Positions 1 to 35,389 of a stretch of DNA of 35,389 nt are shown one piece after another. Origin of the DNA: a virus (taxonomy: Duplodnaviria > Heunggongvirae > Uroviricota > Caudoviricetes); IMG/VR virus record IMGVR_UViG_2563367158_000001; one strand, given 5' to 3'. The translations under genes were made by a program, and so were the position numbers. How positions within the stretch are numbered: position 1 is the stretch's first letter; every line of letters starts with the position of its first letter. Below the pieces are notes generated by a model that was not told the origin of the DNA, did no database searches, and saw nothing but the letters and a program-made list of their open reading frames with translations.

Positions 1-1254
1 ATGCTGGAACAAATGGGCATTGCCGCGAAGCAAGCCTCGTATAAATTAGCGCAACTCTCCAGCCGCGAAAAAAATCGTGTGCTGGAAAAAATCGCCGATG
101 AACTGGAAGCACAAAGCGAAAGTATCCTCAACGCTAACGCGCAGGATGTTGCAGACGCGCGTGCCAATGGCCTTAGCGAAGCGATGCTTGACCGTCTGGC
201 ACTGACGCCCGCACGGCTGAAAGGCATTGCCGACGATGTGCGCCAGGTGTGCAATCTCGCCGATCCGGTGGGGCAGGTAATCGATGGCGGCGTACTGGAC
301 AGCGGCCTGCGTCTGGAGCGCCGTCGCGTGCCGCTGGGGGTGATTGGCGTGATTTATGAAGCGCGCCCGAACGTGACGGTTGATGTTGCTTCCCTGTGCC
401 TGAAAACCGGTAACGCGGTGATCCTGCGCGGCGGCAAAGAAACCTGTCGCACTAACGCTGCAACGGTAGCGGTGATTCAGGACGCCCTGAAATCCTGCGG
501 CTTACCGGCGGGTGCCGTGCAGGCAATTGATAATCCTGACCGTGCGCTGGTCAGTGAAATGCTGCGTATGGATAAATACATCGACATGCTGATCCCGCGC
601 GGTGGGGCTGGTTTGCATAAACTGTGCCGCGAGCAGTCGACAATCCCGGTGATCACAGGCGGTATAGGCGTATGCCATATTTACGTTGATGAAAGCGCAG
701 AGATCGCTGAAGTATTAAAAGTGATCGTCAACGCGAAAACTCAGCGACCAAGCACATGTAATACGGTAGAAACCTTGCTGGTAAATAAAAACATCGCCGA
801 TAGCTTCCTGCCCGCATTAAGCAAGCAAATGGCGGAAAGCGGCGTGACGTTACACGCAGATGCTGCTGCGCTGGCGCAGTTGCAGACAGGCCCCGCGAAG
901 GTGGTGGCGGTTAAAGCCGAAGAGTATGACGATGAGTTTCTGTCATTAGATTTGAACGTCAAAATCGTTAGCGATCTTGACGATGCCATCGCCCATATTC
1001 GTGAACACGGCACGCAACACTCCGATGCGATCCTGACCCGCGATATGCGCAACGCCCAGCGTTTTGTTAACGAAGTGGATTCCTCCGCTGTTTACGTTAA
1101 CGCCTCTACGCGTTTTACCGACGGCGGCCAGTTTGGACTGGGGGCGGAAGTTGCGGTAAGCACACAAAAACTCCACGCGCGCGGCCCAATGGGGCTGGAA
1201 GCACTGACCACTTATAAGTGGATCGGCATTGGTGATTACACCATTCGTGCGTAA
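1..1254 (+). CDS. proA: gamma-glutamyl phosphate reductase (host gene)
   Basis: 417-aa ORF whose translation I recognise as enterobacterial ProA; typical host GC content; directly upstream of thrW as in E. coli. Confidence 0.93.
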
Positions 1255-1368
1255 ATAAAACCGGGTGATGCAAAAGTAGCCATTTGATTCACAAGGCCAT
1301 TGACGCATCGCCCGGTTAGTTTTAACCTTGTCCACCGTGATTCACGTTCGTGAACATGTCCTTTCAGG

Positions 1369-1444
1369 GCCGATATAGCTCAGTTGGTAGAGCAGCGCAT
1401 TCGTAATGCGAAGGTCGTAGGTTCGACTCCTATTATCGGCACCA
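1369..1444 (+). tRNA. thrW: tRNA-Thr (anticodon CGU); prophage integration target (attL side)
   Basis: 76-nt sequence GCCGATATAGCTCAGTTGG...GGTTCGACTCCTATTATCGGCACCA with cloverleaf elements and CGT in the anticodon loop; integrase gene ends 15 nt downstream. Confidence 0.9.
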
Positions 1445-1458
1445 TTTAAATCAATAAG

Positions 1459-2622
1459 TTACACATCATTAGTACCTTCCTTATTTCTTGACTGGGACAA
1501 ATTTGGGACCGATGGGTTCAGAATCGAGTCTATTTGCCGTGCGTGTTCGGTAAGGTGATTAGGTGCGAGGTGAGCATATCGACGAACCATTTCGATAGAC
1601 TCCCAGCCTCCCATTTCCTGTAACACTGATAACGGGACTCCGGCTTGAACCAGCCAACTTGCCCAGGTGTGTCTCAAGTCGTGAAATCTGAAATCATCAA
1701 TACCTGCTCGTCTCAGCGCCGCTTTCCAGGCTGTGTTTGCGTCATACCGCATCTTCCTGACTGTTGGCGCTTTCGTTCCGTCTGGTTTGGTACAGCTTTC
1801 CTTATACACAAATACCCAACGGTGATGATTCCCGATTTGTTTTTTCAATACGCGACATGCAGTATCATTCAGCGCAACGCCAATTGCGCGGTTTGATTTA
1901 CTCTCTTCCGGGTTTATCCATGCCACCCGGCGCTGCATGTCTATTTGTTGCCATTCAAGGTTGATGATGTTCGAGCGTCTTAAGCCTGTTGCAAGTGCAA
2001 ATTCAACAACAGACTTTAATGGCTCCGGACATTCATCAATCAGCCTTTGTGCTTCATGAGGCTCCAGCCAGCGGATCCGTTTATTCTTTGGTTGAGGCAC
2101 TTTAATAATTGGTGCCTTATCCAGCATTTTCCATTCACGCTCTGCGGCTCTTAGCAGGGCCTTTATAAATGAAAGATGCGTAGCCTTCGTTGCAACGGAC
2201 GCTGGTTTTGGCGTGTATTCTGGAACAGGTTTCCCTTTTTTTCTGCATGCTTCTGCCCTGAGTTTCCAGTTTTCCTCATGACGCCGGTTCGTCATTTTCT
2301 GCATTGCTGAATAAATTTTTGATTCAGTAATGTCTCTTAGTTGCATTCCTGCGAAATGTTGAAGCCAGAATCCGATCCGGCTTTTGTCATCGTCCAGTGA
2401 TTTTTTATGTGCTTTCTCTTCAAGCCACCTGACACACGCTTCCTCGAACGTTATATCAGGAATTTCACCAAGTTTGCTGACCCGCCATGCTTCAGCCTTT
2501 AGCTTGTCATGGAGTTCTGTCGCCTGCCTTTTGTCCTTTGTTCCAAGAGACTGTTTAAATCTTTTACCGTTCGGCAATGTGAAACTGGCGTACCATATTT
2601 CACCTCTGCGGAAGAGTGACAT
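1459..2622 (-). CDS. int: phage integrase, tyrosine recombinase (P22-type)
   Basis: 387-aa ORF; N-terminus [22 protein letters not shown] and C-terminal [10 protein letters not shown]...RY catalytic region typical of P22-family integrases; adjacent to tRNA. Confidence 0.92.
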
Positions 2623-2849
2623 TTTCTTTCCTCTGTTATGCCATCACCCGCGCTCACCTGGACAGTATGCAGCGGAGACTGAAGCGCCGCAATGCAGGCT
2701 TGTCGTGTTGTGAGGTAAGGAGATTTATTCTTAGTGGGATCTTTGCGTGTTGCCTGCAGACGCCCTGTGCGTATCCAGTTAATGGCAGTCGGTCTGGATA
2801 TCTTGAGAAAATGACAGGCCTCATCTAGCGTGAGGCTGTATGGTTCCAT
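2499..2849 (-). CDS. xis: excisionase
   Basis: 116-aa product starting at internal Met ([29 protein letters not shown]...) of the 2499..2933 ORF; helix-turn-helix-like N-terminus; immediately upstream of int; start overlaps upstream stop (TAATG). Confidence 0.75.
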
Positions 2850-3154
2850 TATTTCACCTCTTGCTGTGATATTGTTGAAAAATGAATGCCAGCTCGTTGT
2901 TGCCAGACGATCCAACCGAGAGTCATATCCCATGCCATGTATTCGTTATCGCCGTTTTTTGCTCTCCGACTATCTACTAAGCCACCGAAACGTTTTTCCA
3001 TAAATAATTCATAGGATTCGCGTTCATCTGGCTCTACTTCCAGAGATAGGAGTGCGATTTCATAAGCACGGCGCTCAATATCGTCTCGCACGTCAAGGCT
3101 GCTGATACGCTCTTTGATTTCTTTAATCAGTTCTTTGTCGGTAAAAGTGGTCAT
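2849..3154 (-). CDS. hypothetical early-left protein
   Basis: 101-aa ORF, translationally coupled to flanking genes in the int-proximal minus-strand operon. Confidence 0.5.
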   Translation of the reverse strand: MTTFTDKELIKEIKERISSLDVRDDIERRAYEIALLSLEVEPDERESYELFMEKRFGGLVDSRRAKNGDNEYMAWDMTLGWIVWQQRAGIHFSTISQQEVK

Positions 3155-3516
3155 TATGCTCCAGCCTCCGGTGCTTTTGGCATTACTGCCCAGTGAGTGA
3201 TATTGACGTTTTCAAGGTCCCCGACCTGAAATGTCCACTGCCAGTCTCCGGTTTCTTTTTGTCCCCAGGTGTACCAGAGAGAACGCCAGCCAATTAGCCA
3301 GCCTTCTCCGTTAGCATCGAATAACAAAACACTTTCATTTGCTGGTGGCAGTTCAGTTGACACTGGTATTACTTTGTTTTCCAGTGCCGCACATTTAGCT
3401 TCAAGCGCATCGAATTTACGCACCAGGTATTCAGCATCCGTTTCATTCACTTTCAGATCTCGCGGTACACATTTCCCGCGAAGAAACCCTTCCATTTCGA
3501 AAACATTCATGCGCAT
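3154..3516 (-). CDS. DUF551-like phage protein
   Basis: 120-aa ORF with Trp-rich core and C-terminal THWAVMPKAPE resembling the DUF551 signature; operon context. Confidence 0.55.
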   Translation of the reverse strand: MRMNVFEMEGFLRGKCVPRDLKVNETDAEYLVRKFDALEAKCAALENKVIPVSTELPPANESVLLFDANGEGWLIGWRSLWYTWGQKETGDWQWTFQVGDLENVNITHWAVMPKAPEAGA

Positions 3517-4043
3517 TTGCGTAACTCCGATAACTCGTTAAAACGTTCCATAAACATCCCGTAGGCATGGCCTGGCGACAGTGGAATAACTTTGAACATC
3601 TCTGTTGCTGGGATACCTTCCAGTAGAGGCCAGAAAGAGCCATCATCAAGCCCGAGATCGCGGCGTTCGGTTGCCAGCATGATGAGATCGGCATATTTCA
3701 CGGGCGTGCTCATAACCGGGGGTAACCCGTATTTCTCACGGATTACGGCGTCTATTTTTTCTTCCATCCGTTTATAGTCAGGAAGAAGGCGTTTCAGTTG
3801 CGCGGGGATGTCCTGACAATACGCTTCTGTTGCATCATGCATTAACGCTTCAAAGGCGAACTCTGGCGCCACAAGTTGACTGCACAGAACGGAATGCTGC
3901 GCCACGCTGTAAAAATCCGGCAAGTGTCCCGCGAAGCGGCAGATATTTGAAAGCGCACCGGCGATATCCTCGATATAAATATCGTCAATGGTGGAGTTGA
4001 TATAATTGAACTTCTTACCGGTAAGAGTCTGGATAAAACTCAT
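3507..4043 (-). CDS. HD-domain phosphohydrolase (5'-deoxynucleotidase-like)
   Basis: 178-aa ORF with H...HD metal-binding motif (AQHSV ... MHDATEAY) characteristic of the HD superfamily; AGGAG-like RBS upstream. Confidence 0.75.
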   Translation of the reverse strand: MSFIQTLTGKKFNYINSTIDDIYIEDIAGALSNICRFAGHLPDFYSVAQHSVLCSQLVAPEFAFEALMHDATEAYCQDIPAQLKRLLPDYKRMEEKIDAVIREKYGLPPVMSTPVKYADLIMLATERRDLGLDDGSFWPLLEGIPATEMFKVIPLSPGHAYGMFMERFNELSELRKCA

Positions 4044-4200
4044 CGTTAGTTCTCCTTAATTGGTGCGCTGCACCGCACGATTTTTGGTTGCACGAATCCC
4101 TCGCCATAAGGCGATTAAAAGTTTTGGTTTCGTTTCAGTAAATGCCCCATCCAGAGGCACTTAGTGCAACGGGCGGCTGCCATCGCCAGTTATTTTCCCC

Positions 4201-4285
4201 ACTCAATTGAAAGCGCGTTCCGGAGGTTTTGGACTTAACGAACTGGCACTTAATGACAAGGGACAGAACGCGCTTTCAGTTGAGT
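4201..4285. repeat. inverted repeat: 20-bp arms (19/20 complementary) separated by 45 bp
   Basis: ACTCAATTGAAAGCGCGTTC (4201-4220) and GAACGCGCTTTCAGTTGAGT (4266-4285) are reverse complements with one mismatch; lies in a 420-bp non-coding gap. Confidence 0.6.
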
Positions 4286-4433
4286 AAAAAGGTGGCTATT
4301 CATCAGAACATTGTCGCCTTCATTAGGTTTATCTGTTGAAGATCTGTAAGCCGCTTATAAATAAGTAGATATAAGATATTAGGAAAAGAAGAAGGACGTT
4401 ATAGTTTTATTTGTGATGTGCAAAGTATATTTG

Positions 4434-4456
4434 AATAAAACCCGCCCAGCGGGTTC
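4434..4456 (-). terminator. rho-independent terminator downstream of the membrane-protein gene
   Basis: Minus-strand hairpin CCCGC-TGG-GCGGG followed by a U-tract (plus strand AATAAAACCCGCCCAGCGGGTT), 10 nt after the stop of 4466..5062. Confidence 0.6.
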
Positions 4457-4465
4457 TAAAGTGTT

Positions 4466-5062
4466 TTAATGATTGTCGTAATAATTAATTGGCTCATCAT
4501 TTTTTTGGTCTGGCATAGTTATGGACCACTTTATATTCTTTAGGCTGTTATGTTTTTTATTGACCTTAAGCTCTCTCTTTGCTTCAGAGATAATATCGTC
4601 TAGTAATACTTTTAATTTATCAAGTCTTGACTTGTGGGCATCTATCAACTCTATACTATCAAACTCCCATTGTATAAATAGATTTTCTTCATTTTCAATG
4701 AATGAACGGATTTTATCCCCACACTCTTCTGTTAAGAATAATGAAGATAGCTCACCTATTCTACTGAGTTTTTCAAGCTCATTAGAGAAAGATTTGCTAA
4801 GGATTTCATTTTCTTCTTTTGATTTGTAACTAAAGTAGGTTGGGAATTGTGAAGCGTGATGTAACTCATGTTTATACCAATAGTCAGCTGTGTTTTTTAG
4901 AAGATAAACACAGTCAACTAATTGCGTATACAAATCTATTCTTTTGTCCCACCATTTTTCTTTATAATAACGGCCGAGTGCATATCGCGCAGTTAAGTAA
5001 GCTGCGATTGAGCCTGTAACAAGTCCGATAATTACCTTTGATATAAGGTCATGCCAATCCAT
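4466..5062 (-). CDS. hypothetical single-pass membrane protein in an AT-rich insertion; candidate exclusion or abortive-infection factor
   Basis: 198-aa ORF; N-terminal hydrophobic helix (IIGLVTGSIAAYLTARYAL) then an aromatic- and Lys/Glu-rich domain; about 30% GC by eye; own terminator; AT-rich leader upstream. Confidence 0.7.
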   Translation of the reverse strand: MDWHDLISKVIIGLVTGSIAAYLTARYALGRYYKEKWWDKRIDLYTQLVDCVYLLKNTADYWYKHELHHASQFPTYFSYKSKEENEILSKSFSNELEKLSRIGELSSLFLTEECGDKIRSFIENEENLFIQWEFDSIELIDAHKSRLDKLKVLLDDIISEAKRELKVNKKHNSLKNIKWSITMPDQKNDEPINYYDNH

Positions 5063-5479
5063 TTTTATTTTTCCTACATTATGTTATATAATTGTTCATA
5101 TCATACAATTGTTGAGTATAGATGTCTCGTTATTCATCAACATTTACTCCTGTTAAATTAGGGGGAGTATGTATTAAAAATATTCATCTGGGTCGTCTAA
5201 ATATTTTTGATAAACTAATAGCAATAACACTATCAATATTGCCTGCCCTCACGTCGTTCTTGCTCTCGCGCGATTTTTAACTAAACACTAGCAGGATTTA
5301 TCATGGTGCTACGCTACATTTACTTGTAGGGAGCTAAACAGATCATTGACGCTGAAAATATTCAAATTGTTAAAGAGCGAAGCGTCCTATGGGCGTTTTG
5401 TTGCTAACGAATCATCTTGGACTTCATATGCCCCAGGCGGCTACTTCGTGGACGTCCTGCCTGTTTGTTGTTTCTCTTG

Positions 5480-5513
5480 GGTACATTATGTATCTCAAAG
5501 GTACATTGTCAAG
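5480..5513. promoter_or_regulatory. OL-like operator repeats (two GGTACA sites 20 bp apart)
   Basis: GGTACATTATGTAT and GGTACATTGTCAAG resemble GGTACATATTGTAT and the TGTACC/GGTACA palindromes in the cI-cro intergenic region. Confidence 0.4.
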
Positions 5514-5514
5514 T

Positions 5515-5540
5515 ATAAAAAAACCTGCCGAAGCAGGTTC
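5515..5540 (-). terminator. rho-independent terminator after cI
   Basis: Minus-strand hairpin AACCTGC-TTCG-GCAGGTT followed by a run of T (plus strand AAAAAAACCTGCCGAAGCAGGTT), immediately after the cI stop. Confidence 0.65.
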
Positions 5541-5551
5541 ATAAACATTGA

Positions 5552-6226
5552 TTAGGCTTTGATTTTGTATCTTCTTGGTTTTCCTGAGAAAATCACTGTA
5601 CCAATTATAGAGCAATTACCGTTGATCTTAATGTAAGGCTCAGGCCAGTTTGGGTTTAACGCTTTGAGATAACGCTGTGTCCCATCTTCTATCAACCTTT
5701 TGAAGGTGGTTTCACCTGTATCGTGCATCAATGCAATAACGTCGTCACCGTGGCAGGCAGGTACTTCAGGATCGACAAAAATCATGTCTCCCGGGCGGTA
5801 CTCATCAATCATTGAATCACCTATCACCCGCAAGATATAAGTCATTTCCCCACAGGGGACAGGGCAGGGATACGTTTCTGCTGTGCTCAAATCAACCTCA
5901 GAATATCCAACTTCTTTCCATGCTCCGGCCTGTACCCATGATATGACAGGGACTAATGTGATTTGTTTATTAGTGATTGAAACATCAGGTTTTTTTGTGA
6001 TGTTCGTTGTCTGGTGTTCTTGATCGAGCCATCCGACAGGCAGGTCGAAACATTTTTCGATGTGTCGTGCCATGCTGTCACCGATATTTTTAGTAGCACC
6101 ATCTCCCATAAACCTGCTGGTCTGGGTTGGCTCGCGATCAATCATAGTGGCAAAGGAAGAATTCCCGCCAACACCATCTCTCAGTTTTCTGGCGTTAGAC
6201 CGCCGGATGTCATGGATTGTTTTCAT
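5552..6226 (-). CDS. cI: CI-type prophage repressor (HTH plus S24 LexA-like peptidase domain)
   Basis: 224-aa ORF; C-terminal GDSM...DGD...K region typical of self-cleaving S24 repressors; divergent to cro. Confidence 0.9.
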   Translation of the reverse strand: MKTIHDIRRSNARKLRDGVGGNSSFATMIDREPTQTSRFMGDGATKNIGDSMARHIEKCFDLPVGWLDQEHQTTNITKKPDVSITNKQITLVPVISWVQAGAWKEVGYSEVDLSTAETYPCPVPCGEMTYILRVIGDSMIDEYRPGDMIFVDPEVPACHGDDVIALMHDTGETTFKRLIEDGTQRYLKALNPNWPEPYIKINGNCSIIGTVIFSGKPRRYKIKA

Positions 6227-6241
6227 AACGAAATTAAAACC

Positions 6242-6316
6242 CTTGTACCGTTAAGGTACAAGTATCTTGAAGGTTCATTTCAATCATGTAATATGTACAT
6301 CGGAGGTACATATTGT
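6242..6316. promoter_or_regulatory. OR operator / PR-PRM region
   Basis: 8-bp inverted arms CTTGTACC/GGTACAAG with a 5-bp spacer (6242-6262), a second TGTACA-N5-GGTACA pair 50 bp downstream, and a sigma70-like PR (TTGAAG-N16-TAATAT, 6267-6294) before the cro RBS GGAGG. Confidence 0.6.
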
Positions 6317-6517
6317 ATGAAAGCGTATTGGGACTCTTTAACCAAAGAACAGCAGGGCGAGTTGGCCGGAAAAGTTGGCTCAACACCTGGCTACTTACGG
6401 CTGGTTTTCAATGGCTATAAAAAAGCCAGTTTTGTGCTGGCTAAAAAACTTGAGCAATGCACGTCAGGTGCAATTACGAAATCTGACTTAAGACCGGATA
6501 TCTATCCGAAAGATTAG
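6317..6517 (+). CDS. cro: Cro-like repressor
   Basis: 66-aa product from the ATG 10 nt after GGAGG (internal start of ORF 6014..6517); small basic HTH-like protein divergent from cI. Confidence 0.7.
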   Translation: MKAYWDSLTKEQQGELAGKVGSTPGYLRLVFNGYKKASFVLAKKLEQCTSGAITKSDLRPDIYPKD

Positions 6518-6548
6518 CAGAACACTTTCAATTTTTAACCACAGAACG

Positions 6549-7118
6549 ATGAGGCTAATCGTGGGTAAGCATCACTGGAAAATAGAAAAACAGCCTGAGT
6601 GGTACGTGAAAGCTGTCAGAAAAACTATCGCGGCGTTGCCGGGTGGTTACGCTGAAGCGGCTGACTGGCTCGATGTAACAGAAAACGCTTTATTCAACCG
6701 CCTTCGTGCAGATGGCGATCAGATTTTCCCGCTGGGATGGGCAATGGTTTTACAGCGTGCTGGTGGCACTCACTTCATTGCTGATGCTGTGGCGCAGTCT
6801 GCAAATGGCGTCTTTGTGTCTCTTCCTGACGTCGAGGATGTGGACAACGCCGATATTAACCAGCGTCTGCTGGAAGTCATTGAACAGATCGGCAGTTATT
6901 CAAAACAGATTCGTTCAGCAATCGAAGACGGTGTAGTGGAACCGCATGAGAAGACAGCAATTAACGACGAGCTGTATCTCTCAATTTCGAAGCTGCAGGA
7001 GCATGCAGCACTTGTCTACAAAATTTTTTGCATTTCAGAAAGTAATGACGCCCGCGAGTGTGCAGCTCCGGGCGTCGTGGCGTCGATTGCTTCTGGTTGT
7101 GGAGAAACTAACGCATGA
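6549..7118 (+). CDS. putative CII-like regulatory protein (family not verified)
   Basis: 189-aa ORF at the position following cro; no motif I can assign confidently. Confidence 0.5.
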
Positions 7119-7453
7119 ACAGTTTAACAACACACTACCGTCGCTCGCAACTGATTGCGCTTCCTGTACCGGGTGGAAAAGCGAAGGTGGAATATTGCTA
7201 TGCAGTGAATGTACCAGGTGACAGGGAAATTGTAACCCACAGCTTTGCAGAGTGGGCTGTGGGTGATTTCAACCGGCAGAAGGAGACAGTCCTTTGCGAC
7301 AAGTTAACCGCTGGTTCAAAGATCACTACGGAGTACCCGTCAGAGTCATTCGTTGGGAGCCGGAAACACAACGGGTTATCTACCTCCGCGAAGACTATGA
7401 GCATGAGTGCTTCAGCCCGCTCGAACAGTTTCGTCGTAAATTCAGGGAAATAG
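7115..7453 (+). CDS. hypothetical protein
   Basis: 112-aa ORF filling the gap between the CII-like gene and the replication gene on the operon strand, overlapping the upstream stop. Confidence 0.4.
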
Positions 7454-7462
7454 AGGTCGGTC

Positions 7463-8404
7463 ATGAGCACTAAATTAACCGGCTATGTATGGGATGGTTG
7501 CGCTGCGTCAGGCATGAAATTATCCAGCGTGGCAATTATGGCCCGCCTGGCTGATTTCAGTAATGACGAAGGTGTGTGCTGGCCATCAATTGAAACCATT
7601 GCCCGTCAGATTGGCGCGGGGATGAGTACCGTCAGAACGGCTATCGCACGGCTGGAAGCAGAAGGCTGGTTAACGCGTAAGGCGCGTCGCCAGGGTAACC
7701 GCAATGCGTCGAATGTTTATCAGCTTAACGTTGCGAAGCTTCAGGCAGCGGCATTTTCTCAACTGTCAGATTCTGACCCGTCAAAATCTGACGCATCAAA
7801 ATCTGACCCGTCAAAATTTGATGCGTCGAAATCTGGCAAAAAAGCGGGTTTTCACCCGTCAGAATCTGGCGGGGATCCGTCAGTAAAATCAAAACATGAT
7901 CCGTCAGATAAAAAAACTTCTCGTCCGGACGCTTCGCAACCGGACACGCAGACGGCTGAACAGGAGTTTTTAACTCGCCATCCTGATGCGGTTGTATTCA
8001 GCCCTAAAAAGCGCCAGTGGGGAACGCAGGATGATTTGACCTGCGCACAGTGGCTCTGGAAAAAAATCATCGCCCTGTACGAGCAGGCCGCCGAATGTGA
8101 CGGCGAGGTGGTTCGTCCCAAAGAACCGAACTGGACAGCCTGGGCAAACGAAATTCGCCTGATGTGTGTGCAGGATGGTCGTACTCACAAACAAATCTGC
8201 GAGATGTACAGCCGCGTCAGCCGCGATCCGTTCTGGTGCCGTAACGTGCTCAGCCCGTCGAAGCTGCGGGAAAAATGGGATGAGCTTTCCCTGCGCTTAT
8301 CGCCGTCCGTCAGCACGTACACCGAAAAACGCGAAGACCCGTACTTCAAAGCCAGTTACGACAACGTGGACTACAGCCAGATCCCGGCAGGATTCAGGGG
8401 GTGA
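7463..8404 (+). CDS. replication initiation protein (N-terminal winged HTH, O-like), ori within gene
   Basis: 313-aa ORF; N-terminal HTH (SIETIARQIGAGMSTVRTAIARLEAEGWL); central low-complexity linker encoded by tandem DNA iterons. Confidence 0.75.
   Translation: MSTKLTGYVWDGCAASGMKLSSVAIMARLADFSNDEGVCWPSIETIARQIGAGMSTVRTAIARLEAEGWLTRKARRQGNRNASNVYQLNVAKLQAAAFSQLSDSDPSKSDASKSDPSKFDASKSGKKAGFHPSESGGDPSVKSKHDPSDKKTSRPDASQPDTQTAEQEFLTRHPDAVVFSPKKRQWGTQDDLTCAQWLWKKIIALYEQAAECDGEVVRPKEPNWTAWANEIRLMCVQDGRTHKQICEMYSRVSRDPFWCRNVLSPSKLREKWDELSLRLSPSVSTYTEKREDPYFKASYDNVDYSQIPAGFRG
7763..7837 (+). repeat. origin-like iterons: five tandem 15-bp repeats, consensus about CCGTCAAAATCTGAC
   Basis: Directly tandem copies at 7763, 7778, 7793, 7808 and 7823; three further degenerate CCGTCAG copies to 7914, then an A-rich tract; analogous to lambda ori inside O. 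Confidence 0.65.
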
Positions 8405-8895
8405 TCATGAGTCTTTTGAATGAAGTTCAGAAATACATTGAAGCCCATCCGGGGTGTACTTCCGGAGACATTGCGGATGCTTTTGCAGGTTACTCACGGC
8501 AGCGCGTTCTGCAGTCAGCAAGCAAGTTACGTCAGAGTGGTCGTGTGGCTCACCGTTGTGAAGGGGATACACGCAGACATTTCCCGCGCCTGACTGAGAG
8601 AGCGCAGGAGGCGGAACCGCAACCAGTTCGTGAAACCAGACCTGTGCGCAATTTCTATGTCGGCACTAACGACCCGCGGGAGATTTTGTGCCTGACCCGC
8701 CAGGCGGAAGAACTGGAGTCCAGGGGCTTATACCGTCGTGCTGCAACGGTGTGGATGGCGGCATTCCGTGAAAGCCACTCCCAGCAAGAGCGAAACAATT
8801 TTCTGGCGCGTCGTGAGCGGTGCTTACGGAAAAGCAGCAAGCGCGCTGCATCGGGTGAAGAGTGGTATCTGTCAGGGAATTACGTGGGGGCTTAA
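8401..8895 (+). CDS. PerC-family transcriptional activator homologue
   Basis: 164-aa ORF with the motif AEELESRGLYRRAATVWMAA resembling the PerC/Pch signature. Confidence 0.55.
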   Translation: MIMSLLNEVQKYIEAHPGCTSGDIADAFAGYSRQRVLQSASKLRQSGRVAHRCEGDTRRHFPRLTERAQEAEPQPVRETRPVRNFYVGTNDPREILCLTRQAEELESRGLYRRAATVWMAAFRESHSQQERNNFLARRERCLRKSSKRAASGEEWYLSGNYVGA

Positions 8896-9548
8896 TGAGT
8901 AATAAATATTGCCAGGCGCTGGTGGAACTGCGGAACAAACCAGCTCATGAACTGAAGGAAGTGGGCGATCAGTGGCGCACGCCGGACAACATTTTCTGGG
9001 GAATTAACACCCTGTTTGGCCCGTTTGTTCTGGATCTGTTCACTGACGGTGATAACGCCAAATGTGCCGCGTATTACACGGCGGAAGACAACGCGCTGGC
9101 GCATGACTGGTCAGAACGTCTTGCGGAGCTTAAAGGTGCTGCCTTTGGTAATCCCCCATACAGCCGCGCCAGTCAGCATGAGGGGCAATACATCACCGGC
9201 ATGCGTTACATCATGAAGCATGCCAGTGCCATGCGTGATAAAGGCGGGCGCTATGTTTTCCTGATCAAAGCTGCCACCAGCGAAGTGTGGTGGCCGGAAA
9301 ATGCAGATCATATTGCTTTTATTCGCGGGCGTATTGGTTTTGAACTGCCTGTCTGGTTTATCCCGAAAGACGAGAAGCAGGTACCGACAGGCGCTTTCTT
9401 CGCTGGTGCTATTGCTGTTTTCGACAAGACCTGGAAGGGACCGGCAATCAGCTACATCGGGCGCGATGAACTTGAGGCATGTGGTGAGGCCTTTCTGGCG
9501 CAGGTTCGCCAGCAGGCGGAAAAACTGGTCAGGGAGATGGCGGCATGA
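8895..9548 (+). CDS. phage-type DNA N6-adenine methyltransferase
   Basis: 217-aa product from the internal Met (MSNKYCQALVEL...) with the NPPY catalytic motif (FGNPPYSRA); start overlaps the PerC-like stop (TAATG). Confidence 0.8.
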   Translation: MSNKYCQALVELRNKPAHELKEVGDQWRTPDNIFWGINTLFGPFVLDLFTDGDNAKCAAYYTAEDNALAHDWSERLAELKGAAFGNPPYSRASQHEGQYITGMRYIMKHASAMRDKGGRYVFLIKAATSEVWWPENADHIAFIRGRIGFELPVWFIPKDEKQVPTGAFFAGAIAVFDKTWKGPAISYIGRDELEACGEAFLAQVRQQAEKLVREMAA

Positions 9549-9871
9549 CGACGTTAACTCAATGCCAGCAGCAGGTGCTGGATATGCTGATTTCTTACCA
9601 GAAAGAGCGTGGCTTTCCGCCAACCAATCAGGAGGTGGCAACCATGCTGGGATATCGTTCAGTGAATGCAGCGGTGGAGCATCTTCGCGCACTGGAGAAA
9701 AAAGGCGTCATCACGATAAAGCGTGGTGTGGCCCGGGGGATAACGCTTCATACCGCGGTGAAGGACGACGACAGCGAGGCGGTCGGGATTATCCGCTCAC
9801 TGCTTGCCGGTGAGGAAAACGCCAGGCTGCGTGCAGCCCACTGGTTACATGAGAGGGGTCTGAAAGTATGA
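9545..9871 (+). CDS. stand-alone LexA-like N-terminal DNA-binding domain protein (no S24 peptidase domain)
   Basis: 108-aa ORF; residues about 5-70 align by eye with the LexA winged-HTH (GFPPT..E.A..LG.RS.NAA.EHL.AL..KGVI.I..G..RGI.L); the short C-terminal tail lacks Ser/Lys catalytic motifs. Confidence 0.65.
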   Translation: MTTLTQCQQQVLDMLISYQKERGFPPTNQEVATMLGYRSVNAAVEHLRALEKKGVITIKRGVARGITLHTAVKDDDSEAVGIIRSLLAGEENARLRAAHWLHERGLKV

Positions 9872-10257
9872 AGCTGATTCTGCCTTTCCCGCCCAGCGTG
9901 AACACGTACTGGCGACACCCCAACAAAGGGGCGTTTGCAGGTAAGAGCCTGATAAGCGCGGCGGGGCGCAAATTCCAGAGCGCGGCGTGTGCAGCAATAG
10001 TTGAGCAGTTACGTCGTCTGCCAAAACCAACGTCGGCACCTGCTTCAGTGGAGATCGTGTTGTTTCCTCCGGATAACCGGATCCGCGATCTGGACAACTA
10101 TAACAAGGCGCTGTTTGACGCCCTGACCCACGCGGGTGTGTGGGAAGACGACAGTCAGGTGAAAAGAATGCTGGTGGAGTGGGGACCGGTTATCCCGGAA
10201 GGGAAGGTCGAGATCACTATCAGTAAGTACGAGAAAACGGCGGGTGCAGCCGCCTGA
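9868..10257 (+). CDS. rusA: Holliday junction resolvase RusA
   Basis: 129-aa ORF with the RusA motif DLDNYNKALFDALTHAGVWEDDSQV. Confidence 0.85.
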   Translation: MKLILPFPPSVNTYWRHPNKGAFAGKSLISAAGRKFQSAACAAIVEQLRRLPKPTSAPASVEIVLFPPDNRIRDLDNYNKALFDALTHAGVWEDDSQVKRMLVEWGPVIPEGKVEITISKYEKTAGAAA

Positions 10258-10276
10258 TTAAGAGGAGAAACGAAGT

Positions 10277-11074
10277 ATGAATAATCTGATGGTCATTGAT
10301 GGTATTGAAGTTCGTCGTGATGCTTATGGGCGTTACAGCCTGAACGATCTGCACAGGGCTGCCGGTTCTCTGGATAAGCATAAGCCTGCATTCTGGCTCC
10401 GCAATGAGCAAACTGAGCGTTTAATAAGCGAGTTGCAGATTTGCAACTCGGTCAATATAGAGCCAGTTAACGTTATTCGTGGCGGAAATAACCAGGGGAC
10501 GTATGTCTGCAAAGAACTGGTGTATGCCTATGCAATGTGGATCAGCCCGTCATTCCATCTGAAGGTGATCCGTACTTTCGACATGGTAACCAGCGCACCG
10601 GAAAAATTATCCGGACAGGCTGCTGACAAGATGCAGGCTGGTGTGATTCTGCTGGACTTTATGCGCCGGGAGTTAAATCTGTCTAACTCTTCAGTGCTTG
10701 GAGCCTGTCAGAAACTTCAGGAGGCTGTTGGCTTACCGAATCTGGCACCGCGCTATGCCATTGATGCTCCTGCTGACGCGCCTGATGGCTCAAGCCGCCC
10801 CACGCTGTCACTGAGTGCACTGCTGAAGCAGTATGGTATCCGCCTTACGGCTAATCAGGCATATCACCAGATGGCGAAGCTGGGGATCGTCGAACAGCGC
10901 GAACGATACAGCCGTACAGCGATTAACAACATCAAAAAATTCTGGTCGCTGACAGCGAAAGGCTGCATGTTCGGCAAGAATATCACCAGTCCCGCAAATC
11001 CGCGTGAGACGCAGCCGCATTTCTTCGAATCCCGATTCCCTGAGCTGTTAAAGCTGCTCGATACCGTTCATTGA
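10277..11074 (+). CDS. KilA-N domain protein (anti-repressor-like)
   Basis: 265-aa ORF; N-terminal KilA-N-type region (IDGIEVRRDAYGRYSLNDLHRAAG...KPAFWLRNEQTERLI). Confidence 0.75.
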   Translation: MNNLMVIDGIEVRRDAYGRYSLNDLHRAAGSLDKHKPAFWLRNEQTERLISELQICNSVNIEPVNVIRGGNNQGTYVCKELVYAYAMWISPSFHLKVIRTFDMVTSAPEKLSGQAADKMQAGVILLDFMRRELNLSNSSVLGACQKLQEAVGLPNLAPRYAIDAPADAPDGSSRPTLSLSALLKQYGIRLTANQAYHQMAKLGIVEQRERYSRTAINNIKKFWSLTAKGCMFGKNITSPANPRETQPHFFESRFPELLKLLDTVH

Positions 11075-11075
11075 G

Positions 11076-12071
11076 GTGACCGTGAGAGCACTACTGACCC
11101 CTGAAATTGCCCCGCGTATGGGGATCGTATTGTTCAGACCAGGTTCAGAGCTGATGCCCCTGTTTATGCAGGGGCGTGTCCTGCTGGAGCCTGAGCCGGA
11201 ACGTTATTCATCTTTCGCCAGTGGTGCTGTTCCGGCGGCATCACAACCGCTGGCGGATGATCCTGACGTTCGGGCCGTGTTCCGCAATGAGGCAGTGATC
11301 CGTCGTGCTGGTGGCGTGGAATGTCTTGAAAGCTGGTTACTTCGTGAAAAAGGCTGCCAGTGGCCTCATTCCGACTGGCACAGCGAGAATATGACAACAA
11401 TGCGACACGCGCCGGGCGCAATCCGTCTGTGCTGGCACTGCGATAACCAGCTGCGCGATCAGTTCACGGAACGGCTGGAATCAATGGCAACGGATAACTG
11501 TGCCCGCTGGGTGTTGTCTGTTGTGCGTCGGGATCTCGGTTTTGATGATAGTCACGTTGTGACAATGCCGGAACTGTGCTGGTGGCTGATTCGTAATGAC
11601 CTGGCGGATGCCTTACCGGAAAGTGCAGCCCGTAAGGCACTGAGATTACCGAAGCCTGTTGTGCCGTCTGTCACCCGGGAAAGTGACCTTGTGCCTTCGG
11701 TTCCTGCCACCAGCATCATCCAGGATAAGGTGAAAAAGGTGCTGGCGCTGAAAGTGGATCCGGAGTCGCCGGAGTCTTTTATGTTACGCCCAAAACGTCG
11801 CCGCTGGGTTAATGAAAAGTACACACGCTGGGTTAAGACACAGCCGTGTGCATGTTGTGGAAAGCCTGCTGATGATCCCCACCACCTGATAGGCCACGGT
11901 CAGGGGGGAATGGGTACAAAAGCGCATGACCTCTTTGTGTTGCCTTTGTGCAGAAAGCATCACGACGAGCTGCATGCGGATACCGTGGCATTTGAAGAGA
12001 AGTATGGTTCCCAGCTGGAGCTGATATTTCGTTTTATCGATCGTGCGCTGGCAATAGGCGTACTGGCGTAA
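11076..12071 (+). CDS. DUF968-family protein (YdfU-like, HNH-like Cys/His motif)
   Basis: 331-aa ORF with GTG start; C-terminal CACCGKPADDPHHLIGHGQGGMGTKAHDLFVLPLCRKHHDELH. Confidence 0.6.
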   Translation: MTVRALLTPEIAPRMGIVLFRPGSELMPLFMQGRVLLEPEPERYSSFASGAVPAASQPLADDPDVRAVFRNEAVIRRAGGVECLESWLLREKGCQWPHSDWHSENMTTMRHAPGAIRLCWHCDNQLRDQFTERLESMATDNCARWVLSVVRRDLGFDDSHVVTMPELCWWLIRNDLADALPESAARKALRLPKPVVPSVTRESDLVPSVPATSIIQDKVKKVLALKVDPESPESFMLRPKRRRWVNEKYTRWVKTQPCACCGKPADDPHHLIGHGQGGMGTKAHDLFVLPLCRKHHDELHADTVAFEEKYGSQLELIFRFIDRALAIGVLA

Positions 12072-12084
12072 GTGGAGAACGAGC

Positions 12085-12837
12085 ATGAACCTTGAAGCCT
12101 TACCGAAATATTACTCCCCGAAATCTCCAAAACTGAGCGATGACGCACCGGCGACAGGCTCTGGTGGTTTAACGATTACGGATGTGATGGCTGCGCAGGG
12201 GATGGTGCAGTCGAAAGCACCGCTTGGGTTTGCCTTATTCCTGGCAAAAGTTGGTGTTCAGGATCCTCAGTTTGCGATTGAAGGTCTGCTCAATTACGCG
12301 ATGGCACTGGATAACCCGACATTGAATAAATTGAGTGAAGAAACCCGGCTACAGATCATTCCTTACCTTGTGAATTTTGCCTTTGCTGATTATTCCAGGT
12401 CTGCGGCAAGTAAGGCTCGCTGTGAGCATTGTGCTGGTACTGGATTTCATAATGTATTGCGCGAGGTGGTGAAACACTCCAGAAGCGGGGAATCTGTTAT
12501 CAAGGAAGAGTGGGTGAAGGAACTATGTCAGCATTGTCATGGTAAGGGAGAAGTCAGCACAGCGTGCAGAGGGTGTAAGGGTAAAGGTATTGTCCTGGAT
12601 GAAAAAAGGACCCGGCTTCATGGCACGCCTGTTTATAAGATTTGTGGGCGTTGCAATGGAAACCGGTTTAGCCGTTTACCAACTACACTGGCACGACGTC
12701 ATGTCCAGAAGCTGGTTCCAGACCTGACTGATTATCAGTGGTACAAAGGATATGCAGACGTAATTGATAAACTAGTAACAAAGTGCTGGCAGGAAGAAGC
12801 ATATGCTGAAACGCAATTGAGAAAGGTGACGAGATAA
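12085..12837 (+). CDS. late-gene antitermination protein Q
   Basis: 250-aa ORF with CxxC zinc-binding motifs (CEHCAGTG, CQHCHGKG, CRGCKGKG, CGRCNGN); directly upstream of a terminator and the lysis cassette. Confidence 0.7.
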   Translation: MNLEALPKYYSPKSPKLSDDAPATGSGGLTITDVMAAQGMVQSKAPLGFALFLAKVGVQDPQFAIEGLLNYAMALDNPTLNKLSEETRLQIIPYLVNFAFADYSRSAASKARCEHCAGTGFHNVLREVVKHSRSGESVIKEEWVKELCQHCHGKGEVSTACRGCKGKGIVLDEKRTRLHGTPVYKICGRCNGNRFSRLPTTLARRHVQKLVPDLTDYQWYKGYADVIDKLVTKCWQEEAYAETQLRKVTR

Positions 12838-12944
12838 GTGATTTTCGCCGAAGATGGCGACATGAAGCTTGCATTTTTCAAAAAATATGGATAAGATTTT
12901 CTCAACGATGGGCTTTGTATGTCTGCCGTTGATAATTTTCACGA

Positions 12945-12970
12945 ACCCGCTGTTGAGCGGGTTTTTATTT
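12945..12970 (+). terminator. tR'-like intrinsic terminator downstream of Q
   Basis: ACCCGC-TGTTGA-GCGGGT hairpin followed by TTTTTATTT. Confidence 0.6.
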
Positions 12971-13022
12971 ACTTGTACTGAAACACATTATATAACCTCA
13001 TATCAGTTAAAAAGGAGGTTGT

Positions 13023-13358
13023 ATGATTAATGCCGTTGAGTACAGATTACCGTTAGGAAATATCTCTCCAGAGAATCTTGACGCGTTGTCAGAGCTTATC
13101 GTTAAGCATTCCGATAAATTTAATAACTATGTACTTAGTTCTATTTCTGATGATGATATTCGATATTCTTACGATTACTACAATTTTGAAATCACAGAGA
13201 TAGATGAATATGGGTTTCACTTTATAGCACCATATAGCTATTATGAAGGATGCGTTGACAATAACTTCTCAGGAGAGGTTGAAGGTTATGCAGAATACGA
13301 AATCATTGATAATGAATTAGTCTTCTCTCTTGAGGAACTACCTTGGGATGTAAAATAA
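13023..13358 (+). CDS. hypothetical small acidic protein (AT-rich insertion between Q and holin)
   Basis: 111-aa ORF, very Asp/Glu/Tyr-rich; strong RBS AAGGAGGTTGTATG; about 33% GC by eye; followed by its own terminator. Confidence 0.6.
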   Translation: MINAVEYRLPLGNISPENLDALSELIVKHSDKFNNYVLSSISDDDIRYSYDYYNFEITEIDEYGFHFIAPYSYYEGCVDNNFSGEVEGYAEYEIIDNELVFSLEELPWDVK

Positions 13359-13366
13359 ATATCAAT

Positions 13367-13400
13367 AATAAAGGCCGTAACGAACGGCCTTTATTATTAT
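13367..13400 (+). terminator. rho-independent terminator
   Basis: Perfect 11-bp stem AATAAAGGCCG / CGGCCTTTATT with a 7-nt loop, followed by ATTAT. Confidence 0.65.
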
Positions 13401-13509
13401 AAAATCATCAATGCCTGATGAATTAGAATGTAATTTTCGAATTAATAATAAATCAACATATCATTTCACGCTCCGATTTTCTGTCGGAGGCGAAACTGCG
13501 GCTATTCAT

Positions 13510-13815
13510 ATGCACGAAAAAGAGAATCTTGCTGGAGCGTTCTGGCTCGTTTTGCTGATCATCGCAGGTTGGGGCGGTCTGGTCCGCTACCTGATAGATG
13601 TGAAGCAGAGTAAAGCAACGTGGAGTTGGATAAATGCTCTGGCTCAGATAGTGGTATCAGGATTCACCGGTGTTATTGGTGGCCTGATCAGCATCGAAAG
13701 TGGATTCAGTATTTACATGATTCTCGCGACAGCGGGGATTAGTGGTGCGATGGGTTCGGTTGCACTGACGTACTTCTGGGAACGACTGACAGGGGTGAAA
13801 AATGCAAAATCTTAA
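13510..13815 (+). CDS. holin (three predicted TM helices); the ORF also has an upstream in-frame ATG at 13411
   Basis: Three hydrophobic segments (AFWLVLLIIAGWGGLV, WINALAQIVVSGFTGVIGGLI, IYMILATAGISGAMGSVAL); stop overlaps the endolysin start; start choice uncertain (13411 or 13510). Confidence 0.6.
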   Translation: MHEKENLAGAFWLVLLIIAGWGGLVRYLIDVKQSKATWSWINALAQIVVSGFTGVIGGLISIESGFSIYMILATAGISGAMGSVALTYFWERLTGVKNAKS

Positions 13816-14278
13816 TCCTCAGCGTAAAGCTTTCCTCGATATGGTGGCATGGTCAGAAGGAACGGATAACGGGCGACAACCGACACGTAACCACGGTTAT
13901 GATATTATTGTCGGTGGTGAACTCTTCACTGATTACTCCGATCACCCTCGCAAACTTGTCACGCTAAACCCCAAACTCAAATCAACAGCTGCAGGCCGTT
14001 ATCAACTTCTTTCACGCTGGTGGGATGCTTACCGCAAGCAGCTTGGGCTGAAAGACTTCTCTCCAAAAAGCCAGGATGCTGTGGCATTGCAGCAGATTAA
14101 AGAGCGTGGCGCTTTACCGATGATTGATCGCGGCGATATTCGTCAGGCTATCGATCGTTGCAGCAATATCTGGGCTTCACTGCCGGGCGCTGGTTACGGT
14201 CAGTATGAACATAAAATCGGTGACCTGATTGCCCGATTCAAAGAGGCTGGCGGGGTGGTAAATGAAGTTGAGCTATAA
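13802..14278 (+). CDS. endolysin, lambda R-type lytic transglycosylase
   Basis: 158-aa ORF, near-collinear with lambda R as I recall it (NxQRKAFLDM.AWSEGTDNGRQ.TRNHGYD.IVGGELFTDYSDHPRKLVTLNPKLKST.AGRYQLL). Confidence 0.92.
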   Translation: MQNLNPQRKAFLDMVAWSEGTDNGRQPTRNHGYDIIVGGELFTDYSDHPRKLVTLNPKLKSTAAGRYQLLSRWWDAYRKQLGLKDFSPKSQDAVALQQIKERGALPMIDRGDIRQAIDRCSNIWASLPGAGYGQYEHKIGDLIARFKEAGGVVNEVEL

Positions 14279-14723
14279 GCTGGTTATCGCTGCATTCTTC
14301 GTTACTGTCATTGGTTCTTTTATCTGTTCAGCAAATTATTACCACAGCAAAGCCATCGAATACAAAAAGCAGCGTGATGAGAATGCTATGGCATTAGATT
14401 CGGCTATGGCGACTATCTCTGATATGCAGAAGCGTCAACGTGACGTAGCAGAACTTGACGCCAGATACACAAAGGAGCTTGCTGATGCTAACGCGACTAT
14501 CGAAAGTCTCCGTGCTGATGTTTCTTCTGGGCGTAAGCGCCTGCAAGTCGCCGCCACCTGTGCAAAATCAACGACCAGAGCCAGCGGCATGGGCGATGGA
14601 GAAAGCCCAGGACTTACAGCAGATGCTGAACTCAATTATTACCGTCTCCGAAGTGGAATCGACAGAATAACCGCACAGGTTAACTACCTGCAGGAGTACA
14701 TCAGGACGCAATGCCTTCGATGA
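14262..14723 (+). CDS. i-spanin Rz
   Basis: 153-aa ORF; N-terminal TM helix then coiled-coil resembling lambda Rz (YKAQRD-like, RQRDVAELDARYTKELADA). Confidence 0.85.
   Translation: MKLSYKLVIAAFFVTVIGSFICSANYYHSKAIEYKKQRDENAMALDSAMATISDMQKRQRDVAELDARYTKELADANATIESLRADVSSGRKRLQVAATCAKSTTRASGMGDGESPGLTADAELNYYRLRSGIDRITAQVNYLQEYIRTQCLR
14485..14670 (+). CDS. o-spanin Rz1 (embedded in Rz, +1 frame)
   Basis: 61-aa product from the internal Met of ORF 14455..14670: signal peptide with a Cys then a Pro-rich segment (CKSPPPVQNQRPEPAAW), typical of Rz1 lipoproteins. Confidence 0.7.
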   Translation: MLTRLSKVSVLMFLLGVSACKSPPPVQNQRPEPAAWAMEKAQDLQQMLNSIITVSEVESTE

Positions 14724-14990
14724 TAGCGATAATTTTACTCATCATCCTTCACATCAGGCCCTGTAGACAGAGTGGTGATTACTTCTGGAGTGGATTCAGA
14801 TTAAACATCTCATTGCTAATGTTTGAGGTTAAGCATCTGGCGCGCGGTAAGTGGTTGCGTTGAAATAAGAGCCAGTCCATTACAAATTTCATCAAGCGTT
14901 ATTGGTAAGGGTGATAATTATGAGATACCTCTTCACTAAGAGTAATCTTAAGGGTAATGTGTAACCTCACTTTTTAATACGGAGGTTGTA

Positions 14991-15215
14991 ATGTTAGAGA
15001 ATTATTTCCCTTCAGGAATAGGTGCTCAGCCTGTAACTCAAGCTCAAAAACAGAGGGTTATAGCTGTTCAAGCTGCCCTTGAATTAGTTAAGGCCTCACT
15101 TTCTTCTGCAGGTGGTCAGGCTACAAGTGCAAAATTTGAACAGGAATTAAAAGCAGCTATTGGCTTAATTGAACCATTAGCCGATGCCATTCAGAAAGCA
15201 ATCAGCAAAGAATAA
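14991..15215 (+). CDS. hypothetical small helical protein (AT-rich insertion after lysis genes)
   Basis: 74-aa ORF; strong RBS GGAGGTTGTAATG nearly identical to that of 13023..13358; Ala/Gln/Lys-rich; strong terminator about 100 nt downstream. Confidence 0.55.
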   Translation: MLENYFPSGIGAQPVTQAQKQRVIAVQAALELVKASLSSAGGQATSAKFEQELKAAIGLIEPLADAIQKAISKE

Positions 15216-15321
15216 ATAAACCACCTGCATTTTGTTTTATTTCCCAACTAACGGGTGTAATAATCTTAATGTTTCCCGTGGATAGATAAGACAATAAGTA
15301 TTCACCTTCAAGATATAAACG

Positions 15322-15347
15322 AGCCTCGCTAATGCGAGGCTTTTTTA
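15322..15347 (+). terminator. rho-independent terminator
   Basis: AGCCTCGC-TAAT-GCGAGGCT hairpin followed by TTTTT. Confidence 0.7.
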
Positions 15348-15381
15348 CGCATTGTAAGCGTGCACCAAAGAGGGGATATAA

Positions 15382-15732
15382 ATGCCACCACGAACCCCAA
15401 AAGCCTGCCGTTTTCGCGGTTGCCGCAATACCACGACTGATCCGTCAGGCTATTGCGAAAGCCACAAAAGCGAGGGCTGGAAGCAATACAAGCCAGGACA
15501 ATCCCGTCATCAGCGCGGTTATGGTTCGAAGTGGGACAGTATCCGCGCGGGTGTCCTGAAGCGTGACAAAGGCCTGTGTCAGTTATGTCTGCGTGCTGGT
15601 GTGGTGCGTGAGGCGAAAACCGTTGACCACATCATCCCTAAAGCGCATGGCGGCACTGATGCCGACTGTAATCTGCAGAGTCTGTGCTGGCCGTGTCATA
15701 AGGCGAAGACGGCCCGTGAACGACTTAAGTGA
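15382..15732 (+). CDS. HNH endonuclease (terminase-associated)
   Basis: 116-aa ORF with Cys clusters and DHIIPKAHGG ... CWPCH HNH motif; directly upstream of the terminase genes. Confidence 0.85.
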   Translation: MPPRTPKACRFRGCRNTTTDPSGYCESHKSEGWKQYKPGQSRHQRGYGSKWDSIRAGVLKRDKGLCQLCLRAGVVREAKTVDHIIPKAHGGTDADCNLQSLCWPCHKAKTARERLK

Positions 15733-15758
15733 TAATAATTCTCAACTGTCTGAGGGGA

Positions 15759-15818
15759 GGGGCGGGTCAAATCTCTGTGACCTGACGTCTTCCGGACTGC
15801 CCGCCCCATCGTTTTTTT
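15759..15818 (+). other. GC-rich structured element between HNH and terS (candidate terminator or cos-proximal site)
   Basis: GGGGCGGG (15759-15766) pairs with CCCGCCCC (15800-15807) around nested small hairpins, followed by TTTTTTT. Confidence 0.35.
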
Positions 15819-15857
15819 ATACCCGCGAAAAATGAAATTTAACCAGGAGTGCCGCAT

Positions 15858-16352
15858 ATGGCTGGAACGGCGGGGCGTTCCGGGCGTCGCCCCAAGCCAA
15901 CGGCGCGCAAGGCGCTGGCCGGAAACCCCGGCAAGCGAGCCCTGAACAAAGATGAACCTGTTTTTACGCCCATCAAAGGTGTTGAGCCACCGGAGTGGTT
16001 CGCAGAAGAAGATCTCCCTCTCGCCACGATCATGTGGCAACTGACAACCAAAGAACTCTGCGGTCAGGGCCTGCTGTGCGTGACTGACCTGGCGGTACTT
16101 GAGCGGTGGTGCGTGGCCTATGAGTTCTGGCGACGTGCCGTGAAAAATATTGCCAGCCAGGGCAACACCATCACCGGTGCAATGGGCGGCAGGGTCAAAA
16201 ACCCGGAGCTGACCGCCAAGAAAGAACAGGAGTCCGAGATGAGCAGCACGGGGGCAATGCTCGGACTCGACCCCAGCAGCCGCCAGCGTCTGATAGGCCT
16301 GGCGGGGCAGAAGAAAGCCACTAACCCGTTTCTGAAAATCATCGAATCATGA
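15858..16352 (+). CDS. terminase small subunit (P27 family)
   Basis: N-terminus [14 protein letters not shown] typical of the P27-family small terminase; AGGAG 8 nt upstream of the ATG at 15858; stop overlaps the large-subunit start. Confidence 0.85.
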
Positions 16353-18082
16353 GCCGGAAATCTTACCCCAACGTAAATGCTGCCAATCAGTATGCCCGTG
16401 ATGTCGTGCGGGGAAAGATTGTGGCCTGCCAGTTTGTGATTCAGGCCTGCCAGCGCCATCTTGATGACCTGATGGCGGAAAAAAGTAAGTCGTTTCGTTA
16501 CCGCTTCGACAAGGACCTGGCTGAACGGGCCGCCAAATTTATTCAGCTGTTGCCGCACACCAAGGGTGAGTGGGCATTTAAGAGGATGCCCATCACGCTG
16601 GAGCCGTGGCAGCTCTTTGTGATCTGCTGCGCGTTTGGCTGGGTCAATAAAGGCTCCCGGCTGCGCCGCTTCCGTGAGGTGTATACCGAAATCCCCCGTA
16701 AGAACGGCAAATCGGCAATCTCTGCCGGTGTCGCCCTGTATTGTTTTGCCTGTGATAACGAGTTTGGCGCGGAAGTGTATTCCGGTGCCACGACAGAGAA
16801 ACAGGCGTGGGAAGTCTTTCGCCCGGCGCGACTGATGTGTAAACGCACACCCATGCTGACGGAAGCGTTCGGGATTGAGGTTAACGCCTCAAACATGAAC
16901 CGTCCGGAGGATGGCGCGCGGTTTGAACCGCTGATCGGTAACCCCGGTGATGGATCATCACCCCACTGTGCGGTGGTGGATGAATATCACGAGCACGCCA
17001 CCGATGCGCTTTACACCACGATGCTTACCGGGATGGGGGCGCGACGTCAGCCACTGATGTGGGCCATTACTACTGCCGGGTACAACATTGAGGGGCCGTG
17101 CTACGACAAACGGCGGGAAGTTATCGAGATGCTCAACGGTTCGGTACCCAACGATGAACTGTTCGGGATCATCTATACCGTTGACGAAGGTGACGACTGG
17201 ACCAACCCACAGGTGCTGGAAAAAGCCAACCCGAATATCGGGGTGTCGGTTTACCGTGAGTTTTTGTTAAGTCAGCAACAGCGTGCGAAAAATAACGCCC
17301 GTCTGGCAAACGTCTTTAAAACAAAACACCTCAATATCTGGGTGTCGGCGCGTTCGGCGTATTTCAACCTGGTGAGCTGGCAGAGCTGCGAGGATAAATC
17401 ACTGACTCTTGAGCAATTCGAGGGGCAGCCGTGCATTCTGGCCTTTGACCTGGCGCGTAAACTGGATATGAACAGCATGGCGCGACTTTATACCCGCGAG
17501 ATTGACGGTAAAACGCATTACTACAGTGTGGCCCCGCGTTTCTGGGTACCGTATGACACGGTGTACAGCGTCGAGAAAAATGAAGATCGCCGGACAGCCG
17601 AACGCTTTCAGAAATGGGTGGAAATGGGCGTCCTGACCGTTACCGATGGTGCAGAGGTGGATTATCGCTACATCCTCGAAGAGGCCAAAGCGGCGAACAA
17701 AATCAGCCCGGTCAGCGAGTCACCCATCGACCCCTTCGGGGCGACCGGGCTGTCACATGACCTTGCTGATGAAGACCTGAATCCCGTCACTATCTTCCAG
17801 AACTTCACCAATATGTCCGATCCGATGAAAGAGCTGGAAGCAGCGATTGAATCGGGACGTTTTCATCATGACGGCAATCCCATCATGACCTGGTGTATCG
17901 GCAACGTGGTCGGCAAAAACATGCCGGGTAACGATGATGTGGTGAAACCCGTCAAAGAGCAGGCGGAAAACAAAATTGACGGTGCAGTTGCGCTGATTAT
18001 GGCGGTTGGCAGAGCCATGCTGTACGAGAAAGAAGACACGCTGTCTGATCACATTGAGTCCTACGGGATCCGCTCGCTTTAA
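16349..18082 (+). CDS. terminase large subunit
   Basis: 577-aa ORF with Walker A-like IPRKNGKS and the conserved ATPase/nuclease architecture of HK97-type large terminases. Confidence 0.92.
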
Positions 18083-18093
18083 CTGAGGTAATT

Positions 18094-18276
18094 ATGATCA
18101 TGCTGATTCTCGCGCCTCTGGTGGGCGTGCTGGGGGTGCTTTTGCTGGCGTATGGTGCCTGGCTGATTTATCCCCCTGCGGGGTTTGTTGTTGCCGGGGC
18201 GTTGTGCCTGTTCTGGTCGTGGCTGGTGGCGCGATATCTCGACCGTACACAGATGTCTGTTGGTGGAGGTAAATAG
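18094..18276 (+). CDS. hypothetical small membrane protein
   Basis: 60-aa ORF with two hydrophobic helices, between terminase and portal on the operon strand. Confidence 0.45.
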
Positions 18277-19517
18277 TGTTCTTTTCGGGATTATTTCAAC
18301 GAAAAAGTGACACACCGGTGACCACGCCAGCAGAGCTGGCGGATGCTATCGGGCTGTCATACGACACCTATACCGGAAAGCAGATCAGCAGCCAGCGGGC
18401 CATGCGACTGACGGCGGTTTTTTCCTGCGTCAGGGTGCTGGCAGAGTCGGTCGGGATGTTGCCCTGCAATCTGTATCACCTGAACGGCAGCCTGAAGCAG
18501 AGAGCCACTGGCGAACGTCTGCATAAGCTGATCTCCACGCATCCCAATGGCTATATGACGCCGCAGGAGTTCTGGGAGCTGGTGGTCACCTGTCTGTGCC
18601 TGCGGGGAAACTTTTACGCCTACAAAGTGAAAGCATTTGGCGAAGTGGCTGAACTGCTGCCCGTCGATCCCGGCTGTGTGGTACCGAAGCTTAACAGTAG
18701 CTGGGAGCCGATCTATCAGGTCACATTCCCGGATGGCTCCACGGATGTACTGAGCCAGGAGGATATCTGGCATGTGCGTACGCTGACGCTGGACGGACTG
18801 GTGGGGCTGAATCCCATCGCCTATGCCCGCGAGGCAATATCGCTGGCGGCAGCGACCGAAGAGCACGGGGCCAGACTGTTCAGCAATGGCGCGGTGACGT
18901 CGGGTGTTTTGCGTACAGAGCAGACGCTGTCGGATCAGGCTTATGAGCGCCTGAAGAAAGATTTTGAGGAGCGTCACACCGGGCTTGGCAATGCTCACCG
19001 CCCGATGATCCTTGAGATGGGGCTGGACTGGAAGTCGATGGCGTTGAACGCAGAGGACAGCCAGTTCCTGGAAACCCGCAAGTTTCAGCTTGAAGAAATT
19101 TGTCGTCTGTTCCGTGTGCCATTGCACATGGTGCAGAACACCGATCGCGCCACCTTCAACAATATCGAAGAGCTGGGGCTCGGATTTATCAACTATTCAC
19201 TGGTGCCGTATCTGACCCGCATTGAGCAGCGGATCAACACCGGACTGGTACGAAAAAGTAAGCAGGGCGTTTATTACGCCAAATTTAACGCCGGGGCGTT
19301 ACTGCGCGGGGATATGAAGTCCCGTTTTGAAGCCTACGCCACCGGGATTAACTGGGGAATTTACTCTCCCAATGACTGCCGCGACCTGGAAGATATGAAT
19401 CCGCGTCCCGGTGGGGATGTCTATCTCACACCGATGAACATGACCACGAAACCCTCCGATGGCAGTAAAGCCGGTAAGCAGAAGGATAACGCCAATGCAG
19501 ACGAAACAACGTCTTGA
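18276..19517 (+). CDS. portal protein (HK97 family)
   Basis: 413-aa ORF at the position following the large terminase; size and order typical of HK97-type portals. Confidence 0.9.
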   Translation: MFFSGLFQRKSDTPVTTPAELADAIGLSYDTYTGKQISSQRAMRLTAVFSCVRVLAESVGMLPCNLYHLNGSLKQRATGERLHKLISTHPNGYMTPQEFWELVVTCLCLRGNFYAYKVKAFGEVAELLPVDPGCVVPKLNSSWEPIYQVTFPDGSTDVLSQEDIWHVRTLTLDGLVGLNPIAYAREAISLAAATEEHGARLFSNGAVTSGVLRTEQTLSDQAYERLKKDFEERHTGLGNAHRPMILEMGLDWKSMALNAEDSQFLETRKFQLEEICRLFRVPLHMVQNTDRATFNNIEELGLGFINYSLVPYLTRIEQRINTGLVRKSKQGVYYAKFNAGALLRGDMKSRFEAYATGINWGIYSPNDCRDLEDMNPRPGGDVYLTPMNMTTKPSDGSKAGKQKDNANADETTS

Positions 19518-20145
19518 TGTACCGCTGAGTCTGAAATCTGTCAGTGACTCCGGTGAGTTTGAAGGGTATGGCTCCGTCTTTGGTGTAAAGGACAGCCACG
19601 ATGATGTGGTGATGTCCGGGGCATTTGCTGCTTCCCTGCGGGCGTGGAGTGACAGAAAAGCGTTACCTGCGCTGCTCTGGCAGCACCGCATGGATGAACC
19701 CATCGGTGTTTACACCGAAATGAAGGAAGACGATGTCGGGCTTTACGTCAGGGGGCGGTTGCTCATTGATGATGATCCCCTCGCAAAACGCGCACATGCA
19801 CACATGAAGGCCGGTTCGTTAACCGGCCTTTCTATTGGGTACGTCCTGAAAGACTGGGAATACGACCGGAGCAAAGAAGCCTTTCTGTTGAAAGAAATCG
19901 ACCTCTGGGAAGTCAGTCTGGTGACGTTTCCGTCTAACGACGAGGCGCGGATCAGCGACGTCAAGAACGCGCTGGCCCGCGGGGAAATCCCCGAACAGAA
20001 AAAAATCGAAAGAGTCCTGCGTGATGTCGGACTCTCCCGTACCCAGGCCAAAGCATTCATGGCCGGGGGCTATGGCGCACTGTCCCTGCGCGACGCTGAG
20101 GATGTGGGCTCTGCACTGAATGCACTGAAAAATCTGAACTTCTAA
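19459..20145 (+). CDS. prohead protease (HK97 family, S78); likely true start at 19495
   Basis: 228-aa ORF between portal and capsid genes; internal Met at 19495 (MQTKQRLD) would reduce the overlap with the portal gene. Confidence 0.85.
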   Translation: MAVKPVSRRITPMQTKQRLDVPLSLKSVSDSGEFEGYGSVFGVKDSHDDVVMSGAFAASLRAWSDRKALPALLWQHRMDEPIGVYTEMKEDDVGLYVRGRLLIDDDPLAKRAHAHMKAGSLTGLSIGYVLKDWEYDRSKEAFLLKEIDLWEVSLVTFPSNDEARISDVKNALARGEIPEQKKIERVLRDVGLSRTQAKAFMAGGYGALSLRDAEDVGSALNALKNLNF

Positions 20146-20159
20146 TCAGGAGAAATACG

Positions 20160-21365
20160 ATGGCGGTTGATATTAAAGATGTCGAACAGGTCGCGCAGGA
20201 GCTGCAGCAGAAGTTTGACGACTTCAAAGCAAAGAACGACAAGCGCGTGGATGCGATTGAGCAGGAAAAAGGCAAGCTTGCCGGGCAGGTGGAAACCCTG
20301 AACGGGAAACTCAGCGAGCTGGAAAATCTCAAAAGCGACCTTGAAAAAGAGCTGCTTGAGCTGAAACGTCCGGCAGGTGGAGCGCAAAATAAACTGGCCA
20401 CCGAGCATAAAGAGGCGTTTGTGGGCTTTCTACGTAAAGGCCGTGAAGACGGTCTGCGCGATCTGGAGCGTAAGGCATTGCAGGTGGGTACCGATGAAGA
20501 CGGTGGCTACGCCGTGCCGGAAGAACTGGATCGCAACATTCTTAACCTGCTGAAAGATGAAGTGGTGATGCGTCAGGAAGCCACGGTGATCACCGTTGGC
20601 GGTTCCGACTACAAAAAACTGGTGAATCTGGGCGGTACGGCTTCCGGATGGGTGGGGGAAACGGATACGCGATCCCAGACTGCCACCTCCAGACTGGAGC
20701 TGATTGAACCTCTCATGGGGGAAATCTACGGCAACCCGCAGGCTACCCAGAAAATGCTGGACGATGCCTTCTTCAACGTGGAGGCCTGGATTAACAGCGA
20801 GCTGGCAACCGAATTTGCCGAACAGGAAGAAATTGCCTTTACCTCAGGCGATGGCACCAAGAAGCCGAAAGGGTTCCTGGCGTATGAATCCACTGATGAA
20901 ACCGACAAGGTCCGGGCGTTCGGCAAACTTCAGCATATTGTATCCGGCGAAGCGACCGCGGTGACCGCAGACGCCATTATCAAACTGATTTACACGCTGC
21001 GTAAGGCACACCGCACTGGCGCGAAGTTCATGATGAACAACAACAGCCTGTTTGCCATCCGTCTGCTGAAAGACACCGAGGGTAACTATCTGTGGCGTCC
21101 GGGGCTGGAACTGGGGCAGCCGTCCTCTCTGGCGGGTTACGGTATCGCTGAAAACGAACAGATGCCGGATATCGCCGCTGATGCGAAAGCCATTGCATTT
21201 GGTAACTTCAAACGGGGTTACACCATCGTTGACCGTATCGGCACCCGCATTCTGCGTGACCCGTACACCAATAAACCGTTTGTCGGTTTTTATACCACCA
21301 AGCGCACCGGCGGGATGCTGGTCGATTCGCAGGCCATCAAACTGCTGAAGATTGCAGCGGCGTAA
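20160..21365 (+). CDS. major capsid protein (HK97 fold) with N-terminal scaffolding delta domain
   Basis: 401-aa ORF; coiled-coil N-terminal about 100 aa then a capsid domain; position after the protease. Confidence 0.9.
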   Translation: MAVDIKDVEQVAQELQQKFDDFKAKNDKRVDAIEQEKGKLAGQVETLNGKLSELENLKSDLEKELLELKRPAGGAQNKLATEHKEAFVGFLRKGREDGLRDLERKALQVGTDEDGGYAVPEELDRNILNLLKDEVVMRQEATVITVGGSDYKKLVNLGGTASGWVGETDTRSQTATSRLELIEPLMGEIYGNPQATQKMLDDAFFNVEAWINSELATEFAEQEEIAFTSGDGTKKPKGFLAYESTDETDKVRAFGKLQHIVSGEATAVTADAIIKLIYTLRKAHRTGAKFMMNNNSLFAIRLLKDTEGNYLWRPGLELGQPSSLAGYGIAENEQMPDIAADAKAIAFGNFKRGYTIVDRIGTRILRDPYTNKPFVGFYTTKRTGGMLVDSQAIKLLKIAAA

Positions 21366-21372
21366 TCACTCA

Positions 21373-21392
21373 GGGGCGCGGAACCGCGCCCC
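21373..21392 (+). terminator. stable GC hairpin after the capsid gene (attenuator/terminator-like, weak U-tract)
   Basis: GGGGCGCG-GAAC-CGCGCCCC perfect 8-bp GC stem 8 nt after the capsid stop. Confidence 0.4.
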
Positions 21393-21414
21393 CTGTTCTG
21401 ACGGGTGAAGAATC

Positions 21415-21615
21415 ATGATCCTGAAACAAGATCTGAAATGGTCACCGGACGGTATGCGTGTTGAGGTCATTCGGGCCGGTGAGTATGACGACGGGGCGCT
21501 TCCTGCCCGGGTGCAGGAGATTGCACTTCAGGCCGGGTTAGCAGAGCGCGGAACCAGTGCAAAAAGCAGTAAAGCGGCAAAAGAGAAAAAAGCCACGACC
21601 AGTAAAGAGGGCTGA
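21415..21615 (+). CDS. hypothetical small head-module protein
   Basis: 66-aa ORF between capsid and connector, Lys/Ala-rich C-terminus. Confidence 0.4.
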   Translation: MILKQDLKWSPDGMRVEVIRAGEYDDGALPARVQEIALQAGLAERGTSAKSSKAAKEKKATTSKEG

Positions 21616-21617
21616 GT

Positions 21618-21941
21618 ATGCTTCTGACAATGGAAGAGATTAAAGCCCAACTCCGGCTGGATGAGGATTTCGATGCTGATGACCGTCATCTGCAACTGCT
21701 GGCCTGTGCGGCACAAAAGCGGACGGAAACGTATCTGAACCGGAAGCTCTATGCACCGGATGAAACCATTCCGGACAGCGATCCGGACGGGCTGCACCTG
21801 CCGGATGATATTCGTCTGGGGATGCTGATGCTTATCAGCCATTTTTACGAAAACCGCTCGTCGGTTACGGAAGTGGAGAAACTCGACATGCCGCAGAGTT
21901 TTGGCTGGCTTGTCGGCCCGTACAGGTACTTTCCGCAATGA
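21618..21941 (+). CDS. head-tail connector (gp6-like)
   Basis: 107-aa ORF starting MLLTMEEIKAQLRLDEDFDADD, typical of gp6-like connector proteins; position. Confidence 0.75.
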   Translation: MLLTMEEIKAQLRLDEDFDADDRHLQLLACAAQKRTETYLNRKLYAPDETIPDSDPDGLHLPDDIRLGMLMLISHFYENRSSVTEVEKLDMPQSFGWLVGPYRYFPQ

Positions 21942-22348
21942 AAATTCGTCAGGCGCAGACCAGCGCAACCTACATTCTGCCGGACCCCGGTGAACTGAAT
22001 AAACGCGTCCTGATCCGCCAGCGGGTGGATATGCCCGCGGATAACTTTGGCGTGGAGCCTCAATACCCGGTTACGTTCCGGACATGGGCGAAGGTTATCC
22101 AGACCAGTGCCACCACCTGGCAGGAAACCGCGCAGACCGGGGACGCCATCACCCATTACATCACCATTCGTTACCGCCGGGGGATCACTGCTGATTATGA
22201 GGTGGTCTGTGATGACAGTGTGTACCGGGTGAAACGTCAGCGTGATCTGAACGGGGCGCGGCGCTTTCTGCTGCTGGAGTGTACGGAGCTGGGCGAATGT
22301 AGGCAGAGTCACGGAGGCAGCAATGGCGACTCCCTTTTTTCACGTTGA
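21938..22348 (+). CDS. head-tail joining / head closure protein
   Basis: 136-aa ORF in conserved position, overlapping stop-start with the connector gene. Confidence 0.6.
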   Translation: MKIRQAQTSATYILPDPGELNKRVLIRQRVDMPADNFGVEPQYPVTFRTWAKVIQTSATTWQETAQTGDAITHYITIRYRRGITADYEVVCDDSVYRVKRQRDLNGARRFLLLECTELGECRQSHGGSNGDSLFSR

Positions 22349-22829
22349 TGTTCAGCAGCCCGCCGAGATGCGCTTTAACCGCGCCCGTGTCCGGCGGGCG
22401 TTTGTCACGATTGGGCAGCGTCATATGCGTGATGCCCGTCGGCTGGTGATGCGCCGTGCGCGGTCGGCACCAGGTGAAAACCCCGGTTATCAGACCGGAC
22501 GCCTGGCTCGTTCGATTGGTTATATGGTGCCGAGAGCCAGTAAAAAGCGAGCCGGTTTTATGACACGCATTGCCCCTAACCAGCGCAACGGGAAGGGGAA
22601 CCGGATGATCTCTGGTGACTTCTATCCGGCATTTCTGTTTTTTGGTGTCCGGGGAGGAGCAAAACGTCGTCGTAGTCATCATCGTGGTGCATCCGGTGGC
22701 AGCGGCTGGCGACTGGCTCCACGTAATAACTTCATGGTGGAAACGCTTGAAAAGAACCGCAGCTGGACACGCTATTTTCTGGCGCGGGAATTGCGTAAAT
22801 CACTGAAGCCGGAGCGACGACACAGATGA
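22323..22829 (+). CDS. HK97 gp10-like tail-component protein
   Basis: 168-aa basic ORF in the head-tail joining block. Confidence 0.65.
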   Translation: MATPFFHVDVQQPAEMRFNRARVRRAFVTIGQRHMRDARRLVMRRARSAPGENPGYQTGRLARSIGYMVPRASKKRAGFMTRIAPNQRNGKGNRMISGDFYPAFLFFGVRGGAKRRRSHHRGASGGSGWRLAPRNNFMVETLEKNRSWTRYFLARELRKSLKPERRHR

Positions 22830-23386
22830 AACTGACGCCTGTTATTGCTGCGCTGCGTGCCCGCTGCCCGTATTTTGAAAACCGGGTGGCAGGCGCGGCA
22901 CAGTTCAAAAATCTGCCGGAGGTCGGAAAGCTGAGACTCCCGGCGGCGTATGTGGTACCGGGTGATGACTCTCCGGGAGAAAACAAAAGCCAGACCGACT
23001 ACTGGCAGGAGCTGAAAGAGGGCTTCTCCGTGGTTGTCATACTAAGTAACGGGCGTGATGAGCGCGGTCAGTTTGCCTCGTATGATGTGGTGGACGATGT
23101 CCGGCAGATGCTCTTTAAGGCCCTGCTGGGCTGGAACCCGGAAGCGTGCGGTAACCCGATTACCTATGACGGCGGCACGCTGCTGGATCTGAATCGTCAT
23201 GAGCTGATTTATCAGTTCGATTTTTCGGTCATCAGCGAGCTGACTGAAGACGATACCCGCCAGCAGGATGATCTGAACAGTCTGGATGAACTGCAAACGC
23301 TGGCGATTGATGTTGATTATCTCGAGCCCGGTAACGGGCCTGACGGCGATATCGAACATCACACCGAAATAACCCTTCCTTCCTGA
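22826..23386 (+). CDS. putative tail completion / terminator protein (Mu-like tail module)
   Basis: 186-aa acidic ORF immediately upstream of the sheath block. Confidence 0.5.
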   Translation: MKLTPVIAALRARCPYFENRVAGAAQFKNLPEVGKLRLPAAYVVPGDDSPGENKSQTDYWQELKEGFSVVVILSNGRDERGQFASYDVVDDVRQMLFKALLGWNPEACGNPITYDGGTLLDLNRHELIYQFDFSVISELTEDDTRQQDDLNSLDELQTLAIDVDYLEPGNGPDGDIEHHTEITLPS

Positions 23387-23394
23387 GGATCCTC

Positions 23395-23565
23395 ATGTTT
23401 GTCAAACCTGTTAAAGGGCGGTCAGTTCCTGACCCTGCCCGCGGCGACCTTTTGCCCGCCGAAGGGCGAAATGTTGACGAGAACAACTACTGGCTGCGCC
23501 GTGAAGTAGCGGGTGATATCCGGCGCGTGAATAAAAAGGTGAACACCGATGACGATAAGCTTTAA
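23395..23565 (+). CDS. small conserved protein upstream of tail sheath (DUF2635-like)
   Basis: 56-aa ORF not in the supplied track (under 60 aa): MFVKPVKGRSVPDPARGDLLPAEGRNVDENNYWLRREVAGDIRRVNKKVNTDDDKL; stop overlaps the sheath start. Confidence 0.45.
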   Translation: MFVKPVKGRSVPDPARGDLLPAEGRNVDENNYWLRREVAGDIRRVNKKVNTDDDKL

Positions 23566-25045
23566 CACCATTCCGTCGAATACGCTGGTTCCGCTGTTTT
23601 ATGCGGAAATGGATAATCAGGCGGCGAATACTGCACAGGACAGCGGAGCATCGCTGCTGATTGGTCATGCCAATAACGGTGCAGAGATTGTTGCCAACAG
23701 TCTGGTACTGATGCCGTCGGCAGACTATGCACGCCAGATTTGTGGTGCGGGAAGTCAGCTGGCGCGTATGGTTGAGGCTTATCGCCAGACCGACCCGTTT
23801 GGCGAGCTGTATGTGATTGCCGTTCCTGAATCCACGGGCGCGGCGGCAACGGTTACGCTGACGGTGACCGGCGCGGCAACCGAAACCGGCACGGTGAATG
23901 TTTATGTGGGACGTACCCGCGTGCAGGCACCGGTGACCAACGGCGATAACGTTGCGACGATTGCCAGCAGTATCCAGGATGCCATCAATGCCGTTCCGAC
24001 CCTGCCGTTTACTGCCTCATCTTCGGCAGGCGTGGTCACACTGACCGCGCGTCATAAGGGGCTTTGCGGGAATGAAATTCCTGTCAGCCTCAATTACTAC
24101 GGCTTTGGTGGGGGCGAAGTGCTGCCAGCGGGCGTACAGATTGCCGTGGCGACGGGTACCGCCGGAACGGGCGCTCCTGTTCTCACCGGCGCGGTGGCTG
24201 CAATGGCGGATGAGCCGTTTGATTATATCGGCCTGCCGTTCAACGACACGGCCTCCGTTAACACGCTGGTGACCGAGATGAACGATACCAGCGGTCGCTG
24301 GAGCTATGCGCGTCAGCTGTATGGTCATGTGTATACGGCAAAGATCGGCACGCTGTCAGAACTGGTGACCGCAGGTGACCAGTTTAACCAGCAGCACATT
24401 ACCCTGGCGGGATACGAAAAAGAGACCCAGACGCCTGCCGACGAGCTGGCGGCAAGCCGTACCGCCCGCGCAGCGGTGTTTATTCGCAACGATCCGGCAC
24501 GTCCCACGCAGACCGGTGAGCTGGTGGGGATGCTGCCTGCGCCGAAGGGGAAACGGTTCACGATGACCGAACAACAGACCCTGCTGTCTCATGGCGTGGC
24601 AACGGCGTATGTCGAAAGCGGGGTGCTGCGCATTCAGCGTGATGTCACCACGTACAGGAAAAACGCTTACGGTGTTGCGGATAACAGCTACCTCGACAGC
24701 GAGACGCTGCATACCAGCGCGTATGTGCTGCGCAAACTGAAATCCGTCATTACCAGTAAGTACGGGCGTCACAAGCTTGCCAGCGACGGTACCCGCTTTG
24801 GTCCCGGTCAGGCGATTGTCACACCGGCGGTGATCAAAGGGGAACTGCTGGCAACCTACCGTCAGCTTGAGCGTGCGGGGATCGTGGAAAACTACGAACT
24901 GTTTAAGCAGTACCTGGTTGTGGAGCGTGATGCCAGCGATCCGAACCGCCTGAACACGCTGTTCCCGCCTGACTATGTTAACCAGTTGCGTGTCTTTGCC
25001 GTGGTTAACCAGTTCCGTCTTCAGTATTCAGAGGAGTCTGCATAA
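23549..25045 (+). CDS. contractile tail sheath protein
   Basis: 498-aa ORF; size, position and composition typical of Mu/P2-type sheath proteins; followed by tube and chaperone genes. Confidence 0.88.
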   Translation: MTISFNTIPSNTLVPLFYAEMDNQAANTAQDSGASLLIGHANNGAEIVANSLVLMPSADYARQICGAGSQLARMVEAYRQTDPFGELYVIAVPESTGAAATVTLTVTGAATETGTVNVYVGRTRVQAPVTNGDNVATIASSIQDAINAVPTLPFTASSSAGVVTLTARHKGLCGNEIPVSLNYYGFGGGEVLPAGVQIAVATGTAGTGAPVLTGAVAAMADEPFDYIGLPFNDTASVNTLVTEMNDTSGRWSYARQLYGHVYTAKIGTLSELVTAGDQFNQQHITLAGYEKETQTPADELAASRTARAAVFIRNDPARPTQTGELVGMLPAPKGKRFTMTEQQTLLSHGVATAYVESGVLRIQRDVTTYRKNAYGVADNSYLDSETLHTSAYVLRKLKSVITSKYGRHKLASDGTRFGPGQAIVTPAVIKGELLATYRQLERAGIVENYELFKQYLVVERDASDPNRLNTLFPPDYVNQLRVFAVVNQFRLQYSEESA

Positions 25046-25401
25046 TGGCCCGTATCGGGGGAACCTGTTATTTCAAAATTGACGGTCAGCAGCTATCGCT
25101 GACCGGCGGCATTGAGGTGCCCATGAACAGGACGGTCAATGATGACATCATCGGCCTGGACGGTTCAGTGGACCGCAAGGAAACTCACCGTGCGCCTTAT
25201 GTCAAAGGGACCTTCAAGGTGCCGAAGAATTTTCCGGTGAGCAAAATCACCTCGTCTGATGAGATGACCATCACTGCCGAGCTGGCGAACGGTCAGGTCT
25301 ATGTATTGTCGTCCGCCTGGCTGCACGGCGAAGCGAACCATAATGCCGAAGAAGGCACGGTTGATCTTGAGTTCCACGGTGAAGAAGGGGATTACCAGTA
25401 A
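25045..25401 (+). CDS. tail tube protein
   Basis: 118-aa ORF immediately after the sheath with overlapping stop-start. Confidence 0.8.
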   Translation: MARIGGTCYFKIDGQQLSLTGGIEVPMNRTVNDDIIGLDGSVDRKETHRAPYVKGTFKVPKNFPVSKITSSDEMTITAELANGQVYVLSSAWLHGEANHNAEEGTVDLEFHGEEGDYQ

Positions 25402-25670
25402 TGAAAGAGCTTGAGTTAAAGAAACCGATTATCGCTCATGGTGAGACACTTTCCGTACTGGAGTTTGATGAACCCACCGGGAAGGATGTCCGCGAGCTGG
25501 GGTATCCCTACCAGATGAATCAGGATGAGTCCGTCAGACTTCTGGCGCATGTGGTGTCGAAATACATTGTGCGGCTGTCGAAAGTGCCGCAAAGCTCTGT
25601 CGACCAGATGTCTCCGGCAGACCTGAATGCAGCGGCGTGGCTTGTGGCCGGTTTTTTCCTCCAGGCCTGA
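25401..25670 (+). CDS. tail assembly chaperone (short form)
   Basis: 89-aa ORF upstream of the tape measure gene; contains a slippery heptamer near its 3' end. Confidence 0.75.
   Translation: MKELELKKPIIAHGETLSVLEFDEPTGKDVRELGYPYQMNQDESVRLLAHVVSKYIVRLSKVPQSSVDQMSPADLNAAAWLVAGFFLQA
25652..25658 (+). other. programmed -1 ribosomal frameshift site (slippery heptamer T TTT TTC)
   Basis: TTTTTTC in X XXY YYZ register within the chaperone frame; a -1 shift joins ...VAGFF to PPGLTAEYL... of the overlapping ORF 25637..25819. Confidence 0.7.
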
Positions 25671-25819
25671 CGGCTGAATACCTCACTGATCGCTTCTTTG
25701 ACTGCGCCAGTTACTGGCGCATTAATCCCTTCGAATTGCTGAATATGCCGATCAGTGAAATTCCCTTGCTGGTCAGTCAGGCAAACAGGATAGAGCAGGA
25801 GAAACGCACACATGGCTGA
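25657..25819 (+). CDS. frameshift extension of the tail assembly chaperone (long form, C-terminal part)
   Basis: -1 frame ORF continuing to just before the tape-measure start; analogous to lambda G/GT. Confidence 0.65.
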
Positions 25820-27644
25820 ATTTGAGCTTAAGGCGTTGATCACCGGTGTCGACAGACTTTCTCCCGCGCTGTCGAAAATGCAAAAGAAAATCCGGGGATT
25901 TAAACGCCAGGCGGAAGAAGCATCACAGGGTGGGCTGGCGCTTGGTGGCGGACTGGCAGCGGGTCTGACGCTTTCCCTGAAATCTTATGCCGATCAGGAA
26001 AACGCCGCCACCGGGCTGAAAGTCGCCATGATGGATGCGAACGGCGAGGTCGGAAAGAGCTTTCAGGACATCAATAAACTGGCTATTGGCCTGGGTAACC
26101 AGCTACCCGGTACAACGGCTGATTTCCAGAACATGATGCAGATGCTGGTGCGTCAGGGGATCCCGGCAGAAAATATTCTTGGCGGTGTGGGTAAAGCGAC
26201 AGCTTATCTTGCGGTACAACTGAAAAAAACACCGGAAGCGGCTGCTGAGTTTGCTGCAAAGATGCAGGATGCTACCGGAACGGCGTCAGAAGACATGATG
26301 GGGCTGTTCGACACTATCCAGAAAGCGTTTTATCTGGGCGTTGACGATACCAACATGTTGTCCTTCTTCACTAAAACCAGTTATGTTCTGAAGATGGTGA
26401 ACAAGGACGGTCTTCAGGCTGCACAGAGCCTTGCCCCCATCAGCGTCATGATGGATCAGATGGGGATGAACGGGGAGTCGGCAGGTAATGCCCTGCGAAA
26501 AGTTATCCAGTCCGGATTAAGCGTTAAGAAAATCAGGGACGTCAATAAAGTTATGGCCCGTCAGAAACTCGGGGTACAGCTCGATTTTACTGACGGCAAA
26601 GGAAGTTTTGGCGGTCTTGATAACATGTTTAAGCAACTGGCAAAGCTGCGAAAACTTACCGACGTTAAGCGAACAGGTGTACTTAAGGCAATATTTGGTG
26701 ATGATGCCGAAACCCTTCAGGTGGTCAATGCGCTGATCGATAAAGGAAAGGATGGTTACGATCAGATCCAGCAAAAGATGAATAAACAGGCCAGCCTGAA
26801 TAAACGTGTTCAGGCACAGCTTGGTACGCTGTCCAACCTGTGGGAGGCAATGACGGGGACCGCAACTAACGGCCTTGCGGCTATTGGCGGCGCATTTTCT
26901 GGTGACGCCAAAAATATCACGCAATGGCTGGGGGAGTTGGGGGAAAAATTCACGAAGTTTGCGGATGAAAATCCCCGGGTTATTCGCGGCGTCGTCGGGC
27001 TTGCTGCCGGTCTTGCGATTCTGAAACTGGGATTGATGGGCGTGGGCAGTGCCATCAGCATTGTCAGCAGGATCATGTCGATGACGCCGATTGGCATGAT
27101 TGCGACGGCGATAGCCCTGGCTGCGGGATTAATTATCACTAACTGGGATGTTGTCGGACCTTATTTCAAGAAGCTCTGGGAAACCATTGGTCCTTATTTT
27201 GAGGCTGGCTGGGAACTCCTTAAGAAAGTTTTTGCCTGGTCGCCGATGGGGATGGTGATCAATAACTGGGGGCCGGTTGTTAAGTGGTTTCAGGATATGT
27301 GGGACAAGCTGAAGCCAATTATTGAGTGGTTTACCGACAGTTCCGGTGACACGGTCGATGCCATTAACTCTGCGCAGTGGGGCGCGGGTGCTTATGATGC
27401 TTATGGGACGGGAATACCGGCACGGGGATACACTCCTTATCCGGCGGTGGATCCGGCTCAGGCAAACAACGCCTCCGATGCCACAGGCTCGAATCCCTTC
27501 ATGATTAATAAAGCTACCGCGCCAAAAGTTGATGGTGAGATCAAGGTATCATTTATAAATATGCCACCAGGTATGCGGGTTACGGAAACACGCTCCAGTG
27601 GCATTGATATAAATCACGATGTTGGCTATACCCGATTTTGGTAG
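25812..27644 (+). CDS. tail tape measure protein
   Basis: 610-aa ORF, Ala/Gly/Met-rich and helical with hydrophobic C-terminal segments; follows the frameshifted chaperone. Confidence 0.9.
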   Translation: MAEFELKALITGVDRLSPALSKMQKKIRGFKRQAEEASQGGLALGGGLAAGLTLSLKSYADQENAATGLKVAMMDANGEVGKSFQDINKLAIGLGNQLPGTTADFQNMMQMLVRQGIPAENILGGVGKATAYLAVQLKKTPEAAAEFAAKMQDATGTASEDMMGLFDTIQKAFYLGVDDTNMLSFFTKTSYVLKMVNKDGLQAAQSLAPISVMMDQMGMNGESAGNALRKVIQSGLSVKKIRDVNKVMARQKLGVQLDFTDGKGSFGGLDNMFKQLAKLRKLTDVKRTGVLKAIFGDDAETLQVVNALIDKGKDGYDQIQQKMNKQASLNKRVQAQLGTLSNLWEAMTGTATNGLAAIGGAFSGDAKNITQWLGELGEKFTKFADENPRVIRGVVGLAAGLAILKLGLMGVGSAISIVSRIMSMTPIGMIATAIALAAGLIITNWDVVGPYFKKLWETIGPYFEAGWELLKKVFAWSPMGMVINNWGPVVKWFQDMWDKLKPIIEWFTDSSGDTVDAINSAQWGAGAYDAYGTGIPARGYTPYPAVDPAQANNASDATGSNPFMINKATAPKVDGEIKVSFINMPPGMRVTETRSSGIDINHDVGYTRFW

Positions 27645-27672
27645 CCAGGATTCCCCTCACATGTATTGCTGG

Positions 27673-27700
27673 TTGTAAGTCATAAATAGAGTGATAGAAT
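27673..27700 (+). promoter_or_regulatory. candidate sigma70 promoter for the tail-module insertion
   Basis: TTGTAA-N16-TAGAAT located 36 nt upstream of the ATG at 27736. Confidence 0.4.
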
Positions 27701-27735
27701 TAATGCACATTTAGAAAAATGTTAATAGGCGAAAA

Positions 27736-28266
27736 ATGAAAGGCTATATCACAGCAAGTGTAATTCTTGGAGCAGCGGCTATTTTTTCATCTCTCATAAT
27801 CTCTGGCAACATCTCCTTTAAAGATGAACATATTATTCAGTTATCTGGAGGAGCCATAAAACTTGGTGATGTTTATAAAGAAAATAAATTAATAAGTGCA
27901 AAGATTATTTTTCCAGATAATCAGGGTGAACAGATTCTTGTTGTCGACGGCAATCCTGAAAACTTTAAGGAGGATTTTCAGGAGAAATTAAATAAAGTAA
28001 TAAAAACTTTAAATGCGTCAAAGAAAAAAGATGAAGAGAAAGTTAGCCTGGATAATTTAAGTGTTATTGAAGAGTCTAAACTAGAGCTCGTTTCTGCGGT
28101 GCGTTACTCTGCTCAGTATGTTCCTATGTTTACTCTGACGCTGGACAAAAAAGAAATTACCATGCCTAAAAATACGGTAATATTTCCATTTGCCAGCGAT
28201 GAAACAGCTAAGTATTTAAATGAACAACAGCAAAAGTATAAAGATTCGTTGTTTCTGACTCGCTAA
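27736..28266 (+). CDS. hypothetical signal-anchored / secreted protein (AT-rich insertion inside tail module)
   Basis: 176-aa ORF; N-terminal hydrophobic segment (ITASVILGAAAIFSSLIISG) then a Lys/Glu-rich domain; about 28% GC by eye; candidate promoter and strong terminator. Confidence 0.65.
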   Translation: MKGYITASVILGAAAIFSSLIISGNISFKDEHIIQLSGGAIKLGDVYKENKLISAKIIFPDNQGEQILVVDGNPENFKEDFQEKLNKVIKTLNASKKKDEEKVSLDNLSVIEESKLELVSAVRYSAQYVPMFTLTLDKKEITMPKNTVIFPFASDETAKYLNEQQQKYKDSLFLTR

Positions 28267-28286
28267 TTAATAAAATTCATTACAAG

Positions 28287-28316
28287 GCCACCTTCTAATA
28301 GGTGGCTTTTTTATTT
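28287..28316 (+). terminator. rho-independent terminator
   Basis: GCCACCT-TCTAAT-AGGTGGC hairpin followed by TTTTTTATTTT. Confidence 0.7.
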
Positions 28317-28327
28317 TCGGAGTGTAT

Positions 28328-29656
28328 ATGACGTGGAAAGACAGGCTTCAGGATGCGTCATTTCGAGGTGTGCCGTTTAAGGTTGAAGAAGAAAGTGCGG
28401 GAACTGGTCGCCGTGTGGAAACACATGAATACCCGAACCGCGACAAGCCCTATACCGAAGATCTGGGAAAAGTCACTTTCCGCCCGTCCATCACAGCTTA
28501 TGTGGTGGGAGATGACTGCTTTGACCAGCGCGATCGCCTGATTGAAGCGCTGAATAAACCCGGTCCCGGCACGCTTGTCCACCCGACATATGGTGAGCTG
28601 AAAGTCTGTGTTGACGGGGAAGTTCGGGTCAGCACATCGAAAAGTGAAGGGCGTATTGTCCGCTTTGACCTGAAGTTTGTCGAAGCAGGAGAACTCTCTT
28701 ACCCCACATCAGGTGCGGCGACGGCGCAGACGCTGATGTCATCCTGTTCTGCACTGGATGACTGCATCAGTGACAGCTTCAGCGGTTTCAGTATCGATGG
28801 TGTGGCGGATTTCGTGCAGAACGACGTTATCGGTAATGCCAGCATAATGCTGGGGTATGTTTCTGATGCGATGAAAGTGGTGGATTCTGCCGTATCGGAT
28901 GCCGCCAGGCTGTTGCAGGGGGATATCTCGGTACTTCTGCCGCCGCCATCGTCAGGCAAAAATTTCGTTGAGCAGGTGCAGAAAATGTGGCGTACCGGGA
29001 AACGCCTTTATGGTAACGCCAGCGACCTGGTCACCATGATCAAAACGCTTTCCGGTGTCAGCCTCGGCAGCGATCTGCAACCGCGCGGCGTCTGGAAAAC
29101 GGACAGTAAAACCACCGCCACGGCTACGCAGCAGCGTAATGTGGTTGCCAGCACCCTTCGTACGACCGCAATCAGCGAAGCGGCGTATGCCATCACCCGA
29201 TTGCCTGCGCCAACAACTTCCGCGGTGATGCAGAATTCCGCAGTGGGGCAGGCAACAACACCTGCGCAGAGCACTGGCTGGCCTTCCGTCACGCATCCGG
29301 CACTGAACAATGCACCGGCGGTGAAAAACACGGTTGACCTGCCGACGTGGGAAGAACTGACTGACATTCGCGACACACTGAATACGACAATTGATAAGGA
29401 GTTGTCCCGTACAACCAGTGATGCGCTGTTTCTGGCGCTGCGCCGGGTGAAAGCAGATCTGAATGCGGATATCAACACGCGCCTTGAACAGTCTGCACGG
29501 ATCATTCAGCGCACACCGGATGAGGTTTTACCCGCGCTGGTGCTGGCGGCGACCTGGTTTGATAACGCGGCGCGTGACGCGGACATTATCCGGCGTAATG
29601 CCATTACGCATCCCGGCTTTGTGCCGGTGATCCCTCTGAAGGTGCCAGTGCAATGA
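28328..29656 (+). CDS. DNA circularisation protein (Mu N-like tail protein)
   Basis: About 442-aa product starting MTWKDRLQDASFRGVPFKVEEESAGTGRRVETHEYPNRD, typical of the Mu N family; CGGAG RBS 6 nt upstream. Confidence 0.8.
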   Translation: MTWKDRLQDASFRGVPFKVEEESAGTGRRVETHEYPNRDKPYTEDLGKVTFRPSITAYVVGDDCFDQRDRLIEALNKPGPGTLVHPTYGELKVCVDGEVRVSTSKSEGRIVRFDLKFVEAGELSYPTSGAATAQTLMSSCSALDDCISDSFSGFSIDGVADFVQNDVIGNASIMLGYVSDAMKVVDSAVSDAARLLQGDISVLLPPPSSGKNFVEQVQKMWRTGKRLYGNASDLVTMIKTLSGVSLGSDLQPRGVWKTDSKTTATATQQRNVVASTLRTTAISEAAYAITRLPAPTTSAVMQNSAVGQATTPAQSTGWPSVTHPALNNAPAVKNTVDLPTWEELTDIRDTLNTTIDKELSRTTSDALFLALRRVKADLNADINTRLEQSARIIQRTPDEVLPALVLAATWFDNAARDADIIRRNAITHPGFVPVIPLKVPVQ

Positions 29657-30732
29657 ACGACAATGTCACGCTACGGGTAAATGGCCGGGAGTGGAATGGC
29701 TGGACATCGGTACGCATCGGTGCCGGTATTGAACGGCTGGCGCGGGATTTCAGTGTGGAGATCACCCGACAGTGGCCGGGAGATGAGGGGATCACCACGC
29801 TTCAGCCGCGCATTAAAAACGGTTCAAAAGTGGAGGTGCTGATTGGTGATGAGCTGGTGATCACCGGCTGGGTGGAGGCGACGCCCGTTCGTTACGATGC
29901 CCGTTCGGTCAGCACCGGTATTGCCGGACGCAGTCTGACCGCTGACCTGATTGACTGTGCAGCCGAACCGACACAGTTTAACGGACGATCGCTGGTACAG
30001 ATTGCGCAGGCGCTTGCTGCGCCTTTCGGCATTGAGGTGGTGAACAACAGTGCGCCGTCGGGTGTTATTCCTGATGTCCAGCCTGATCACGGCGAAACGG
30101 TGATTGAGGTGATCAACAAAATACTCGGTCAGCAGCAGGCACTGGCTTACGACGACCCGCACGGCAGGCTGGTGATTGGCGGTATTGGCTCAACGCGGGC
30201 ACATACCGCGCTGGTACTTGGGGAAAATATCCTTTCCTGTGATACGGAGAAGAGTATCCGGGAGCGGTTTTCTGTTTACCAGGTGGCGGGGCAGCGTGCC
30301 GGAAACGACGATGATTTCGGTGAGGCCACCACCACCGCGCTGCGGGCCCGCACAGAGGACGCATTTATTGCCCGTTACCGTCCGATGTATATCAGGCAGA
30401 CAGGGCAGGCTACGGGGGCAGGCTGTATTGCCCGTGCGGACTTTGAAGCCCGACAACGGGCGGCGCGGACGGATGAAACCACCTATGTGGTTCAGGGCTG
30501 GCGACAGGGTAACGGTACGCTGTGGCAGCCCAACCAGCGGGTGATTGTCTTCGATCCGGTCTGTGGTTTCGACAATACCGAACTGCTTGTCTCGGAAGTC
30601 ACGTTTACTCAGGACCAGAACGGCACCCTGACGGAAATCCGTGTCGGCCCACCTGATGCTTATCTGCCTGAACCCGAAGCCCCCGGCGCGCGGAAAAAGA
30701 AAAAAGCCAGAGTACAGGAGGACCCGTTCTGA
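29653..30732 (+). CDS. baseplate hub protein (Mu P / P2 D-like)
   Basis: 359-aa ORF in conserved order after the DNA circularisation gene. Confidence 0.8.
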   Translation: MNDNVTLRVNGREWNGWTSVRIGAGIERLARDFSVEITRQWPGDEGITTLQPRIKNGSKVEVLIGDELVITGWVEATPVRYDARSVSTGIAGRSLTADLIDCAAEPTQFNGRSLVQIAQALAAPFGIEVVNNSAPSGVIPDVQPDHGETVIEVINKILGQQQALAYDDPHGRLVIGGIGSTRAHTALVLGENILSCDTEKSIRERFSVYQVAGQRAGNDDDFGEATTTALRARTEDAFIARYRPMYIRQTGQATGAGCIARADFEARQRAARTDETTYVVQGWRQGNGTLWQPNQRVIVFDPVCGFDNTELLVSEVTFTQDQNGTLTEIRVGPPDAYLPEPEAPGARKKKKARVQEDPF

Positions 30733-31280
30733 TGAGGACGATTGAAGCCATGCAGCGACAACTTCTCGGCCTGATTGGGCGGGCAGTGGTGAAAAGCATC
30801 AGTGCCGCCACGAAATGTCAGACCGTGGATGTGTCCCTGATTGCCGGTGAACCCAAAGCCGGGGTTGAACATCTTGAACCCTACGGTTTTACCGCAAGGG
30901 CAAACAGCGGTGCGGAAGCGGTGGTGTTGTTTCCGGATGGCGACCGTTCTCATGCGGTGGTTGTTACGGTGTCGGACCGGCGCTACCGCCTGAAAGGGCT
31001 GCAGACGGGTGAGGTGGCGGTCTATGACGATCAGGGGAAGTCCGTGACGCTGACCCGGGAGGGGATCGTGGTGGACGGTGCAGGTAAAACGATCACGTTT
31101 CGCAATTCACCTAAAGCACGTTTTGAAATGGACCTAGAAGTGACAGGACAGGTGAAAGACCTGTGCGACTCCAGCGGCACCACCATGTCAGCGATGCGGC
31201 TTGCCTATAACGGGCATCGTCACAGAGAGAACGGTCAGGGCAGTAACACCGACAAAACTGATAAAGCGATGGAGGCATGA
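30732..31280 (+). CDS. baseplate assembly protein V (spike)
   Basis: 182-aa ORF with an OB-fold-like N-terminal region; conserved position. Confidence 0.8.
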   Translation: MRTIEAMQRQLLGLIGRAVVKSISAATKCQTVDVSLIAGEPKAGVEHLEPYGFTARANSGAEAVVLFPDGDRSHAVVVTVSDRRYRLKGLQTGEVAVYDDQGKSVTLTREGIVVDGAGKTITFRNSPKARFEMDLEVTGQVKDLCDSSGTTMSAMRLAYNGHRHRENGQGSNTDKTDKAMEA

Positions 31281-31705
31281 TGGAACTGTGGCTGACGGTG
31301 AACGGTAAACGCACCTGCGCCAGCGCACCGCTGGATCCGCTGACCCGCGCCGTGGTGATTTCCCTGTTTACCTGGCGGCGGGCGGAGCCTGATGACAACG
31401 CCGACGTCCCGATGGGATGGTGGGGGGATACCTGGCCTGCGGTACAGAATGACCGTTACGGCTCCCGACTGTGGCTGCTTCAGCGCAGCAAACTGACCAA
31501 TCAGCTGGTGCAGACGGTAAGGGGGTATATCCGCGAATGCCTGCAATGGATGATTGATGACGGCGTGGTGTCCCGTATTGATCTGGATATCCGCCGCACC
31601 GGGATTAATGAACTGGGTAATAGTATCACTCTCTGGCGTCGTGACGGACCGGTAATGATTTCTTTTGATGATCTGTGGAGTGCGATAACGCATGGCGGAC
31701 AGTGA
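31277..31705 (+). CDS. Mu gp46-like baseplate protein
   Basis: 142-aa ORF in conserved position. Confidence 0.75.
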   Translation: MMELWLTVNGKRTCASAPLDPLTRAVVISLFTWRRAEPDDNADVPMGWWGDTWPAVQNDRYGSRLWLLQRSKLTNQLVQTVRGYIRECLQWMIDDGVVSRIDLDIRRTGINELGNSITLWRRDGPVMISFDDLWSAITHGGQ

Positions 31706-32750
31706 ATTTCAGCGCCCGACGCTGGCAGAAAATATCAGTATGCTCCGTAACGATTTATTCGCCAGGCTGGACGTCAGCGACACGCTCCGGCGCATGGATG
31801 AAGACGTGCGGGCAAAGGTGTATGCGGCGGCGCTGCATACGGTTTACGGGTACATCGATTATCTGGCAATGAACATTCTGCCTGACCTGTGCGATGAGTC
31901 CTGGCTGGCGCGACATGCTGCGATGAAACGGTGTCCGCGCAAGGGGGCCACGGCTGCCAGCGGGTATATGCGCTGGGAAGGTGTCAGCGATGGCCTGAAG
32001 GTGACCGCCGGGAGTGTTATTCAGCGCGATGACCTGGTTCAGTACACGGCAACTGCCGATGCAACCAGCTCCGGTGGTGTCCTGCGCGTGCCGATCGCCT
32101 GCTCAAGTGCAGGCGCGGTCGGTAACGCTGACGACGGTACGTCATTAATCCTGGTCACGCCGGTTAATGGTCTGCCGTCTTCCGGCGTGGCAGATACCCT
32201 GACAGGTGGATTTGATACTGAAGAGCTGGAAACGTGGCGCGCCCGCGTCATTGAGCGGTATTACTGGACGCCTCAGGGCGGGGCTGACGGGGACTATGTC
32301 GTCTGGGCTAAAGAAGTGCCCGGCATTACCCGCGCATGGACATACCGTCACTGGATGGGAACGGGAACTGTCGGTGTGATGATTGCCAGCAGTGACCTGA
32401 TTAATCCCATTCCGGAAGAATCAACGGAAACGGCAGCAAGACAACATATCTGGCCACTGGCCCCGGTGGCAGGCTCTGATTTGTATGTATTCAGGCCGGT
32501 GGCACATACGGTGGATTTTCATATCCGCGTGACGCCGGACACACCAGAAATACGGGCTGCCATTACCGCGGAGTTGCGTTCGTTCCTGCTGCGTGATGGT
32601 TATCCGCAGGGAGAACTCAAGGTATCGCGTATCAGTGAGGCGATTTCCGGTGCGAACGGGGAATACAGCCATCAGTTGCTTGCACCGGTGGACAATATCT
32701 CCATTGCGAAAAACGAACTGGCGGTACTGGGGACGATTTCATGGACGTGA
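31692..32750 (+). CDS. baseplate J-like protein
   Basis: 352-aa ORF in conserved position. Confidence 0.85.
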
Positions 32751-33325
32751 CAAACGATGATTACATCCGCCTGTTATCGGCACTGTTGCCGCCCGGTCCG
32801 GCGTGGTCAGCCAGCGATCCGGCGATTGCCGGTGCGGCACCGTCATTAACCCGTGTTCATCAGCGTGCGGATGCCCTGATGCGGGAGCTGGATCCGCGCA
32901 CCACCACTGAACTGATAAACCGCTGGGAGCGTCTGTGCGGTCTGCCGGATGAATGTATTCCGGCGGGAACGCAGACCCTTCGCCAGCGTCAGCAACGGCT
33001 GGATGCGAAGGTTAACCTGGCGGGCGGCATCAACGAGGATTTTTATCTTGCACAGCTTGCTGCCCTGTGCAGACCAGATGCCACCATCACGCGATACGAC
33101 AAAAGCACTTTCACCTGCTCATCGGCCTGTACTGACGCGGTGAATGCGCCGGAATGGCGGTATTACTGGCAGGTCAACATGCCAGCCACCACCAACTCCA
33201 CCTGGATGACATGTGGCGATCCCTGTGATTCCGCACTGCGTATCTGGGGTGACACCGTTGTCGAGTGTGTGCTTAACAAACTCTGCCCGTCGCATACCTA
33301 CGTAATTTTTAAATATCCGGAGTAA
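32741..33325 (+). CDS. DUF2313-family tail protein (Mu gp48 / YmfQ-like)
   Basis: 194-aa ORF in the position preceding the tail fibre, as in the e14 prophage. Confidence 0.75.
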
Positions 33326-33328
33326 TCC

Positions 33329-34111
33329 ATGCATCGTATAGACACGAAAACCGCGCAGAAGGATAAGTTCGGCGCGGGTAAGAACGGTTTTACCCGTGGT
33401 AACCCCCAGACCGGCACGCCTGCCACCGATCTGGATGATGACTACTTTGACATGTTGCAGGAGGAACTTTGCAGCGTGGTGGAGGCATCCGGTGCCAGCC
33501 TGGAGAAGGGGCGGCACGACCAGTTACTTACCGCACTTCGCGCGCTGCTGTTAAGCCGCAAGAATCCGTTTGGTGATATCAAATCGGATGGCACGGTGAA
33601 AACGGCTCTCGAAAACCTTGGTTTGGGAGAAGGTTCTGCGTTGCCTGTTGGCGCACCAGTTCCTTGGCCTTCAGCTACGCCGCCGACAGGCTGGCTGAAA
33701 TGCAACGGAGCAGCTTTTTCTGCTGAAGAATACCCGGAACTGGCAAAGGCTTATCCGACAAATAAATTGCCTGATTTACGCGGTGAATTTATTCGTGGCT
33801 GGGATGACGGACGTGGAGTGGATAACGGAAGGGGATTATTAACGCTTCAGGACGGTGCGATTGTCAGTCATAACCACTATTGGGGAATCTGGACTTCACG
33901 AACTAACGACCAGACTCTGGAAAGTTTTACAGGCACCACGATTTTAAAACAAATCACGCCCCTGTCTCCGGCCATTGACTTCGATAATTACCCAATTCCC
34001 AACCCGGCTATTACAGAGGGTGGTGTTGTTGCGGCAACGACTAAACCTGCAGGTGCGAATGAAACGCGCCCACGAAATGTCGCTTTTAACTATATTGTGA
34101 GGGCTGCATAA
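33329..34111 (+). CDS. side tail fibre protein (phage tail collar domain)
   Basis: 260-aa ORF with the tail-collar motif ([25 protein letters not shown]). Confidence 0.8.
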
Positions 34112-34716
34112 TGAATAACGCAGAATTAAACAGTGAATTAATTGCCACTATGGCAGGAGAAATTACTGTTTATAACTTTGATGTCGTGAGTCGGGAGTAT
34201 ATTTCAGCTTCAACTGAATATCTTGCTGTTGGTGTCGGCATTCCTGCATATTCCTGTTTAGATGCTCCAGGCGCATACAAAGCTGGTTATGCAATCTGCC
34301 GTTCTGCAGATTTTAACTCATGGGAATATGTGCCAGACCATCGCGGTGAAATCGTCTTTAGCACCGAAACGGGGGAATCAAAAGAAATTACTGTGCCGGG
34401 GGATTACCCTGAAAATACGACCACTTTTGCACCATTAACGCCATACGATAAATGGGATGGTGAGAAATGGGTAACAGATATCGAGGCACAGCATAGCGCC
34501 GCAGTAGATGCAGCAGAAGTACAGCGCCAGTTGCTGATTGATATTGCAATGGCTTCCATCAGTCTGATTCAACTGAAATTACAGGCCGGACGGAATCTGA
34601 CGCAGGCAGAAACCAACCGACTTAACACGGTGCTGGATTACATTGACGCGGTGACGGAAACAAATACCAGCACCGCGCCTGATATTATTTGGCCTGCTTT
34701 TCCTGAGACTGATTAA
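34111..34716 (+). CDS. tail fibre assembly protein
   Basis: 201-aa ORF starting [24 protein letters not shown], typical Tfa-like chaperone directly after the fibre gene. Confidence 0.8.
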   Translation: MNNAELNSELIATMAGEITVYNFDVVSREYISASTEYLAVGVGIPAYSCLDAPGAYKAGYAICRSADFNSWEYVPDHRGEIVFSTETGESKEITVPGDYPENTTTFAPLTPYDKWDGEKWVTDIEAQHSAAVDAAEVQRQLLIDIAMASISLIQLKLQAGRNLTQAETNRLNTVLDYIDAVTETNTSTAPDIIWPAFPETD

Positions 34717-34945
34717 CCTCAATCAATATTGGTTCCCCTTTCTCATTAATTGTTAGCTCCATGCCCTGAGGAATTTCTGTCATAGTAAAAAACCAGTTGT
34801 CCTCCGGTAATTCAATAGCCCCGGTCACATCATGAAGACCGGGGATTACTTCAGTCAAATTAACTGGATTAAACAGGCGCACAATAAACCCTCCAGGAAA
34901 AAGCATTTGATGATGGTCTGCCGTCGAACATCTGGCAGCGGACAT
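34685..34945 (-). CDS. putative alternative tail-fibre chaperone on opposite strand
   Basis: 86-aa minus-strand ORF converging on the plus-strand tfa gene; start uncertain; function inferred from position only. Confidence 0.35.
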   Translation of the reverse strand: MSAARCSTADHHQMLFPGGFIVRLFNPVNLTEVIPGLHDVTGAIELPEDNWFFTMTEIPQGMELTINEKGEPILIEVNQSQEKQAK

Positions 34946-35327
34946 AAAAACCGGTATTTGTTACCTGATCATCCACGATCATTGAAACGTGAACATTATT
35001 AGGTGTGCTCTCGTAATCTGTTCTTATTCTTTCCGCGATACTGATAAAACGTGAAAGTTTAGGCAGTGCAATTGGGTAAACGACTTTAGCCAGTCCATTA
35101 TCATTAGACCCACCCGTTCCAAAGACTTCTATTGCACCATCTGACCAGCGAATCCATGCACCATTGGCATTAGCTCCTCGCTGAATGATATATCTGGCTT
35201 CTCCCAAACCAACGTATATGAAAATGCAGAAATAACGAGCAAATGGCATCATTCCTGCTTTTAGTAAAGAGATTGAGCATGCTGGTAGGTTATATACGGG
35301 TATCAACAAATGAGCAGAACACAGCAT
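34869..35327 (-). CDS. putative promoterless alternative tail-fibre C-terminal cassette
   Basis: Minus-strand ORF whose translation (QRGANANGAWIRWSDGAIEV) parallels the tail-collar region of the plus-strand fibre ([18 protein letters not shown]); the annotated Met at 35327 is probably spurious. Confidence 0.35.
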   Translation of the reverse strand: MLCSAHLLIPVYNLPACSISLLKAGMMPFARYFCIFIYVGLGEARYIIQRGANANGAWIRWSDGAIEVFGTGGSNDNGLAKVVYPIALPKLSRFISIAERIRTDYESTPNNVHVSMIVDDQVTNTGFYVRCQMFDGRPSSNAFSWRVYCAPV

Positions 35328-35389
35328 TACTGATAAATGCGCTCGAGTGCGCAGGAGGTGAGCTGATTTTTGAAGACAAAATATTCTAA
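35279..35389 (+). pseudogene. Gin/Pin/Hin-type serine DNA invertase, N-terminal 36 codons ending in an in-frame TAA at the window edge
   Basis: MLVGYIRVSTNEQNTALLINALECAGGELIFEDKIF matches the invertase N-terminus including the catalytic Ser region (RVSTN.QNT); stop at 35387-35389 where intact homologues continue. Confidence 0.45.

Follow-up and report, generated by a model that had tools for sequence, protein, structure and literature searches.

What does a temperate phage built like the serotype-converting phages of Shigella carry next to attR when it sits in thrW? In the glucosylating phages of Shigella and Salmonella that place, between the fibre genes and attP, belongs to gtrABC. The window (the whole stretch of DNA analysed here, 35,389 nucleotides) breaks off before it gets there: positions 1399-35389 are the left 34 kb of a prophage of about 40.1 kb, a temperate myovirus of the SfV/e14 family. 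The phage is of a kind already known; what distinguishes it from its Shigella relatives is the cargo in the attR-proximal slot. We consider it very probable that, beyond the window's end, three predicted anti-phage genes stand where gtr would otherwise be.

Table 1. Features of the window
Feature	Position	Strand	Basis or remark
proA	1-1254		directly upstream of thrW
thrW, tRNA-Thr(CGT)	1369-1444	+	ARAGORN, Rfam
attL core	1399-1444		3' 46 nt of thrW; identical to SfV/P22 attP and to attR
P22-type integration module	1459-2933	-	int 1459-2622, xis 2499-2933; Pfam Phage_integrase, HTH_17
Early-left genes	2849-4043	-	homologues of SfV orf28-30; blastn against SfV covers 1399-4148; E7476 annotation
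HD/YfbR-like hydrolase	3507-4043	-	weak Pfam YfbR-like match
Low-GC stretch	4001-5500		GC 0.35-0.37
AT-rich replacement segment	4149-5405	-	GC 0.35-0.37; missing from SfV
Immunity region	5552-7453	both	
cI	5552-6226	-	Pfam Peptidase_S24; 99% identical to SfV CI
cro/ymfT	about 6317-6517	+	
ymfL	6549-7118	+	phrog_101, CII-like
ymfM	7115-7453	+	97% identical to e14 YmfM
Early-right operon	7463-12837	+	annotation of co-linear E7476 prophage; Pfam HTH_36, Antiterm Q
Q antiterminator	12085-12837	+	Pfam
Low-GC stretch	12501-13500		GC 0.39
Lysis region	12967-14723	+	includes AT-rich replacement 12967-13810
Acidic 111-aa orphan	13023-13358	+	phrog_13663, unknown
LydA-type holin	13411-13815	+	Pfam Phage_holin_3_3; phrog_785 holin
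GH24 endolysin	13802-14278	+	SfV lysin, 88% DNA identity
Rz-like protein	14262-14723	+	E7476 annotation
Packaging region	15382-18082	+	
HNH endonuclease	15382-15732	+	phrog_144
cos	15798-15807		TGCCCGCCCC; cos motif of SfI/SfV
TerS	15849-16352	+	
TerL	16349-18082	+	Pfam TerL_ATPase, TerL_nuclease
HK97-type head	18276-21365	+	Pfam Phage_portal, Peptidase_S78, Phage_capsid (PF05065)
Head-tail connectors, contractile tail	21415-27644	+	Pfam families of identical genes in L003-L007
Low-GC stretch	27501-28500		GC 0.38
AT-rich insertion in tail operon	27639-28303	+	GC 0.38; at SfV 11600/11646
Mu-type DNA-circulation protein, baseplate	28322-33325	+	homologues of gp44, gp45, gp46, gp47, gp48
Tail fibre, e14/Mu-G-type invertible segment	33329-35215	both	
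Invertible segment	33615-35215		18-nt inverted repeats at both ends, 94% complementary
Sv+U	33329-34716	+	fibre 33329-34111, tfa 34111-34716
U'/S'v	34685-34945, about 34869-35215	-	
Low-GC stretch	34001 to window end		GC 0.45
Pin-type serine invertase remnant	35279-35389	+	36 codons; stop codon ends on last base of window

A preliminary description of this DNA had placed the element at thrW beside proA and had read it as an SfV-type mosaic of P22-type integration, lambdoid regulation, HK97-like head and Mu-like contractile tail, and this outline has held up throughout. The 46-bp core of attL, the same by direct comparison in SfV attP, P22 attP and attR, also has the published sequence (PMC3636060). 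DNA identity to SfV, SfI, SfII and SfIV is 95-98% in most modules (int-xis, immunity, late regulator, packaging and tail); against SfV itself it is 94% for the int-xis region, 95.7% for 8329-12966, 95% for the connector and tail region and 97.5% for the baseplate region. Regulation is lambdoid in the sense that an S24-type CI, Cro, the CII-like YmfL, YmfM, RusA and a Q antiterminator are all present, the early-right operon also encoding a replication initiator and PerC-like, Dam methylase, LexA-like, KilA-N and DUF968 proteins. The cos motif, TGCCCGCCCC, is that quoted for SfI and SfV (PMC3636060). Portal (HK97-family), S78 prohead protease and capsid are of the SfI, SfII and e14 allele: 18022-21616 has no DNA match in SfV, and SfII and SfI do match. 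The tail genes comprise terminator, a Mu-type sheath (23549-25045), tube, assembly chaperone and tape measure (25812-27644), followed by a baseplate set (DNA_circ_N, Phage_Mu_Gp45, GP46, Baseplate_J and Phage_Mu_Gp48 in Pfam) whose SfV counterparts are annotated "similar to Mu N, P, gp45-48".

How such a prophage functions can be read by homology with SfV, P22, e14 and lambda. The P22-type Int/Xis pair would recombine the 46-bp core at the 3' end of thrW; an SOS-cleavable CI of the SfV type would keep the prophage silent; antitermination by Q would switch on the late genes for cos/HNH-terminase packaging, the HK97-type head and the Mu-type contractile tail; and the fibre tip would be switchable through its e14-type invertible segment. 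Read in this way, the prophage is presumably inducible.

The preliminary description also counted four AT-rich insertions, and saw in them a high accessory load. The four low-GC stretches are real, against a backbone GC of 0.50-0.59, but only 27639-28303 is a clean insertion relative to SfV, the others being segment replacements. The load is not borne out, because relatives have as many orphan genes or more, and because one AT-rich segment (12967-13810) includes the holin, a gene that belongs to the core and not to the accessory set. The insertion, found also in E7476, JE86-ST02 and GE3, codes for an orphan 176-aa membrane-anchored protein (27736-28266; phrog_5485, function unknown). The segment at 4149-5405 adjoins cI in a sieB/rex-like position; its orphan 198-aa protein (4466-5062) has one N-terminal transmembrane helix and matches phrog_17948 (function unknown), with no match in Pfam, PADLOC or NCBIfam.

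Homology to SfV stops at 33632, about where the constant part of the fibre ends. What follows is called e14-like because it consists of an invertible segment and an invertase remnant, both missing from SfV; the fibre region of e14 has the same layout. That the segment inverts between strains is seen in CP181453.1, which carries it in flipped orientation between flanks that are 100% identical. The window does stop on an invertase fragment, as had been noticed: this serine-invertase N-terminus is 80% identical to PinE over residues 1-35 only, pinE homology ending at 35383, and in 50EVAW, strain 165 and strain E14 it is annotated as "DNA-invertase, missing C-terminus". On its left, the attR-proximal cargo joins the phage at this stub.

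The extension to attR that had been suggested was made with other public assemblies 100% identical to the window's last 11.3 kb; one of these, L005 (GCA_000364305.1), is 100% identical over 24111-35389. In the assemblies matching the window, the 46 bp of the thrW 3' end recur without mismatch 6.1 kb past the window's end, as attR (the second exact repeat is at L005 17386-17431). Tandem islands also gather beyond attR, thrW being a hot spot. The interval does hold cargo, as predicted, but not of the O-antigen type: SfV GtrA/B/V and P22 GtrA/B/C have no tblastn match in the 44.7-kb composite (E<=1e-3). Similarity of this flank to SfV is limited to the 173-bp attP arm; the cargo is followed, before attR, by a conserved attP arm of about 320 bp. 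The cargo is 99.98-100% identical across seven assemblies, one strain having an IS in the spacer; a search of 5,426 complete E. coli genomes in RefSeq found the full set in none. Its GC content (0.31-0.47) is well below that of the backbone.

Behind the invertase stub the genes run in the order ATPase, decayed SRAP gene (a 195-nt remnant), AbiJ-like HEPN protein, DUF4365 protein; none of the proteins is named by NCBIfam. 1) The 870-aa ATPase is Rad50/SMC-like (Pfam SMC_N and AAA_23; a partial PADLOC match to LmuB), and in its family Walker A, Walker B, a mid-coil CxxC (CPAC) and the C-terminal block SREWRYLNKGxHxE are all invariant. The C-terminal domain, for which Pfam offers a sub-threshold DUF7014 match and nothing else, is predicted to adopt a HEPN fold, judging from its motif and a medium-confidence AF2 helical bundle (pLDDT 74.8, pTM 0.72). 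Among 80 species-level loci the ATPase lies directly 3' of hsdS in eight and with RhuM-like genes in four, and the family is found also at prophage ends and in defence islands beside AIPR and type IIG enzymes. This setting of hsdS, RhuM and prophages matches that described for RloC-like ABC-HEPN proteins (PMC3710099). 2) The AbiJ-like protein has Abi_C above the Pfam threshold and a weak PADLOC match to AbiJ (1e-6); it keeps the HEPN motif LRNHxSxAHP and is encoded by a solo gene that also occurs at a Proteus prophage end. 3) The DUF4365 protein (about 320 aa; DUF4365 above the Pfam threshold, no PADLOC match) has a conserved PD-(D/E)xK-like D...E...QxK block and a conserved C-terminal extension, and stands alone. 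Most likely, we infer, each of the three intact genes is an independent module of its own, and all three shield the lysogen from other phages. The ATPase would work in the manner of RloC/PrrC, its ATPase part sensing a phage-induced signal and then releasing an RNase that halts translation; the Abi_C protein would be an abortive-infection RNase, and the DUF4365 protein a nuclease.

Might the cargo serve some purpose other than defence, such as phage DNA repair or recombination by an SbcC/Rad50-like ATPase, or addiction of the toxin-antitoxin kind? The best PHROG match of the ATPase is "SbcC-like subunit", SbcD-like genes abut it in three of the 80 loci, and other variants of the slot carry the DNA-damage functions UmuDC, DinI and SRAP. 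We nevertheless find such a role improbable: no conserved nuclease partner emerges from the neighbourhoods of those 80 loci, the C-terminal domain is invariant with a HEPN-like predicted fold, the family is tied to restriction-modification and defence islands, and the cargo occupies the position that McrA has in e14. A more serious objection is that the whole element may be a cryptic remnant, no longer inducible, with decaying junk at its recombination-prone end. We think this unlikely, even with an invertase cut to 36 codons, an SRAP gene in ruins, an IS landed in one strain's spacer and pseudogenes in relatives (a capsid gene with an internal stop in strain 1190, a GP46 frameshift in 50EVAW). 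The backbone ORFs all equal their SfV or E7476 counterparts in length; cos, attL and attR are intact; at 40.1 kb the element is of a size with isolated relatives (37-43 kb); and all three cargo ORFs, besides being highly conserved, are intact, in families kept at full length across phyla. Growth does not need the invertase, as with gin of Mu and pin of e14, which also counts against decay.

The low GC of the cargo, and the tandem islands that thrW collects, suggest a genomic island of its own beside the prophage, outside the phage genome. This is very improbable, since the cargo has the fibre module on one side and the attP arm on the other, within the bounds set by attR, has no integrase or transposase gene in the interval to attR, and in part travels with the phage: the block of pin stub, ATPase and SRAP remnant accompanies that tail module also in prophages located at prfC and at ssrA. 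As for a serotype-converting phage with a gtrABC or oac module next to attR, backbone, site and att core are all as in SfV, SfI and SfII, in which gtrABC is always immediately upstream of attP (PMC3636060). This reading is scarcely credible when other genes fully take up the interval, none of them gtr, and SfV homology does not return until the attP arm. In the assemblies that match the window, gtr/oac cargo is refuted.

One can think of a set of predicted defence genes, then, as one more tenant of a slot that in relatives is occupied by McrA (e14), GIY-YIG, HipA/DUF3037 or DUF262, and in SfV and P22 by gtr. SfV (U82619), SfI, SfII and SfIV share with this prophage thrW, the 46-bp core, gene order, CI, Q, Dam, RusA, cos, TerS/TerL and the whole Mu-type tail. 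It differs from them in lacking gtrA, gtrB and gtr(type), and from SfV in its head allele, its holin and orphan genes, and the replacement of fibre tip and tfa by invertible segment and stub. The cryptic prophage e14 of E. coli K-12 has the ymfK/T/L/M-type immunity, the YmfQ baseplate protein, an invertible stf/tfa segment followed by pin, and a defence gene (mcrA) before attR; in contrast, it resides in icd, has a different integrase, is heavily deleted, retains an intact pinE, and carries McrA in place of the ATPase, Abi_C and DUF4365 genes. P22 of Salmonella, with Int 90% and Xis 87% identical and the same thrW att core, likewise keeps conversion cargo between tail gene and attP (gtrABC in its case), but is a podovirus whose structural genes are not related to those found here.

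For the cargo proteins the closest known systems are these. The anticodon nucleases RloC and PrrC combine an ABC ATPase with a C-terminal HEPN RNase (PMC2610378, PMC3458546, PMC3710099). The ATPase resembles them in its N-terminal Rad50/ABC head, in a coiled-coil insert whose CxxC recalls the RloC zinc hook, and in a conserved C-terminal domain of predicted HEPN fold with R-x6-H. It departs from them in that it matches AAA_13, the Pfam family of RloC and PrrC, only below threshold and its C-terminal domain appears nearer to classical MNT-type HEPN than to the PrrC nuclease domain; it may belong with the ABC-HEPN groups APECO1_4465 and ERFG_01251 (Anantharaman et al. 2013). The Abi_C protein is like AbiJ, an abortive-infection protein of the Abi_C/HEPN type, in domain, motif and solo gene, weak as the PADLOC match is. 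The DUF4365 protein, although devoid of the APAZ domain and Argonaute partner of the SPARDA short-Argonaute systems, has in common with their DREN/DUF4365 nuclease effector both the DUF4365 domain and the D...E...QxK block.

The prophage begins at position 1399 of the window, inside the tRNA gene thrW and beside proA, and it ends beyond the window. Seven assemblies encode exactly the same tfa protein; one of them, GCA_000364305.1 (KB822522.1, here L005), is 100% identical to the window over 24111-35389 and continues to attR, where the 46 bp of the thrW 3' end recur without a mismatch at L005 17386-17431 (window-equivalent 41496-41541). The second tRNA 3' end that the preliminary description had anticipated past 35389 is accordingly in place, 6.1 kb on, and the prophage is therefore ~40.1 kb long, a size that fits the 37-43 kb of those relatives that have been isolated. 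These 6.1 kb are 100% identical in five assemblies and 99.98% identical in two; one assembly (L003) has an IS insertion, with a 10-bp duplication, in the spacer of the cargo (the attR-proximal genes past the window end). Among 5,426 complete RefSeq E. coli genomes the best matches reach 99.3% on the left side and about 97-98% on the right.

The attL and attR cores are identical to the attP cores of SfV and P22. The 46-bp core, ATTCGTAATGCGAAGGTCGTAGGTTCGACTCCTATTATCGGCACCA, is the thrW integration sequence beside proA that belongs to the SfV-like phages, and the same 46 nt are printed in the paper on phage SfI (PMC3636060). Xis is 87% identical to its P22 counterpart, and it is well supported by homology that Int and Xis would recombine at this core. 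Ahead of attR lies an arm of ~320 bp common to E7476, 50EVAW and phi458, 171-173 nt of which are matched in the SfV attP. The thrW locus is a multi-occupancy hot spot, at which different tandem islands follow attR from strain to strain. What is seen beyond attR depends on the strain: in some, no further island precedes the pao genes (there is only a LysR gene fragment); in the assemblies L003, L008 and L011 there are P4-type integrases, a P4-like satellite with Icd-like and TOPRIM/DUF927 primase genes, and an OLD-like ATPase; and in L005 (17432-20606) there are an integrase fragment, a MarR gene and an autotransporter.

The element had been described as a mosaic of P22-type integration at thrW, lambdoid regulation, an HK97-like head and a Mu-like tail, with an SfV-type architecture. 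Each of these modules is borne out by homology, Pfam and blastn, and the genome is co-linear with the SfV-like phages (blastn map against SfV, Pfam, cos motif): cos packaging, HK97-type head, Mu-type tail, lambdoid early region. In megablast against deposited phages, SfV covers 66% at 95.7% identity, SfI, SfII and SfIV are ~97% identical in the head and tail regions, while a coverage of 73-87% is reached by Escherichia phage vB_EcoM-689R6. Most modules are shared with SfV-like phages, but in the window nothing from 33633 onward is shared with SfV, similarity resuming only in the attP arm. Of a lambdoid circuit, the element has CI (an S24 repressor) and Cro in divergent orientation, an activator resembling CII and, ahead of the lysis genes, a late antiterminator of the Q type; these genes and their early neighbours are cI, cro/ymfT, the CII-like YmfL, YmfM (an SOS inhibitor of cell division), a replication initiator, Dam, RusA, KilA-N, DUF968 and the Q antiterminator. 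The lysis genes encode a LydA-type holin, a GH24 endolysin and an Rz-like protein; the packaging genes encode an HNH endonuclease, TerS and TerL, and the SfI/SfV cos motif is at 15798; the head consists of an HK97-family portal, S78 protease and PF05065 capsid; and the tail of sheath, tube, chaperone, tape measure, a Mu N-like DNA-circulation protein and a Mu gp44-48-like baseplate. The same mix of SfV, e14 and lambda parts has been published before (PMC3636060).

Features of the prophage and its flank (window coordinates unless L005 is named)
Feature	Coordinates	Strand	Remarks
proA	1-1254		precedes thrW; matches annotated E. coli proA
thrW, tRNA-Thr(CGT)	1369-1444		ARAGORN and Rfam
attL core	1399-1444		last 46 nt of thrW
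Int	1459-2622	minus	90% identical to P22 Int
CI	5552-6226	minus	S24 domain; 99% identical to SfV CI
YmfM	7115-7453	plus	97% identical to e14 YmfM
Shared with SfV (blastn)	1399-4148; 5406-7151; 8329-12966; 13811-14380; 15376-18021; 21617-27638; 28304-33632
Not shared with SfV	4149-5405		orphan 198-aa protein, one transmembrane helix, beside cI
Not shared with SfV	7152-8328		replication region
Not shared with SfV	12967-13810		acidic 111-aa orphan and holin
Not shared with SfV	14381-15375
Not shared with SfV	18022-21616		portal/protease/capsid allele of SfI, SfII and e14
Not shared with SfV	27639-28303		orphan 176-aa membrane-anchored protein, between tape measure and DNA-circulation genes
Not shared with SfV	33633 onward		all
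Orphan ORF	4466-5062	minus	in AT-rich islet
Orphan ORF	13023-13358	plus	in AT-rich islet
Orphan ORF	27736-28266	plus	in AT-rich islet
Low GC	4001-5500		0.35-0.37
Low GC	12501-13500		0.39
Low GC	27501-28500		0.38
Low GC	34001 to end		0.45
870-aa ATPase	past window end	minus	Pfam SMC_N and AAA_23
Spacer between ATPase and Abi_C genes	L005 14015-14999 (window-equivalent about 38125-39109)		~985 nt
SRAP (YedK-like) gene remnant	within the ~1-kb spacer		195 nt
Abi_C (HEPN) gene	L005 15000-15851		longest ORF 283 aa
DUF4365 protein			317 aa; D...E...QxK block conserved

The near-identity of the two CI proteins gives the prophage the immunity of SfV, and judging by the repressor sequence the lysogen should resist SfV itself. 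Induction would probably depend on the SOS response, as the S24 (LexA/CI-type) autocleavage domain of the SfV-type repressor suggests; homology also gives good support to late expression that depends on Q, packaging of DNA via cos, and a virion with a contractile tail and a switchable fibre tip.

Four low-GC stretches stand out from a backbone of 0.50-0.59. They had been counted as four insertions, and four stretches there are, but with SfV as the reference a clean insertion is seen at 27639-28303 alone; the remaining ones are replacements, one of which contains a core gene, the holin. Nor does the proposal of a high accessory load hold: relatives such as E7476, with additional orphan genes between Q and holin, carry as many of the kind or more, so the load here is not unusual. 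The three orphan ORFs have no match in Pfam, PADLOC or NCBIfam, and in PHROGs all three fall in families of unknown function. Two of them are small, with one N-terminal transmembrane helix, one being beside cI and the other within the tail operon. The third is very acidic and lies directly downstream of Q, which is also the spot at which the Stx genes of Stx phages sit.

The right-hand end of the window holds a fibre-inversion switch that has lost its own invertase. An 18-nt inverted repeat (33615-33632 and 35198-35215) brackets, on the plus strand, a fibre C-terminus and tfa and, on the minus strand, a second, shorter tfa and fibre C-terminus, the same layout as in e14, the cryptic prophage of K-12; SfV homology in the fibre gene ends at 33632, exactly at the left arm. 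The right arm is followed by the N-terminus of a serine invertase, MLVGYIRVSTNEQNT..., of only 36 codons, which is the invertase fragment at which the window had been said to stop: its TAA stop codon is the last base. Homology to PinE extends over residues 1-35 and ends at 35383, 6 nt earlier, so that the window boundary nearly coincides with the cargo junction. In the Din-family systems (Gin, Cin, Pin) a functional serine invertase is adjacent, whereas here it is absent and this stub remains. All the same, the complete genome CP181453.1 has the segment (33615-35212) in the opposite orientation between flanks that are 100% identical, from which a recent flip of the switch follows. The invertases Gin, Cin, Pin and Hin are interchangeable, and by analogy the inversion is presumably catalysed in trans by another Din-family invertase. 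Nature thus provides here a clean case of fibre inversion that goes on although the switch has lost its invertase.

What fills the "slot", the interval between fibre module and attP/attR, varies among relatives. In e14 (at icd) it holds pinE and McrA; at thrW, E7476 has pinE, a GIY-YIG protein and an AraC regulator, JE86-ST02 has pinE, a GIY-YIG protein and a FlxA-like protein, and SfV and P22 have gtr genes; GE3, at a tRNA-Pro gene, has pinE, DUF3037, a HipA-family kinase, DinI, UmuDC and SRAP. E. coli strain 1190 (L015, icd site, 17530-19644) is an independent second case of truncation: its slot holds another truncated recombinase, the fibre invertase, abutting a defence-type DUF262 gene. 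The strain 1190 case suggests that cargo is exchanged repeatedly by recombination at the 3' end of pin. As for the SfV-type O-antigen cargo expected at the far end of the prophage, cargo does lie next to attR, but it includes no such genes: tblastn finds no homologue of SfV GtrA/B/V or P22 GtrA/B/C anywhere in the 44.7-kb composite of window and extension, and no acyltransferase domain (oac-type) is present among the called genes. A literature search found nothing specific on a defence hot spot at this position.

The first of the cargo genes encodes a Rad50/SMC-like ABC ATPase, which has an SbcC-like match in PHROGs. Its family is found at full length across many phyla (56-97% identity), annotated only as "AAA family ATPase". 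Invariant in the family are Walker A and B, the signature motif, the H-loop, a C-terminal block SREWRYLNKGxHxE and, mid-protein in a predicted coil region, a CPAC motif. The C-terminal 164 residues give an AlphaFold2 model with pLDDT 74.8 and pTM 0.72, and Pfam offers for this domain only a sub-threshold match to DUF7014; PDB searches with the cargo proteins and with a profile of the C-terminal domain return only generic SMC/Rad50 heads or noise. RloC and PrrC are anticodon nucleases, which cleave tRNA in the anticodon loop and exclude phages. As far as sequence can tell, the protein has their N-terminal ABC ATPase and, like RloC, a predicted coiled-coil/zinc-hook insert. C-terminally, RloC and PrrC have a HEPN nuclease domain with an R-x4-6-H motif, which the C-terminal domain of the present protein may or may not match; the match to the Pfam family of RloC/PrrC, AAA_13, is below threshold (21.9 bits vs a cut-off of 36). 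In a survey of 80 species-level loci, hsdS is directly upstream on the same strand in eight (median gap 17 nt), and the only other recurrent neighbours are hsdM (seven), RhuM-like genes (four), hsdR and SbcD-like genes (three each). Restriction-modification linkage, RhuM-like neighbours and a prophage location agree with the account that Anantharaman et al. give of ABC-HEPN proteins, those like RloC among them (PMC3710099). The gene is rare, being present in 20 of the 5,426 complete E. coli genomes, none of which has the full cargo. In 50EVAW (thrW), strain 165 (prfC) and strain E14 (ssrA), a block made up of the stub, the ATPase gene and the SRAP remnant comes after the same tail module, free of Abi_C and DUF4365 genes; we conclude that the block is phage-borne and moves with the tail and fibre module.

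The spacer beyond the ATPase has no ORF of at least 50 aa, and the SRAP remnant is its sole explained part; Rfam matches in it are all far below gathering scores (in the window, thrW is the sole Rfam match). The next gene has a Pfam Abi_C domain at 35.8 bits against a cut-off of 24, and its LRNHxSxAHP motif is kept in at least 90% of the family. Its longest ORF is probably over-extended: most homologues have 244-252 aa, so the start likely lies ~32-39 codons downstream. AbiJ, too, carries Abi_C (HEPN) at its C-terminus, and an R/H motif is conserved there; the PADLOC match to AbiJ is weak. DUF4365 is the nuclease effector domain of the SPARDA short-Argonaute systems, in which it is fused to APAZ and accompanied by a short Argonaute, but in the cargo it stands alone, and no sampled neighbourhood has APAZ or an Argonaute with it.

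Are these genes one system or three? The idea of a two-gene system of ATPase and DUF4365 protein was prompted by Pseudocolwellia sp. AS88 (L029/L061), in which a gene of the former family lies directly upstream of one of the latter on the same strand. It is rejected as a general rule: this is the only one of the 80 ATPase loci with a DUF4365 member nearby, and none has an Abi_C member. An operon pair of Abi_C and DUF4365 is rejected as well: neither family occurs in the other's sampled neighbourhoods, among which are the ends of prophages in Proteus and Yersinia and, in P. syringae, a Hachiman locus. Lamassu was considered for the ATPase, which PADLOC matches to LmuB (9e-27); that match is partial, and with neither LmuA-like nor other conserved partner in the 80 loci this reading is rejected. 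The sampled neighbourhoods of the Abi_C and DUF4365 families are also unrelated to each other, and the cargo is therefore best read as three independent single-gene modules. The ATPase, with its putative HEPN domain, would act in the manner of RloC/PrrC, in which a sensor ATPase gates an RNase. For the Abi_C protein the proposed role is that of an RNase of abortive infection, and for the DUF4365 protein that of a nuclease; and the cargo genes would shield the lysogen against other phages. We lean, if only slightly, toward a defence function for at least one of them.

A broader proposal joins two claims that we put forward together only tentatively, as possible rather than probable: 1) the fibre-attP interval of phages of the SfV/e14/P22-int kind may be a general exchange slot for lysogen-protecting genes, in which receptor-masking gtr and intracellular defence genes swap, sometimes destroying the fibre invertase; 2) the 870-aa protein may belong to a widespread, restriction-linked family of Rad50-like ABC ATPase-HEPN proteins that are candidate RloC-analogous single-gene abortive-infection RNases. 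Students of phage defence find at this locus three compact candidate genes in their natural setting, a prophage; one comes from a putative ABC-ATPase-HEPN family of broad distribution, members of which often adjoin type I restriction-modification operons.

The structural interpretation of the prophage we regard as secure in all likelihood. The element is of an ordinary kind and overturns nothing in current understanding: genomes that are mosaics of SfV, e14 and lambda, and prophage ends at which genes for conversion or defence lie, are both well documented (PMC3636060, PMC3710099), and what modest interest there is attaches mainly to the putative ABC-ATPase-HEPN family and to an orphaned yet flipping inversion switch. 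For annotation, the variability of the attP-adjacent slot means that an SfV-like backbone at thrW is no evidence for, and is not to be taken as, serotype conversion. What defines conversion in the SfV-like phages is that gtrA-gtrB-gtr(type), or else oac, lies directly before attP; here other genes fill that interval.

What the first reader, a model, noticed from the sequence alone, without database searches (positions are those of the whole stretch)
4197..4285. Near-perfect 20-bp inverted repeat flanking a 45-bp spacer in the gap between the membrane-protein gene and the early-left operon
ACTCAATTGAAAGCGCGTTC (4201-4220) and GAACGCGCTTTCAGTTGAGT (4266-4285) are reverse complements with one mismatch. 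A 20-bp stem is far longer than a terminator needs and sits about 150 nt downstream of the island's real terminator. It could be a structured RNA, a protein-binding dyad site, or a miniature inverted-repeat remnant. Because it is adjacent to the candidate defence gene it may be functionally linked to it.
Basis: seen in the sequence. Interest (0 to 1): 0.5.

Follow-up and report, generated by a model that had tools for sequence, protein, structure and literature searches.

The report
Conserved long hairpin in phage early-left leader
The inverted repeat is real and belongs to a widespread family of long RNA hairpins in the untranslated leader of the early-left operon of lambda-like phages; it is most likely a cutting site for the host enzyme RNase III, and it is not tied to the neighbouring "defence" gene.

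Summary
The 20-nt inverted repeat (4201-4220 / 4266-4285, 19/20 complementary, 45-nt spacer) is real. It is the only such repeat in the window and appeared in none of 100 shuffles. The window is an SfII/SfIV/SfV-type lambdoid prophage. pL lies at 5512-5485 on the - strand, so the repeat sits in the leader of the leftward early operon, 157 nt upstream of its first gene.

About 95 nt (4196-4290) are nearly identical in prophages whose flanking genes differ. Diverged copies keep the stem through paired substitutions. Cultured phages (mEp390, Flotzy, SfIV, a Klebsiella phage), the K-12 Qin prophage and many uncultured phage contigs have a long hairpin at the same leader position. The stem sequences fall into at least five unrelated classes. 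In most relatives the hairpin starts at the last U of an sRNA-type terminator (RprA-3'/DicF-like).

In K-12 Qin the published RNase III cut that makes 72-nt DicF falls about 12 nt into the equivalent stem. The best reading is therefore an RNase III processing hairpin in the pL read-through transcript (confidence 0.5). In this window the upstream sRNA module has decayed.

It is not a terminator, a MITE, an operator or a put or nut site, and it is not linked to the adjacent 198-aa gene. I rate it a new member of a known kind, of moderate interest.

The parts
4201..4285 (-). Core hairpin. The 5' arm on the operon (-) strand is 4285-4266, the 45-nt interior is 4265-4221, and the 3' arm is 4220-4201. 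19 of 20 positions pair, with one C.A mismatch on the - strand that would be G.U on the + strand.
   Evidence: Class-A alignment: 25 pairs, 91.3% paired versus 34-55% when the partner is slid, 6 pairs changed on both sides.
4196..4290 (-). Full element as modelled. The core stem gains two or three inner pairs (U.G, G-C). It also gains five outer pairs between the upstream U-tract (UUUUU, 4290-4286) and GGGGA (4200-4196). The outer pairs are U.G or U-A and can form only on the - strand.
   Evidence: RNAalifold consensus of 27 pairs. Covariance model R1 scores 111 bits on the - strand and 39 bits on the + strand. Outer pairs: 55 G.U against 5 A.C cells.
4234..4242 (-). Conserved loop motif (GUUCGUUAA here; AGUCGUUAAAU in diverged copies). 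UCGUU is invariant in all 27 distinct class-A sequences. The motif also occurs in the loop of the class-A-like hairpin upstream of dicF in K-12 Qin.
   Evidence: invariant columns T50 C51 G52 T53 T54
4291..4375 (-). Decayed remnant of the sRNA-type terminator module that precedes the hairpin in relatives. The 3' half (GACAATGTTCTGATGAATAGCCACC + TTTTT) aligns with the expanded terminators of L367, L308 and L393. The 5' half pairs poorly, and the RprA-like GCUGUGUGUAGUC motif is absent.
4044..4195 (-). Rest of the conserved leader between the hairpin and the first gene. Small hairpins lie at 4172-4187, 4143-4159, 4101-4114 and 4063-4078. The Shine-Dalgarno AAGGAG is at 4057-4052 and the ATG at 4043-4041. 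This stretch is conserved with the TST3-type relatives even though the downstream gene differs.
3507..4043 (-). First gene of the early-left operon in this phage: an HD-family deoxyribonucleoside 5'-monophosphate phosphatase (YfdR-like).
4436..4458 (-). Intrinsic-terminator-like hairpin (AACCCGC-TGG-GCGGGTT plus a T-rich tail) ending the inserted 198-aa gene. pL transcripts must read through it to reach the hairpin.
4466..5062 (-). 198-aa ORF inside a low-GC insert (about 4300-5365, GC 0.27-0.36). It matches PHROG 17948 (unknown function) and has no Pfam or PADLOC match. It is not part of the element, only its neighbour in this lineage.
5367..5379 (-). Perfect boxA (CGCTCTTTAACAA) in the pL leader, about 100 nt downstream of the promoter. 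Homology with the SfIV leader ends right after it.
5469..5512 (-). pL (TTGACA-16-CATAAT, 5512-5485), overlapped by two repressor operators (5469-5485 and 5489-5505). They are of the same TGTAC-N7-GTACA type as the three operators between cI and cro (6244-6310).

Best explanation
The repeat encodes a long RNA hairpin on the - strand, inside the untranslated leader of the pL (early-left) transcript, 157 nt upstream of the first early-left gene. It is the class-A version of a hairpin that many lambdoid phages place at this point of the leader. In the usual arrangement, pL transcription first meets an sRNA-type module: a GU-rich motif identical to the 3' part of RprA, followed by a DicF-like terminator. 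Transcripts that stop there yield a small RNA. Transcripts that read through continue straight into the long hairpin, whose 5' arm begins at the last U of the terminator's U-tract. The hairpin offers about two turns of double-stranded RNA, which is the substrate size of RNase III. Cleavage in the stem would separate the upstream leader (small RNA and, in some phages, a tRNA-Arg) from the early-left mRNA and define that mRNA's 5' end. In this window a low-GC insert carrying the 198-aa gene has replaced the middle of the leader, and the sRNA module has decayed, so only the hairpin and the downstream leader are intact. Here the hairpin would process the pL read-through transcript between the inserted gene and the early-left genes, or it may be a relic. 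Shown: the repeat, its conservation, stem covariation, its position relative to pL and to the terminators, and the family across phages. Inferred: that it is transcribed from pL, that RNase III cuts it, and what follows from the cut.
For: 1. The repeat is unique and not due to chance.

2. The regulatory map puts it in the pL transcript. Repressor operators occur at 6244-6310 and 5469-5505, and pL is at 5512-5485 on the - strand. No sigma-70-like promoter is found between pL and the first gene apart from sites inside the insert.

3. About 95 nt are roughly 97% identical in prophages whose flanks differ on both sides.

4. Within class A (27 distinct sequences), 25 pairs are 91.3% paired versus 34-55% when slid. 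Six pairs changed on both sides. The covariation score is 0.160 against 0.110 in shuffles, exceeded by 0 of 500. An A.C mismatch is repaired to G-C in L279 and L390.

5. Across phages, 37 of 55 leader clusters sampled through an independent upstream motif have a long stem starting within 1 nt of the end of the terminator U-tract. 24 clusters score at least 15, whereas no shuffled control scored above 14. The stem sequences fall into at least five unrelated classes, for example SfIV ACAAAACAGAGAAGAGCA/UGUUCUUCUCUGUUUUGU.

6. Strand. Outside class A, operon-strand G.U pairs far outnumber A.C. In class A the outer five pairs can form only on the operon strand, 55 G.U against 5 A.C. On the + strand no promoter is found in 3900-4200, and two terminator-like hairpins precede the repeat.

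7. Experimental precedent. In K-12 Qin the 21-bp stem at L423 2443-2463 / 2575-2595 starts right after the DicF U-tract. RNase III processing of full-length dicBF mRNA gives a 72-nt DicF instead of the 53-nt terminated form (PMC5069750 and PMC9438474, citing Faubladier et al. 1990). That places the cut about 12 nt into that stem.

8. The RNase III dimer accommodates about 22 bp of dsRNA (PMC6212723). The window's stem has 20-27 pairs.
Against: No cleavage data exist for this element or for any class-A member, so the RNase III step rests on analogy with a sequence-unrelated hairpin in Qin. Model R1 scores only 8.2 bits there.

In the class-A core stem the non-Watson-Crick cells are mostly C.A or A.C on the operon strand, 43 against 16 G.U. 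That is the pattern expected if the opposite strand were the folded RNA, or if the mismatches are themselves functional. The C.A at column pair 12/87 is conserved in 22 of 27 sequences.

The invariant loop motif UCGUU(AAA) is not needed for RNase III recognition and points to an additional or different sequence-specific interaction.

In this window the upstream sRNA module, which gives the processing site its clearest purpose, has decayed. A terminator at 4436-4458 lies between pL and the hairpin, so transcription of the hairpin depends on read-through that I did not demonstrate.

Confidence: 0.5

Rival explanations
1. It is a structural hairpin that works without RNase III. As a stable helix in the leader it would protect the early-left mRNA or the upstream RNA from exonucleases or RNase E, sequester the terminator's U-tract (an Hfq-binding site) in read-through transcripts, or hinder Rho loading.
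For: The helix extends into the U-tract through U.G and U-A pairs that are conserved across classes. It is the dominant helix when the whole leader is folded. Conservation is of structure and not of stem sequence.
Against: Stems of 19-26 pairs are much longer than stabiliser hairpins need and match the RNase III footprint. The only experimentally studied member of the positional family is cut by RNase III (PMC5069750).
Confidence: 0.15
2. It is a binding platform for a specific protein or RNA. The stem would present the conserved loop motif (A)GUCGUUAAAU to a phage or host factor, for example an N-like antiterminator with Nus factors, or Hfq or ProQ. The element would then be part of an antitermination (nut-like) or riboregulatory site.
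For: UCGUU is invariant in all 27 class-A sequences, including variants that have lost the 3' half of the loop. The motif recurs in the K-12 Qin hairpin upstream of dicF and once more in the mEp390 leader, outside any hairpin. It matches boxA in 6 of 8 positions. boxB-like hairpins (GCCGGGAAAGACCGGC) occur in the same leaders.
Against: Other classes at the same position have entirely different loops. The motif carries G at the position where the lambda boxA mutation U39G weakens NusB:NusE binding and inhibits N (PMC2800207). The window already has a perfect boxA at 5367-5379. In relatives the element lies downstream of the terminator it would be expected to override.
Confidence: 0.13
3. The folded RNA is made from the opposite (+) strand, as an antisense RNA to the early-left leader.
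For: In the class-A core stem most mismatches on the operon strand are C.A or A.C, which are G.U pairs on the + strand: 43 against 16. In the window the + strand stem is uninterrupted.
Against: No promoter-like site is found on the + strand in 3900-4200, and two terminator-like hairpins (4061-4075 and 4172-4187) precede the repeat on that strand. The outer five pairs form only on the - strand. The model scores 111 bits on the - strand and 39 on the + strand because the loop is conserved in one orientation. In the other classes G.U pairs favour the operon strand. The Qin precedent is on the operon strand.
Confidence: 0.08
4. It acts at the DNA level, as a dyad-symmetric protein-binding site or a cruciform or recombination hotspot that marks a module boundary.
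For: Homology breakpoints between phages fall close to the element. Each arm contains a near-palindrome, GAAAGCGCGTTC. Complementary changes in both arms would also preserve a DNA dyad.
Against: The arm sequence has no other copy in the window. The hairpin class does not follow the repressor or immunity type: the window and SfIV share cI, operators and pL leader but have class A and class B hairpins. Arms 65 bp apart centre to centre, with five unrelated arm sequences at the same position, do not fit a sequence-specific site. The extension of the stem by G.U pairs has no meaning in duplex DNA.
Confidence: 0.05
5. It is a functionless relic in this particular phage. The hairpin is real in relatives, but here it is only carried along after the leader was disrupted by the insert.
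For: The upstream sRNA module has decayed. The upstream paralogous hairpin E2 is absent. About 1 kb of low-GC DNA has replaced the middle of the leader.
Against: The hairpin and the 150-nt leader downstream of it are intact and about 97% identical to relatives, while the adjoining module has decayed. This recombinant leader is identical in 16 complete E. coli genomes and 6 viral contigs.
Confidence: 0.09

Closest known systems
RNase III processing site downstream of dicF in the dicBF operon of the Qin prophage (E. coli K-12)
   Same: Same place in the same kind of transcription unit: the repressor-controlled early-left-type operon of a lambdoid prophage. In Qin the long stem (21 bp) starts directly after the U-tract of an sRNA terminator and precedes the next gene. 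My sampling through the conserved upstream motif recovered Qin-type leaders (class E, followed by dicB) alongside class-A leaders. RNase III cutting of the read-through transcript is published (72-nt DicF; PMC5069750, PMC9438474).
   Different: There is no sequence similarity in stem or loop (R1 8.2 bits). The Qin stem encloses about 110 nt against 45 nt here. In the window the upstream sRNA module has decayed, so no sRNA is left to release. Cleavage of class-A hairpins has never been tested.
RNase III hairpin in the phage lambda N leader (between nutL and N)
   Same: It is also a hairpin in the pL leader, downstream of boxA and upstream of the first early-left gene. Lambda has a GU-rich stretch (GGUGUGUGAUAC) just before it, and the relatives have GCUGUGUGUAGUC. 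That RNase III processing of the lambda hairpin alters expression of the first gene is from my own knowledge of the literature (Kameyama et al. 1991) and was not checked here.
   Different: The lambda hairpin is about 40 nt with an interrupted stem of roughly 15 bp. It is not preceded by a terminator and shares no sequence with the element. The window's hairpin is a near-perfect stem of 20-27 bp around a 45-nt interior.
HK022 put antiterminator RNAs
   Same: Both are cis-acting structured RNAs in the early leaders of a lambdoid phage without an obvious N gene.
   Different: put is about 70 nt with two stem-loops in a V shape, lies upstream of the terminators it suppresses, and binds the RNA polymerase beta' zinc-binding domain (PMC9378689). 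The element here is a single long stem, lies downstream of the leader terminator, and has no match in HK022 (best R1 score 10.8 bits; no blastn similarity of the pL leader).
Phage T7 early and late mRNA RNase III sites (R1-R5)
   Same: These are phage-encoded hairpins between cistrons of a long transcript that serve as processing signals (from my own knowledge, not tested here).
   Different: T7 sites have an internal loop that directs a single cut and a small apical loop. There is no sequence or positional homology.

Membership tests
Post-terminator long hairpin of lambdoid early-left leaders (RNase III site of the dicF type) | An uninterrupted or nearly uninterrupted RNA stem of about two helical turns (about 20-22 bp) | tested here: met
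   19 of 20 core pairs and up to 27 pairs in the consensus fold. The RNase III footprint is about 22 bp (PMC6212723).
Post-terminator long hairpin of lambdoid early-left leaders (RNase III site of the dicF type) | Lies on the operon strand in the leader, between the repressor-controlled leftward promoter and the first early-left gene | tested here: met
   pL and the operators are mapped at 5469-5512 and the first gene starts at 4043. The position is the same in mEp390, Flotzy, SfIV, a Klebsiella phage and Qin.
Post-terminator long hairpin of lambdoid early-left leaders (RNase III site of the dicF type) | The 5' arm begins at the end of the U-tract of an sRNA-type intrinsic terminator | tested here: inconclusive
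   This is met in relatives (37 of 55 clusters; all non-window class-A copies). In the window the U-tract is present, but the terminator stem has decayed to about 4 bp and the GU-rich motif is lost.
Post-terminator long hairpin of lambdoid early-left leaders (RNase III site of the dicF type) | Structure is conserved through compensatory change | tested here: met
   Within class A there are 6 pairs with changes on both sides, and the covariation score exceeds all 500 shuffles. Between classes the stems are unrelated but fully complementary.
Post-terminator long hairpin of lambdoid early-left leaders (RNase III site of the dicF type) | Cleaved by RNase III in vivo or in vitro | not testable with these tools
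   Shown only for the Qin member (PMC5069750, PMC9438474, citing Faubladier 1990). The dicB operon is repressed in the published K-12 RNase III maps, and no supplementary data were held.
HK022 put antiterminator RNA | About 70 nt, two adjacent stem-loops, located upstream of the terminators it suppresses, with sequence similarity among put sites | tested here: not met
   The element is a single stem with a 45-nt interior. It lies downstream of the leader terminator. It has no match in HK022. put features are taken from PMC9378689.
nut site (boxA + boxB) | A single-stranded boxA (GCUCUUUAACAA or CGCUCUUA) followed by a short boxB hairpin with a GNRA-like loop | tested here: not met
   The loop motif UCGUUAAA matches boxA in 6 of 8 positions but has G at the position of the defective U39G mutation. 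There is no boxB-like short hairpin inside the element. A perfect boxA lies elsewhere, at 5367-5379.
Intrinsic (Rho-independent) terminator | A GC-rich hairpin with a short loop, immediately followed by a T-run | tested here: not met
   The terminator scan lists no site at 4196-4290 on either strand. The sequence after the stem is GGGGAAAATAA on the - strand and AAAAAGG on the + strand.
MITE / insertion-sequence remnant | Multiple dispersed copies per genome in unrelated contexts, with terminal inverted repeats flanked by a target-site duplication | tested here: not met
   There is one copy per genome in 22 of 5,426 E. coli genomes and one copy in the window. It is always in the early-left leader. 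The flanks TTTTT and GGGGA are not a duplication.
Repressor operator / dyad protein-binding site | The sequence recurs at the regulated promoters and co-varies with the DNA-binding protein | tested here: not met
   The operators of this phage are TGTAC-N7-GTACA, at 5469-5505 and 6244-6310. The arm sequence has no other copy. SfIV has the same repressor and operators but a different hairpin class.
Any curated Rfam family | A match at or near the family's gathering score | tested here: not met
   No hit overlaps 4196-4290 even at E up to 10.

The most novel reading that the evidence does not exclude
The long hairpins, one or two per leader (E2 upstream and E1 downstream), may form a conserved processing cassette. 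This cassette would turn the early-left leader of many lambdoid phages into a source of Hfq-type small RNAs that copy the 3' seed-and-terminator part of the host sRNA RprA or of DicF, and in some phages also a tRNA-Arg. On this reading, termination releases the sRNA early. After antitermination, RNase III cuts at the flanking hairpins and releases it from the long transcript. The invariant class-A loop motif would be a separate recognition site for a factor not yet known. The window's element would be the surviving downstream half of such a cassette.
Probability: 0.25. Interest if true: 0.6.

Novelty: new member of a known kind. Interest (0 to 1): 0.38.

Why it matters
For annotation, the result removes a tempting but wrong link between this repeat and the neighbouring candidate defence gene. 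It also gives a transferable rule: in SfV/SfIV-, mEp390-, Flotzy- and Qin-type prophages, a long hairpin directly after an sRNA-type terminator marks the start of the translated part of the early-left operon. Several database ORF calls overlap these RNA elements, for example SfIV gp34 and mEp390 gp36.

For biology, it extends a single 1990 observation (RNase III trimming of DicF in one cryptic prophage) to a broad, structurally conserved but sequence-diverse family. It also connects that family to RprA-like modules in phage leaders. If confirmed, this would mean that many temperate phages of enterobacteria couple early transcription to the release of host-mimicking small RNAs. That idea can be tested directly with rnc mutants and cultured phages such as mEp390 or Flotzy.

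Tried and rejected
1. Intrinsic terminator: rejected, because no T-run follows on either strand.

2. MITE or generic repeat: rejected, because the element is single-copy, rare and always in the same context.

3. Operator or dyad site: rejected. The operators were identified elsewhere, and the hairpin class does not follow the repressor.

4. Promoter inside the 45-nt interior (TTGTCA-16-TAAATC on the - strand): rejected. It is below the scan threshold, and the -35-like hexamer is not conserved in L006 or in the mEp390-type copies.

5. Invertible segment: the interior has the same orientation relative to the flanks in every copy.

6. HK022 put-like RNA: different architecture and position, and no similarity.

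7. boxA in the loop: 6 of 8 match, but with a known defective substitution.

8. RfaH ops similarity of the upstream terminator (GGCGGTA...): not conserved in SfIV or Flotzy, so I treated it as coincidence.

9. tRNA-like origin of the loop (GTTCGTTAAATCC against the T-loop): ARAGORN finds no tRNA there, and I did not pursue it.

10. The genome-contig scan with TGAAAGCGC-N(45-61)-GCGCTTTCA was too loose.

11. Rfam membership of the upstream module. RprA scores 43.2 bits in Flotzy against a gathering score of 70. DicF scores 14.6 bits, E 1.6, in L005. mEp390 gives nothing. I therefore describe the module only as sRNA-like.

12. Transcriptome-wide RNase III maps of K-12 gave no data for the dicB operon.

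13. The original papers by Faubladier 1990 and Faubladier and Bouche 1994 are not held, so the cleavage position is taken from secondary sources.
Full report
OBSERVATION

The arms are 4201-4220 (ACTCAATTGAAAGCGCGTTC) and 4266-4285 (GAACGCGCTTTCAGTTGAGT). They are 19/20 complementary and 45 nt apart. It is the only inverted repeat of this quality in the 35-kb window, and none appeared in 100 dinucleotide-preserving shuffles. As RNA, either strand folds better than all 200 shuffles: z = -3.45 on the + strand and -4.81 on the - strand. No Rfam family matches it even at E up to 10.

WHERE IT SITS

The window is an SfII/SfIV/SfV-type lambdoid prophage of E. coli, about 96% identical to these phages over two-thirds of the first 12 kb. 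The 411 bp around the repeat are identical in 16 complete E. coli genomes.

The repressor gene (LexA-family cI, 5552-6226, - strand) and the cro-like gene flank three operators of the form TGTAC-N7-GTACA, at 6244-6310. Two more operators at 5469-5505 overlap a strong leftward promoter, TTGACA-16-CATAAT at 5512-5485. That promoter is pL.

Downstream of pL on the - strand come, in order:
- a conserved leader with a perfect boxA, CGCTCTTTAACAA, at 5367-5379
- a low-GC insert (about 4300-5365, GC 0.27-0.36) carrying a 198-aa ORF (4466-5062) and a terminator-like hairpin (4436-4458)
- the repeat
- 157 nt of further leader with small hairpins and a Shine-Dalgarno sequence
- the first early-left gene, an HD-family dNMP phosphatase (3507-4043)

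The repeat is therefore part of the 5' leader of the early-left operon, and the - strand is the transcribed strand.

IT IS A CONSERVED MODULE, NOT TIED TO ITS UPSTREAM NEIGHBOUR

In other E. coli prophages, roughly window 4199-4292 is about 97% identical while both flanks differ. The upstream neighbours include tRNA-Arg, sieB, a BRCT-domain gene and an ECs1072-family gene. The downstream genes may be a ParB-like operon instead of the phosphatase.

The element is rare: 22 of 5,426 E. coli genomes, one copy each. The phage isolate collection gave no match to this version. About 52 uncultured viral contigs carry it. The arm sequence has no second copy in the window. The 198-aa neighbour has no Pfam or PADLOC match and falls in a PHROG of unknown function. 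None of this supports a functional link between the repeat and that gene.

THE STEM IS UNDER STRUCTURAL SELECTION

A covariance model built from 18 distinct copies found diverged homologues, at 48-57 bits against about 120 for close copies. They lie at the same place upstream of ParB-type left operons in viral contigs and in the cultured coliphage mEp390.

In an alignment of 27 distinct class-A sequences, the 25 tested pairs are 91.3% paired, against 34-55% when the partner is slid. Six pairs changed on both sides. The covariation score is 0.160 against 0.110 +/- 0.008 in shuffles, exceeded by 0 of 500. Examples are U-A to A-U at column pair 8/91 and A.C repaired to G-C at 16/83.

Three variants have lost 10-12 nt of the 3' half of the interior, so that part is dispensable. 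UCGUU within the motif (A)GUCGUUAAAU is invariant.

A WIDER FAMILY

Relatives carry a second, paralogous hairpin (E2) 160-250 nt upstream. It shares the outer stem words, has a compensated inner stem (GCGCACUCC/GGAGUGCGC) and has an unrelated loop. The window lacks it.

Between E2 and the homologue of our element (E1) lies a conserved GU-rich motif, GCUGUGUGUAGUCUU, then a hairpin with a U-tract. Some prophages also have a tRNA-Arg there.

I scanned viral contigs for that motif alone, which does not depend on the hairpin sequence. The scan returned more than 120 loci, which fell into 55 clusters. In 37 clusters a long stem begins within 1 nt of the last U of the U-tract. 24 clusters score at least 15. 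Shuffled controls averaged 7.3-9.1 per cluster and never exceeded 14.

The stems fall into at least five unrelated sequence classes:
- class A (the window): CACAACUGAAAGCGCGUUC...
- class B (SfIV, Flotzy): ACAAAACAGAGAAGAGCA/UGUUCUUCUCUGUUUUGU and variants
- class C: ACACAUCAGGUAGCGCACUGG/CCGGUGCGCUACCAGGUGUGU
- class D: ACUGCAUAUAAAGGCGGAUGCCGGA/UCCGGCAUCCGCCUUUGUAUGUAG
- class E: AAAGUGAAUUUUGUGAUGCGGUG/CACCGCAUCACAAAA(U/C)UCAUU

These are shown.

SfIV shares the window's repressor, operators and promoter-proximal leader but carries a class-B hairpin. The hairpin is therefore not a sequence-specific site matched to the immunity system.

THE sRNA CONNECTION AND THE EXPERIMENTAL PRECEDENT

The GU-rich motif plus terminator is, in some phages almost base for base, the 3' part of the host small RNA RprA. 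The RprA sequence is given in PMC7311995. Rfam RprA scores 43.2 bits, E 6e-4, on the Flotzy leader, which is below the gathering score of 70. The host rprA gene is not followed by a long hairpin.

Class E is the dicF-dicB spacer of Qin-type prophages, because the ORF after the hairpin begins like DicB. In K-12, a 21-bp stem (L423 2443-2463 with 2575-2595) follows immediately after the DicF terminator.

The published biogenesis of DicF is as follows. [quoted passage not shown] 1990). Seventy-two nucleotides from the annotated 5' end is position 2454, about 12 nt into the 5' arm of that stem.

The RNase III dimer accommodates about 22 bp (PMC6212723). K-12 Qin also has, about 120 nt upstream of dicF, a hairpin with class-A stem words and the class-A loop motif (CUGUCGUUAAAU). 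The model scores it only 12.7 bits.

WHAT REMAINS IN THE WINDOW

Alignment with relatives that have expanded terminators shows that window 4291 to about 4375 is a decayed remnant of the sRNA-type terminator. The 3' half and the U-tract are recognisable. The 5' half pairs over only about 4 bp, and the GU-rich motif is gone. Homology with the SfIV leader stops right after boxA.

The low-GC insert has therefore replaced the middle of the ancestral leader. The hairpin and the 150-nt leader downstream of it are intact.

MECHANISM

The best-supported reading is that the element is an RNA hairpin in the pL read-through transcript that serves as an RNase III processing site. In the ancestral arrangement, cleavage would separate the upstream leader RNAs (the sRNA, and sometimes a tRNA) from the early-left mRNA and set that mRNA's 5' end. 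In this window only the second role can remain.

The anatomy, conservation, covariation and family are shown by the analyses above. Transcription of the element from pL, cleavage by RNase III and the consequences of cleavage are inferred.

CAVEATS

First, the RNase III step rests on analogy with a sequence-unrelated hairpin.

Second, in the class-A core stem the non-Watson-Crick cells are mostly C.A or A.C on the operon strand, 43 against 16 G.U. One C.A is conserved in 22 of 27 sequences. This could mean the opposite strand is the folded RNA, or that the mismatches are functional, for example by steering cleavage. Four observations argue against the opposite strand:
- No promoter is found on the + strand in 3900-4200, and two terminator-like hairpins precede the repeat on that strand.
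- The five outer pairs (U-tract with GGAGA or GGGGA) form only on the operon strand, 55 G.U against 5 A.C.
- G.U pairs favour the operon strand in the other classes (with the reservation that my stem finder allowed G.U and so leans that way).
- The loop is conserved in one orientation only.

Third, the invariant loop motif suggests a further sequence-specific interaction. It resembles boxA in 6 of 8 positions, but it has G where the lambda U39G mutation weakens NusB:NusE binding (PMC2800207).

Fourth, many class-A sequences are close relatives, so the number of independent compensatory events is small.

COMPARISON WITH KNOWN SYSTEMS AND NOVELTY

The closest known element is the RNase III site 3' of dicF in Qin. 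It has the same position and logic but a different sequence. The lambda N-leader RNase III hairpin is a looser analogue.

The element is not a put RNA: put has two stem-loops of about 70 nt and lies upstream of its terminators (PMC9378689). It is also not a nut site, a terminator, a MITE or an operator.

In the literature I could search, I found no description of this hairpin class, of the family-wide pattern, or of RprA-like modules in phage leaders. The two original Bouche-laboratory papers are not held, and the 1994 paper may have noted related sequences.

I therefore rate it a new member of a known kind. It is of moderate interest as a single locus. The family-wide reading, in which phage leaders act as processing cassettes for host-mimicking small RNAs, is more interesting, and I give it about one chance in four.

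Noticed in passing
window 5367-5379 (- strand): A perfect boxA (CGCTCTTTAACAA) lies about 100 nt downstream of pL. No counterpart with 2 or fewer mismatches lies on the rightward side, and there is no obvious N-like gene between pL and the insert. How this phage reads through its leader terminators is unresolved.
   Followed up: partly
L300 (Escherichia phage Flotzy) 2625-2761; also L323, L311, L216 4230-4165 (- strand) and most loci L302-L421: Many lambdoid early-left leaders contain a module nearly identical to the 3' seed-and-terminator part of the host sRNA RprA (GCUGUGUGUAGUCUUUGCCCAUC...GGGCUUUUUU). Rfam RprA scores 43.2 bits in Flotzy, below the gathering score. I found no description of phage-borne RprA-like modules in the papers I could search.
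   Followed up: partly
L005 4318-4394 (- strand); likewise L002, L004, L398: In several relatives a tRNA-Arg gene (or another tRNA) sits inside the leader, between the upstream hairpin E2 and the sRNA-type terminator and hairpin E1. The two long hairpins thus appear to flank a processing cassette.
   Followed up: no
L297 (mEp390) about 3005-3021; L323, L341, L343, L346, L358, L360, L410: boxB-like hairpins GCCGGGAAAGACCGGC occur once just before hairpin E2 in mEp390. They are repeated several times, together with GAGGAAAGACC, in a class of leaders that lacks the long hairpin. They may be nut-type sites for an unidentified antiterminator.
   Followed up: no
L297 (mEp390) 2729-2971; L216 (SfIV) 3663-4343: Database ORF calls overlap leader RNA elements. 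The reading frame of mEp390 gp36 (80 aa) is broken in the related prophage L006 although the nucleotides are conserved. The annotated start of SfIV gp34 lies upstream of the class-B hairpin, and the real start is probably the ATG near L216 4024.
   Followed up: partly
window 7767-7868: Nested inverted repeats (7767-7786/7849-7868 and 7790-7807/7810-7827) lie inside the replication-initiator-like gene 7463-8404. This is probably the phage replication origin.
   Followed up: no
window 4466-5062 and the surrounding 4300-5365: The 198-aa ORF sits in a low-GC (0.27-0.36) insert with its own promoter-like site (5128-5100) and terminator. It has no Pfam or PADLOC match and falls in PHROG 17948 (unknown function). 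The insert replaces the segment that in SfIV holds a small ORF and two oppositely oriented genes.
   Followed up: partly
L423 (E. coli K-12 Qin) 2173-2262: An unannotated hairpin lies between ydfC and dicF (CAUAACGCGAAAGCGCAUGG...CUGUCGUUAAAU...CCGUGCGCUUCCGGUUGUGG). It shares the stem words and the loop motif of the window's element. It may be a second processing site in the dicBF transcript.
   Followed up: partly
window 4049-4060 and 4188-4200 (- strand); class-A leaders in L304, L307, L359: The sequence GGAGAA(A/C)UAAC occurs twice in class-A leaders: directly after the long hairpin and again as the real Shine-Dalgarno region of the first gene. This suggests that the 150-nt stretch between them was inserted, with duplication, into an older leader in which the hairpin abutted the ribosome-binding site.
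   Followed up: no

Follow-up and report, generated by a model that had tools for sequence, protein, structure and literature searches.

What kind of gene occupies the AT-rich stretch between the repressor gene and the early-left genes of this prophage, and what might it do for the phage or its host? The window, i.e., the whole analysed stretch of 35,389 nucleotides (IMG/VR record IMGVR_UViG_2563367158_000001), has a mean GC content of 51%, and its lowest-GC 1,065 bp, at positions 4293–5357, have 33.5% (z = −3.1). The runner-up among the non-overlapping low-GC stretches has 38.9% GC, and values of 52.5% and 47% were obtained across 6227–35389 and in the early-left genes, respectively. An AT-rich island of about 1 kb had been proposed in a preliminary description of this DNA, and it proved to be the lowest-GC kilobase of the window. 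Megablast comparison with 5,426 complete Escherichia coli genomes placed the borders of the island at about 4292 and 5358; the island was found in 16 of these genomes, and one or both of its flanks in about 1,500. Its distribution was sporadic among otherwise near-identical E. coli prophages, and clinical and ETEC-type isolates were among the carriers of the gene.

According to the ORF list, the island contains a single gene and no second one. This ORF, already reported in the preliminary description, was found on the minus strand at 4466..5062 and encodes 198 aa from an ATG start; its dN/dS of 0.15–0.17 against homologues indicates purifying selection and, therefore, a real gene. A Shine-Dalgarno sequence, AGGA (minus strand, 5072..5075), could be read 9 nt upstream of the ATG, and a promoter scan predicted a sigma-70-like promoter, GAGACA-17-TATGAT (minus strand, 5100..5128; 9/12 consensus match), whose −10 element ends 37 nt upstream of the ATG. 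In four diverged leaders, the form (G/A)AGACA-17-TAT(G/A)(A/G)T recurs with constant spacing to the ATG, and the equivalent motif is present in the Raoultella locus L009 (10/12), in L011 and in L012/L013 despite differing intervening sequence. Across 31 family loci, the best promoter score in the −28 to −48 range averaged 7.6 as against 5.8 in shuffled sequences, and a score of 9/12 was reached in 11 of them. Downstream of the gene, an intrinsic terminator (minus strand, 4430..4457), AACCCGC-UGG-GCGGGUU followed by UUAUUCAAA, was predicted with a folding energy of −13.6 kcal/mol (z = −3.2); the U-tract after the hairpin, which itself covers 4434–4456, reads UUAUU. A similar stem lies 3′ of the stop codon in the Raoultella, L016 and CobraSix-group loci, some of these relatives being only about 30% identical, and the terminator that had been assigned to the gene at 4434–4456 is thus kept in distant relatives.

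The island ends with a 3′ tail (minus strand, 4293..4429), delimited by alignment and partly common to the Raoultella copy of the cassette. Beyond it, a non-coding stretch (minus strand, 4065..4292), conserved at about 91% identity in other E. coli genomes such as TST3, forms the left flank of the variable slot and, in TST3 too, immediately precedes the first early-left gene. On the minus-strand RNA, this flank includes a long hairpin with about 25 pairs (4196–4290; fold z = −3.4). The anatomy of a moron was found throughout, with a promoter of its own (by consensus match), a terminator of its own, deviant composition, presence or absence between similar prophages and occurrence at several genome positions. 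As judged from these comparisons, the island is a mobile "moron" cassette comprising a predicted promoter, ribosome-binding site and terminator together with the 198-aa gene, and the alignments indicate that an SfV/e14-type prophage carries it within its early-left leader. The foreign composition and autonomous single-gene organisation noted at the outset were confirmed and gained strength from the cross-locus comparison.

The right edge of the slot is the cI-type repressor gene (minus strand, 5552..6226), whose YmfK/SfV cI-like product has a Peptidase_S24 domain (Pfam PF00717, E = 1.5e-26) and which is annotated as LexA-family protein or ymfK in identical E. coli loci. A terminator scan assigned to cI an intrinsic terminator at 5521..5540 (minus strand), GAACCTGC-TTCG-GCAGGTT with a T-run after it; a terminator is annotated at the corresponding position of SfV, where the alignment shows no variation. 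The best promoter match of the region (11/12), TTGACA-16-CATAAT (minus strand, 5512..5485; element 5480..5512), represents a PL-like early-left promoter. It is overlapped by a 19-bp operator-like palindrome, ATGTACC-TTTGA-GATACAT (5488–5506), an extra GGTACAT half-site is located at 5480–5486, and these half-sites match the OR palindromes at 6242–6262 and 6296–6314. Both the cI terminator and the GGTACA-type operator half-sites of the preliminary description are therefore present. The promoter stretch shows no variation in SfV, PhiR29_1 and strain 504239, and it is presumably repressed by cI.

The distance from the −10 element of the PL-like promoter at 5485 to the ATG at 5062 is about 420 nt, so that the AT-rich leader had been given its correct length (about 400 bp); however, it is not anonymous AT-rich DNA, since most of it corresponds to a diverged phi80-type nutL (minus strand, 5190..5378), recognised by a boxA match and by alignment of the window with phi80. 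This element consists of an exact rrn-type boxA, GCTCTTTAACAA, at 5367–5378, a core hairpin, CTACA-AGTAAA-TGTAG, at 5314–5329, and a conserved 3′ part, and the core hairpin is retained in other loci although both arms of its stem have changed. The canonical element matches phi80, in which nutL boxA and nutL core are annotated and N is the next gene downstream; relative to phi80, the copy in the window is AT-shifted and diverged. On this alignment, nutL at 5190..5378 is phage backbone and lies outside the cargo gene. A role of the leader RNA as a regulator of the cassette, in the manner of a type III antitoxin or a riboswitch, was rejected, because the same element is nutL in phi80 and in about 100 phages without the gene. 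A search of Rfam returned no family for the conserved leader RNA.

These results revealed, at the level of sequence, that the cassette sits at the position of phi80 gene N. The leader aligns with phi80 nutL in boxA, core hairpin and 3′ part, and the terminator follows the cassette gene as tL1A follows phi80 N, but N is replaced here by an unrelated gene for a 198-aa membrane protein with its own predicted promoter. The location is accordingly not of the rexAB type, as had been suggested, since rexAB is co-transcribed with cI and lies between cI and OL/PL, whereas the cassette gene lies beyond the PL-like promoter and nutL. The gene might then be thought to substitute functionally for the antiterminator, its placement with respect to boxA and the nutL core being identical to that of phi80 N, and tblastn searches with phi80 N, lambda N and SfV orf33 as queries found no N homologue in the window. 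Such a replacement is scarcely credible, and the cassette gene was rejected as an N analogue, given that its product is a predicted membrane-anchored helical bundle without an arginine-rich RNA-binding motif and that the family also has members ahead of xis/int and within head operons, places without a nut site. In addition, no N-like gene is annotated in the isolated relative PhiR29_1, and tblastn searches with three N-type queries found none there. A non-homologous N analogue in the window is possible. SfV orf33 was itself considered as a homologue of phi80 N and rejected, similarity being absent. An accessory, lysogen-protecting gene at the post-PL position that lambda uses for N is known from HK022, namely nun. 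The likeness is one of arrangement only, i.e., an accessory gene in the N position after PL; Nun is a soluble RNA-binding transcription terminator in a system with the put element, whereas a membrane protein and a phi80-type nutL are found here.

Among related prophages, the interval from cI to the early-left genes is a hypervariable slot that carries unrelated cargo in either orientation, and the first ORFs downstream of a phi80-type nutL fell into about 40 sequence clusters across 107 loci. Defence genes are known to reside after the repressor gene in prophages, lambda rexAB being an example. The defence gene bstA of BTP1 likewise lies downstream of the prophage repressor (PMC8585504). In a lactococcal temperate phage, sie2009 is annotated between the repressor and the integrase.

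Analysis of the protein revealed one hydrophobic segment, residues 6–26 (Kyte-Doolittle 1.7), and no second one. The positive-inside rule gave an N-out/C-in orientation for all 71 relatives analysed, in agreement with the single N-terminal transmembrane (TM) helix and cytoplasmic domain proposed earlier, and the protein is indeed aromatic-rich (12.6% aromatic residues). Small residues occupy positions 13, 17 and 21 of the TM helix in 61, 71 and 65 of the 71 relatives, respectively, and a juxtamembrane motif of the W/K/R (aromatic/basic) type, ALGRYYKEKWWDKR, contains an invariant W38. In the AF2 model (pLDDT 79.8, pTM 0.65), the TM helix is followed by a cytoplasmic four-helix bundle extending to about residue 167, and the tail (171–198) is predicted to be disordered. 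Sequence and model together thus predict a bitopic product that a single N-terminal helix holds in the inner membrane and whose remainder lies in the cytoplasm. Structural comparison yielded no informative match, the fold being a generic four-helix bundle.

Over its residues 1–185, the protein matches the full length of phrog_17948 (profile 1–185 of 185; E = 6.1e-95), a phage protein family without an assigned function in PHROG. With this exception, the earlier statement that no family could be assigned was upheld, as profile searches with the query and 71 relatives found no Pfam, NCBIfam, PADLOC or PDB-sequence family; in PADLOC-DB 2.0, the query had no matches and the 71 relatives gave only scattered, inconsistent ones at E ≥ 7e-4. 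In the literature, WP_001764244 was unmentioned and no study devoted to the family was found. The family comprises at least 376 clusters at 50% identity and, by these sequence searches, is widespread in enterobacterial temperate phages and invisible to Pfam, NCBIfam and PADLOC. Its members occupy three positions in temperate phages, namely after cI, before xis/int and within the head-morphogenesis operon, and a distant copy from the head operon also matches phrog_17948 (E = 1e-30); a function tied to any one operon is therefore disfavoured. The gene has a lower GC content (0.29–0.42) than its flanks (0.41–0.57) in almost all of some 45 phage loci. It always has the orientation of its neighbours, pointing from cI/PL towards int in about 60 phage loci; the CobraSix and OS31 groups have it packed tightly inside the early-left operon, and in locus L016 it lies between the N-position ORF and cIII. 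Distant relatives reach very different bacteria, including a Microgenomates (candidate-phyla-radiation) genome, and a pattern scan of species-representative genomes gave only two relatives. Some distant non-phage relatives were found within 6 kb of genes for Shedu SduA, type I and MmeI-like restriction-modification systems and an Mrr nuclease, as well as of a weak PycTM match, in an observation that covers about seven contexts and has no background control.

The family was further compared with characterised exclusion proteins and morons. SieB and RexAB share with the cassette the cI/PL neighbourhood, a small membrane product and a postulated protection of the lysogen. Nevertheless, homology to SieB, RexB and Sie2009 was rejected, since hhalign of the family profile gave probabilities below 1% in each case (0.1% for lambda SieB, 0.5% for RexB and 0.9% for Sie2009), and PF14163, the family of lambda and P22 SieB, was not matched at E ≤ 1. 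For P22 SieA, the comparison covered Pfam and PADLOC models, none of which matched. Moreover, lambda sieB is annotated on the strand opposite to PL, and RexB is polytopic and has RexA as a partner, whereas the cassette protein has a single TM helix and no RexA-like partner. Sie2009 is closer in format, being likewise encoded by a single gene between repressor and integrase, about 170–200 aa long and equipped with one N-terminal TM helix; its basic N-terminus (N-in by the positive-inside rule) and non-helical extracellular C-terminal part, however, differ from the N-out orientation and cytoplasmic helical bundle predicted here. The lambdoid morons, a concept derived from HK97 and HK022 and exemplified by lambda bor and lom, resemble the cassette in being extra genes of lower GC content with their own promoter and terminator, present or absent between similar phages and found at several genome positions, but the cassette protein has no sequence kinship to any characterised moron product. 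HK97 gp15 is a moron-encoded inner-membrane protein that blocks DNA entry.

Taken together, the architecture, mobility and neighbouring genes of the cassette point to a role in defence or exclusion as the best guess, to which we assign a probability of roughly 45%. The gene would be transcribed in the lysogen from its own promoter and, because it is always co-oriented with the early-left operon, also by PL read-through after induction or infection. Acting on the cytoplasmic side of the inner membrane, the protein would then shield the cell or its resident phage from superinfecting phages. It may interfere with genome entry, which would amount to superinfection exclusion; alternatively, the bundle may sense a phage product and the TM helices form a membrane-damaging oligomer, leading to abortive infection. 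The generic four-helix bundle and the lack of any defence-family match above noise count against the defence reading. So does the nearly all-cytoplasmic topology, as the characterised injection-blocking Sie proteins usually expose a non-cytoplasmic domain. The CobraSix gene, which resembles an ordinary member of the early-left operon, speaks against it as well, and the invariable co-orientation with the flanking operon would equally fit a use by the phage itself.

Such a use is the substance of a rather unlikely alternative, in which the product is an accessory early protein, a membrane adaptor made from PL that tunes a host inner-membrane process for the phage's own cycle, with FtsH proteolysis, cell division, lysis timing or the entry/exit machinery as candidate processes. 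Lambda cIII and Kil modulate host inner-membrane processes in this way. The common direction in about 60 phage loci, the tight packing in the CobraSix and OS31 groups, the L016 copy next to cIII and the position of the window copy directly downstream of PL and nutL all argue for an accessory early gene, but it accords poorly with the members in a late head-gene operon, with the non-phage copies beside restriction-modification and Shedu genes, and with the predicted promoter and terminator and foreign composition of the cassette. The gene is, furthermore, sporadic in near-identical prophages and therefore dispensable. The moron anatomy, the carriage by clinical and ETEC-type isolates and the missing defence-family signature would also suit a lysogenic-conversion or fitness factor, acting like lambda bor or lom on envelope physiology, stress tolerance or colonisation. 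This is decidedly unlikely, given that the protein has no similarity to known virulence or stress families, that its non-phage copies adjoin defence or mobile-element genes and not envelope genes, and that the occurrence of distant relatives in very different bacteria, Microgenomates included, disfavours a host-niche-specific role.

Very unlikely is a membrane toxin or addiction element that would stabilise the prophage or kill cells in particular conditions, its TM helix being toxic and an undetected antitoxin or RNA regulator residing in the leader. The conserved small-residue packing face of the TM helix, the long structured leader upstream and a sub-threshold resemblance of residues 3–26 to the Ldr type I toxin (E = 0.27) agree with this proposal; against it, the Ldr match (PF13940) reaches 11.8 bits relative to a gathering cut-off of 27 bits and covers the hydrophobic helix only, the structured leader is the nutL common to phages without the gene, no conserved partner gene or antisense unit accompanies the family, and a length of 198 aa with a predicted folded cytoplasmic domain is unlike type I toxins. 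It is possible, though doubtful, that with this protein a large family of membrane-anchored anti-phage proteins, each encoded by a single gene and combining a bundle as sensor with an oligomerising TM helix, is recognised for the first time. If exclusion or abortion of infection is its function, a compact single-gene family would be added to the defence repertoire, common in enterobacterial temperate phages and with distant relatives in many other bacteria.

The hotspot and the possible defence role aside, the locus displays ordinary phage mosaicism. The P2 and P4 hotspots have already been mined systematically; the stretch from the phi80-type nutL to the first conserved early-left gene is a further cargo hotspot open to such mining, and two cargo proteins from this slot in related prophages match the PADLOC defence-candidate models PDC-S48 and PDC-S42.

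At the start of the window are the 3′ end of proA and a gene for tRNA-Thr(CGT) (1369-1444), after which the prophage begins with an integrase gene (1459-2622, minus), followed in order by xis-like, YfdT-like and DUF551 genes and an HD/YfdR-type 5′-deoxynucleotidase gene (3507-4043, minus) that adjoins the island under study. On the other side of the island lie the genes of an S24 cI repressor (5552-6226, minus) and cro (6318-6517, plus), with ymfL, ymfM and then replication, Q-like, lysis and structural genes beyond cro. An almost identical immunity region occurs in Shigella phage SfV and in the E. coli e14/ymfK type. The preliminary description of the island was accurate and the finding is real. 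Its GC content of 33.5%, compared with ~47-52% around it, is the lowest of any kilobase in the 35-kb window (z = -3.1), in keeping with the foreign composition noted earlier. Megablast searches of 5,426 complete E. coli genomes placed its boundaries at ~4292 and ~5358; the island was present in 16 of these genomes at 99.8-100% identity, and ~1,500 carried one or both flanks without it. The reported 198-aa ORF (4466-5062, minus) is there, and its dN/dS of 0.15-0.17 against three homologues indicated a real gene. The terminator assigned to it was also recovered, as a hairpin (4430-4457) folding at -13.6 kcal/mol (z = -3.2) and followed by UUAUU. In one of the 16 genomes, E. coli ECONIH4, the early-left region of the same prophage (locus L005, 3409-5019) has acquired an ISSpu7-family transposase, next to a second, degraded integrase; this prophage copy is decaying, with the cassette still intact.

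Directly past the cI terminator (5521-5540), TTGACA-16-CATAAT (5512..5485, minus; 11/12) scores as the region's best promoter match. It is overlapped by a 19-bp palindrome whose half-sites match those of the cI/cro operator region, and neither it nor the next ~70 nt differ in SfV, PhiR29_1 or a further E. coli prophage. We infer that this promoter is PL, the early-left promoter repressed by cI. An exact rrn-type boxA, GCTCTTTAACAA, was located ~110 nt downstream (5367-5378, minus). Other loci conserve the ~170 nt that follow boxA, including a hairpin kept despite changes on both sides of its stem, and a pattern derived from this stretch matched 98 viral contigs. BLAST with the canonical version of the stretch found phage phi80 and many Stx2a phages. 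Since the phi80 counterpart is annotated as nutL boxA and nutL core and lies ahead of gene N and terminators tL1A and tL1B, the AT-rich leader ascribed to the ORF, although present, can for the most part be identified not as cassette DNA but as a diverged phi80-type nutL of the phage backbone (5190-5378, minus). This element consists of boxA, a core hairpin and a ~120-nt conserved region, and no Rfam family was found for it. Because the phi80 counterpart precedes N, the cassette sits beyond PL at the N position, and not at the rexAB-type position next to cI that had been proposed. Searches of the window for homologues of phi80 N, lambda N and SfV orf33 found none. A further boxA-like sequence, ACTCTTTAACCA, with two mismatches, occurs at the start of cro (6333-6344, plus); the window contains five such two-mismatch sequences where 2.7 are expected, and this one could be a nutR remnant or due to chance.

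The stretch after the phi80-type nutL looks like a cargo hotspot, as the first downstream ORFs in 107 nutL loci (including loci L077-L171) were highly variable and fell into ~40 sequence clusters; they belonged to the family of the 198-aa protein in 16 loci, and otherwise were phi80-type N or many unrelated ORFs. Related prophages carry unrelated cargo in either orientation at the same slot, including orf33 in SfV, proteins of 242 aa in PhiR29_1 and 171 aa in strain 504239, and a BRCT protein in TST3, and two of ten neighbouring slot cargo proteins matched PADLOC "defence candidate" models. Just upstream of boxA, the window retains a remnant of a hairpin plus T-run (5379-5400, plus; AAGCGTCC...GGGCG TTTTGTT), which in PhiR29_1 and strain 504239 is intact and terminates a cargo gene on the opposite strand, suggesting that an earlier, oppositely oriented cargo was replaced here. 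The left border of the slot is a conserved non-coding element (4065-4292) directly upstream of the first early-left gene, with ~91% identity in other E. coli genomes carrying a different repressor, such as TST3. Its ~25-pair stem (4196-4290, minus-strand RNA; z = -3.4) lacks a T-run; possible roles of the element are as an RNase III site or in processing or termination.

Between nutL and the ATG, a GAGACA-17-TATGAT motif (5128..5100) was found with its -10 ending 37 nt before the ATG, and an AGGA Shine-Dalgarno sequence follows. The motif recurs at the same distance in the copies from Raoultella and loci L011 and L012/L013, within diverged surroundings. In 31 non-redundant loci of the family, the top promoter-like score at -28..-48 averaged 7.6 versus 5.8 in shuffles; in 11 of them it reached at least 9/12. 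Among ~45 family loci, the gene was lower in GC than its flanks in nearly all, and an AACCCGC...GCGGGTT-type hairpin with a T-run followed the stop codon in many, including copies with only ~30% protein identity. With promoter-like motif and terminator hairpin kept alongside the gene in diverged loci, the suggested autonomous transcription unit is supported, and the anatomy reads as that of a textbook moron, an autonomous accessory gene cassette of temperate phages.

The protein contains a single hydrophobic segment (residues 6-26), and in all 71 relatives the charge of the 19 residues past this helix exceeds that of the N-terminal tail (mean +2.2 vs -1.0), which predicts an N-out/C-in topology and agrees with the earlier proposal of one N-terminal TM helix and a cytoplasmic domain. 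G, A or S occupies position 13 in 61, position 17 in all 71 and position 21 in 65 of the 71 sequences, forming a helix-packing face that suggests self-association. The strongest family motif, AL.RFY.EKWWEK(K/R), with W38 invariant, directly follows the helix, and the last helix terminates in AKK.LK. An AlphaFold model from 48 sequences (pLDDT 79.8, pTM 0.65) showed a long helix (3-70) whose TM segment runs on into a four-helix bundle completed by helices 82-109, 112-133 and 139-167, with a disordered tail (171-198). Structural searches returned generic helical bundles only. As stated previously, the protein defied family assignment: Pfam, NCBIfam, PADLOC and PDB-sequence searches gave no family for it or its relatives, and PHROGs placed it in phrog_17948, of unknown function. 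Kinship with lambda SieB, lambda RexB and lactococcal Sie2009 was excluded by profile comparison.

A word-indexed search found only 10 close relatives (Citrobacter, Raoultella, E. coli), and 376 clusters emerged at E<=1e-3 when 1.84 billion cluster representatives were searched with a profile; apart from some fragments, almost all are single-domain proteins of ~150-200 aa. Across ~60 phage or prophage loci, the gene invariably shares its orientation with the S24 repressor gene upstream and the integrase gene downstream, lying 490-1,800 bp after cI or ~360 bp before xis/int. A third group (loci L061-L075, e.g. L062 7956-8471), ~24% identical to the window's protein, lies within the head-morphogenesis operon of other phages, between terminase, portal and head morphogenesis genes and phrog_760, decoration and capsid genes. 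This group has a TTGGAA-16-TATCAT motif of its own, 33 nt ahead of the start codon. Distant relatives (~155 aa) not in recognisable phages lie near genes for Shedu SduA, for type I and MmeI-like restriction-modification and for an Mrr-type nuclease, and also near a weak PycTM match, transposases and integrases.

The three unrelated positions, sporadic presence, foreign composition and autonomous signals argue for an accessory function rather than an operon-specific pathway step. The comparisons show the anatomy and mobility of the cassette, the selection on its gene and the predicted topology of the product. We infer that its most likely role, by analogy with rexAB, sie2009 and HK97 gp15, would be anti-phage protection at the inner membrane. 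Another analogue is bstA (PMC8585504). The defence and mobile-element neighbours of the non-phage relatives point the same way. The defence interpretation offered before is reasonable but unproven. The chief alternative is that the gene is an accessory of the phage's own cycle, expressed from PL; its constant co-orientation and, in some phages, its tight packing into an operon speak for this reading. Anti-phage protection would act by either entry exclusion or membrane-directed abortive infection; we lean slightly towards the latter, with a sensor and an oligomerising helix, because the protein is nearly all cytoplasmic and has a conserved packing face. The cassette is a good, cheap experimental candidate, and mechanistically it is not surprising.

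Elsewhere in the window, a 313-aa replication-initiator-like ORF (7463-8404) contains repeated DPSKSDASKS-type peptides and DNA repeats (7700-7890), which may be origin iterons inside an O-like gene and which produced a spurious Rfam mir-5880 match. The second-lowest-GC patch (12870-13400, ~39%) contains a 111-aa ORF (13023-13358, plus) with the Q-like gene (12085-12837) on one side and the holin/lysozyme genes on the other; the slot between Q-like and lysis genes is occupied by toxin morons in Stx phages.

Follow-up and report, generated by a model that had tools for sequence, protein, structure and literature searches.

How does a lambdoid prophage transcribe its early-left genes without an N antiterminator? 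The question is raised by positions 5063-6316 of the window, as we call the whole stretch of DNA analysed here (35,389 nt). We give an even chance to the view that this region comprises the immunity switch and the early-left leader of a lambdoid prophage of the e14/SfV type, from a lineage that lacks N. An earlier, sequence-only reading had noted the missing N gene and had left the choice between a separate early-left promoter and an RNA-based antitermination element in the long leader. The answer that we favour, with confidence that is likewise evenly balanced, is an N-independent, RNA-based protection of PL transcription, in which BoxA and Nus factors would act against Rho and a 67-nt motif might be put-like. 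The sequence architecture, its conservation, the covariation and the absence of N, on which this answer builds, are directly supported. The lack of homologues of N, and also of cII and cIII, has already been published for SfII, SfV and SfIV (PMC3851460); new are the 67-nt RNA motif in the PL leader, a hairpin with a perfect BoxA, and a second covarying leader at 4041-4294.

Genes, lineage and the absence of N

The genes around the switch and the first early-left gene are the following:

5552 to 6226, minus strand: cI-type repressor, 224 aa, with an S24 (LexA-like) self-cleavage domain (Pfam PF00717, 1.5e-26)
5515 to 5540, minus strand: intrinsic terminator of cI, GAACCUGCUUCGGCAGGUU followed by U7 (-11.6 kcal/mol), annotated in SfV and phage Ayreon
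6317 to 6517, plus strand: cro-like YmfT, a YdaS-family HTH protein of 66 aa, divergent from cI (weak PF15943 and HTH_3 matches; ymfT in RefSeq)
6549 to 7118, plus strand: YmfL, a CII-like regulator of the Phage_CP76 family (Pfam PF06892, 1.3e-13)
3507 to 4043, minus strand: HD-domain hydrolase, YfdR-like (ORF list, Pfam, RefSeq annotation)

The repressor is YmfK, as the RefSeq accession WP_000848748.1 stands both on the 100%-identical ECONIH4 copy and on ymfK of K-12 e14. An S24 repressor gene divergent from a small HTH cro gene, with repeated palindromic operators over both promoters, is the arrangement of a lambdoid CI/Cro switch; the divergent S24-type repressor/cro pair and the CII-like gene after cro are both shared with lambda. 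The prophage integration site is thrW, and the HD gene is the first in a conserved early-left block (1459-4043) of HD, DUF551, yfdT-like, xis and int genes.

The closest systems are SfV, SfIV, SfII and K-12 e14 (ymfK-ymfT-ymfL), to which cI, cro, OR, OL and PL of the window are 96-99% identical and which have the same early-left gene set (HD/YfdR, DUF551, yfdT, xis, int). In contrast to these relatives, the window lacks yfdP and yfdQ and carries a private moron of 1 kb instead. SfV and e14 possess the 67-nt motif but not the hairpin-BoxA extension, whereas the window has both.

The statement of the sequence-only reading that no N-like ORF lies between OL and the leftward genes was upheld, the longest minus-strand ORFs in 5063-5423 comprising 20-22 aa. 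A scan of the whole window for arginine-rich motifs returned only out-of-frame spurious ORFs and no small arginine-rich ORF that is plausibly placed. Among about 20 inspected relatives no N-like ORF was found either; their small ORFs, i.e. orf33 of SfV, the 68-aa ORFs of SfIV and of architecture L018, and the 122-aa HTH ORF of mEp460, were considered as N and rejected, as they are not arginine-rich.

Operators and promoters of the switch

The GGTACA or TGTACC sites were found where the earlier reading had placed them (5480, 5500, 6244 on the minus strand, 6255 and 6305), together with the 8-bp-arm palindrome between cI and cro (6242-6262) and the centre-to-centre spacings of 50 bp at OR and 20 bp at OL. 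Window-wide, 23 copies were counted compared with 10.9 expected, a number reached in 0 of 100 shuffles. The operator unit comprises 17 bp, TGTAYM-N5-GGTACA, and with at most one mismatch it matches four sites in 35,389 bp, all of them in the OL and OR control regions. These four sites, a degenerate fifth one and the predicted promoters are:

5469-5485, no strand assigned: OL-a, TGTTTC-TCTTG-GGTACA, with 1 mismatch; covers the PL -10 end to about +10
5489-5505, no strand assigned: OL-b, TGTATC-TCAAA-GGTACA; fills the PL spacer
6244-6260, no strand assigned: OR-a, TGTACC-GTTAA-GGTACA; core of the 21-bp palindrome 6242-6262, over the -35 and spacer of the proposed PRM
6294-6310, no strand assigned: OR-b, TGTACA-TCGGA-GGTACA; arms ATATGTAC/GTACATAT (6292-6312), over the PR -10, +1 and the cro Shine-Dalgarno sequence
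6261-6277, no strand assigned: OR-mid, degenerate, AGTATC-TTGAA-GGTTCA (AGTATCTTGAAGGTTCA); over the PR -35, its centre 43 bp upstream of the cI ATG
5485 to 5512, minus strand: PL, TTGACA (5512-5507), 16-bp spacer, CATAAT (5490-5485); 11/12, predicted start about 5478
6267 to 6294, plus strand: predicted PR, TTGAAG, 16-bp spacer, TAATAT; read from the sequence, 8/12 and under the promoter-scan threshold
6233 to 6261, minus strand: predicted PRM, TTGTAC, 17-bp spacer, TTTAAT; read from the sequence by analogy with lambda PRM

Relatives provided 24 sequence variants of OL and 15 of OR, in which the half-sites are practically constant and the central N5 is hypervariable. At OL-b it reads TCAAA, TCATA, TCATG, TCAAG, TCGTG and others, and at OR-a GTTAA, GATAG, GATAA, GCTAA or GCCAA. 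The GenBank entry of SfV labels the stretch homologous to OR-a as a 'putative operator region'. The proposal of the earlier reading that the repeats are repressor operators is in agreement with this pattern of conserved half-sites and varying spacers and with the location of the sites on PL, on PR and in the cI upstream region, from which we infer binding of the repressor. Its grouping of the operators into two pairs has to be replaced by a lambda-like logic with three OR sites and two OL sites. The additional site, OR-mid, was absent from that reading and is invariant in 14 of the 15 OR variants; it probably acts as the third OR operator.

The leftward promoter that had been postulated beyond the cI terminator corresponds to the near-consensus PL candidate, which is the best promoter-like site in 3900-6700, is overlapped by the OL sites and is annotated as a promoter at this position in phage Ayreon. 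No Shine-Dalgarno sequence precedes the cI ATG, and PRM, if placed properly by the analogy with lambda, would give a leaderless cI mRNA that starts at the ATG (6226).

OR-a is placed like OR3 of lambda, OR-mid like OR2 and OR-b like OR1. As in lambda, moreover, the operators comprise 17 bp, are partly palindromic and overlap PL, PR and the cI promoter, OR is probably tripartite with about 43 bp between its middle site and the cI start, the cI mRNA probably has no leader, and the PL leader contains a BoxA. In contrast to lambda, the operator word has a GTAC core, the spacings are 17, 33 and 20 bp, and only two OL sites are recognisable. We propose that the self-cleaving CI-type repressor recognises the TGTAYM-N5-GGTACA sites, that OR-b would govern PR, OR-mid the PR -35 and OR-a the cI promoter, and that the two OL sites on PL would mediate leftward repression, i.e. 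a lambda-like logic written in another operator word.

The untranslated leader and the moron

Transcripts from PL, with a predicted start at about 5478, would have 416 untranslated nt before the ATG at 5062. The long leader of the earlier reading is conserved in its first ~120 nt (5358-5478), but the remainder (5063-5357) is moron DNA without a structural signal. The RNA element suspected there has candidates in the 67-nt motif (5404-5470) and a BoxA (5367-5379), but these are confined to the promoter-proximal 120 nt, and a special fold of the whole 416-nt leader was not found (z = -1.55). The features of the moron are:

4293 to 5357, minus strand: AT-rich moron island with 33.5% GC, which only 16 of 5,426 E. 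coli genomes share
5128-5100, minus strand: moron promoter-like site from the promoter scan, GAGACA-17-TATGAT
4466-5062, minus strand: moron ORF, 198 aa (PHROG 17948), with a hydrophobic N-terminal stretch seen by eye
4433-4455, minus strand: moron intrinsic terminator (-13.6 kcal/mol), then UUUUAUU

The moron ORF has neither a Pfam nor a PADLOC match. The terminator that had been noted after this gene is indeed a good intrinsic one, and in relatives a conserved hairpin plus U-tract, i.e. an intrinsic terminator, precedes the long hairpin of the structured leader at 4041-4294. A separate promoter for the early-left operon, which the sequence-only reading had named as the finding that would speak against it, was not detected, as no sigma-70-like site is predicted on the minus strand of 1300-4500.

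A conserved RNA directly downstream of PL

Comparative analysis of the PL leader revealed an RNA motif with the following elements:

5404 to 5470, minus strand: 67-nt three-helix leader RNA, about +9 to +75 of the PL transcript
5464-5468 with 5407-5411, minus strand: helix P1
5459-5461 with 5451-5453, minus strand: helix P1a
5433-5439 with 5413-5420, minus strand: helix P2, closing the 12-nt loop GGCAUAUGAAGU
Junction of the motif: invariant sequence CACGAAGUAGC

In the alignment, 98.6% of the cells are paired and 9 of 15 pairs are compensatory, a result that 0 of 500 shuffles equalled. The covariance model has a single match in the window (83.4 bits, E = 1e-27), and this copy contains two non-canonical pairs; a copy after PR was thus not found by the search of the window. 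The isolated 121-nt leader has a fold z of 0.1, and the motif is visible only by comparative analysis. At 26 related loci, each phage has one high-scoring copy, which is always located directly after PL.

Phage records that contain the motif number 43 and come from at least eight enterobacterial genera (Escherichia, Shigella, Salmonella, Klebsiella, Citrobacter, Yersinia, Pectobacterium and Pantoea). Many of the carriers are N-less lambdoids with untranslated leaders of 0.2-1 kb, some of them without BoxA; the leader of phiNP measures 992 nt. The distance between the motif and the next start codon is 342 nt in the window and about 0.9 kb in phiNP. Motif-less N-less relatives include Ayreon, which has the same immunity region, and mEp390, which has the same downstream leader. 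Rfam 15 yielded only tRNA-Thr in the window at gathering score and nothing but irrelevant chance matches in 3900-6400 at E <= 10, and a plasmid search added nothing. The prophage anti-sRNAs AgvB and AsxR, which are encoded downstream of PR', were considered and found to be unrelated.

The obvious point of comparison is put of HK022, also an N-less lambdoid. Its putL and putR are antiterminator RNAs that work in cis on RNA polymerase (beta' zinc-binding domain). Of the two, putL comprises about 70 nt and starts at +3 (PMC9378689). Both RNAs are structured, about 70 nt long, located just after PL (+9 to +75 versus +3 to +73 for putL) and conserved across phages with different immunity regions. 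They differ in that the 67-nt motif has no copy downstream of PR, and that its predicted fold is a three-helix junction closed by a long-range helix and not two adjacent stem-loops. They also lack sequence similarity, blastn of the window leader against the PL-PR region of HK022 yielding only chance 11-15-mers. Homology to put was rejected: blastn with putL retrieved 21 phages, none of them of the SfV, e14 or ST64B type, so the carrier sets are disjoint (43 versus 21 records), and the topologies differ.

It is a tentative and, in our estimate, rather doubtful proposal that the 67-nt RNA represents a second, undescribed put-like class that would confer cis-acting termination resistance without a phage protein. 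It would be used by a large N-less group of Enterobacterales phages (e14, SfV/SfII/SfIV, ST64B, SPN3UB-type, ZF40, YeP1, AH07, phiNP), the hairpin-BoxA module would reinforce it in some lineages, and the 250-nt leader would be part of the same control. Carriers of the 67-nt motif are also found among the mEp phages, which were isolated as dependent on Nus (PMC11893012). The conservation of the motif would be accounted for equally well by a role in stabilisation, processing or translation.

A consensus BoxA in part of the family

The 67-nt motif is followed by two further elements:

5382 to 5396, minus strand: hairpin hpB, ACGCC-CAUA-GGACGC, 3 nt upstream of BoxA; stem conserved, loop variable, weak covariation
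5367 to 5379, minus strand: BoxA, cGCUCUUUAACAA (GCTCTTTAACA at 5378-5368), in the sense of the PL transcript

The experimentally derived BoxA consensus is GYTCTTTAANA (PMC5725501). The leader contains the only exact match in the window, which is separated by 100 nt from the predicted PL start and by 306 nt from the start codon that follows, and thus fits the rrn-type consensus in a promoter-proximal untranslated transcript. A lambda-type nut site would have a boxB with a 5-nt GNRA-like loop no more than about 10 nt behind BoxA, at PL as well as PR; this was not found. In contrast to lambda, which has an N gene, the hairpin lies before BoxA and its loop varies, BoxA is not followed by a boxB with a GNRA-like pentaloop, it occurs in the PL leader only, without any rightward nut equivalent, and it has the full rrn-type consensus, whereas that of lambda reads CGCUCUUA.

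Similarity to rrn and CRISPR leaders is seen in several features: a perfect GYTCTTTAANA lies promoter-proximal in the nascent RNA with a long untranslated RNA ahead, and, as boxB in rrn leaders, a hairpin is found just upstream of BoxA, and no phage protein would be required. For CRISPR arrays it has been demonstrated that BoxA alone mediates antitermination of long untranslated RNA against Rho (PMC7665894). The differences are that the BoxA of the window belongs to a prophage early operon, that a protein-coding moron and an intrinsic terminator are located downstream, and that this type of BoxA occurs in only part of the phage family.

Of 71 distinct leader contexts, 42 contain BoxA, as do 7 of the 14 architectures inspected, in each case as a single copy in sense orientation; SfV, e14, mEp390, mEp460 and architectures L007, L008 and L010 lack it. 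As it is missing from half of the related architectures, BoxA is an accessory and not the general solution of the family. At least four different immunity regions are followed by a retained hairpin-BoxA module, and what comes after the module is mostly antisense morons or untranslated DNA. A strict rule that BoxA occurs only where the leader is untranslated had to be discarded: BoxA is missing from the long untranslated or antisense leaders of L007 and phiNP, and SfIV-type leaders have a small sense ORF 46 nt after it.

A second covarying leader upstream of the HD gene

Between the moron and the early-left block a second structured region was found:

4041 to 4294, minus strand: structured RNA leader of about 250 nt before the HD gene (covariation; fold z = -3.63)
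4266-4278 with 4208-4220: long hairpin
4197-4202 with 4164-4169: helix GUGGGG/UUGCAC
4182-4187 with 4172-4177: hp2, loop UGGCAG
4154-4163 with 4139-4147: hp3
4125-4133 with 4092-4100: helix ACGAAACC/GGGAUUCGU, enclosing hp4
4110-4114 with 4101-4105: hp4
4074-4078 with 4063-4067: hp5, loop GUGCAG

The Shine-Dalgarno sequence and ATG of the HD gene (4057-4041) follow hp5. In an alignment of 12 sequences, 97.7% of the cells are paired, and there are 12 compensatory pairs compared with 4.5 in shuffles (0 of 500 as good). The 71 G.U cells versus 3 A.C cells indicate that it is the leftward RNA that is structured. The leader has no Rfam match. A sigma-54 promoter in the TGGCAG...TTGCA hairpin region was considered and rejected, since the spacing is 7 and not 5 and TTGCA is not conserved.

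How early-left transcription might proceed

We propose that upon derepression PL transcribes leftward, and that in the nascent RNA the 67-nt motif would fold first, followed by presentation of the hairpin and the consensus BoxA, so that cis-acting RNA elements would stand in for N. BoxA would recruit the host factors NusB/NusE together with NusA, NusG and SuhB, as in rRNA operons and CRISPR arrays, and the Nus-modified polymerase would be Rho-resistant across the 416-nt AT-rich moron leader, or across the antisense morons in relatives. The 67-nt motif may act on the elongation complex like put of HK022. Nus recruitment and any antitermination activity are what we infer from the sequence. The rrn BoxA/Nus complexes suppress Rho-dependent terminators but are not known to override intrinsic ones, and therefore, read-through of the terminator at 4433-4455 is not explained by BoxA alone. 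The 198-aa gene would be a later moron insertion with its own promoter and terminator, and transcripts that pass the moron terminator would enter the structured leader (4041-4294) and then the HD/DUF551/xis/int genes.

It appears unlikely that processive antitermination does not occur at all, and that PL is attenuated by Rho and intrinsic terminators. The HD/DUF551/xis/int genes would then be reached by leaky read-through and/or from activator-dependent promoters without recognisable -35 (e.g. on the CII-like YmfL, as lambda PI on CII), located near 4044-4465 or upstream of xis/int. In the phage family there are several intrinsic terminators on the way from PL to int, and the absence of BoxA from half of the relatives would also suit attenuation, but the motif next to PL is strongly conserved, for which this view would offer no explanation. 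The gene for a CII-family regulator beside cro argues for activator-dependent promoters, which would evade the consensus scan that found none. However, 4041-4294 evolves as a leftward RNA structure and not as a promoter, as the G.U and compensatory counts show, its alignment contains no conserved -10-like element, and in the minimal architecture (L010) the structured leader directly follows PL and leaves no room for another unit.

Similarly improbable, in our view, is a post-transcriptional role of the leader RNAs: they would stabilise the 5' end, be processed by RNase III (with the 26-bp hairpin as its substrate) or by RNase E, or control translation. Long perfect hairpins are typical of RNase III sites, e.g. 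in the lambda N leader and sib, and such an RNase III-like hairpin is present here. Translational control is suggested by several features: a Shine-Dalgarno-like GGAGAA is paired in the predicted structure, the GGAG-containing strand pairs with UUUCAC in the consensus fold, and A/C-rich single strands precede the real Shine-Dalgarno sequences. In addition, unrelated genes in Citrobacter, Enterobacter, Kluyvera, Buttiauxella, Pantoea and Erwinia have a hairpin-GGGAUUCGUGCAAMCAAAA module 10-60 nt before their start codons. The 67-nt motif, however, is located at the extreme 5' end, often hundreds of nucleotides from any start codon, and how polymerase crosses long untranslated stretches in a Rho-proficient host would not be explained. 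Post-transcriptional roles would moreover be compatible with RNA-based protection of PL transcription, not exclusive of it.

A protein antiterminator encoded elsewhere in the phage, which would bind hp2 (UGGCAG) and hp5 (GUGCAG) as boxB-like sites in concert with BoxA, is very unlikely. The stems of these two GC-rich 5-bp hairpins covary and their 6-nt loop (K-K-GCAG) hardly varies, as would be expected of an RNA hairpin bound by a protein, BoxA lies upstream, and Gp17 of mEp021 is a precedent for an N-like protein in an unexpected position (PMC11893012). Nevertheless, the window contains no ORF with an arginine-rich motif, and the hairpins are located about 1.2 kb from BoxA and downstream of the terminators that need suppression. 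Many hairpin carriers lack BoxA, and as U-rich tracts follow hp2 and hp5 on the opposite strand, they could equally be rightward terminators.

The least probable explanation is that BoxA is negative, as at suhB, where a BoxA near the start codon can promote Rho termination (PMC5725501), and that Nus binding would hold down both early-left expression and moron read-through. It is favoured by the documented cases of suhB and hisG, in which BoxA enhances Rho termination, and by the strong Shine-Dalgarno sequence of the small SfIV-type ORF after BoxA. However, the suhB mechanism depends on the neighbouring gene being translated, the window and most architectures have no start codon in the 300 nt next to BoxA, and a phage has no obvious gain from ending its own early operon right after derepression.

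Implications

N-less lambdoid phages and prophages are numerous and include e14 of K-12, the Shigella serotype-converting phages, ST64B, and relatives of Stx and Cdt phages. A survey of 2025 only guessed at a "put-like" RNA for an N-less phage (PMC12315714). The locus provides easily mutated candidates for N-less early transcription through untranslated stretches, antisense morons and terminators, and the definition of the operators makes the immunity specificity of the widespread e14/SfV repressor testable. If the RNAs are active, antitermination that is protein-independent or uses host factors only would widen from one phage lineage to a broad group, and this would matter for how prophages with virulence and serotype-conversion genes are induced and excised.

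Prophage organization and the operators of the immunity region

The window begins inside proA, and the adjoining thrW gene, which lies directly before the integrase gene, is the likely attachment site. Beyond thrW comes a lambdoid prophage. The gene order was as follows:

1-1254, plus strand: proA
1369-1444, plus strand: thrW, tRNA-Thr(CGT)
1459-2622, minus strand: integrase gene int
up to 4043, minus strand: xis-like, yfdT-like, DUF551 and HD/YfdR genes
4466-5062, minus strand: ORF of 198 aa
5552-6226, minus strand: cI-type repressor gene
6317-6517, plus strand: cro-type gene
6549-7118, plus strand: ymfL, CII-like

The immunity region was 96-99% identical to those of the Shigella phages SfV and SfIV, Ayreon, the cdtI phage, Stx2c phages, and e14 of E. 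coli K-12. The e14 counterparts of the repressor, cro and CII-like genes are ymfK, ymfT and ymfL, and the repressor of the window and K-12 YmfK share one RefSeq protein accession.

The hexamer GGTACA was found 23 times in the window versus 10.9 times expected, and none of 100 shuffles reached 23. The operator unit comprises 17 bp, TGTAYM-N5-GGTACA, and a search of the window allowing up to one mismatch yielded only four copies. The sequence-only reading had described a palindrome with 8-bp arms and a second pair 50 bp away between cI and cro, and two sites 20 bp apart beyond the cI terminator; this layout was confirmed, the former two at 6242-6262 and 6292-6312. A degenerate fifth copy, OR-mid, directly abuts OR-a. 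The operators and promoters are:

5469-5485 and 5489-5505: OL-a and OL-b
6244-6260, 6261-6277 and 6294-6310: OR-a, OR-mid and OR-b
5512-5485, minus strand: leftward promoter PL, TTGACA-16-CATAAT (promoter scan, 11/12)
6267-6294, plus strand: rightward promoter PR, TTGAAG-16-TAATAT (read from the sequence, no scan hit)
6261-6233, minus strand: cI promoter PRM, TTGTAC-17-TTTAAT (read from the sequence, no scan hit)

In a comparison of 24 OL and 15 OR variants taken from contigs of related phages, the half-sites proved practically invariant, whereas the central 5 bp were free to vary unless they also belong to a promoter hexamer or to the Shine-Dalgarno motif of cro. Such a pattern is characteristic of operators bound by a dimer, and the repeats are putative operators of this type. 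The PL spacer is filled by OL-b, and OL-a spans the end of the -10 box to about +10. By position, OR-b would correspond to lambda OR1, OR-mid (centered 43 bp from the cI start) to OR2, and OR-a to OR3. PRM as read would generate a leaderless cI mRNA. The OR stretch is labeled "putative operator region" in the SfV GenBank record and the PL site "promoter" in the Ayreon record.

Two additional observations concern these sites. In one IMG/VR contig (among L017-L136), OL is made up of three tandem 20-bp repeats GGTACATTGTGTGTCCATGG rather than a pair of sites, a natural variant of operator number. On the minus strand, the OR-a palindrome (6242-6262), followed by GGUUUUAAUU, received a score typical of terminators.

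Absence of N and a moron in the long leader

No minus-strand ORF longer than 22 aa was found between PL and the 198-aa gene, and a scan of the whole window for arginine-rich motifs revealed only spurious overlapping frames. An N-like gene was present in none of the relatives inspected. The earlier claim that an N-like ORF is missing was thus borne out, and it agrees with the literature: SfII, SfV and SfIV have no homologues of N, cII and cIII (PMC3851460). Both the lack of N and the operators, as a putative region, were already on record for this phage group.

Homology of the leader to relatives ends at 5455 (Ayreon, Stx2c), 5406 (SfV, e14) or 5358 (SfIV, PhiR29). The stretch 4293-5357, which carries the 198-aa gene, has a GC content of 33.5%, compared with 45-51% in the flanks, and just 16 of 5,426 E. 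coli genomes carry it. It contains a promoter-like site (5128-5100, minus strand) and a good intrinsic terminator (4433-4455, -13.6 kcal/mol). The protein was assigned to PHROG 17948 (function unknown), had no match in Pfam or PADLOC, and has an N-terminal hydrophobic stretch as judged by eye. Therefore, 4293-5357 is a moron. In relatives, other morons occupy this slot, such as sieB, an ECs1072-family gene, tRNA-Arg, or genes directed rightward.

A conserved 67-nt motif at the start of the PL transcript

The first ~65 nt of the leader are conserved well outside E. coli. Blastn detected them in 43 phage records (Escherichia, Shigella, Salmonella, Klebsiella, Citrobacter, Yersinia, Pectobacterium and Pantoea), and their position was the same throughout, close behind the repressor gene and its promoter. 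The structure was analyzed by aligning 14 diverse copies. The closing helix P1 (GCGAA/UUCGC) is replaced by CCACC/GGUGG or UCAUC/GAUGG in other phages, P1a is a hairpin of 3 bp, and the junction CACGAAGUAGC is invariant. Hairpin P2 keeps its 12-nt loop GGCRUAYGAANN, but its stem is wholly different from phage to phage. In the alignment, 98.6% of the cells were paired and 9 of 15 pairs showed compensatory changes; there were 33 compensatory cells versus 7.5 in shuffles (0/500 as good) and no more than 7 when the partners were slid.

A covariance model found a single match in the window, at 5404-5470 on the minus strand (83.4 bits, E = 1e-27). The next best score was 12.6 bits, and thus there is no copy at the PR side. 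Exactly one copy was present in each of 26 of the 51 related loci, and the motif had no match in Rfam. Carriers often have very long untranslated leaders, e.g., 992 nt in phiNP, and include several mEp phages, which were isolated as Nus-dependent (PMC11893012). Ayreon and mEp390 lack both N and the motif and have other leaders instead. A conserved segment, …ACGGYRUAUGGCACAUGYGYCG…GCGGUC…, is shared by Ayreon (L002, 3449-4096) and mEp390 (L006, 3624-4404), which suggests that further leader RNA families might occupy the same position.

The 3′ part of the motif (5404-5416, minus strand) reads AUG AUU CGU UAG (Met-Ile-Arg-stop) and is reminiscent of the bar minigenes that lambda carries on its PL transcript; in other phages it is AUG AUU CGC UAA/UGA or AUG AGR UGG. 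However, the covariation of P1 also accounts fully for this variation.

In the N-less lambdoid phage HK022, the PL transcript carries from +3 onward an antiterminator RNA of ~70 nt, putL, which acts in cis (PMC9378689). The motif resembles it in position, size and phage context. However, the motif shows no similarity in sequence to the HK022 leader, the topology differs, and a blastn search with putL retrieved 21 phages (including HK022, HK75, O276, phiEt88, UPF_BP1 and HK639) that are disjoint from the motif carriers. Therefore, the motif was ruled out as a member of the put family, but it is plausibly a functional analogue.

A consensus BoxA follows the motif

A BoxA, cGCUCUUUAACAAuuu, lies at 5379-5364, 100 nt from the predicted PL start and in the sense of the PL transcript; the window contains no other exact match. 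It shares fifteen bases with the BoxA of the E. coli rrn leader. It fits the experimentally derived consensus GYTCTTTAANA perfectly (PMC5725501).

The BoxA is preceded by a small hairpin (5382-5396). This hairpin-BoxA extension was found in 42 of 71 distinct contexts sharing the leader and in 7 of 14 inspected architectures, always single and always in sense orientation, and behind at least four different immunity regions. BoxA is thus accessory within the phage family. Downstream, antisense morons or untranslated DNA tend to follow, whereas in the BoxA-less leaders of SfV and e14 a translated ORF begins within 25-100 nt; L007, phiNP and the SfIV type are exceptions. On long untranslated CRISPR transcripts, BoxA alone together with host Nus factors guards against Rho (PMC7665894). 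A BoxA beside a start codon can promote Rho termination (PMC5725501), and a negative, suhB-like effect of the leader BoxA remains an alternative to a protective one.

RNAalifold predicted that the motif junction GAAGUAGC (5443-5450) pairs with GCUCUUU of the BoxA (5372-5378) on the minus strand. All 7 bp are invariant, and this pairing could reflect sequestration of BoxA or coincidence; phages without BoxA conserve the junction just as well. A BoxA-like sequence with two mismatches, ACTCTTTAACCA (6333-6344, plus strand), covers cro codons 6-9, ~30 nt from the predicted PR start, and is probably due to chance.

A second structured leader upstream of the HD gene

The region 4041-4294, directly upstream of the HD gene, has an unusually stable minus-strand fold (z = -3.63). 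Related sequences precede the first early-left gene in many N-less phages whose immunity regions and first genes differ from those of the window, including mEp390, several E. coli prophages, SfV, and phages of Citrobacter, Enterobacter, Kluyvera and Silvania. In an alignment of 12 sequences, 97.7% of the cells can pair, with 12 compensatory pairs versus 4.5 in shuffles (0/500) and at most 3 with slid partners. The excess of G.U over A.C cells (71 versus 3) shows that the element is an RNA read leftward. It had no counterpart in Rfam.

The element consists of a ~26-bp hairpin, two small hairpins that share a conserved KKGCAG loop, and GGGAUUCGUGCAACCAAAA, which supplies the 3′ strand of a helix around a further hairpin. 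In the 67-nt motif, the 3′ strand of P1 is a related string, GAUUCGUUAGCAACAAAA, and thus a module is present twice on the PL transcript. GAUUCGU(0-3 nt)GCAA occurred three times versus 0.18 expected:

4088-4098, minus strand: second leader
5401-5413, minus strand: 67-nt motif
6908-6921, plus strand: sense-rightward within ymfL, which may be due to chance

Both minus-strand copies are 3′ strands of closing helices and are followed by a C/A-rich single strand and a GC hairpin. In Pantoea, Erwinia and Buttiauxella (L155, L170, L172, L175, L177, L179), a short module of a hairpin and GGGAUUCGUGCAAMCAAAA lies 10-30 nt upstream of the Shine-Dalgarno motif of unrelated genes, suggesting a portable 5′-UTR cassette.

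In relatives, the second leader is preceded by a hairpin and U-tract resembling an intrinsic terminator. The sequence after this hairpin is CUUUUUAC, and its U-tract can pair with GGAGAA after the long hairpin. In the window, the moron junction replaces this hairpin. As the second leader lies after the terminators, it cannot itself carry the polymerase through them. On the plus strand, the small hairpins hp5 (4061-4078) and hp2 (4172-4187) are followed by U-rich tracts and scored as rightward terminators, which might insulate the immunity region from read-in.

Early-left transcription without N

The best-supported account combines the switch with an RNA-based, N-independent processivity. A lambda-like switch of e14/SfV specificity would govern PL, and RNA elements in the first 120 nt would make its transcription processive. 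Over the untranslated moron leader, BoxA and Nus factors would counter Rho, and the 67-nt motif is possibly a put-like modifier. The moron terminator would be either partly leaky or overridden by this modifier; complexes formed at BoxA are not known to overcome terminators of the intrinsic type. The weak points of the account are the accessory BoxA, the intrinsic terminators, the candidate nature of the motif's activity, and the other leaders of Ayreon and mEp390.

Four alternatives remain, not all of which are mutually exclusive. Leaky read-through combined with activator-dependent promoters would accord with the CII-like YmfL and with the prediction of no sigma-70 promoter in 1300-4500. The RNAs might have purely post-transcriptional roles, an unrecognized protein might bind the KKGCAG hairpins, or BoxA might act negatively.

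Several features are, to our knowledge, undescribed, and no description was found in Rfam or in the literature searched: the exact 17-bp operator, supported by comparison of relatives; a third site at OR; a consensus BoxA in a phage that lacks N; the 67-nt motif with its wide distribution; and the structured leader of 250 nt. Together, the leader elements and operators make early antitermination in N-less lambdoid phages directly testable (compare PMC12315714).

Follow-up and report, generated by a model that had tools for sequence, protein, structure and literature searches.

A predicted LexA-type DNA-binding protein without the self-cleavage domain, encoded between dam and rusA in an SfV/SfII-type lambdoid prophage

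Lambdoid prophages, those encoding Stx among them, are induced through the SOS response. When such a prophage carries a small gene of its own for what appears to be the DNA-reading head of LexA, the question arises as to which DNA the product might read and what its action on that DNA could achieve. One such gene lies in the window analyzed here, namely the entire 35,389-nucleotide stretch of the Caudoviricetes record IMGVR_UViG_2563367158_000001. The window is a lambdoid prophage of the SfV/SfII type whose late genes are of the myovirus type; it is integrated at tRNA-Thr(CGT) (1369–1444) beside a host ORF of the aldehyde-dehydrogenase family resembling proA; apart from this tRNA-Thr gene at the attachment site, a search for RNA families returned nothing. 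The gene is common and already named, and it bears on the biology of prophages induced by the SOS response.

The locus and the predicted architecture of its product

The LexA-like gene is flanked by genes for a DNA methyltransferase and a Holliday-junction resolvase. The features of the prophage on which the following account draws are these:

1459–2622, minus strand: integrase
5552–6226, minus strand: CI with an S24 domain
6549–7118: CII-like protein
7463–8404: O-like replication protein with iterons
about 8407–8895: PerC-like protein
8895–9548, plus strand: dam, phage Dam N6-adenine methyltransferase, upstream neighbor (Pfam Dam, E = 7.8e-46)
9532–9536, plus strand: Shine–Dalgarno sequence GGGAG of the LexA-like gene, 8 nt 5′ of the ATG, read from the sequence
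9545–9871, plus strand: LexA-like gene, 108 aa, stop codon included (ORF list, Pfam LexA_DNA_bind, PHROG 362)
9545–9751, plus strand: predicted winged helix-turn-helix, codons 1–69 (AlphaFold2 models, Foldseek, kept contact residues)
9752–9766, plus strand: predicted acidic flexible linker, codons 70–74 (disordered at 71–74, with pLDDT <50 in both models)
9767–9868, plus strand: two-helix tail, codons 75–108, a proposed oligomerization module (pLDDT about 90, conservation, dN/dS)
9868–10257, plus strand: rusA, RusA Holliday-junction resolvase, downstream neighbor (Pfam RusA, E = 6.1e-15)
10277–11074: KilA-N protein
11076–12071: DUF968/HNH protein
12085–12837: Q antiterminator (Pfam Antiterm)
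12943–12964: tR′-like terminator

The start of dam at 8895 is that of the AP012536 annotation. The stop codon of dam overlaps the ATG of the LexA-like gene in an ATGA at 9545–9548, and the stop codon of the latter overlaps the ATG of rusA in the same fashion at 9868–9871, as read from the sequence; to judge by this arrangement, the LexA-like gene is translationally coupled between its two neighbors. No sigma-70-like promoter is predicted on the plus strand between 6200 and 10258. With no promoter of its own and with its coupling to dam and rusA, the gene would depend entirely on transcription of the delayed-early (pR, nin-region) operon, from which we infer that it is expressed in lytic growth or just after infection and is silent in the lysogen.

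Residues 1–65 of the product match the Pfam LexA_DNA_bind model (PF01726) along its full length (model positions 1–65 of 65; E = 2.9e-19; 69 bits against a cutoff of 23.7). The initial annotation had proposed a profile comparison of just this kind, and the match is both significant and inclusive of the whole domain. Likewise, a BLASTP comparison with E. coli LexA gives E = 1e-21 with 43% identity across 90 aa, and the top match in a phmmer search of the PDB is the N-terminal domain of E. coli LexA (1lea, 3jso; E about 1e-15). In contrast, the NCBIfam lexA equivalog model, TIGR00498, is matched with 70.8 bits, which is under its cutoff of 110.95, and only over positions 1–91 of 203, indicating that the S24 half is absent; there is also no Pfam match to Peptidase_S24 in the 108-aa protein. 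We accordingly describe the product, on profile evidence, as a LexA-type winged helix-turn-helix without the S24 Ser/Lys dyad, which bears out the initial annotation both in its identification of a LexA DNA-binding domain lacking the S24 peptidase and in its view that the protein is non-cleavable: as the dyad is missing, RecA-stimulated self-cleavage cannot inactivate it. By the same token, it does not qualify as a LexA proper, since it has neither the S24 domain nor a conserved Ala-Gly cleavage site.

AlphaFold2 was run twice, on alignments of 13 and 22 sequences, yielding models with mean pLDDT of 77.9 and 83.7, respectively. Both agree on helices at residues 6–22, 28–35 and 40–52, the last being the recognition helix, followed by a β-hairpin wing at 56–68, i.e., the LexA winged helix-turn-helix; in the model with a mean pLDDT of 83.7 the strands of the wing are at 56–58 and 66–68. 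A Foldseek search of the PDB superimposes residues 1–68 on DNA-bound E. coli LexA (3jso) with an rmsd of 1.5 Å and 51% identity, the range over 3jso and 1lea being 1.5–1.8 Å. The pTM of 0.56 is consistent with two parts joined by a flexible hinge. The nearest viral models in BFVD are many short proteins named as "LexA repressor DNA-binding domain-containing" from tailed phages, tectiviruses and a mycobacteriophage, and thus the stand-alone LexA head is a widespread phage architecture. Among defense-system profiles there is a single marginal match of the winged helix-turn-helix type, to CARF3 (E = 3.6e-4).

In E. coli LexA, direct readout of the CTGT half-site is mainly by S39, N41, A42 and E45 (reviewed in PMC11442139); an NMR-based contact list, as cited at second hand in PMC13416735, adds E44, and R52-K53 at the end of the recognition helix is reported to be important (PMC4807011). 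Over residues 1–69 the window protein can be aligned with LexA without indels; it keeps S39, N41, A42 and E45 as well as R64-G65-I66 of the wing, with K52-K53 at positions 52–53, and differs from E. coli LexA by E44→V, R28→N and R7→C. Among 146 diverged loci on viral contigs, every one has S39, N41, K53, R64, G65 and I66, and A42 is present in 142. At position 45 the residue is most often D (57 loci) or E (53), less often A (27) or S (8), and once T; position 44 is never E. The alignments thus point to a reading-head core of LexA that is fixed across the family, combined with a position 45 that differs between alleles, and on these grounds the binding of SOS boxes by the LexA-like protein is plausible. 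However, as its dimerization module is unlike that of LexA, the spacing of the half-sites may differ from that of the SOS box and may not be 8 bp.

The tail beyond the linker is modeled as two helices (75–88 and 93–102) and has no Pfam match. Its hydrophobic pattern and length class are common to relatives at 65–97% identity and to remote ones at 39–51% (P0125, P0126, P0129, P0131, P0137, P0159, P0172, P0207 and P0220), and in the 22-sequence alignment A97 and L101 are invariant and A93 nearly so. In one subfamily, represented by 65 distinct alleles, codons 1–70 have a dN/dS of 0.20 and codons 71–106 one of 0.19; the DNA-binding domain and the tail are both under purifying selection. With helices of 14 and 10 residues, the hairpin is too small to bury a core by itself, and it would hence be expected to pack against that of a second copy, from which we infer that the tail makes the protein a dimer. 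In HMMER alignments residues 77–90 correspond to the hinge and cleavage loop of LexA, with L87-A88-G89-E90 on A83-A84-G85-E86 and, consequently, A88-G89 on the scissile bond A84-G85. This placement suggests descent from a full LexA truncated just past its cleavage site. We also considered the remnant as a functional site and rejected it: position 89 is K or N in close relatives, the A-G pair is missing in diverged ones, and there is no protease to cut it. As the pair is not conserved, it is a vestige rather than a site.

Distribution, synteny and divergence of the family

The window protein matches PHROG 362 ("transcriptional repressor") with its residues 1–108 on positions 1–106 of 106 (E = 1.4e-59); the names attached to this family are computational annotations. 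The 2.7-kb block around the gene (8400–11100) is 95–99% identical in 44 phage records, and about 50 records contain a protein of at least 95% identity. These records include SfV (orf42, "unknown"), SfII ("LexA DNA binding domain protein"), SfIV, mEp460 and cdtI, as well as Stx2a_1447 ("repressor, lexA family") and 15 Stx2c phages, with proteins that are 100% identical in Stx2a_1447, 1720a-02 and vB_EcoM-689R6. In complete E. coli genomes the intact gene is found in 2233 of 5426 (41%), with up to four copies in each, and is annotated as "LexA family transcriptional regulator". Such a pham (pfam01726, 15 phages) also appears, with no further remark, in a comparison of Stx phages (PMC8136144), and our search of the literature found no functional study of the enterobacterial LexA-like protein. 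The window protein belongs to this PHROG 362/RefSeq "LexA family transcriptional regulator" group (SfV orf42, SfII, Stx2a_1447_18) and does not differ from it. The initial annotation presented the gene as a discovery; this does not hold, given that dozens of phage records and thousands of genomes already label it as LexA family. Beyond these labels, the present analysis describes a helical tail under selection, a core fixed at S39/N41/A42 next to positions 44 and 45 that vary, translational coupling together with an old association with rusA, the occurrence of other tails in the slot, and the lack of SOS boxes in the phage itself.

The linkage to rusA was followed in three remote subfamilies from IMG/VR with 80, 11 and 56 loci, whose LexA-like proteins are 41–61% identical to that of the window. 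In these, the LexA-like gene is directly upstream of rusA (within 30 nt) at 77 of 78, 2 of 10 and 37 of 55 loci, respectively, with the remaining loci showing an insert of 270 bp or of about 700–800 bp before rusA. At the same loci the flanking products are 67–78% (RusA), about 66–78% (Dam) and 50–66% (DUF968) identical to those of the window. At the nucleotide level, similarity between the window and the remote loci runs through dam to about 9521, is then lost, and returns at 9865–9868, where rusA starts. Further, dN/dS in one subfamily is 0.20 for the LexA-like gene versus 0.078 for rusA, a 2.5-fold difference. Thus, the LexA-like gene, though constrained, changes faster than the other genes of a conserved block. 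Its higher rate may be sufficient for most of the additional divergence; alternatively, alleles may have been swapped as cassettes.

At eight loci (L084–L091) the slot holds a 158-aa protein with the same LexA head (E = 1.6e-19), followed at the C-terminus by about 88 unrelated residues without a Pfam match. With different tails behind the same head, the head emerges as the constant element of the slot. In classical RusA phages (about 40% identity; HK75, HK140, HK542 and HK633), no LexA-like gene was found under or beside the match; the linkage to rusA is specific to one RusA lineage.

Candidate targets and proposed function

The initial annotation had seen no canonical SOS box in the window by eye, and our searches agree. 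An exact CTGT-N8-ACAG is absent from the window, and versions with one mismatch number 18, as against 11.3 ± 3.4 expected. With a weight matrix derived from 21 E. coli SOS boxes, the best score in the window is 10.8, which is below both the range of the real boxes (13.3–27.4) and the mean maximum of shuffled sequences (11.4). Scans of the window for CTGT and ACAG at spacings of 0–20 in both orientations revealed no enriched arrangement. The inverted repeats between 2600 and 14500 are mostly the OR operators (6242–6320), the origin iterons (7765–7827) and terminators, and none in this interval is linked to the LexA-like gene. As the prophage is without an SOS box, the operators of the protein, if it does read LexA-type half-sites, would lie outside the prophage.

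We tentatively propose that the protein is a RecA-insensitive surrogate of LexA that acts on SOS-box-like operators outside the phage, which we regard as the best of the explanations considered though far from assured. Its origin would lie in a gammaproteobacterial LexA that lost the S24 self-cleavage domain and gained a helical hairpin of about 35 residues. The product would be made together with the delayed-early genes, after infection or induction, would dimerize via the hairpin and, with S39, N41, A42 and E45 unchanged, would bind CTGT-type half-sites. Its targets might be the SOS boxes of the host or genes under LexA control on co-resident elements, at which repression could be held or restored even as host LexA gets cleaved, because activated RecA would be unable to remove the surrogate. 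That a stable stand-alone domain could plausibly repress is suggested by the N-terminal fragment of LexA, which represses unless ClpXP removes it, and the phage protein NinH, as a nin-region mimic of a host protein, offers a supporting precedent. Several observations speak against such a surrogate: its dimerization module is unrelated to the C-terminal domain of LexA; E44 is never kept, and 36 of 146 relatives have A, S or T in place of E45; it evolves faster than its neighbors, with 41–51% identity at loci where RusA retains 67–78%, which is unexpected if the host target is invariant; and gp6, the only characterized phage protein of such architecture, differs in specificity and activates.

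The last of these leads to the main rival explanation, namely that the protein is a transcription factor dedicated to the phage, be it an activator or a repressor, which acts in a gp6-like manner on a phage operator unrelated to the host SOS box. In addition to the precedent of gp6 as a bare LexA head that recognizes a different palindrome and functions as an activator (PMC6182141), the variation of recognition-helix positions 44 and 45 between alleles, the faster divergence with homology breaks at the gene borders, which is a pattern shared with specificity determinants, and the capacity of the slot upstream of rusA to take alleles with different tails would all fit this explanation. However, S39, N41 and A42 are fixed across these same alleles, and the searches detailed above offer no candidate operator, the inverted repeats being otherwise explained and no CTGT/ACAG arrangement being enriched. 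Moreover, the LexA-like gene has no adjoining intergenic region, and with a Q antiterminator and a tR′-like terminator in place, a late activator seems unneeded. We regard a dedicated phage regulator as somewhat less likely than the surrogate. A different proposal is that the protein is not a transcription factor at all but an architectural or targeting DNA-binding partner of RusA or Dam. The tight and old linkage to rusA (77/78, 2/10 and 37/55 loci), the overlapping start and stop codons and the precedent of NinH, a small dimeric DNA binder of the nin region (PMC7166090), are in its favor. Nevertheless, this linkage is limited to one RusA lineage, synteny in mosaic phages can be mere inheritance, and the strictly kept base-reading residues point to sequence-specific rather than structure-specific binding, making such a partnership improbable.

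The two remaining explanations relate the protein to LexA itself. LexA dimerizes via its C-terminal domain. The initial annotation had suggested that the protein might be a dominant modulator of host LexA, which would act in a dominant-negative fashion by forming mixed dimers with it. This suggestion finds no support: the C-terminal domain of LexA is absent beyond the vestige of the cleavage loop, and in that vestige the A-G pair is not conserved, leaving only the sequence relationship to LexA, vestige included, on its side. Accordingly, we consider mixed dimers very improbable. Finally, the resemblance to a LexA truncated just past its cleavage site might be taken as the mark of a decaying, functionless fragment of a captured lexA. 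We find this scarcely credible, as it is contradicted by selection and conservation, with dN/dS of about 0.2 in both parts of the protein and with length and tail kept down to about 40% identity; the gene also has a good Shine–Dalgarno sequence and coupled translation and is intact in 41% of complete E. coli genomes.

Returning to the LexA surrogate, we further speculate that, as a prophage-borne and uncleavable protein, it re-silences SOS-box promoters in lytic growth, with alleles differing at positions 44 and 45 being tuned to variants of the box; in this fuller form the idea must be deemed unlikely. Were it true, the prophage could shut down host SOS functions and the LexA-controlled genes of its competitors, such as colicin-lysis operons, LexA-controlled antirepressors of other prophages and SOS toxins, or could protect new CI during lysogenization. 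Re-imposing LexA-type repression after induction would affect SOS mutagenesis, colicin release and prophage competition in pathogenic E. coli and Shigella, and possibly the yield of toxin phages. If the protein is instead an ordinary phage-specific regulator, its relevance would be local to the biology of SfV-like and lambdoid phages.

Comparison with known systems

The LexA-like protein shares its winged helix-turn-helix and residue numbering with E. coli LexA (1lea, 3jso), along with the reading residues, K53 and R64-G65-I66. The two differ in what follows this domain, in that E. coli LexA has the S24 peptidase/dimerization domain with Ser119 and Lys156, whereas the LexA-like protein has the two-helix tail instead. 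The C-terminus of the latter (…GLKV) also differs from that of the LexA cleavage fragment, and it would thus lack the C-terminal degron that is exposed on the fragment. The fragment (LexA 1–84) resembles the LexA-like protein in being a DNA-binding domain alone but is short-lived and has no dimerization element, in contrast to the conserved tail found here. Its specific binding is weakened, and its degradation by ClpXP is needed for full SOS induction (PMC11442139).

A comparable case of host mimicry is NinH of phage lambda, a nin-region mimic of Fis, which is a small homodimer that binds and bends DNA with low specificity (PMC7166090). As with the LexA-like protein, it is a small nin-region copy of the DNA-binding part of a global DNA-binding protein of the host. 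However, its fold is different, being a helix-turn-helix of the Fis type.

[quoted passage not shown] Like the LexA-like protein, it is a phage-encoded LexA head without the cleavage domain and is expressed from an early operon; in contrast to it, gp6 has no tail, has a changed specificity and is an activator, and an equivalent operator or promoter was not found in the window. Specifically, neither the inverted repeats between 2600 and 14500 nor the CTGT/ACAG scans of the window offered a suitable candidate for a palindrome over the −35 element of a late promoter. A BLASTP comparison of the LexA-like protein with gp6 gives no alignment at E ≤ 100, indicating that the two are independent captures, respectively from the gammaproteobacterial and the Bacillus lineages of LexA. 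Nonetheless, gp6 shows that such an architecture can work as a sequence-specific regulator. If the LexA-like protein indeed functions as a surrogate of LexA, it would represent a second reuse of the LexA DNA-binding head by phages, which evolved independently of that in GIL01 gp6.

Boundaries and tails of the LexA-like gene

At the nucleotide level, comparison of positions 9521-9868 of the window with five diverged loci from IMG/VR viral contigs (L002, L082, L084, L104 and L136) shows that homology is lost close to the 3′ terminus of dam, then restarts exactly at the rusA start codon, while the block surrounding the LexA-like gene retains 65-77% identity with these relatives. As homology stops and restarts at its borders, the LexA-like gene is a sharply bounded divergent segment within a conserved block. 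The position directly upstream of rusA is occupied in the loci L084-L091 by a gene coding for a 158-aa protein (e.g., locus coordinates 5001-5477 in L084), which shares the LexA_DNA_bind head of the window protein (E 1.6e-19). Its C-terminal part, about 88 residues long, is unrelated and has no Pfam match. Thus, the LexA head occurs with alternative tails.

Tandem and fused versions of the head

In the group of proteins P0132, P0133, P0148, P0152, P0153, P0155, P0156 and P0160, some have two LexA_DNA_bind domains in tandem on a single chain, namely P0132 (222 aa) and P0148 (352 aa). Such proteins may represent pseudo-dimers in which one chain supplies both LexA heads. A 6-pyruvoyl-tetrahydropterin synthase domain is also present in P0155.

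Four further database proteins of 168-185 aa (P0021, P0092, P0098 and P0120) match both Dam (PF05869) and LexA_DNA_bind, and probably arose through fusion of the overlapping dam and LexA-like frames by deletion or frameshift.

Neighboring genes and repeat elements

Just upstream of dam, positions 8401-8895 code for a homologue of the PerC-family transcriptional activators (E 2.1e-9); PerC/Pch proteins are regulators of virulence genes in pathogenic E. coli. Downstream of rusA, the KilA-N protein (10277-11074) shows a weak match (E 4.6e-6, over 38 residues) to PDC-S22, a candidate defence profile of PADLOC. The region between 6200 and 13500 contains 21 terminator-like hairpins, about threefold the 7.1 ± 3.0 found in shuffled sequences; the hairpins at 12943-12964 and 13364-13398 are among them. 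The repeats, palindromes and individual hairpins are as follows:

Repeats, palindromes and hairpins in the window
4869-4932: imperfect inverted repeat, 27 nt per arm, with CTGTGTTT-N10-AAACACAG
6242-6320: two palindromes, CTTGTACC-N5-GGTACAAG and TCATGTAATATGTACATC/GAGGTACATATTGTATGA, between cI and the rightward genes
7765-7827: repeated GTCAnAAT(C/T)TGAC palindromes, inside the O-like replication gene
12943-12964: tR′-like hairpin
13364-13398: perfect hairpin with 15-nt arms

The palindromes at 6242-6320 are probably the OR operators, and those at 7765-7827 are likely to be the origin iterons. The inverted repeat at 4869-4932 falls within a minus-strand ORF (4466-5062) that has no Pfam match.

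The attachment site

The left end of the window consists of host DNA followed by the prophage integrase:

Features at the left end
1-1254: host ORF of the aldehyde-dehydrogenase family, proA-like
1369-1444: tRNA-Thr(CGT)
1459-2622: prophage integrase

This end is a thrW-type attachment site, as used by SfV/SfII-like phages.

Follow-up and report, generated by a model that had tools for sequence, protein, structure and literature searches.

A small acidic protein gene in the Q-holin slot of a lambdoid prophage, with a leader predicted to close its ribosome-binding site in late transcripts

Here, we show that a 35,389-nucleotide stretch of viral DNA (IMG/VR record IMGVR_UViG_2563367158_000001; hereafter the window) carries an AT-rich cassette between the antiterminator gene Q, with its terminator tR', and the holin gene, and that this cassette encodes a very acidic protein of 111 aa. 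The prophage that hosts it is lambdoid, of the SfV/e14-like kind. As an element the cassette is of an ordinary class, a moron; the family to which its product belongs is uncharacterised. A promoter-like motif upstream of the gene and a hairpin predicted to cover its ribosome-binding site together suggest autonomous expression insulated from late transcription, rather than strong expression on induction. We tentatively, and with somewhat less than even confidence, read the whole as an autonomous moron cassette with a fold-back-closed leader, the product of which is a stoichiometric binder.

Results

The cassette and its slot

The features of the region are collected in Table 1. The first-pass annotation of the window had placed a small ORF between Q/tR' and the holin, and the ORF does lie there, with Q and the tR' hairpin (called by the terminator scan at 12943-12964) upstream and a LydA-type holin downstream. 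A longer holin start at 13411 is an in-frame extension without support, and the RefSeq start corresponds to 13510. The roles of the pR' elements of lambda are established, and their counterparts are readily located in the window: a -35 element TTGCAT (12869-12874), a 17-nt spacer, a -10 element TAAGAT (12892-12897) and, 6 nt past the latter, a sigma70 pause-inducing element AACGAT-GGG (12904-12912). The lambda unit (NC_001416) has the same register, TTGACT-17-TAAATT-tgactc-AACGATGGG. From this arrangement, transcription from pR' probably starts at about 12904.

Table 1. Features of the Q-holin region of the window
Feature	Coordinates	Strand	Evidence and remarks
Antiterminator Q, 250 aa	12085..12837	+	PF03589 Antiterm 3.8e-54; phrog_127 4.7e-109; RefSeq 'antitermination protein'
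Lambda-type late promoter pR'	12869..12912	+	register match to lambda; identical unit in SfV
tR'-type intrinsic terminator	12943..12970	+	terminator scan; GAACCCGC-tgtt-GCGGGTTT and T-run
Whole inserted AT-rich cassette	12967..13472 (~506 bp, ~33% GC)	+	homology edges and composition
Promoter-like element (putative)	12968..12994	+	TTTACT (12968-12973), 15 nt, TATATA (12989-12994)
Start-sequestering hairpin (predicted)	12990..13024	+	AUAUAACCUC (12990-12999) pairs with GAGGUUGUAU (13015-13024)
Acidic 111-aa protein gene	13023..13358	+	ATG start, TAA stop; WP_000606308.1, UniProt J7QCH0, PHROG 13663
Two-way intrinsic-terminator-like hairpin	13363..13399	.	directly after stop codon; terminator scan
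Holin, LydA / holin superfamily III type	13510..13815	+	PF16083 1.5e-21; phrog_785; RefSeq start
Endolysin	13802-14278	+	phrog_90 8.5e-63
Rz spanin	14262-14723	+	PF03245 9e-38

The edges of the cassette are set by homology. On the left, identity to SfV and Stx2 phages stops at 12966; on the right, homology to PhiR47_2 and to Klebsiella-phage holin modules starts at 13473-13478. The left edge is formed by tR', which is the likely recombination joint. The same tR' hairpin stands ahead of the Salmonella and Citrobacter orthologues, there behind a different Q family. The extent first assigned to the element was 13023-13400; the ORF itself stops at 13358, position 13400 takes in the terminator, and the full cassette runs from 12967 to ~13472. 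The AT-rich patch of ~33% GC reported earlier is borne out by a value of 32.7% over 12967-13410, against 51.4% for the window; the ORF has 33.9% GC and a GC3 of 30%, versus ~51% for the window as a whole.

The position had also been likened to the one that stx occupies in Stx phages. This comparison is correct, because the Q-pR'-tR' unit elsewhere precedes stx2, a methyltransferase, csp or other genes. In phiSTEC1575-Stx2k, the window's unit is followed by stx2 and tRNAs; in SfV, by orf47 and a DNA methyltransferase; and in other E. coli prophages, by a gene for a 141-aa hypothetical protein or by cspF/cspB. PhiR47_2 has the window's holin and an empty slot. The cassette shares its insertion point exactly with stx2AB and the other slot cargo, Q-pR'-tR' being 90% identical up to 12966. 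The resemblance does not extend further, as the 111-aa protein has neither a sequence nor a functional relation to Shiga toxin; and whereas high expression of stx needs Q read-through, the predicted leader structure of the 111-aa gene argues against efficient translation from read-through RNA.

The family has kept this slot in diverse surroundings. The order Q, family gene, lysis genes is found in the window, in 12 Salmonella/Citrobacter places and at 26/26 IMG/VR loci, and the same position is seen in Enterobacter, Duffyella and an Erwiniaceae bacterium; members nearly always lie between Q and holin. The neighbours span four Q types, four unrelated holin families and three endolysin families. 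In eight contexts, a DNA methyltransferase shares the slot, either between the gene and the holin or before the gene. Among 5426 E. coli genomes, 131 carry the cassette (~2.4% of complete E. coli genomes are carriers) and 1022 carry the pR'-tR' unit. E. coli ATCC 11775/DSM 30083 is a lysogen with an identical cassette. By tblastn, the single family match on plasmids is a circularised prophage, and two family members searched against phage isolates gave no match.

The protein and its family

The protein is as described at first reading: 111 aa, very acidic (pI 4.05 and net charge -19, with 24 D+E versus 5 K+R, computed from sequence) and with 12 Tyr (10.8%). The strong ribosome-binding site is likewise present, as a Shine-Dalgarno AAGGAGG at 13012-13018, five bases ahead of the ATG. 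Sequence comparison shows that the ORF is a genuine gene, as it is under purifying selection (dN/dS 0.06-0.28, with synonymous sites saturated) and has ~60 distinct homologues; the doubt raised initially, that the frame might not be conserved as coding in related phages, can thus be set aside. By our own arithmetic, the chance of a 111-codon open frame in DNA of 33% GC is ~2e-4. The protein has no hydrophobic segment (GRAVY -0.35), and with neither a signal peptide nor a membrane segment it is cytoplasmic.

The homologues, all from Enterobacterales, form an unnamed family of ~110 aa (PHROG 13663, 'unknown function'). Seven residues are invariant across the ~60 homologues, F33, D45, R47, Y48, G76, C77 and W108, as are the motifs D-x-R-Y and G-C-x-D-x-N. 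Of the two compositional traits noted at the outset, acidity is family-wide, with pI 4.05-4.9 in all members, net charges of -8 to -21 and nine alignment columns of at least 70% Asp/Glu. Tyr-richness does not hold as a family trait; the count per member ranges from 3 to 12, and the richness is peculiar to the E. coli/Salmonella branch. Like the gene in the window, those of its relatives are poor in GC (0.33-0.46 vs ~0.5 for the surroundings). Some members are solitary chromosomal copies without phage genes, and purifying selection persists there, which we count in favour of a use outside the lytic cycle.

The earlier statement that the protein has no recognisable motif agrees with searches of Pfam, PHROGs, NCBIfam, PADLOC and PDB sequences, made with the single protein and with profiles, in which PHROG 13663 was the one match. 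All six family clusters are annotated at source as 'hypothetical protein', and a literature search returned nothing on the PHROG 13663 family. IraM, a small protein that an Stx2k phage encodes in this slot, was considered as a relative and rejected (hhalign probability 0.3%), and HMMER matches to proteins of 2661 aa and 435 aa are repeat artefacts. An AlphaFold model (pLDDT 86, pTM 0.78) predicts a single compact domain, a cystatin/NTF2-like roll in which an antiparallel sheet of six strands carries two packed helices. Cystatin-like and NTF2-like proteins (SCOP d.17: cystatins, latexin, SnoaL, VirB8) are the named fold to which this predicted roll may be likened.

The leader and the terminator

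The promoter-like element of the window can alternatively be read with a 17-nt spacer followed by TATAAC. It is conserved in Salmonella and Citrobacter, and distant members have TTGACA, CTGACA or TTGGCA, then 15 nt, then TAnnnT. Overall, a -35-like/15 nt/TAnnnT motif occurs in 22 of the 31 unique leaders, where it keeps a fixed distance (26-33 nt) to the ATG, and leader substitutions spare the T, the A and the final T of the -10 motif. A spacer of 15 bp separates the two elements of the proposed promoter, and within the branch to which the window belongs the -10 is short of the final T. The solitary copies lack the motif, as do L051-L054, the four prophage members that have diverged furthest, and a scan with spacers of 16-18 nt called no canonical sigma70 promoter upstream of the gene in the window or in loci L003, L017 and L019. 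Over the upstream 85 nt, p-distance is 0.08-0.31, against a synonymous pS of 0.47-0.88 for the same pairs, i.e., 2-6x less divergence. By this measure, the leader is under stronger constraint than the synonymous sites of the gene, and the pattern of conservation suggests that the element is a promoter. LexA-box, Pho-box and OmpR-type readings of a repeated ATTTCTGA motif did not fit by eye. A scan of IMG/VR with a 17-nt leader motif gave mostly chance matches, and Rfam gave nothing at gathering score on 12700-13600.

The predicted hairpin takes in the Shine-Dalgarno together with the AU of the start codon (dG -10.4 kcal/mol, z -4.0, 0/200 shuffles as stable). In RNA that reads through from pR', the stem is predicted to grow to 13 bp and to bury both Shine-Dalgarno and AUG; in RNA that begins at 13000, the hairpin is absent and the ribosome site is predicted to be open. 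The first-pass annotation had expected cargo at this site to be expressed strongly on induction, which the 13-bp stem predicted for read-through transcripts makes doubtful. Because a MAFFT alignment of the leaders misregistered the hairpin arms, each sequence was folded individually, with controls. Equivalent hairpins with different arm sequences are found in most prophage members, and the pairing, as judged from these individual folds, appears to covary. At 21/22 loci, the ribosome site is less accessible in the long than in the short RNA (mean ~0.35 vs 0.62). Shine-Dalgarno pairing in short leaders amounts to 62% versus 39% in the background set (Mann-Whitney p 0.001, with sequences that are non-independent). 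Because such pairing is common in the background, we regard the evidence for the hairpin as moderate.

The gene has its own terminator, as reported; the stem, given as 11 bp, was computed here as a 6-bp GC core, GGCCGT/ACGGCC (13373-13378/13384-13389), which extends with A/T pairs to 15 bp (13364-13398; -25.4 kcal/mol). A T-rich tail follows and overlaps the hairpin. A hairpin and T-run 3' of the gene are present in the window and in most relatives, among them L003, L009, L017, L024 and L026; L019 has no post-gene hairpin, and there a methyltransferase gene comes next. In the window, terminators bracket the cassette on both sides.

Discussion

The reading that we tentatively prefer may be put as follows. 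The moron cassette, ~0.5 kb long and AT-rich, sits right behind tR' and ahead of the lysis genes. Transcription from a weak promoter of non-canonical type would begin within the 5' arm of the hairpin or just past it, and the cassette's own transcripts would have an open ribosome-binding site because they start there. In the Q-modified late RNA that reads through from pR', Shine-Dalgarno and AUG would instead lie in a stem of 10-13 bp, by the fold-back logic of IS10. The post-gene terminator would keep cassette transcription off the holin gene in the lysogen. On this view, the lysogen would synthesise the 111-aa product, or synthesis would follow at once on entry, without an induction burst. 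Most likely the protein would bind a partner in stoichiometric amounts and so neutralise it. The partner would be basic or would itself bind nucleic acid; a host defence or host factor, a protein of a superinfecting phage and an incoming toxin are candidates.

Phage morons are extra transcription units in the late regions of lambdoid phages, e.g., bor and lom of lambda and gp15 of HK97; the concept is reportedly that of Hendrix and Juhala. The cassette resembles them in being an extra gene between conserved neighbours, missing from close relatives, with a deviant composition (34% vs 51% GC), its own terminator and a promoter-like leader, in a late operon. It differs in that the product is cytoplasmic, acidic and of an unnamed family, not an outer- or inner-membrane protein, in that the promoter is putative, and in that it adds a hairpin predicted to occlude the ribosome site of read-through RNA. 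This last feature recalls the 'fold-back inhibition' of transposase translation that Davis, Simons and Kleckner are said to have described for IS10/Tn10 in 1985. In both cases, the 5' arm of the hairpin, which pairs with the ribosome-binding site, coincides with or precedes the -10/start of the promoter that belongs to the element (a predicted geometry here), and closure is expected only in transcripts initiated outside the element. The cassette, however, is no transposon, and the evidence for it is in silico, with a background control of moderate strength.

It is also possible, though rather unlikely, that the gene is late cargo without a dedicated promoter, transcribed only by Q-dependent read-through of tR', its product being the first late protein made and blocking a host defence or abortive-infection system that is triggered by late proteins or by lysis, with the hairpin tuning the dose. 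The gene does lie downstream of a lambda-type pR'/pause/tR' unit, it heads the late operon in >35 contexts, no canonical promoter was called, and a phage DNA methyltransferase, a self-protection gene, shares the slot in eight contexts. There is a precedent in AtiEcA of phi80, a Q-controlled counter-defence in a lambdoid late operon that acts against the prophage's own Tai system (PMC11364771). AtiEcA is likewise a small accessory protein whose expression logic matters for self-immunity; its slot, however, is upstream of the packaging genes and not between Q and S, and no cognate defence gene lies beside the 13023 ORF. Against late expression stand the predicted burial of Shine-Dalgarno and AUG in a 13-bp stem of the read-through RNA, the conservation of a post-gene terminator that is useless against Q-modified polymerase, a leader motif kept with a promoter-like substitution pattern, and the selected solitary copies that are free of phage genes. 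These last copies, which have no lysis genes, also speak against a lysis-timing accessory protein (antiholin-like, or a regulator of endolysin) made with the lysis cassette. This is very improbable even though the gene is directly upstream of the holin in nearly all prophage contexts, since its neighbours include holins of four unrelated families and endolysins of three, the protein lacks a membrane segment, and its gene is parted from the holin by a terminator and in eight contexts has a methyltransferase between it and the holin or ahead of it.

The other alternatives concern the protein itself. Our preferred guess is that it inhibits its target, a host, phage or toxin component, in a stoichiometric manner; an enzyme, a lysis component or a virion component is unlikely. 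The composition had initially been thought compatible with a DNA-mimic anti-restriction protein of the Ocr/ArdA kind, in which an acidic surface resembling B-DNA would titrate type I restriction enzymes or other DNA-binding defence proteins. The net charge of -19, the pI of 4.05, the family-wide acidity with its nine Asp/Glu-rich columns and the DNA methyltransferase in the slot of relatives are all consistent with this, and Ocr (T7 gp0.3) and ArdA are also small, very acidic and encoded by mobile elements. Yet we consider it scarcely probable: structural comparison with known mimics gave no match, and the model predicts an alpha+beta roll in place of an elongated, helical, B-DNA-shaped dimer. 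Unlike the early or leading-region genes of Ocr and ArdA, moreover, the 13023 gene lies behind tR' in a late region, and is on plasmids only via one circular prophage copy. This late-region objection would carry less weight if the putative promoter of the cassette is real. An orphan immunity protein, made in the lysogen to bind an incoming basic nuclease or effector (from a bacteriocin, contact-dependent inhibition or type VI secretion), is improbable, in that no toxin gene is adjacent in any context examined, a test that orphan immunity genes would escape; colicin- or pyocin-like genes in two related prophages are kilobases off, one with its own immunity gene, and the Pfam immunity families gave no match. 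The hallmark of anti-CRISPR loci, an aca-type HTH gene, is not adjacent either, the gene being followed by the terminator and then by holin or methyltransferase. We give an equally small chance to a small-molecule binder or enzyme, in which the cone of the predicted NTF2-like roll, with a pocket of D-x-R-Y and G-C-x-D-x-N, would sequester or modify a metabolite, e.g., a defence signalling nucleotide. The binder role that we favour is drawn solely from size, charge and the absence of similarity to catalytic families, and the two motifs may alternatively point to a ligand pocket or an active site.

Many morons are uncharacterised, and in kind the present case holds no surprise. The Q-tR'-holin slot is nevertheless home to the most consequential cargo of lambdoid prophages, i.e., Shiga toxin, methyltransferases and cold-shock genes, and in Escherichia, Salmonella, Citrobacter, Enterobacter and Erwiniaceae alike the family has held it despite exchange of the Q, holin and endolysin genes around it. 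Because it keeps the slot across genera, the family is a plausible candidate for a new factor in phage-host interaction. A bolder version of our reading, which we think unlikely, is that it represents a new class of prophage inhibitor with a cystatin-like fold and an anti-defence, anti-phage or anti-toxin role against a conserved target in host or competitor, translated from its own promoter only, in the lysogen or on entry, and switched off in the Q-driven late RNA. If true, the fold-back hairpin would be a general insulation device for cargo ahead of lysis genes, and such insulation would show how a constitutive cargo gene can sit safely ahead of genes whose expression is lethal.

Results

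Megablast against phage genomes aligns 12800-12966, which spans the end of Q, pR' and tR', at 84-90% identity to SfV, mEp460, 15 Stx2c-converting phages and others. All of these alignments end by 12966, most of them exactly there, and homology to phages with the same holin starts at 13473-13478. Thus, the inserted segment, or cassette, runs from 12967 to ~13472, about 506 bp. The same left edge is followed in SfV by orf47, a DNA methyltransferase, a second terminator and then S, and in phiSTEC1575-Stx2k by stx2AB together with three tRNAs and several small genes. In other E. coli prophages, the cargo at this point is the SfV pair, a 141-aa hypothetical protein or cspF/cspB/ynfU. PhiR47_2, one of the phages with the same holin, is empty between Q and the holin gene. 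The first-pass annotation had placed the acidic ORF at the position of stx in Stx phages. Judged by these sequence comparisons, that slot-and-cargo reading is right, the same Q-pR'-tR' unit being followed by stx2AB in one phage and by other cargo elsewhere. Among 5426 complete E. coli genomes, the 127-nt pR'-tR' unit, also found in SfV, occurs in 1022 and the cassette in 131, always at at least 99% identity and with the same junctions.

Features of the Q-to-holin interval of the window
Feature	Coordinates	Strand	Details
Antiterminator Q	12085-12837	+	PF03589, 3.8e-54
pR'-type late promoter	12869-12912	+	TTGCAT-17 nt-TAAGAT-tttctc-AACGATGGG
tR'-type intrinsic terminator	12943-12964	+	Terminator scan
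Start-closing hairpin	12990-12999 pairs 13015-13024	+	dG -10.4, z -4.0, 0/200 shuffles as stable
Acidic ORF	13023-13358	+	ATG-to-TAA frame, 111 aa
LydA-type holin	13510-13815	+	First gene 3' of cassette; endolysin, then Rz behind

KilA-N and DUF968/HNH proteins are encoded 5' of Q, and HNH, terminase, head and tail genes follow Rz. RefSeq shows the same gene order in E. coli ATCC 11775 and ECONIH4, and the element is an SfV/e14-like prophage (ymfL -> ymfR -> ymfQ). In ECONIH4 (locus L055, 8499-10109), an ISSpu7-family transposase lies in the early-left region of the otherwise identical prophage, beside a pseudogenised second integrase. E. coli CX04 has, besides a chromosomal prophage copy, a 37,667-bp circular copy deposited as 'plasmid unnamed3' (L002, NZ_CP081716.1), which spans ymfL, Q, the acidic ORF, the lysis genes and terminase, to portal, with many frameshifted genes. 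It resembles a phage genome that was assembled from its excised or replicating form, suggesting that the prophage is still active. The holin frame is open for 33 codons 5' of its accepted start (13411-13509), into the AT-rich end of the cassette. This extension lies outside the coverage of the family profiles and lacks a ribosome site; it is unlikely to be translated, but automatic callers could report a 134-aa holin. A second AT-rich patch (14724-15380, 39-42% GC), between Rz and the HNH/terminase genes, contains a 74-aa ORF (14991-15215; phrog_5901, unknown function); in ATCC 11775 the equivalent interval also holds a 146-aa gene on the opposite strand. In phi80, Tai-type defence genes sit 'upstream of the packaging module', a position matching this patch (PMC11364771).

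The late promoter aligns in register with lambda pR' (TTGACT-17 nt-TAAATT-tgactc-AACGATGGG): -35, 17 nt, -10, 6 nt, then AACGATGGG. The functions of these promoter and pause elements are established in lambda, and the match points to a lambda-type late promoter in the window, with the putative sigma70 pause-inducing element in the same register. A terminator follows, as tR' does in lambda, only ~40 nt beyond the pause element; hence the predicted terminated leader RNA is ~65 nt, whereas the 6S RNA of lambda is 194 nt. The adjacent Q also differs, belonging to the PF03589 family and not to that of lambda Q.

The acidic ORF is preceded by the Shine-Dalgarno sequence AAGGAGG, five bases 5' of its ATG. 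Directly 3' of its stop is a hairpin (GC core 13373-13378/13384-13389) that extends to 15 bp in a T-rich context, in agreement with the terminator first noted there. GC content is 33.9% in the ORF (GC3 30%) and 32.7% in 12967-13410, versus 51.4% in the window; the chance of a 111-codon open frame in such AT-rich DNA is ~2 per 10,000 by our arithmetic. Its product has a pI of 4.05, 24 Asp+Glu versus 5 Lys+Arg (net -19), 12 Tyr and no hydrophobic segment. The gene is thus real, acidic and AT-rich, as proposed.

A word-indexed search of 5.8 billion proteins returned as sole relatives sequences from Salmonella (72%) and Citrobacter (69%), and an exhaustive HMMER profile search of 1.84 billion cluster representatives gave 26 matches at E <=0.001. 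A profile re-search and additions from IMG/VR bring the family to some 60 distinct sequences, 106-118 aa long and confined to the Enterobacterales (Escherichia, Shigella, Salmonella, Citrobacter, Enterobacter, Duffyella, Erwinia and other Erwiniaceae). Pairwise dN/dS is 0.06-0.28, in line with conservation as a coding gene; between E. coli and Salmonella, synonymous sites are saturated. Twelve positions are invariant or nearly so (F33, D45, R47, Y48, F55, G76, C77, D79, Y92, D/E104, E105, W108), within the motifs D-x-R-Y, [YF][YF]-x-G-C-x-D-x-N and L-D-E-T-x-W. The composition emphasised at first is only partly a family trait: acidity is common to all members (pI 4.05-4.9, net -8 to -21), but Tyr varies from 3 to 12 residues. 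All 25 aligned members match PHROG 13663 ('unknown function') and none an annotated PHROGs family. Pfam, NCBIfam, PADLOC and PDB sequences yielded no match, as anticipated from the lack of a recognisable motif. No member of the family occurs in 50,697 sequenced phage isolates or, except for the 37.7-kb circular copy of this same prophage, in 72,556 plasmids. It is already catalogued (RefSeq, UniProt J7QCH0, PHROG 13663), every public name being 'hypothetical protein', including that of the RefSeq record in ATCC 11775 and ECONIH4 (WP_000606308.1); we found no account of its characterisation in the searchable literature.

AlphaFold pLDDT was 74 with four sequences and 86 (pTM 0.78) with the 25-sequence alignment. 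Strands are predicted at 3-10, 48-50, 56-60, 64-73, 82-95 and 98-105, and helices at 19-28 and 30-41; confidence is low for the five C-terminal residues, among them invariant W108. The model may resemble cystatin/NTF2-like proteins, in shape only, and Foldseek against BFVD gave no match at E <=0.001.

The family gene sits between Q and holin in Salmonella (6 places shown), Citrobacter (6), Enterobacter, Duffyella and an Erwiniaceae bacterium. All 26 IMG/VR loci agree with this arrangement: 24 have a Q homologue upstream, 23 have a holin or endolysin downstream, and the remaining three have an SfV-type methyltransferase there. The flanking genes include four Q types (PF03589; 192-aa PF06576/PF06530; 121-aa PF06530; 204-aa without Pfam), four holin types (LydA; holin_8 + holin_3_7; holin_2; lambda S-like) and three endolysin types. 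Exceptions to the position are a decayed prophage of Erwinia tracheiphila and two isolated copies in chromosomes, without phage remnants in the surrounding 5-6 kb; the Erwinia-type pair L021/L025, grouped with these exceptions, still shows dN/dS 0.11. In eight contexts (L019/L020, L029, L045, L046, L049, L050, L054), the slot is shared with the SfV pair, an orf47-like small gene and an N6/N4 DNA methyltransferase, in variable order, indicating that it can hold several independent cassettes at once. In a Duffyella gerundensis prophage (L024, 5840-5950), two tandem terminator hairpins, the resident tR' and the cassette's own, precede the gene, each followed by TTTTT(G)CATTTC, whereas one hairpin serves in both roles in the window and Salmonella; this suggests terminator sequences as the recombination sites through which cassettes are exchanged. 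Elsewhere in these prophages, a pore-forming colicin-like gene lies in the early region of the Citrobacter loci (L009-L014; L009 4181-5275, minus strand), and L026 (8598-11160) encodes a Pyocin_S/colicin-DNase protein, together with its immunity protein, just past the lysis cassette.

Across the 85 nt 5' of the ATG, divergence is much lower than at synonymous sites in the gene pairs compared: upstream p-distance versus pS is 0.29 versus 0.80 for the window and Salmonella (L003), 0.08 versus 0.47 for L017 and L038, and 0.27 versus 0.64 for L026 and L048. In 22 of 31 distinct leaders, a -35-like hexamer (TTGACA, CTGACA, TTGGCA; TTTACT/TTTACA in the window's branch) is followed after exactly 15 nt by TAnnnT (TATGCT, TAAGAT, TAATAT, TAGGAT, TAGCAT, TATGAT; TATATA in the window's branch), ending 26-33 nt 5' of the ATG. 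A standard promoter scan (16-18 nt spacer) makes no call there, so the cassette promoter is putative, and most doubtful in the window's own branch. Most members (L017, L019, L024, L026, L030-L050) also have a direct repeat of (C)ATTTCTGA ~60-95 nt upstream of the gene, its copies 19-20 nt apart with an A-rich tract between, the second overlapping the -35-like TTGACA/CTGACA. The repeat, absent from the window's branch, is kept across phages with different Q families, and so moves together with the cassette; a regulator binding site is one possible role, an UP-element plus -35 another.

A hairpin with the Shine-Dalgarno sequence as its 3' arm has the start of its 5' arm directly behind the -10-like hexamer. 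Other branches form the same hairpin with different arms (AUCCAC/GUGGAU, UUCACC/GGUGAA, CAUCAC/GUGAU). In the predicted fold of pR' read-through RNA (12904-13045), the stem lengthens to 13 bp, taking in the AUG; in RNA starting at 13000, the start region is predicted to be unstructured. At 21 of 22 loci, the zone from Shine-Dalgarno to AUG is more open in the short RNA than in the long one (mean unpaired probability ~0.62 versus ~0.35, our average). The hairpin evidence is tempered by background: in 36-nt leaders, the Shine-Dalgarno sequence is paired in 39% of other ORFs of the same loci versus 62% here (Mann-Whitney p 0.001, computed on related sequences).

Discussion

The most economical reading, to which we give slightly less than an even chance, is that the cassette is a classical moron with a fold-back hairpin as further insulation against late read-through. 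Of the four features that define a moron, three are present, and the fourth, its own promoter, may be supplied by the non-canonical 15-nt-spacer motif. Promoter, gene, terminator and foreign composition would make the cassette autonomous, and the hairpin would shield it from late read-through, by a logic analogous to that of IS10. The acidic protein would then be produced in the lysogen or on entry, not as an induction burst. The first-pass annotation expected strong expression on induction; in this main rival model, the protein would be the first Q-dependent late product, acting in counter-defence. The precedent of phi80 AtiEcA (PMC11364771) and the lack of a canonical promoter call at the acidic gene speak for it. 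Against this, burial of the AUG in the predicted read-through RNA does not support strong expression, and the terminator found after the gene in most members is pointless for Q-modified polymerase but essential for a cassette promoter facing the holin gene. We regard the Q-dependent model as unlikely.

As to function, the protein is small, single-domain, strongly acidic and cytoplasmic, and has no similarity to catalytic families; hence it may, tentatively, be viewed most simply as a stoichiometric binder of a basic partner. Such a partner could be a host defence or nucleic-acid-binding factor, a protein from a superinfecting phage or a toxin entering the cell. The invariant polar motifs would also suit a ligand-binding or enzymatic pocket, which we consider quite improbable, and we hold an orphan immunity protein in similarly low regard, as the gene does not match toxin-linked immunity genes in the features tested. 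Nor does it match aca-linked anti-CRISPR loci. DNA mimicry, raised at first, fares worse: apart from the strong negative charge, the tested features of Ocr/ArdA-type mimics are not found, and this reading is very improbable. Equally so is a lysis regulator. Lambdoid mosaics normally preserve map position, so positional fidelity alone is no proof of a lysis-tied function, and the protein differs from lysis accessory proteins in the features tested.

Overall, the initial proposal stands with regard to slot and cargo, but not DNA mimicry or strong expression on induction. The element is an as yet uncharacterised cargo gene at an established hot spot. Ordinary in kind, it represents a family that is well defined, conserved and experimentally tractable, with a testable and unusual expression logic.
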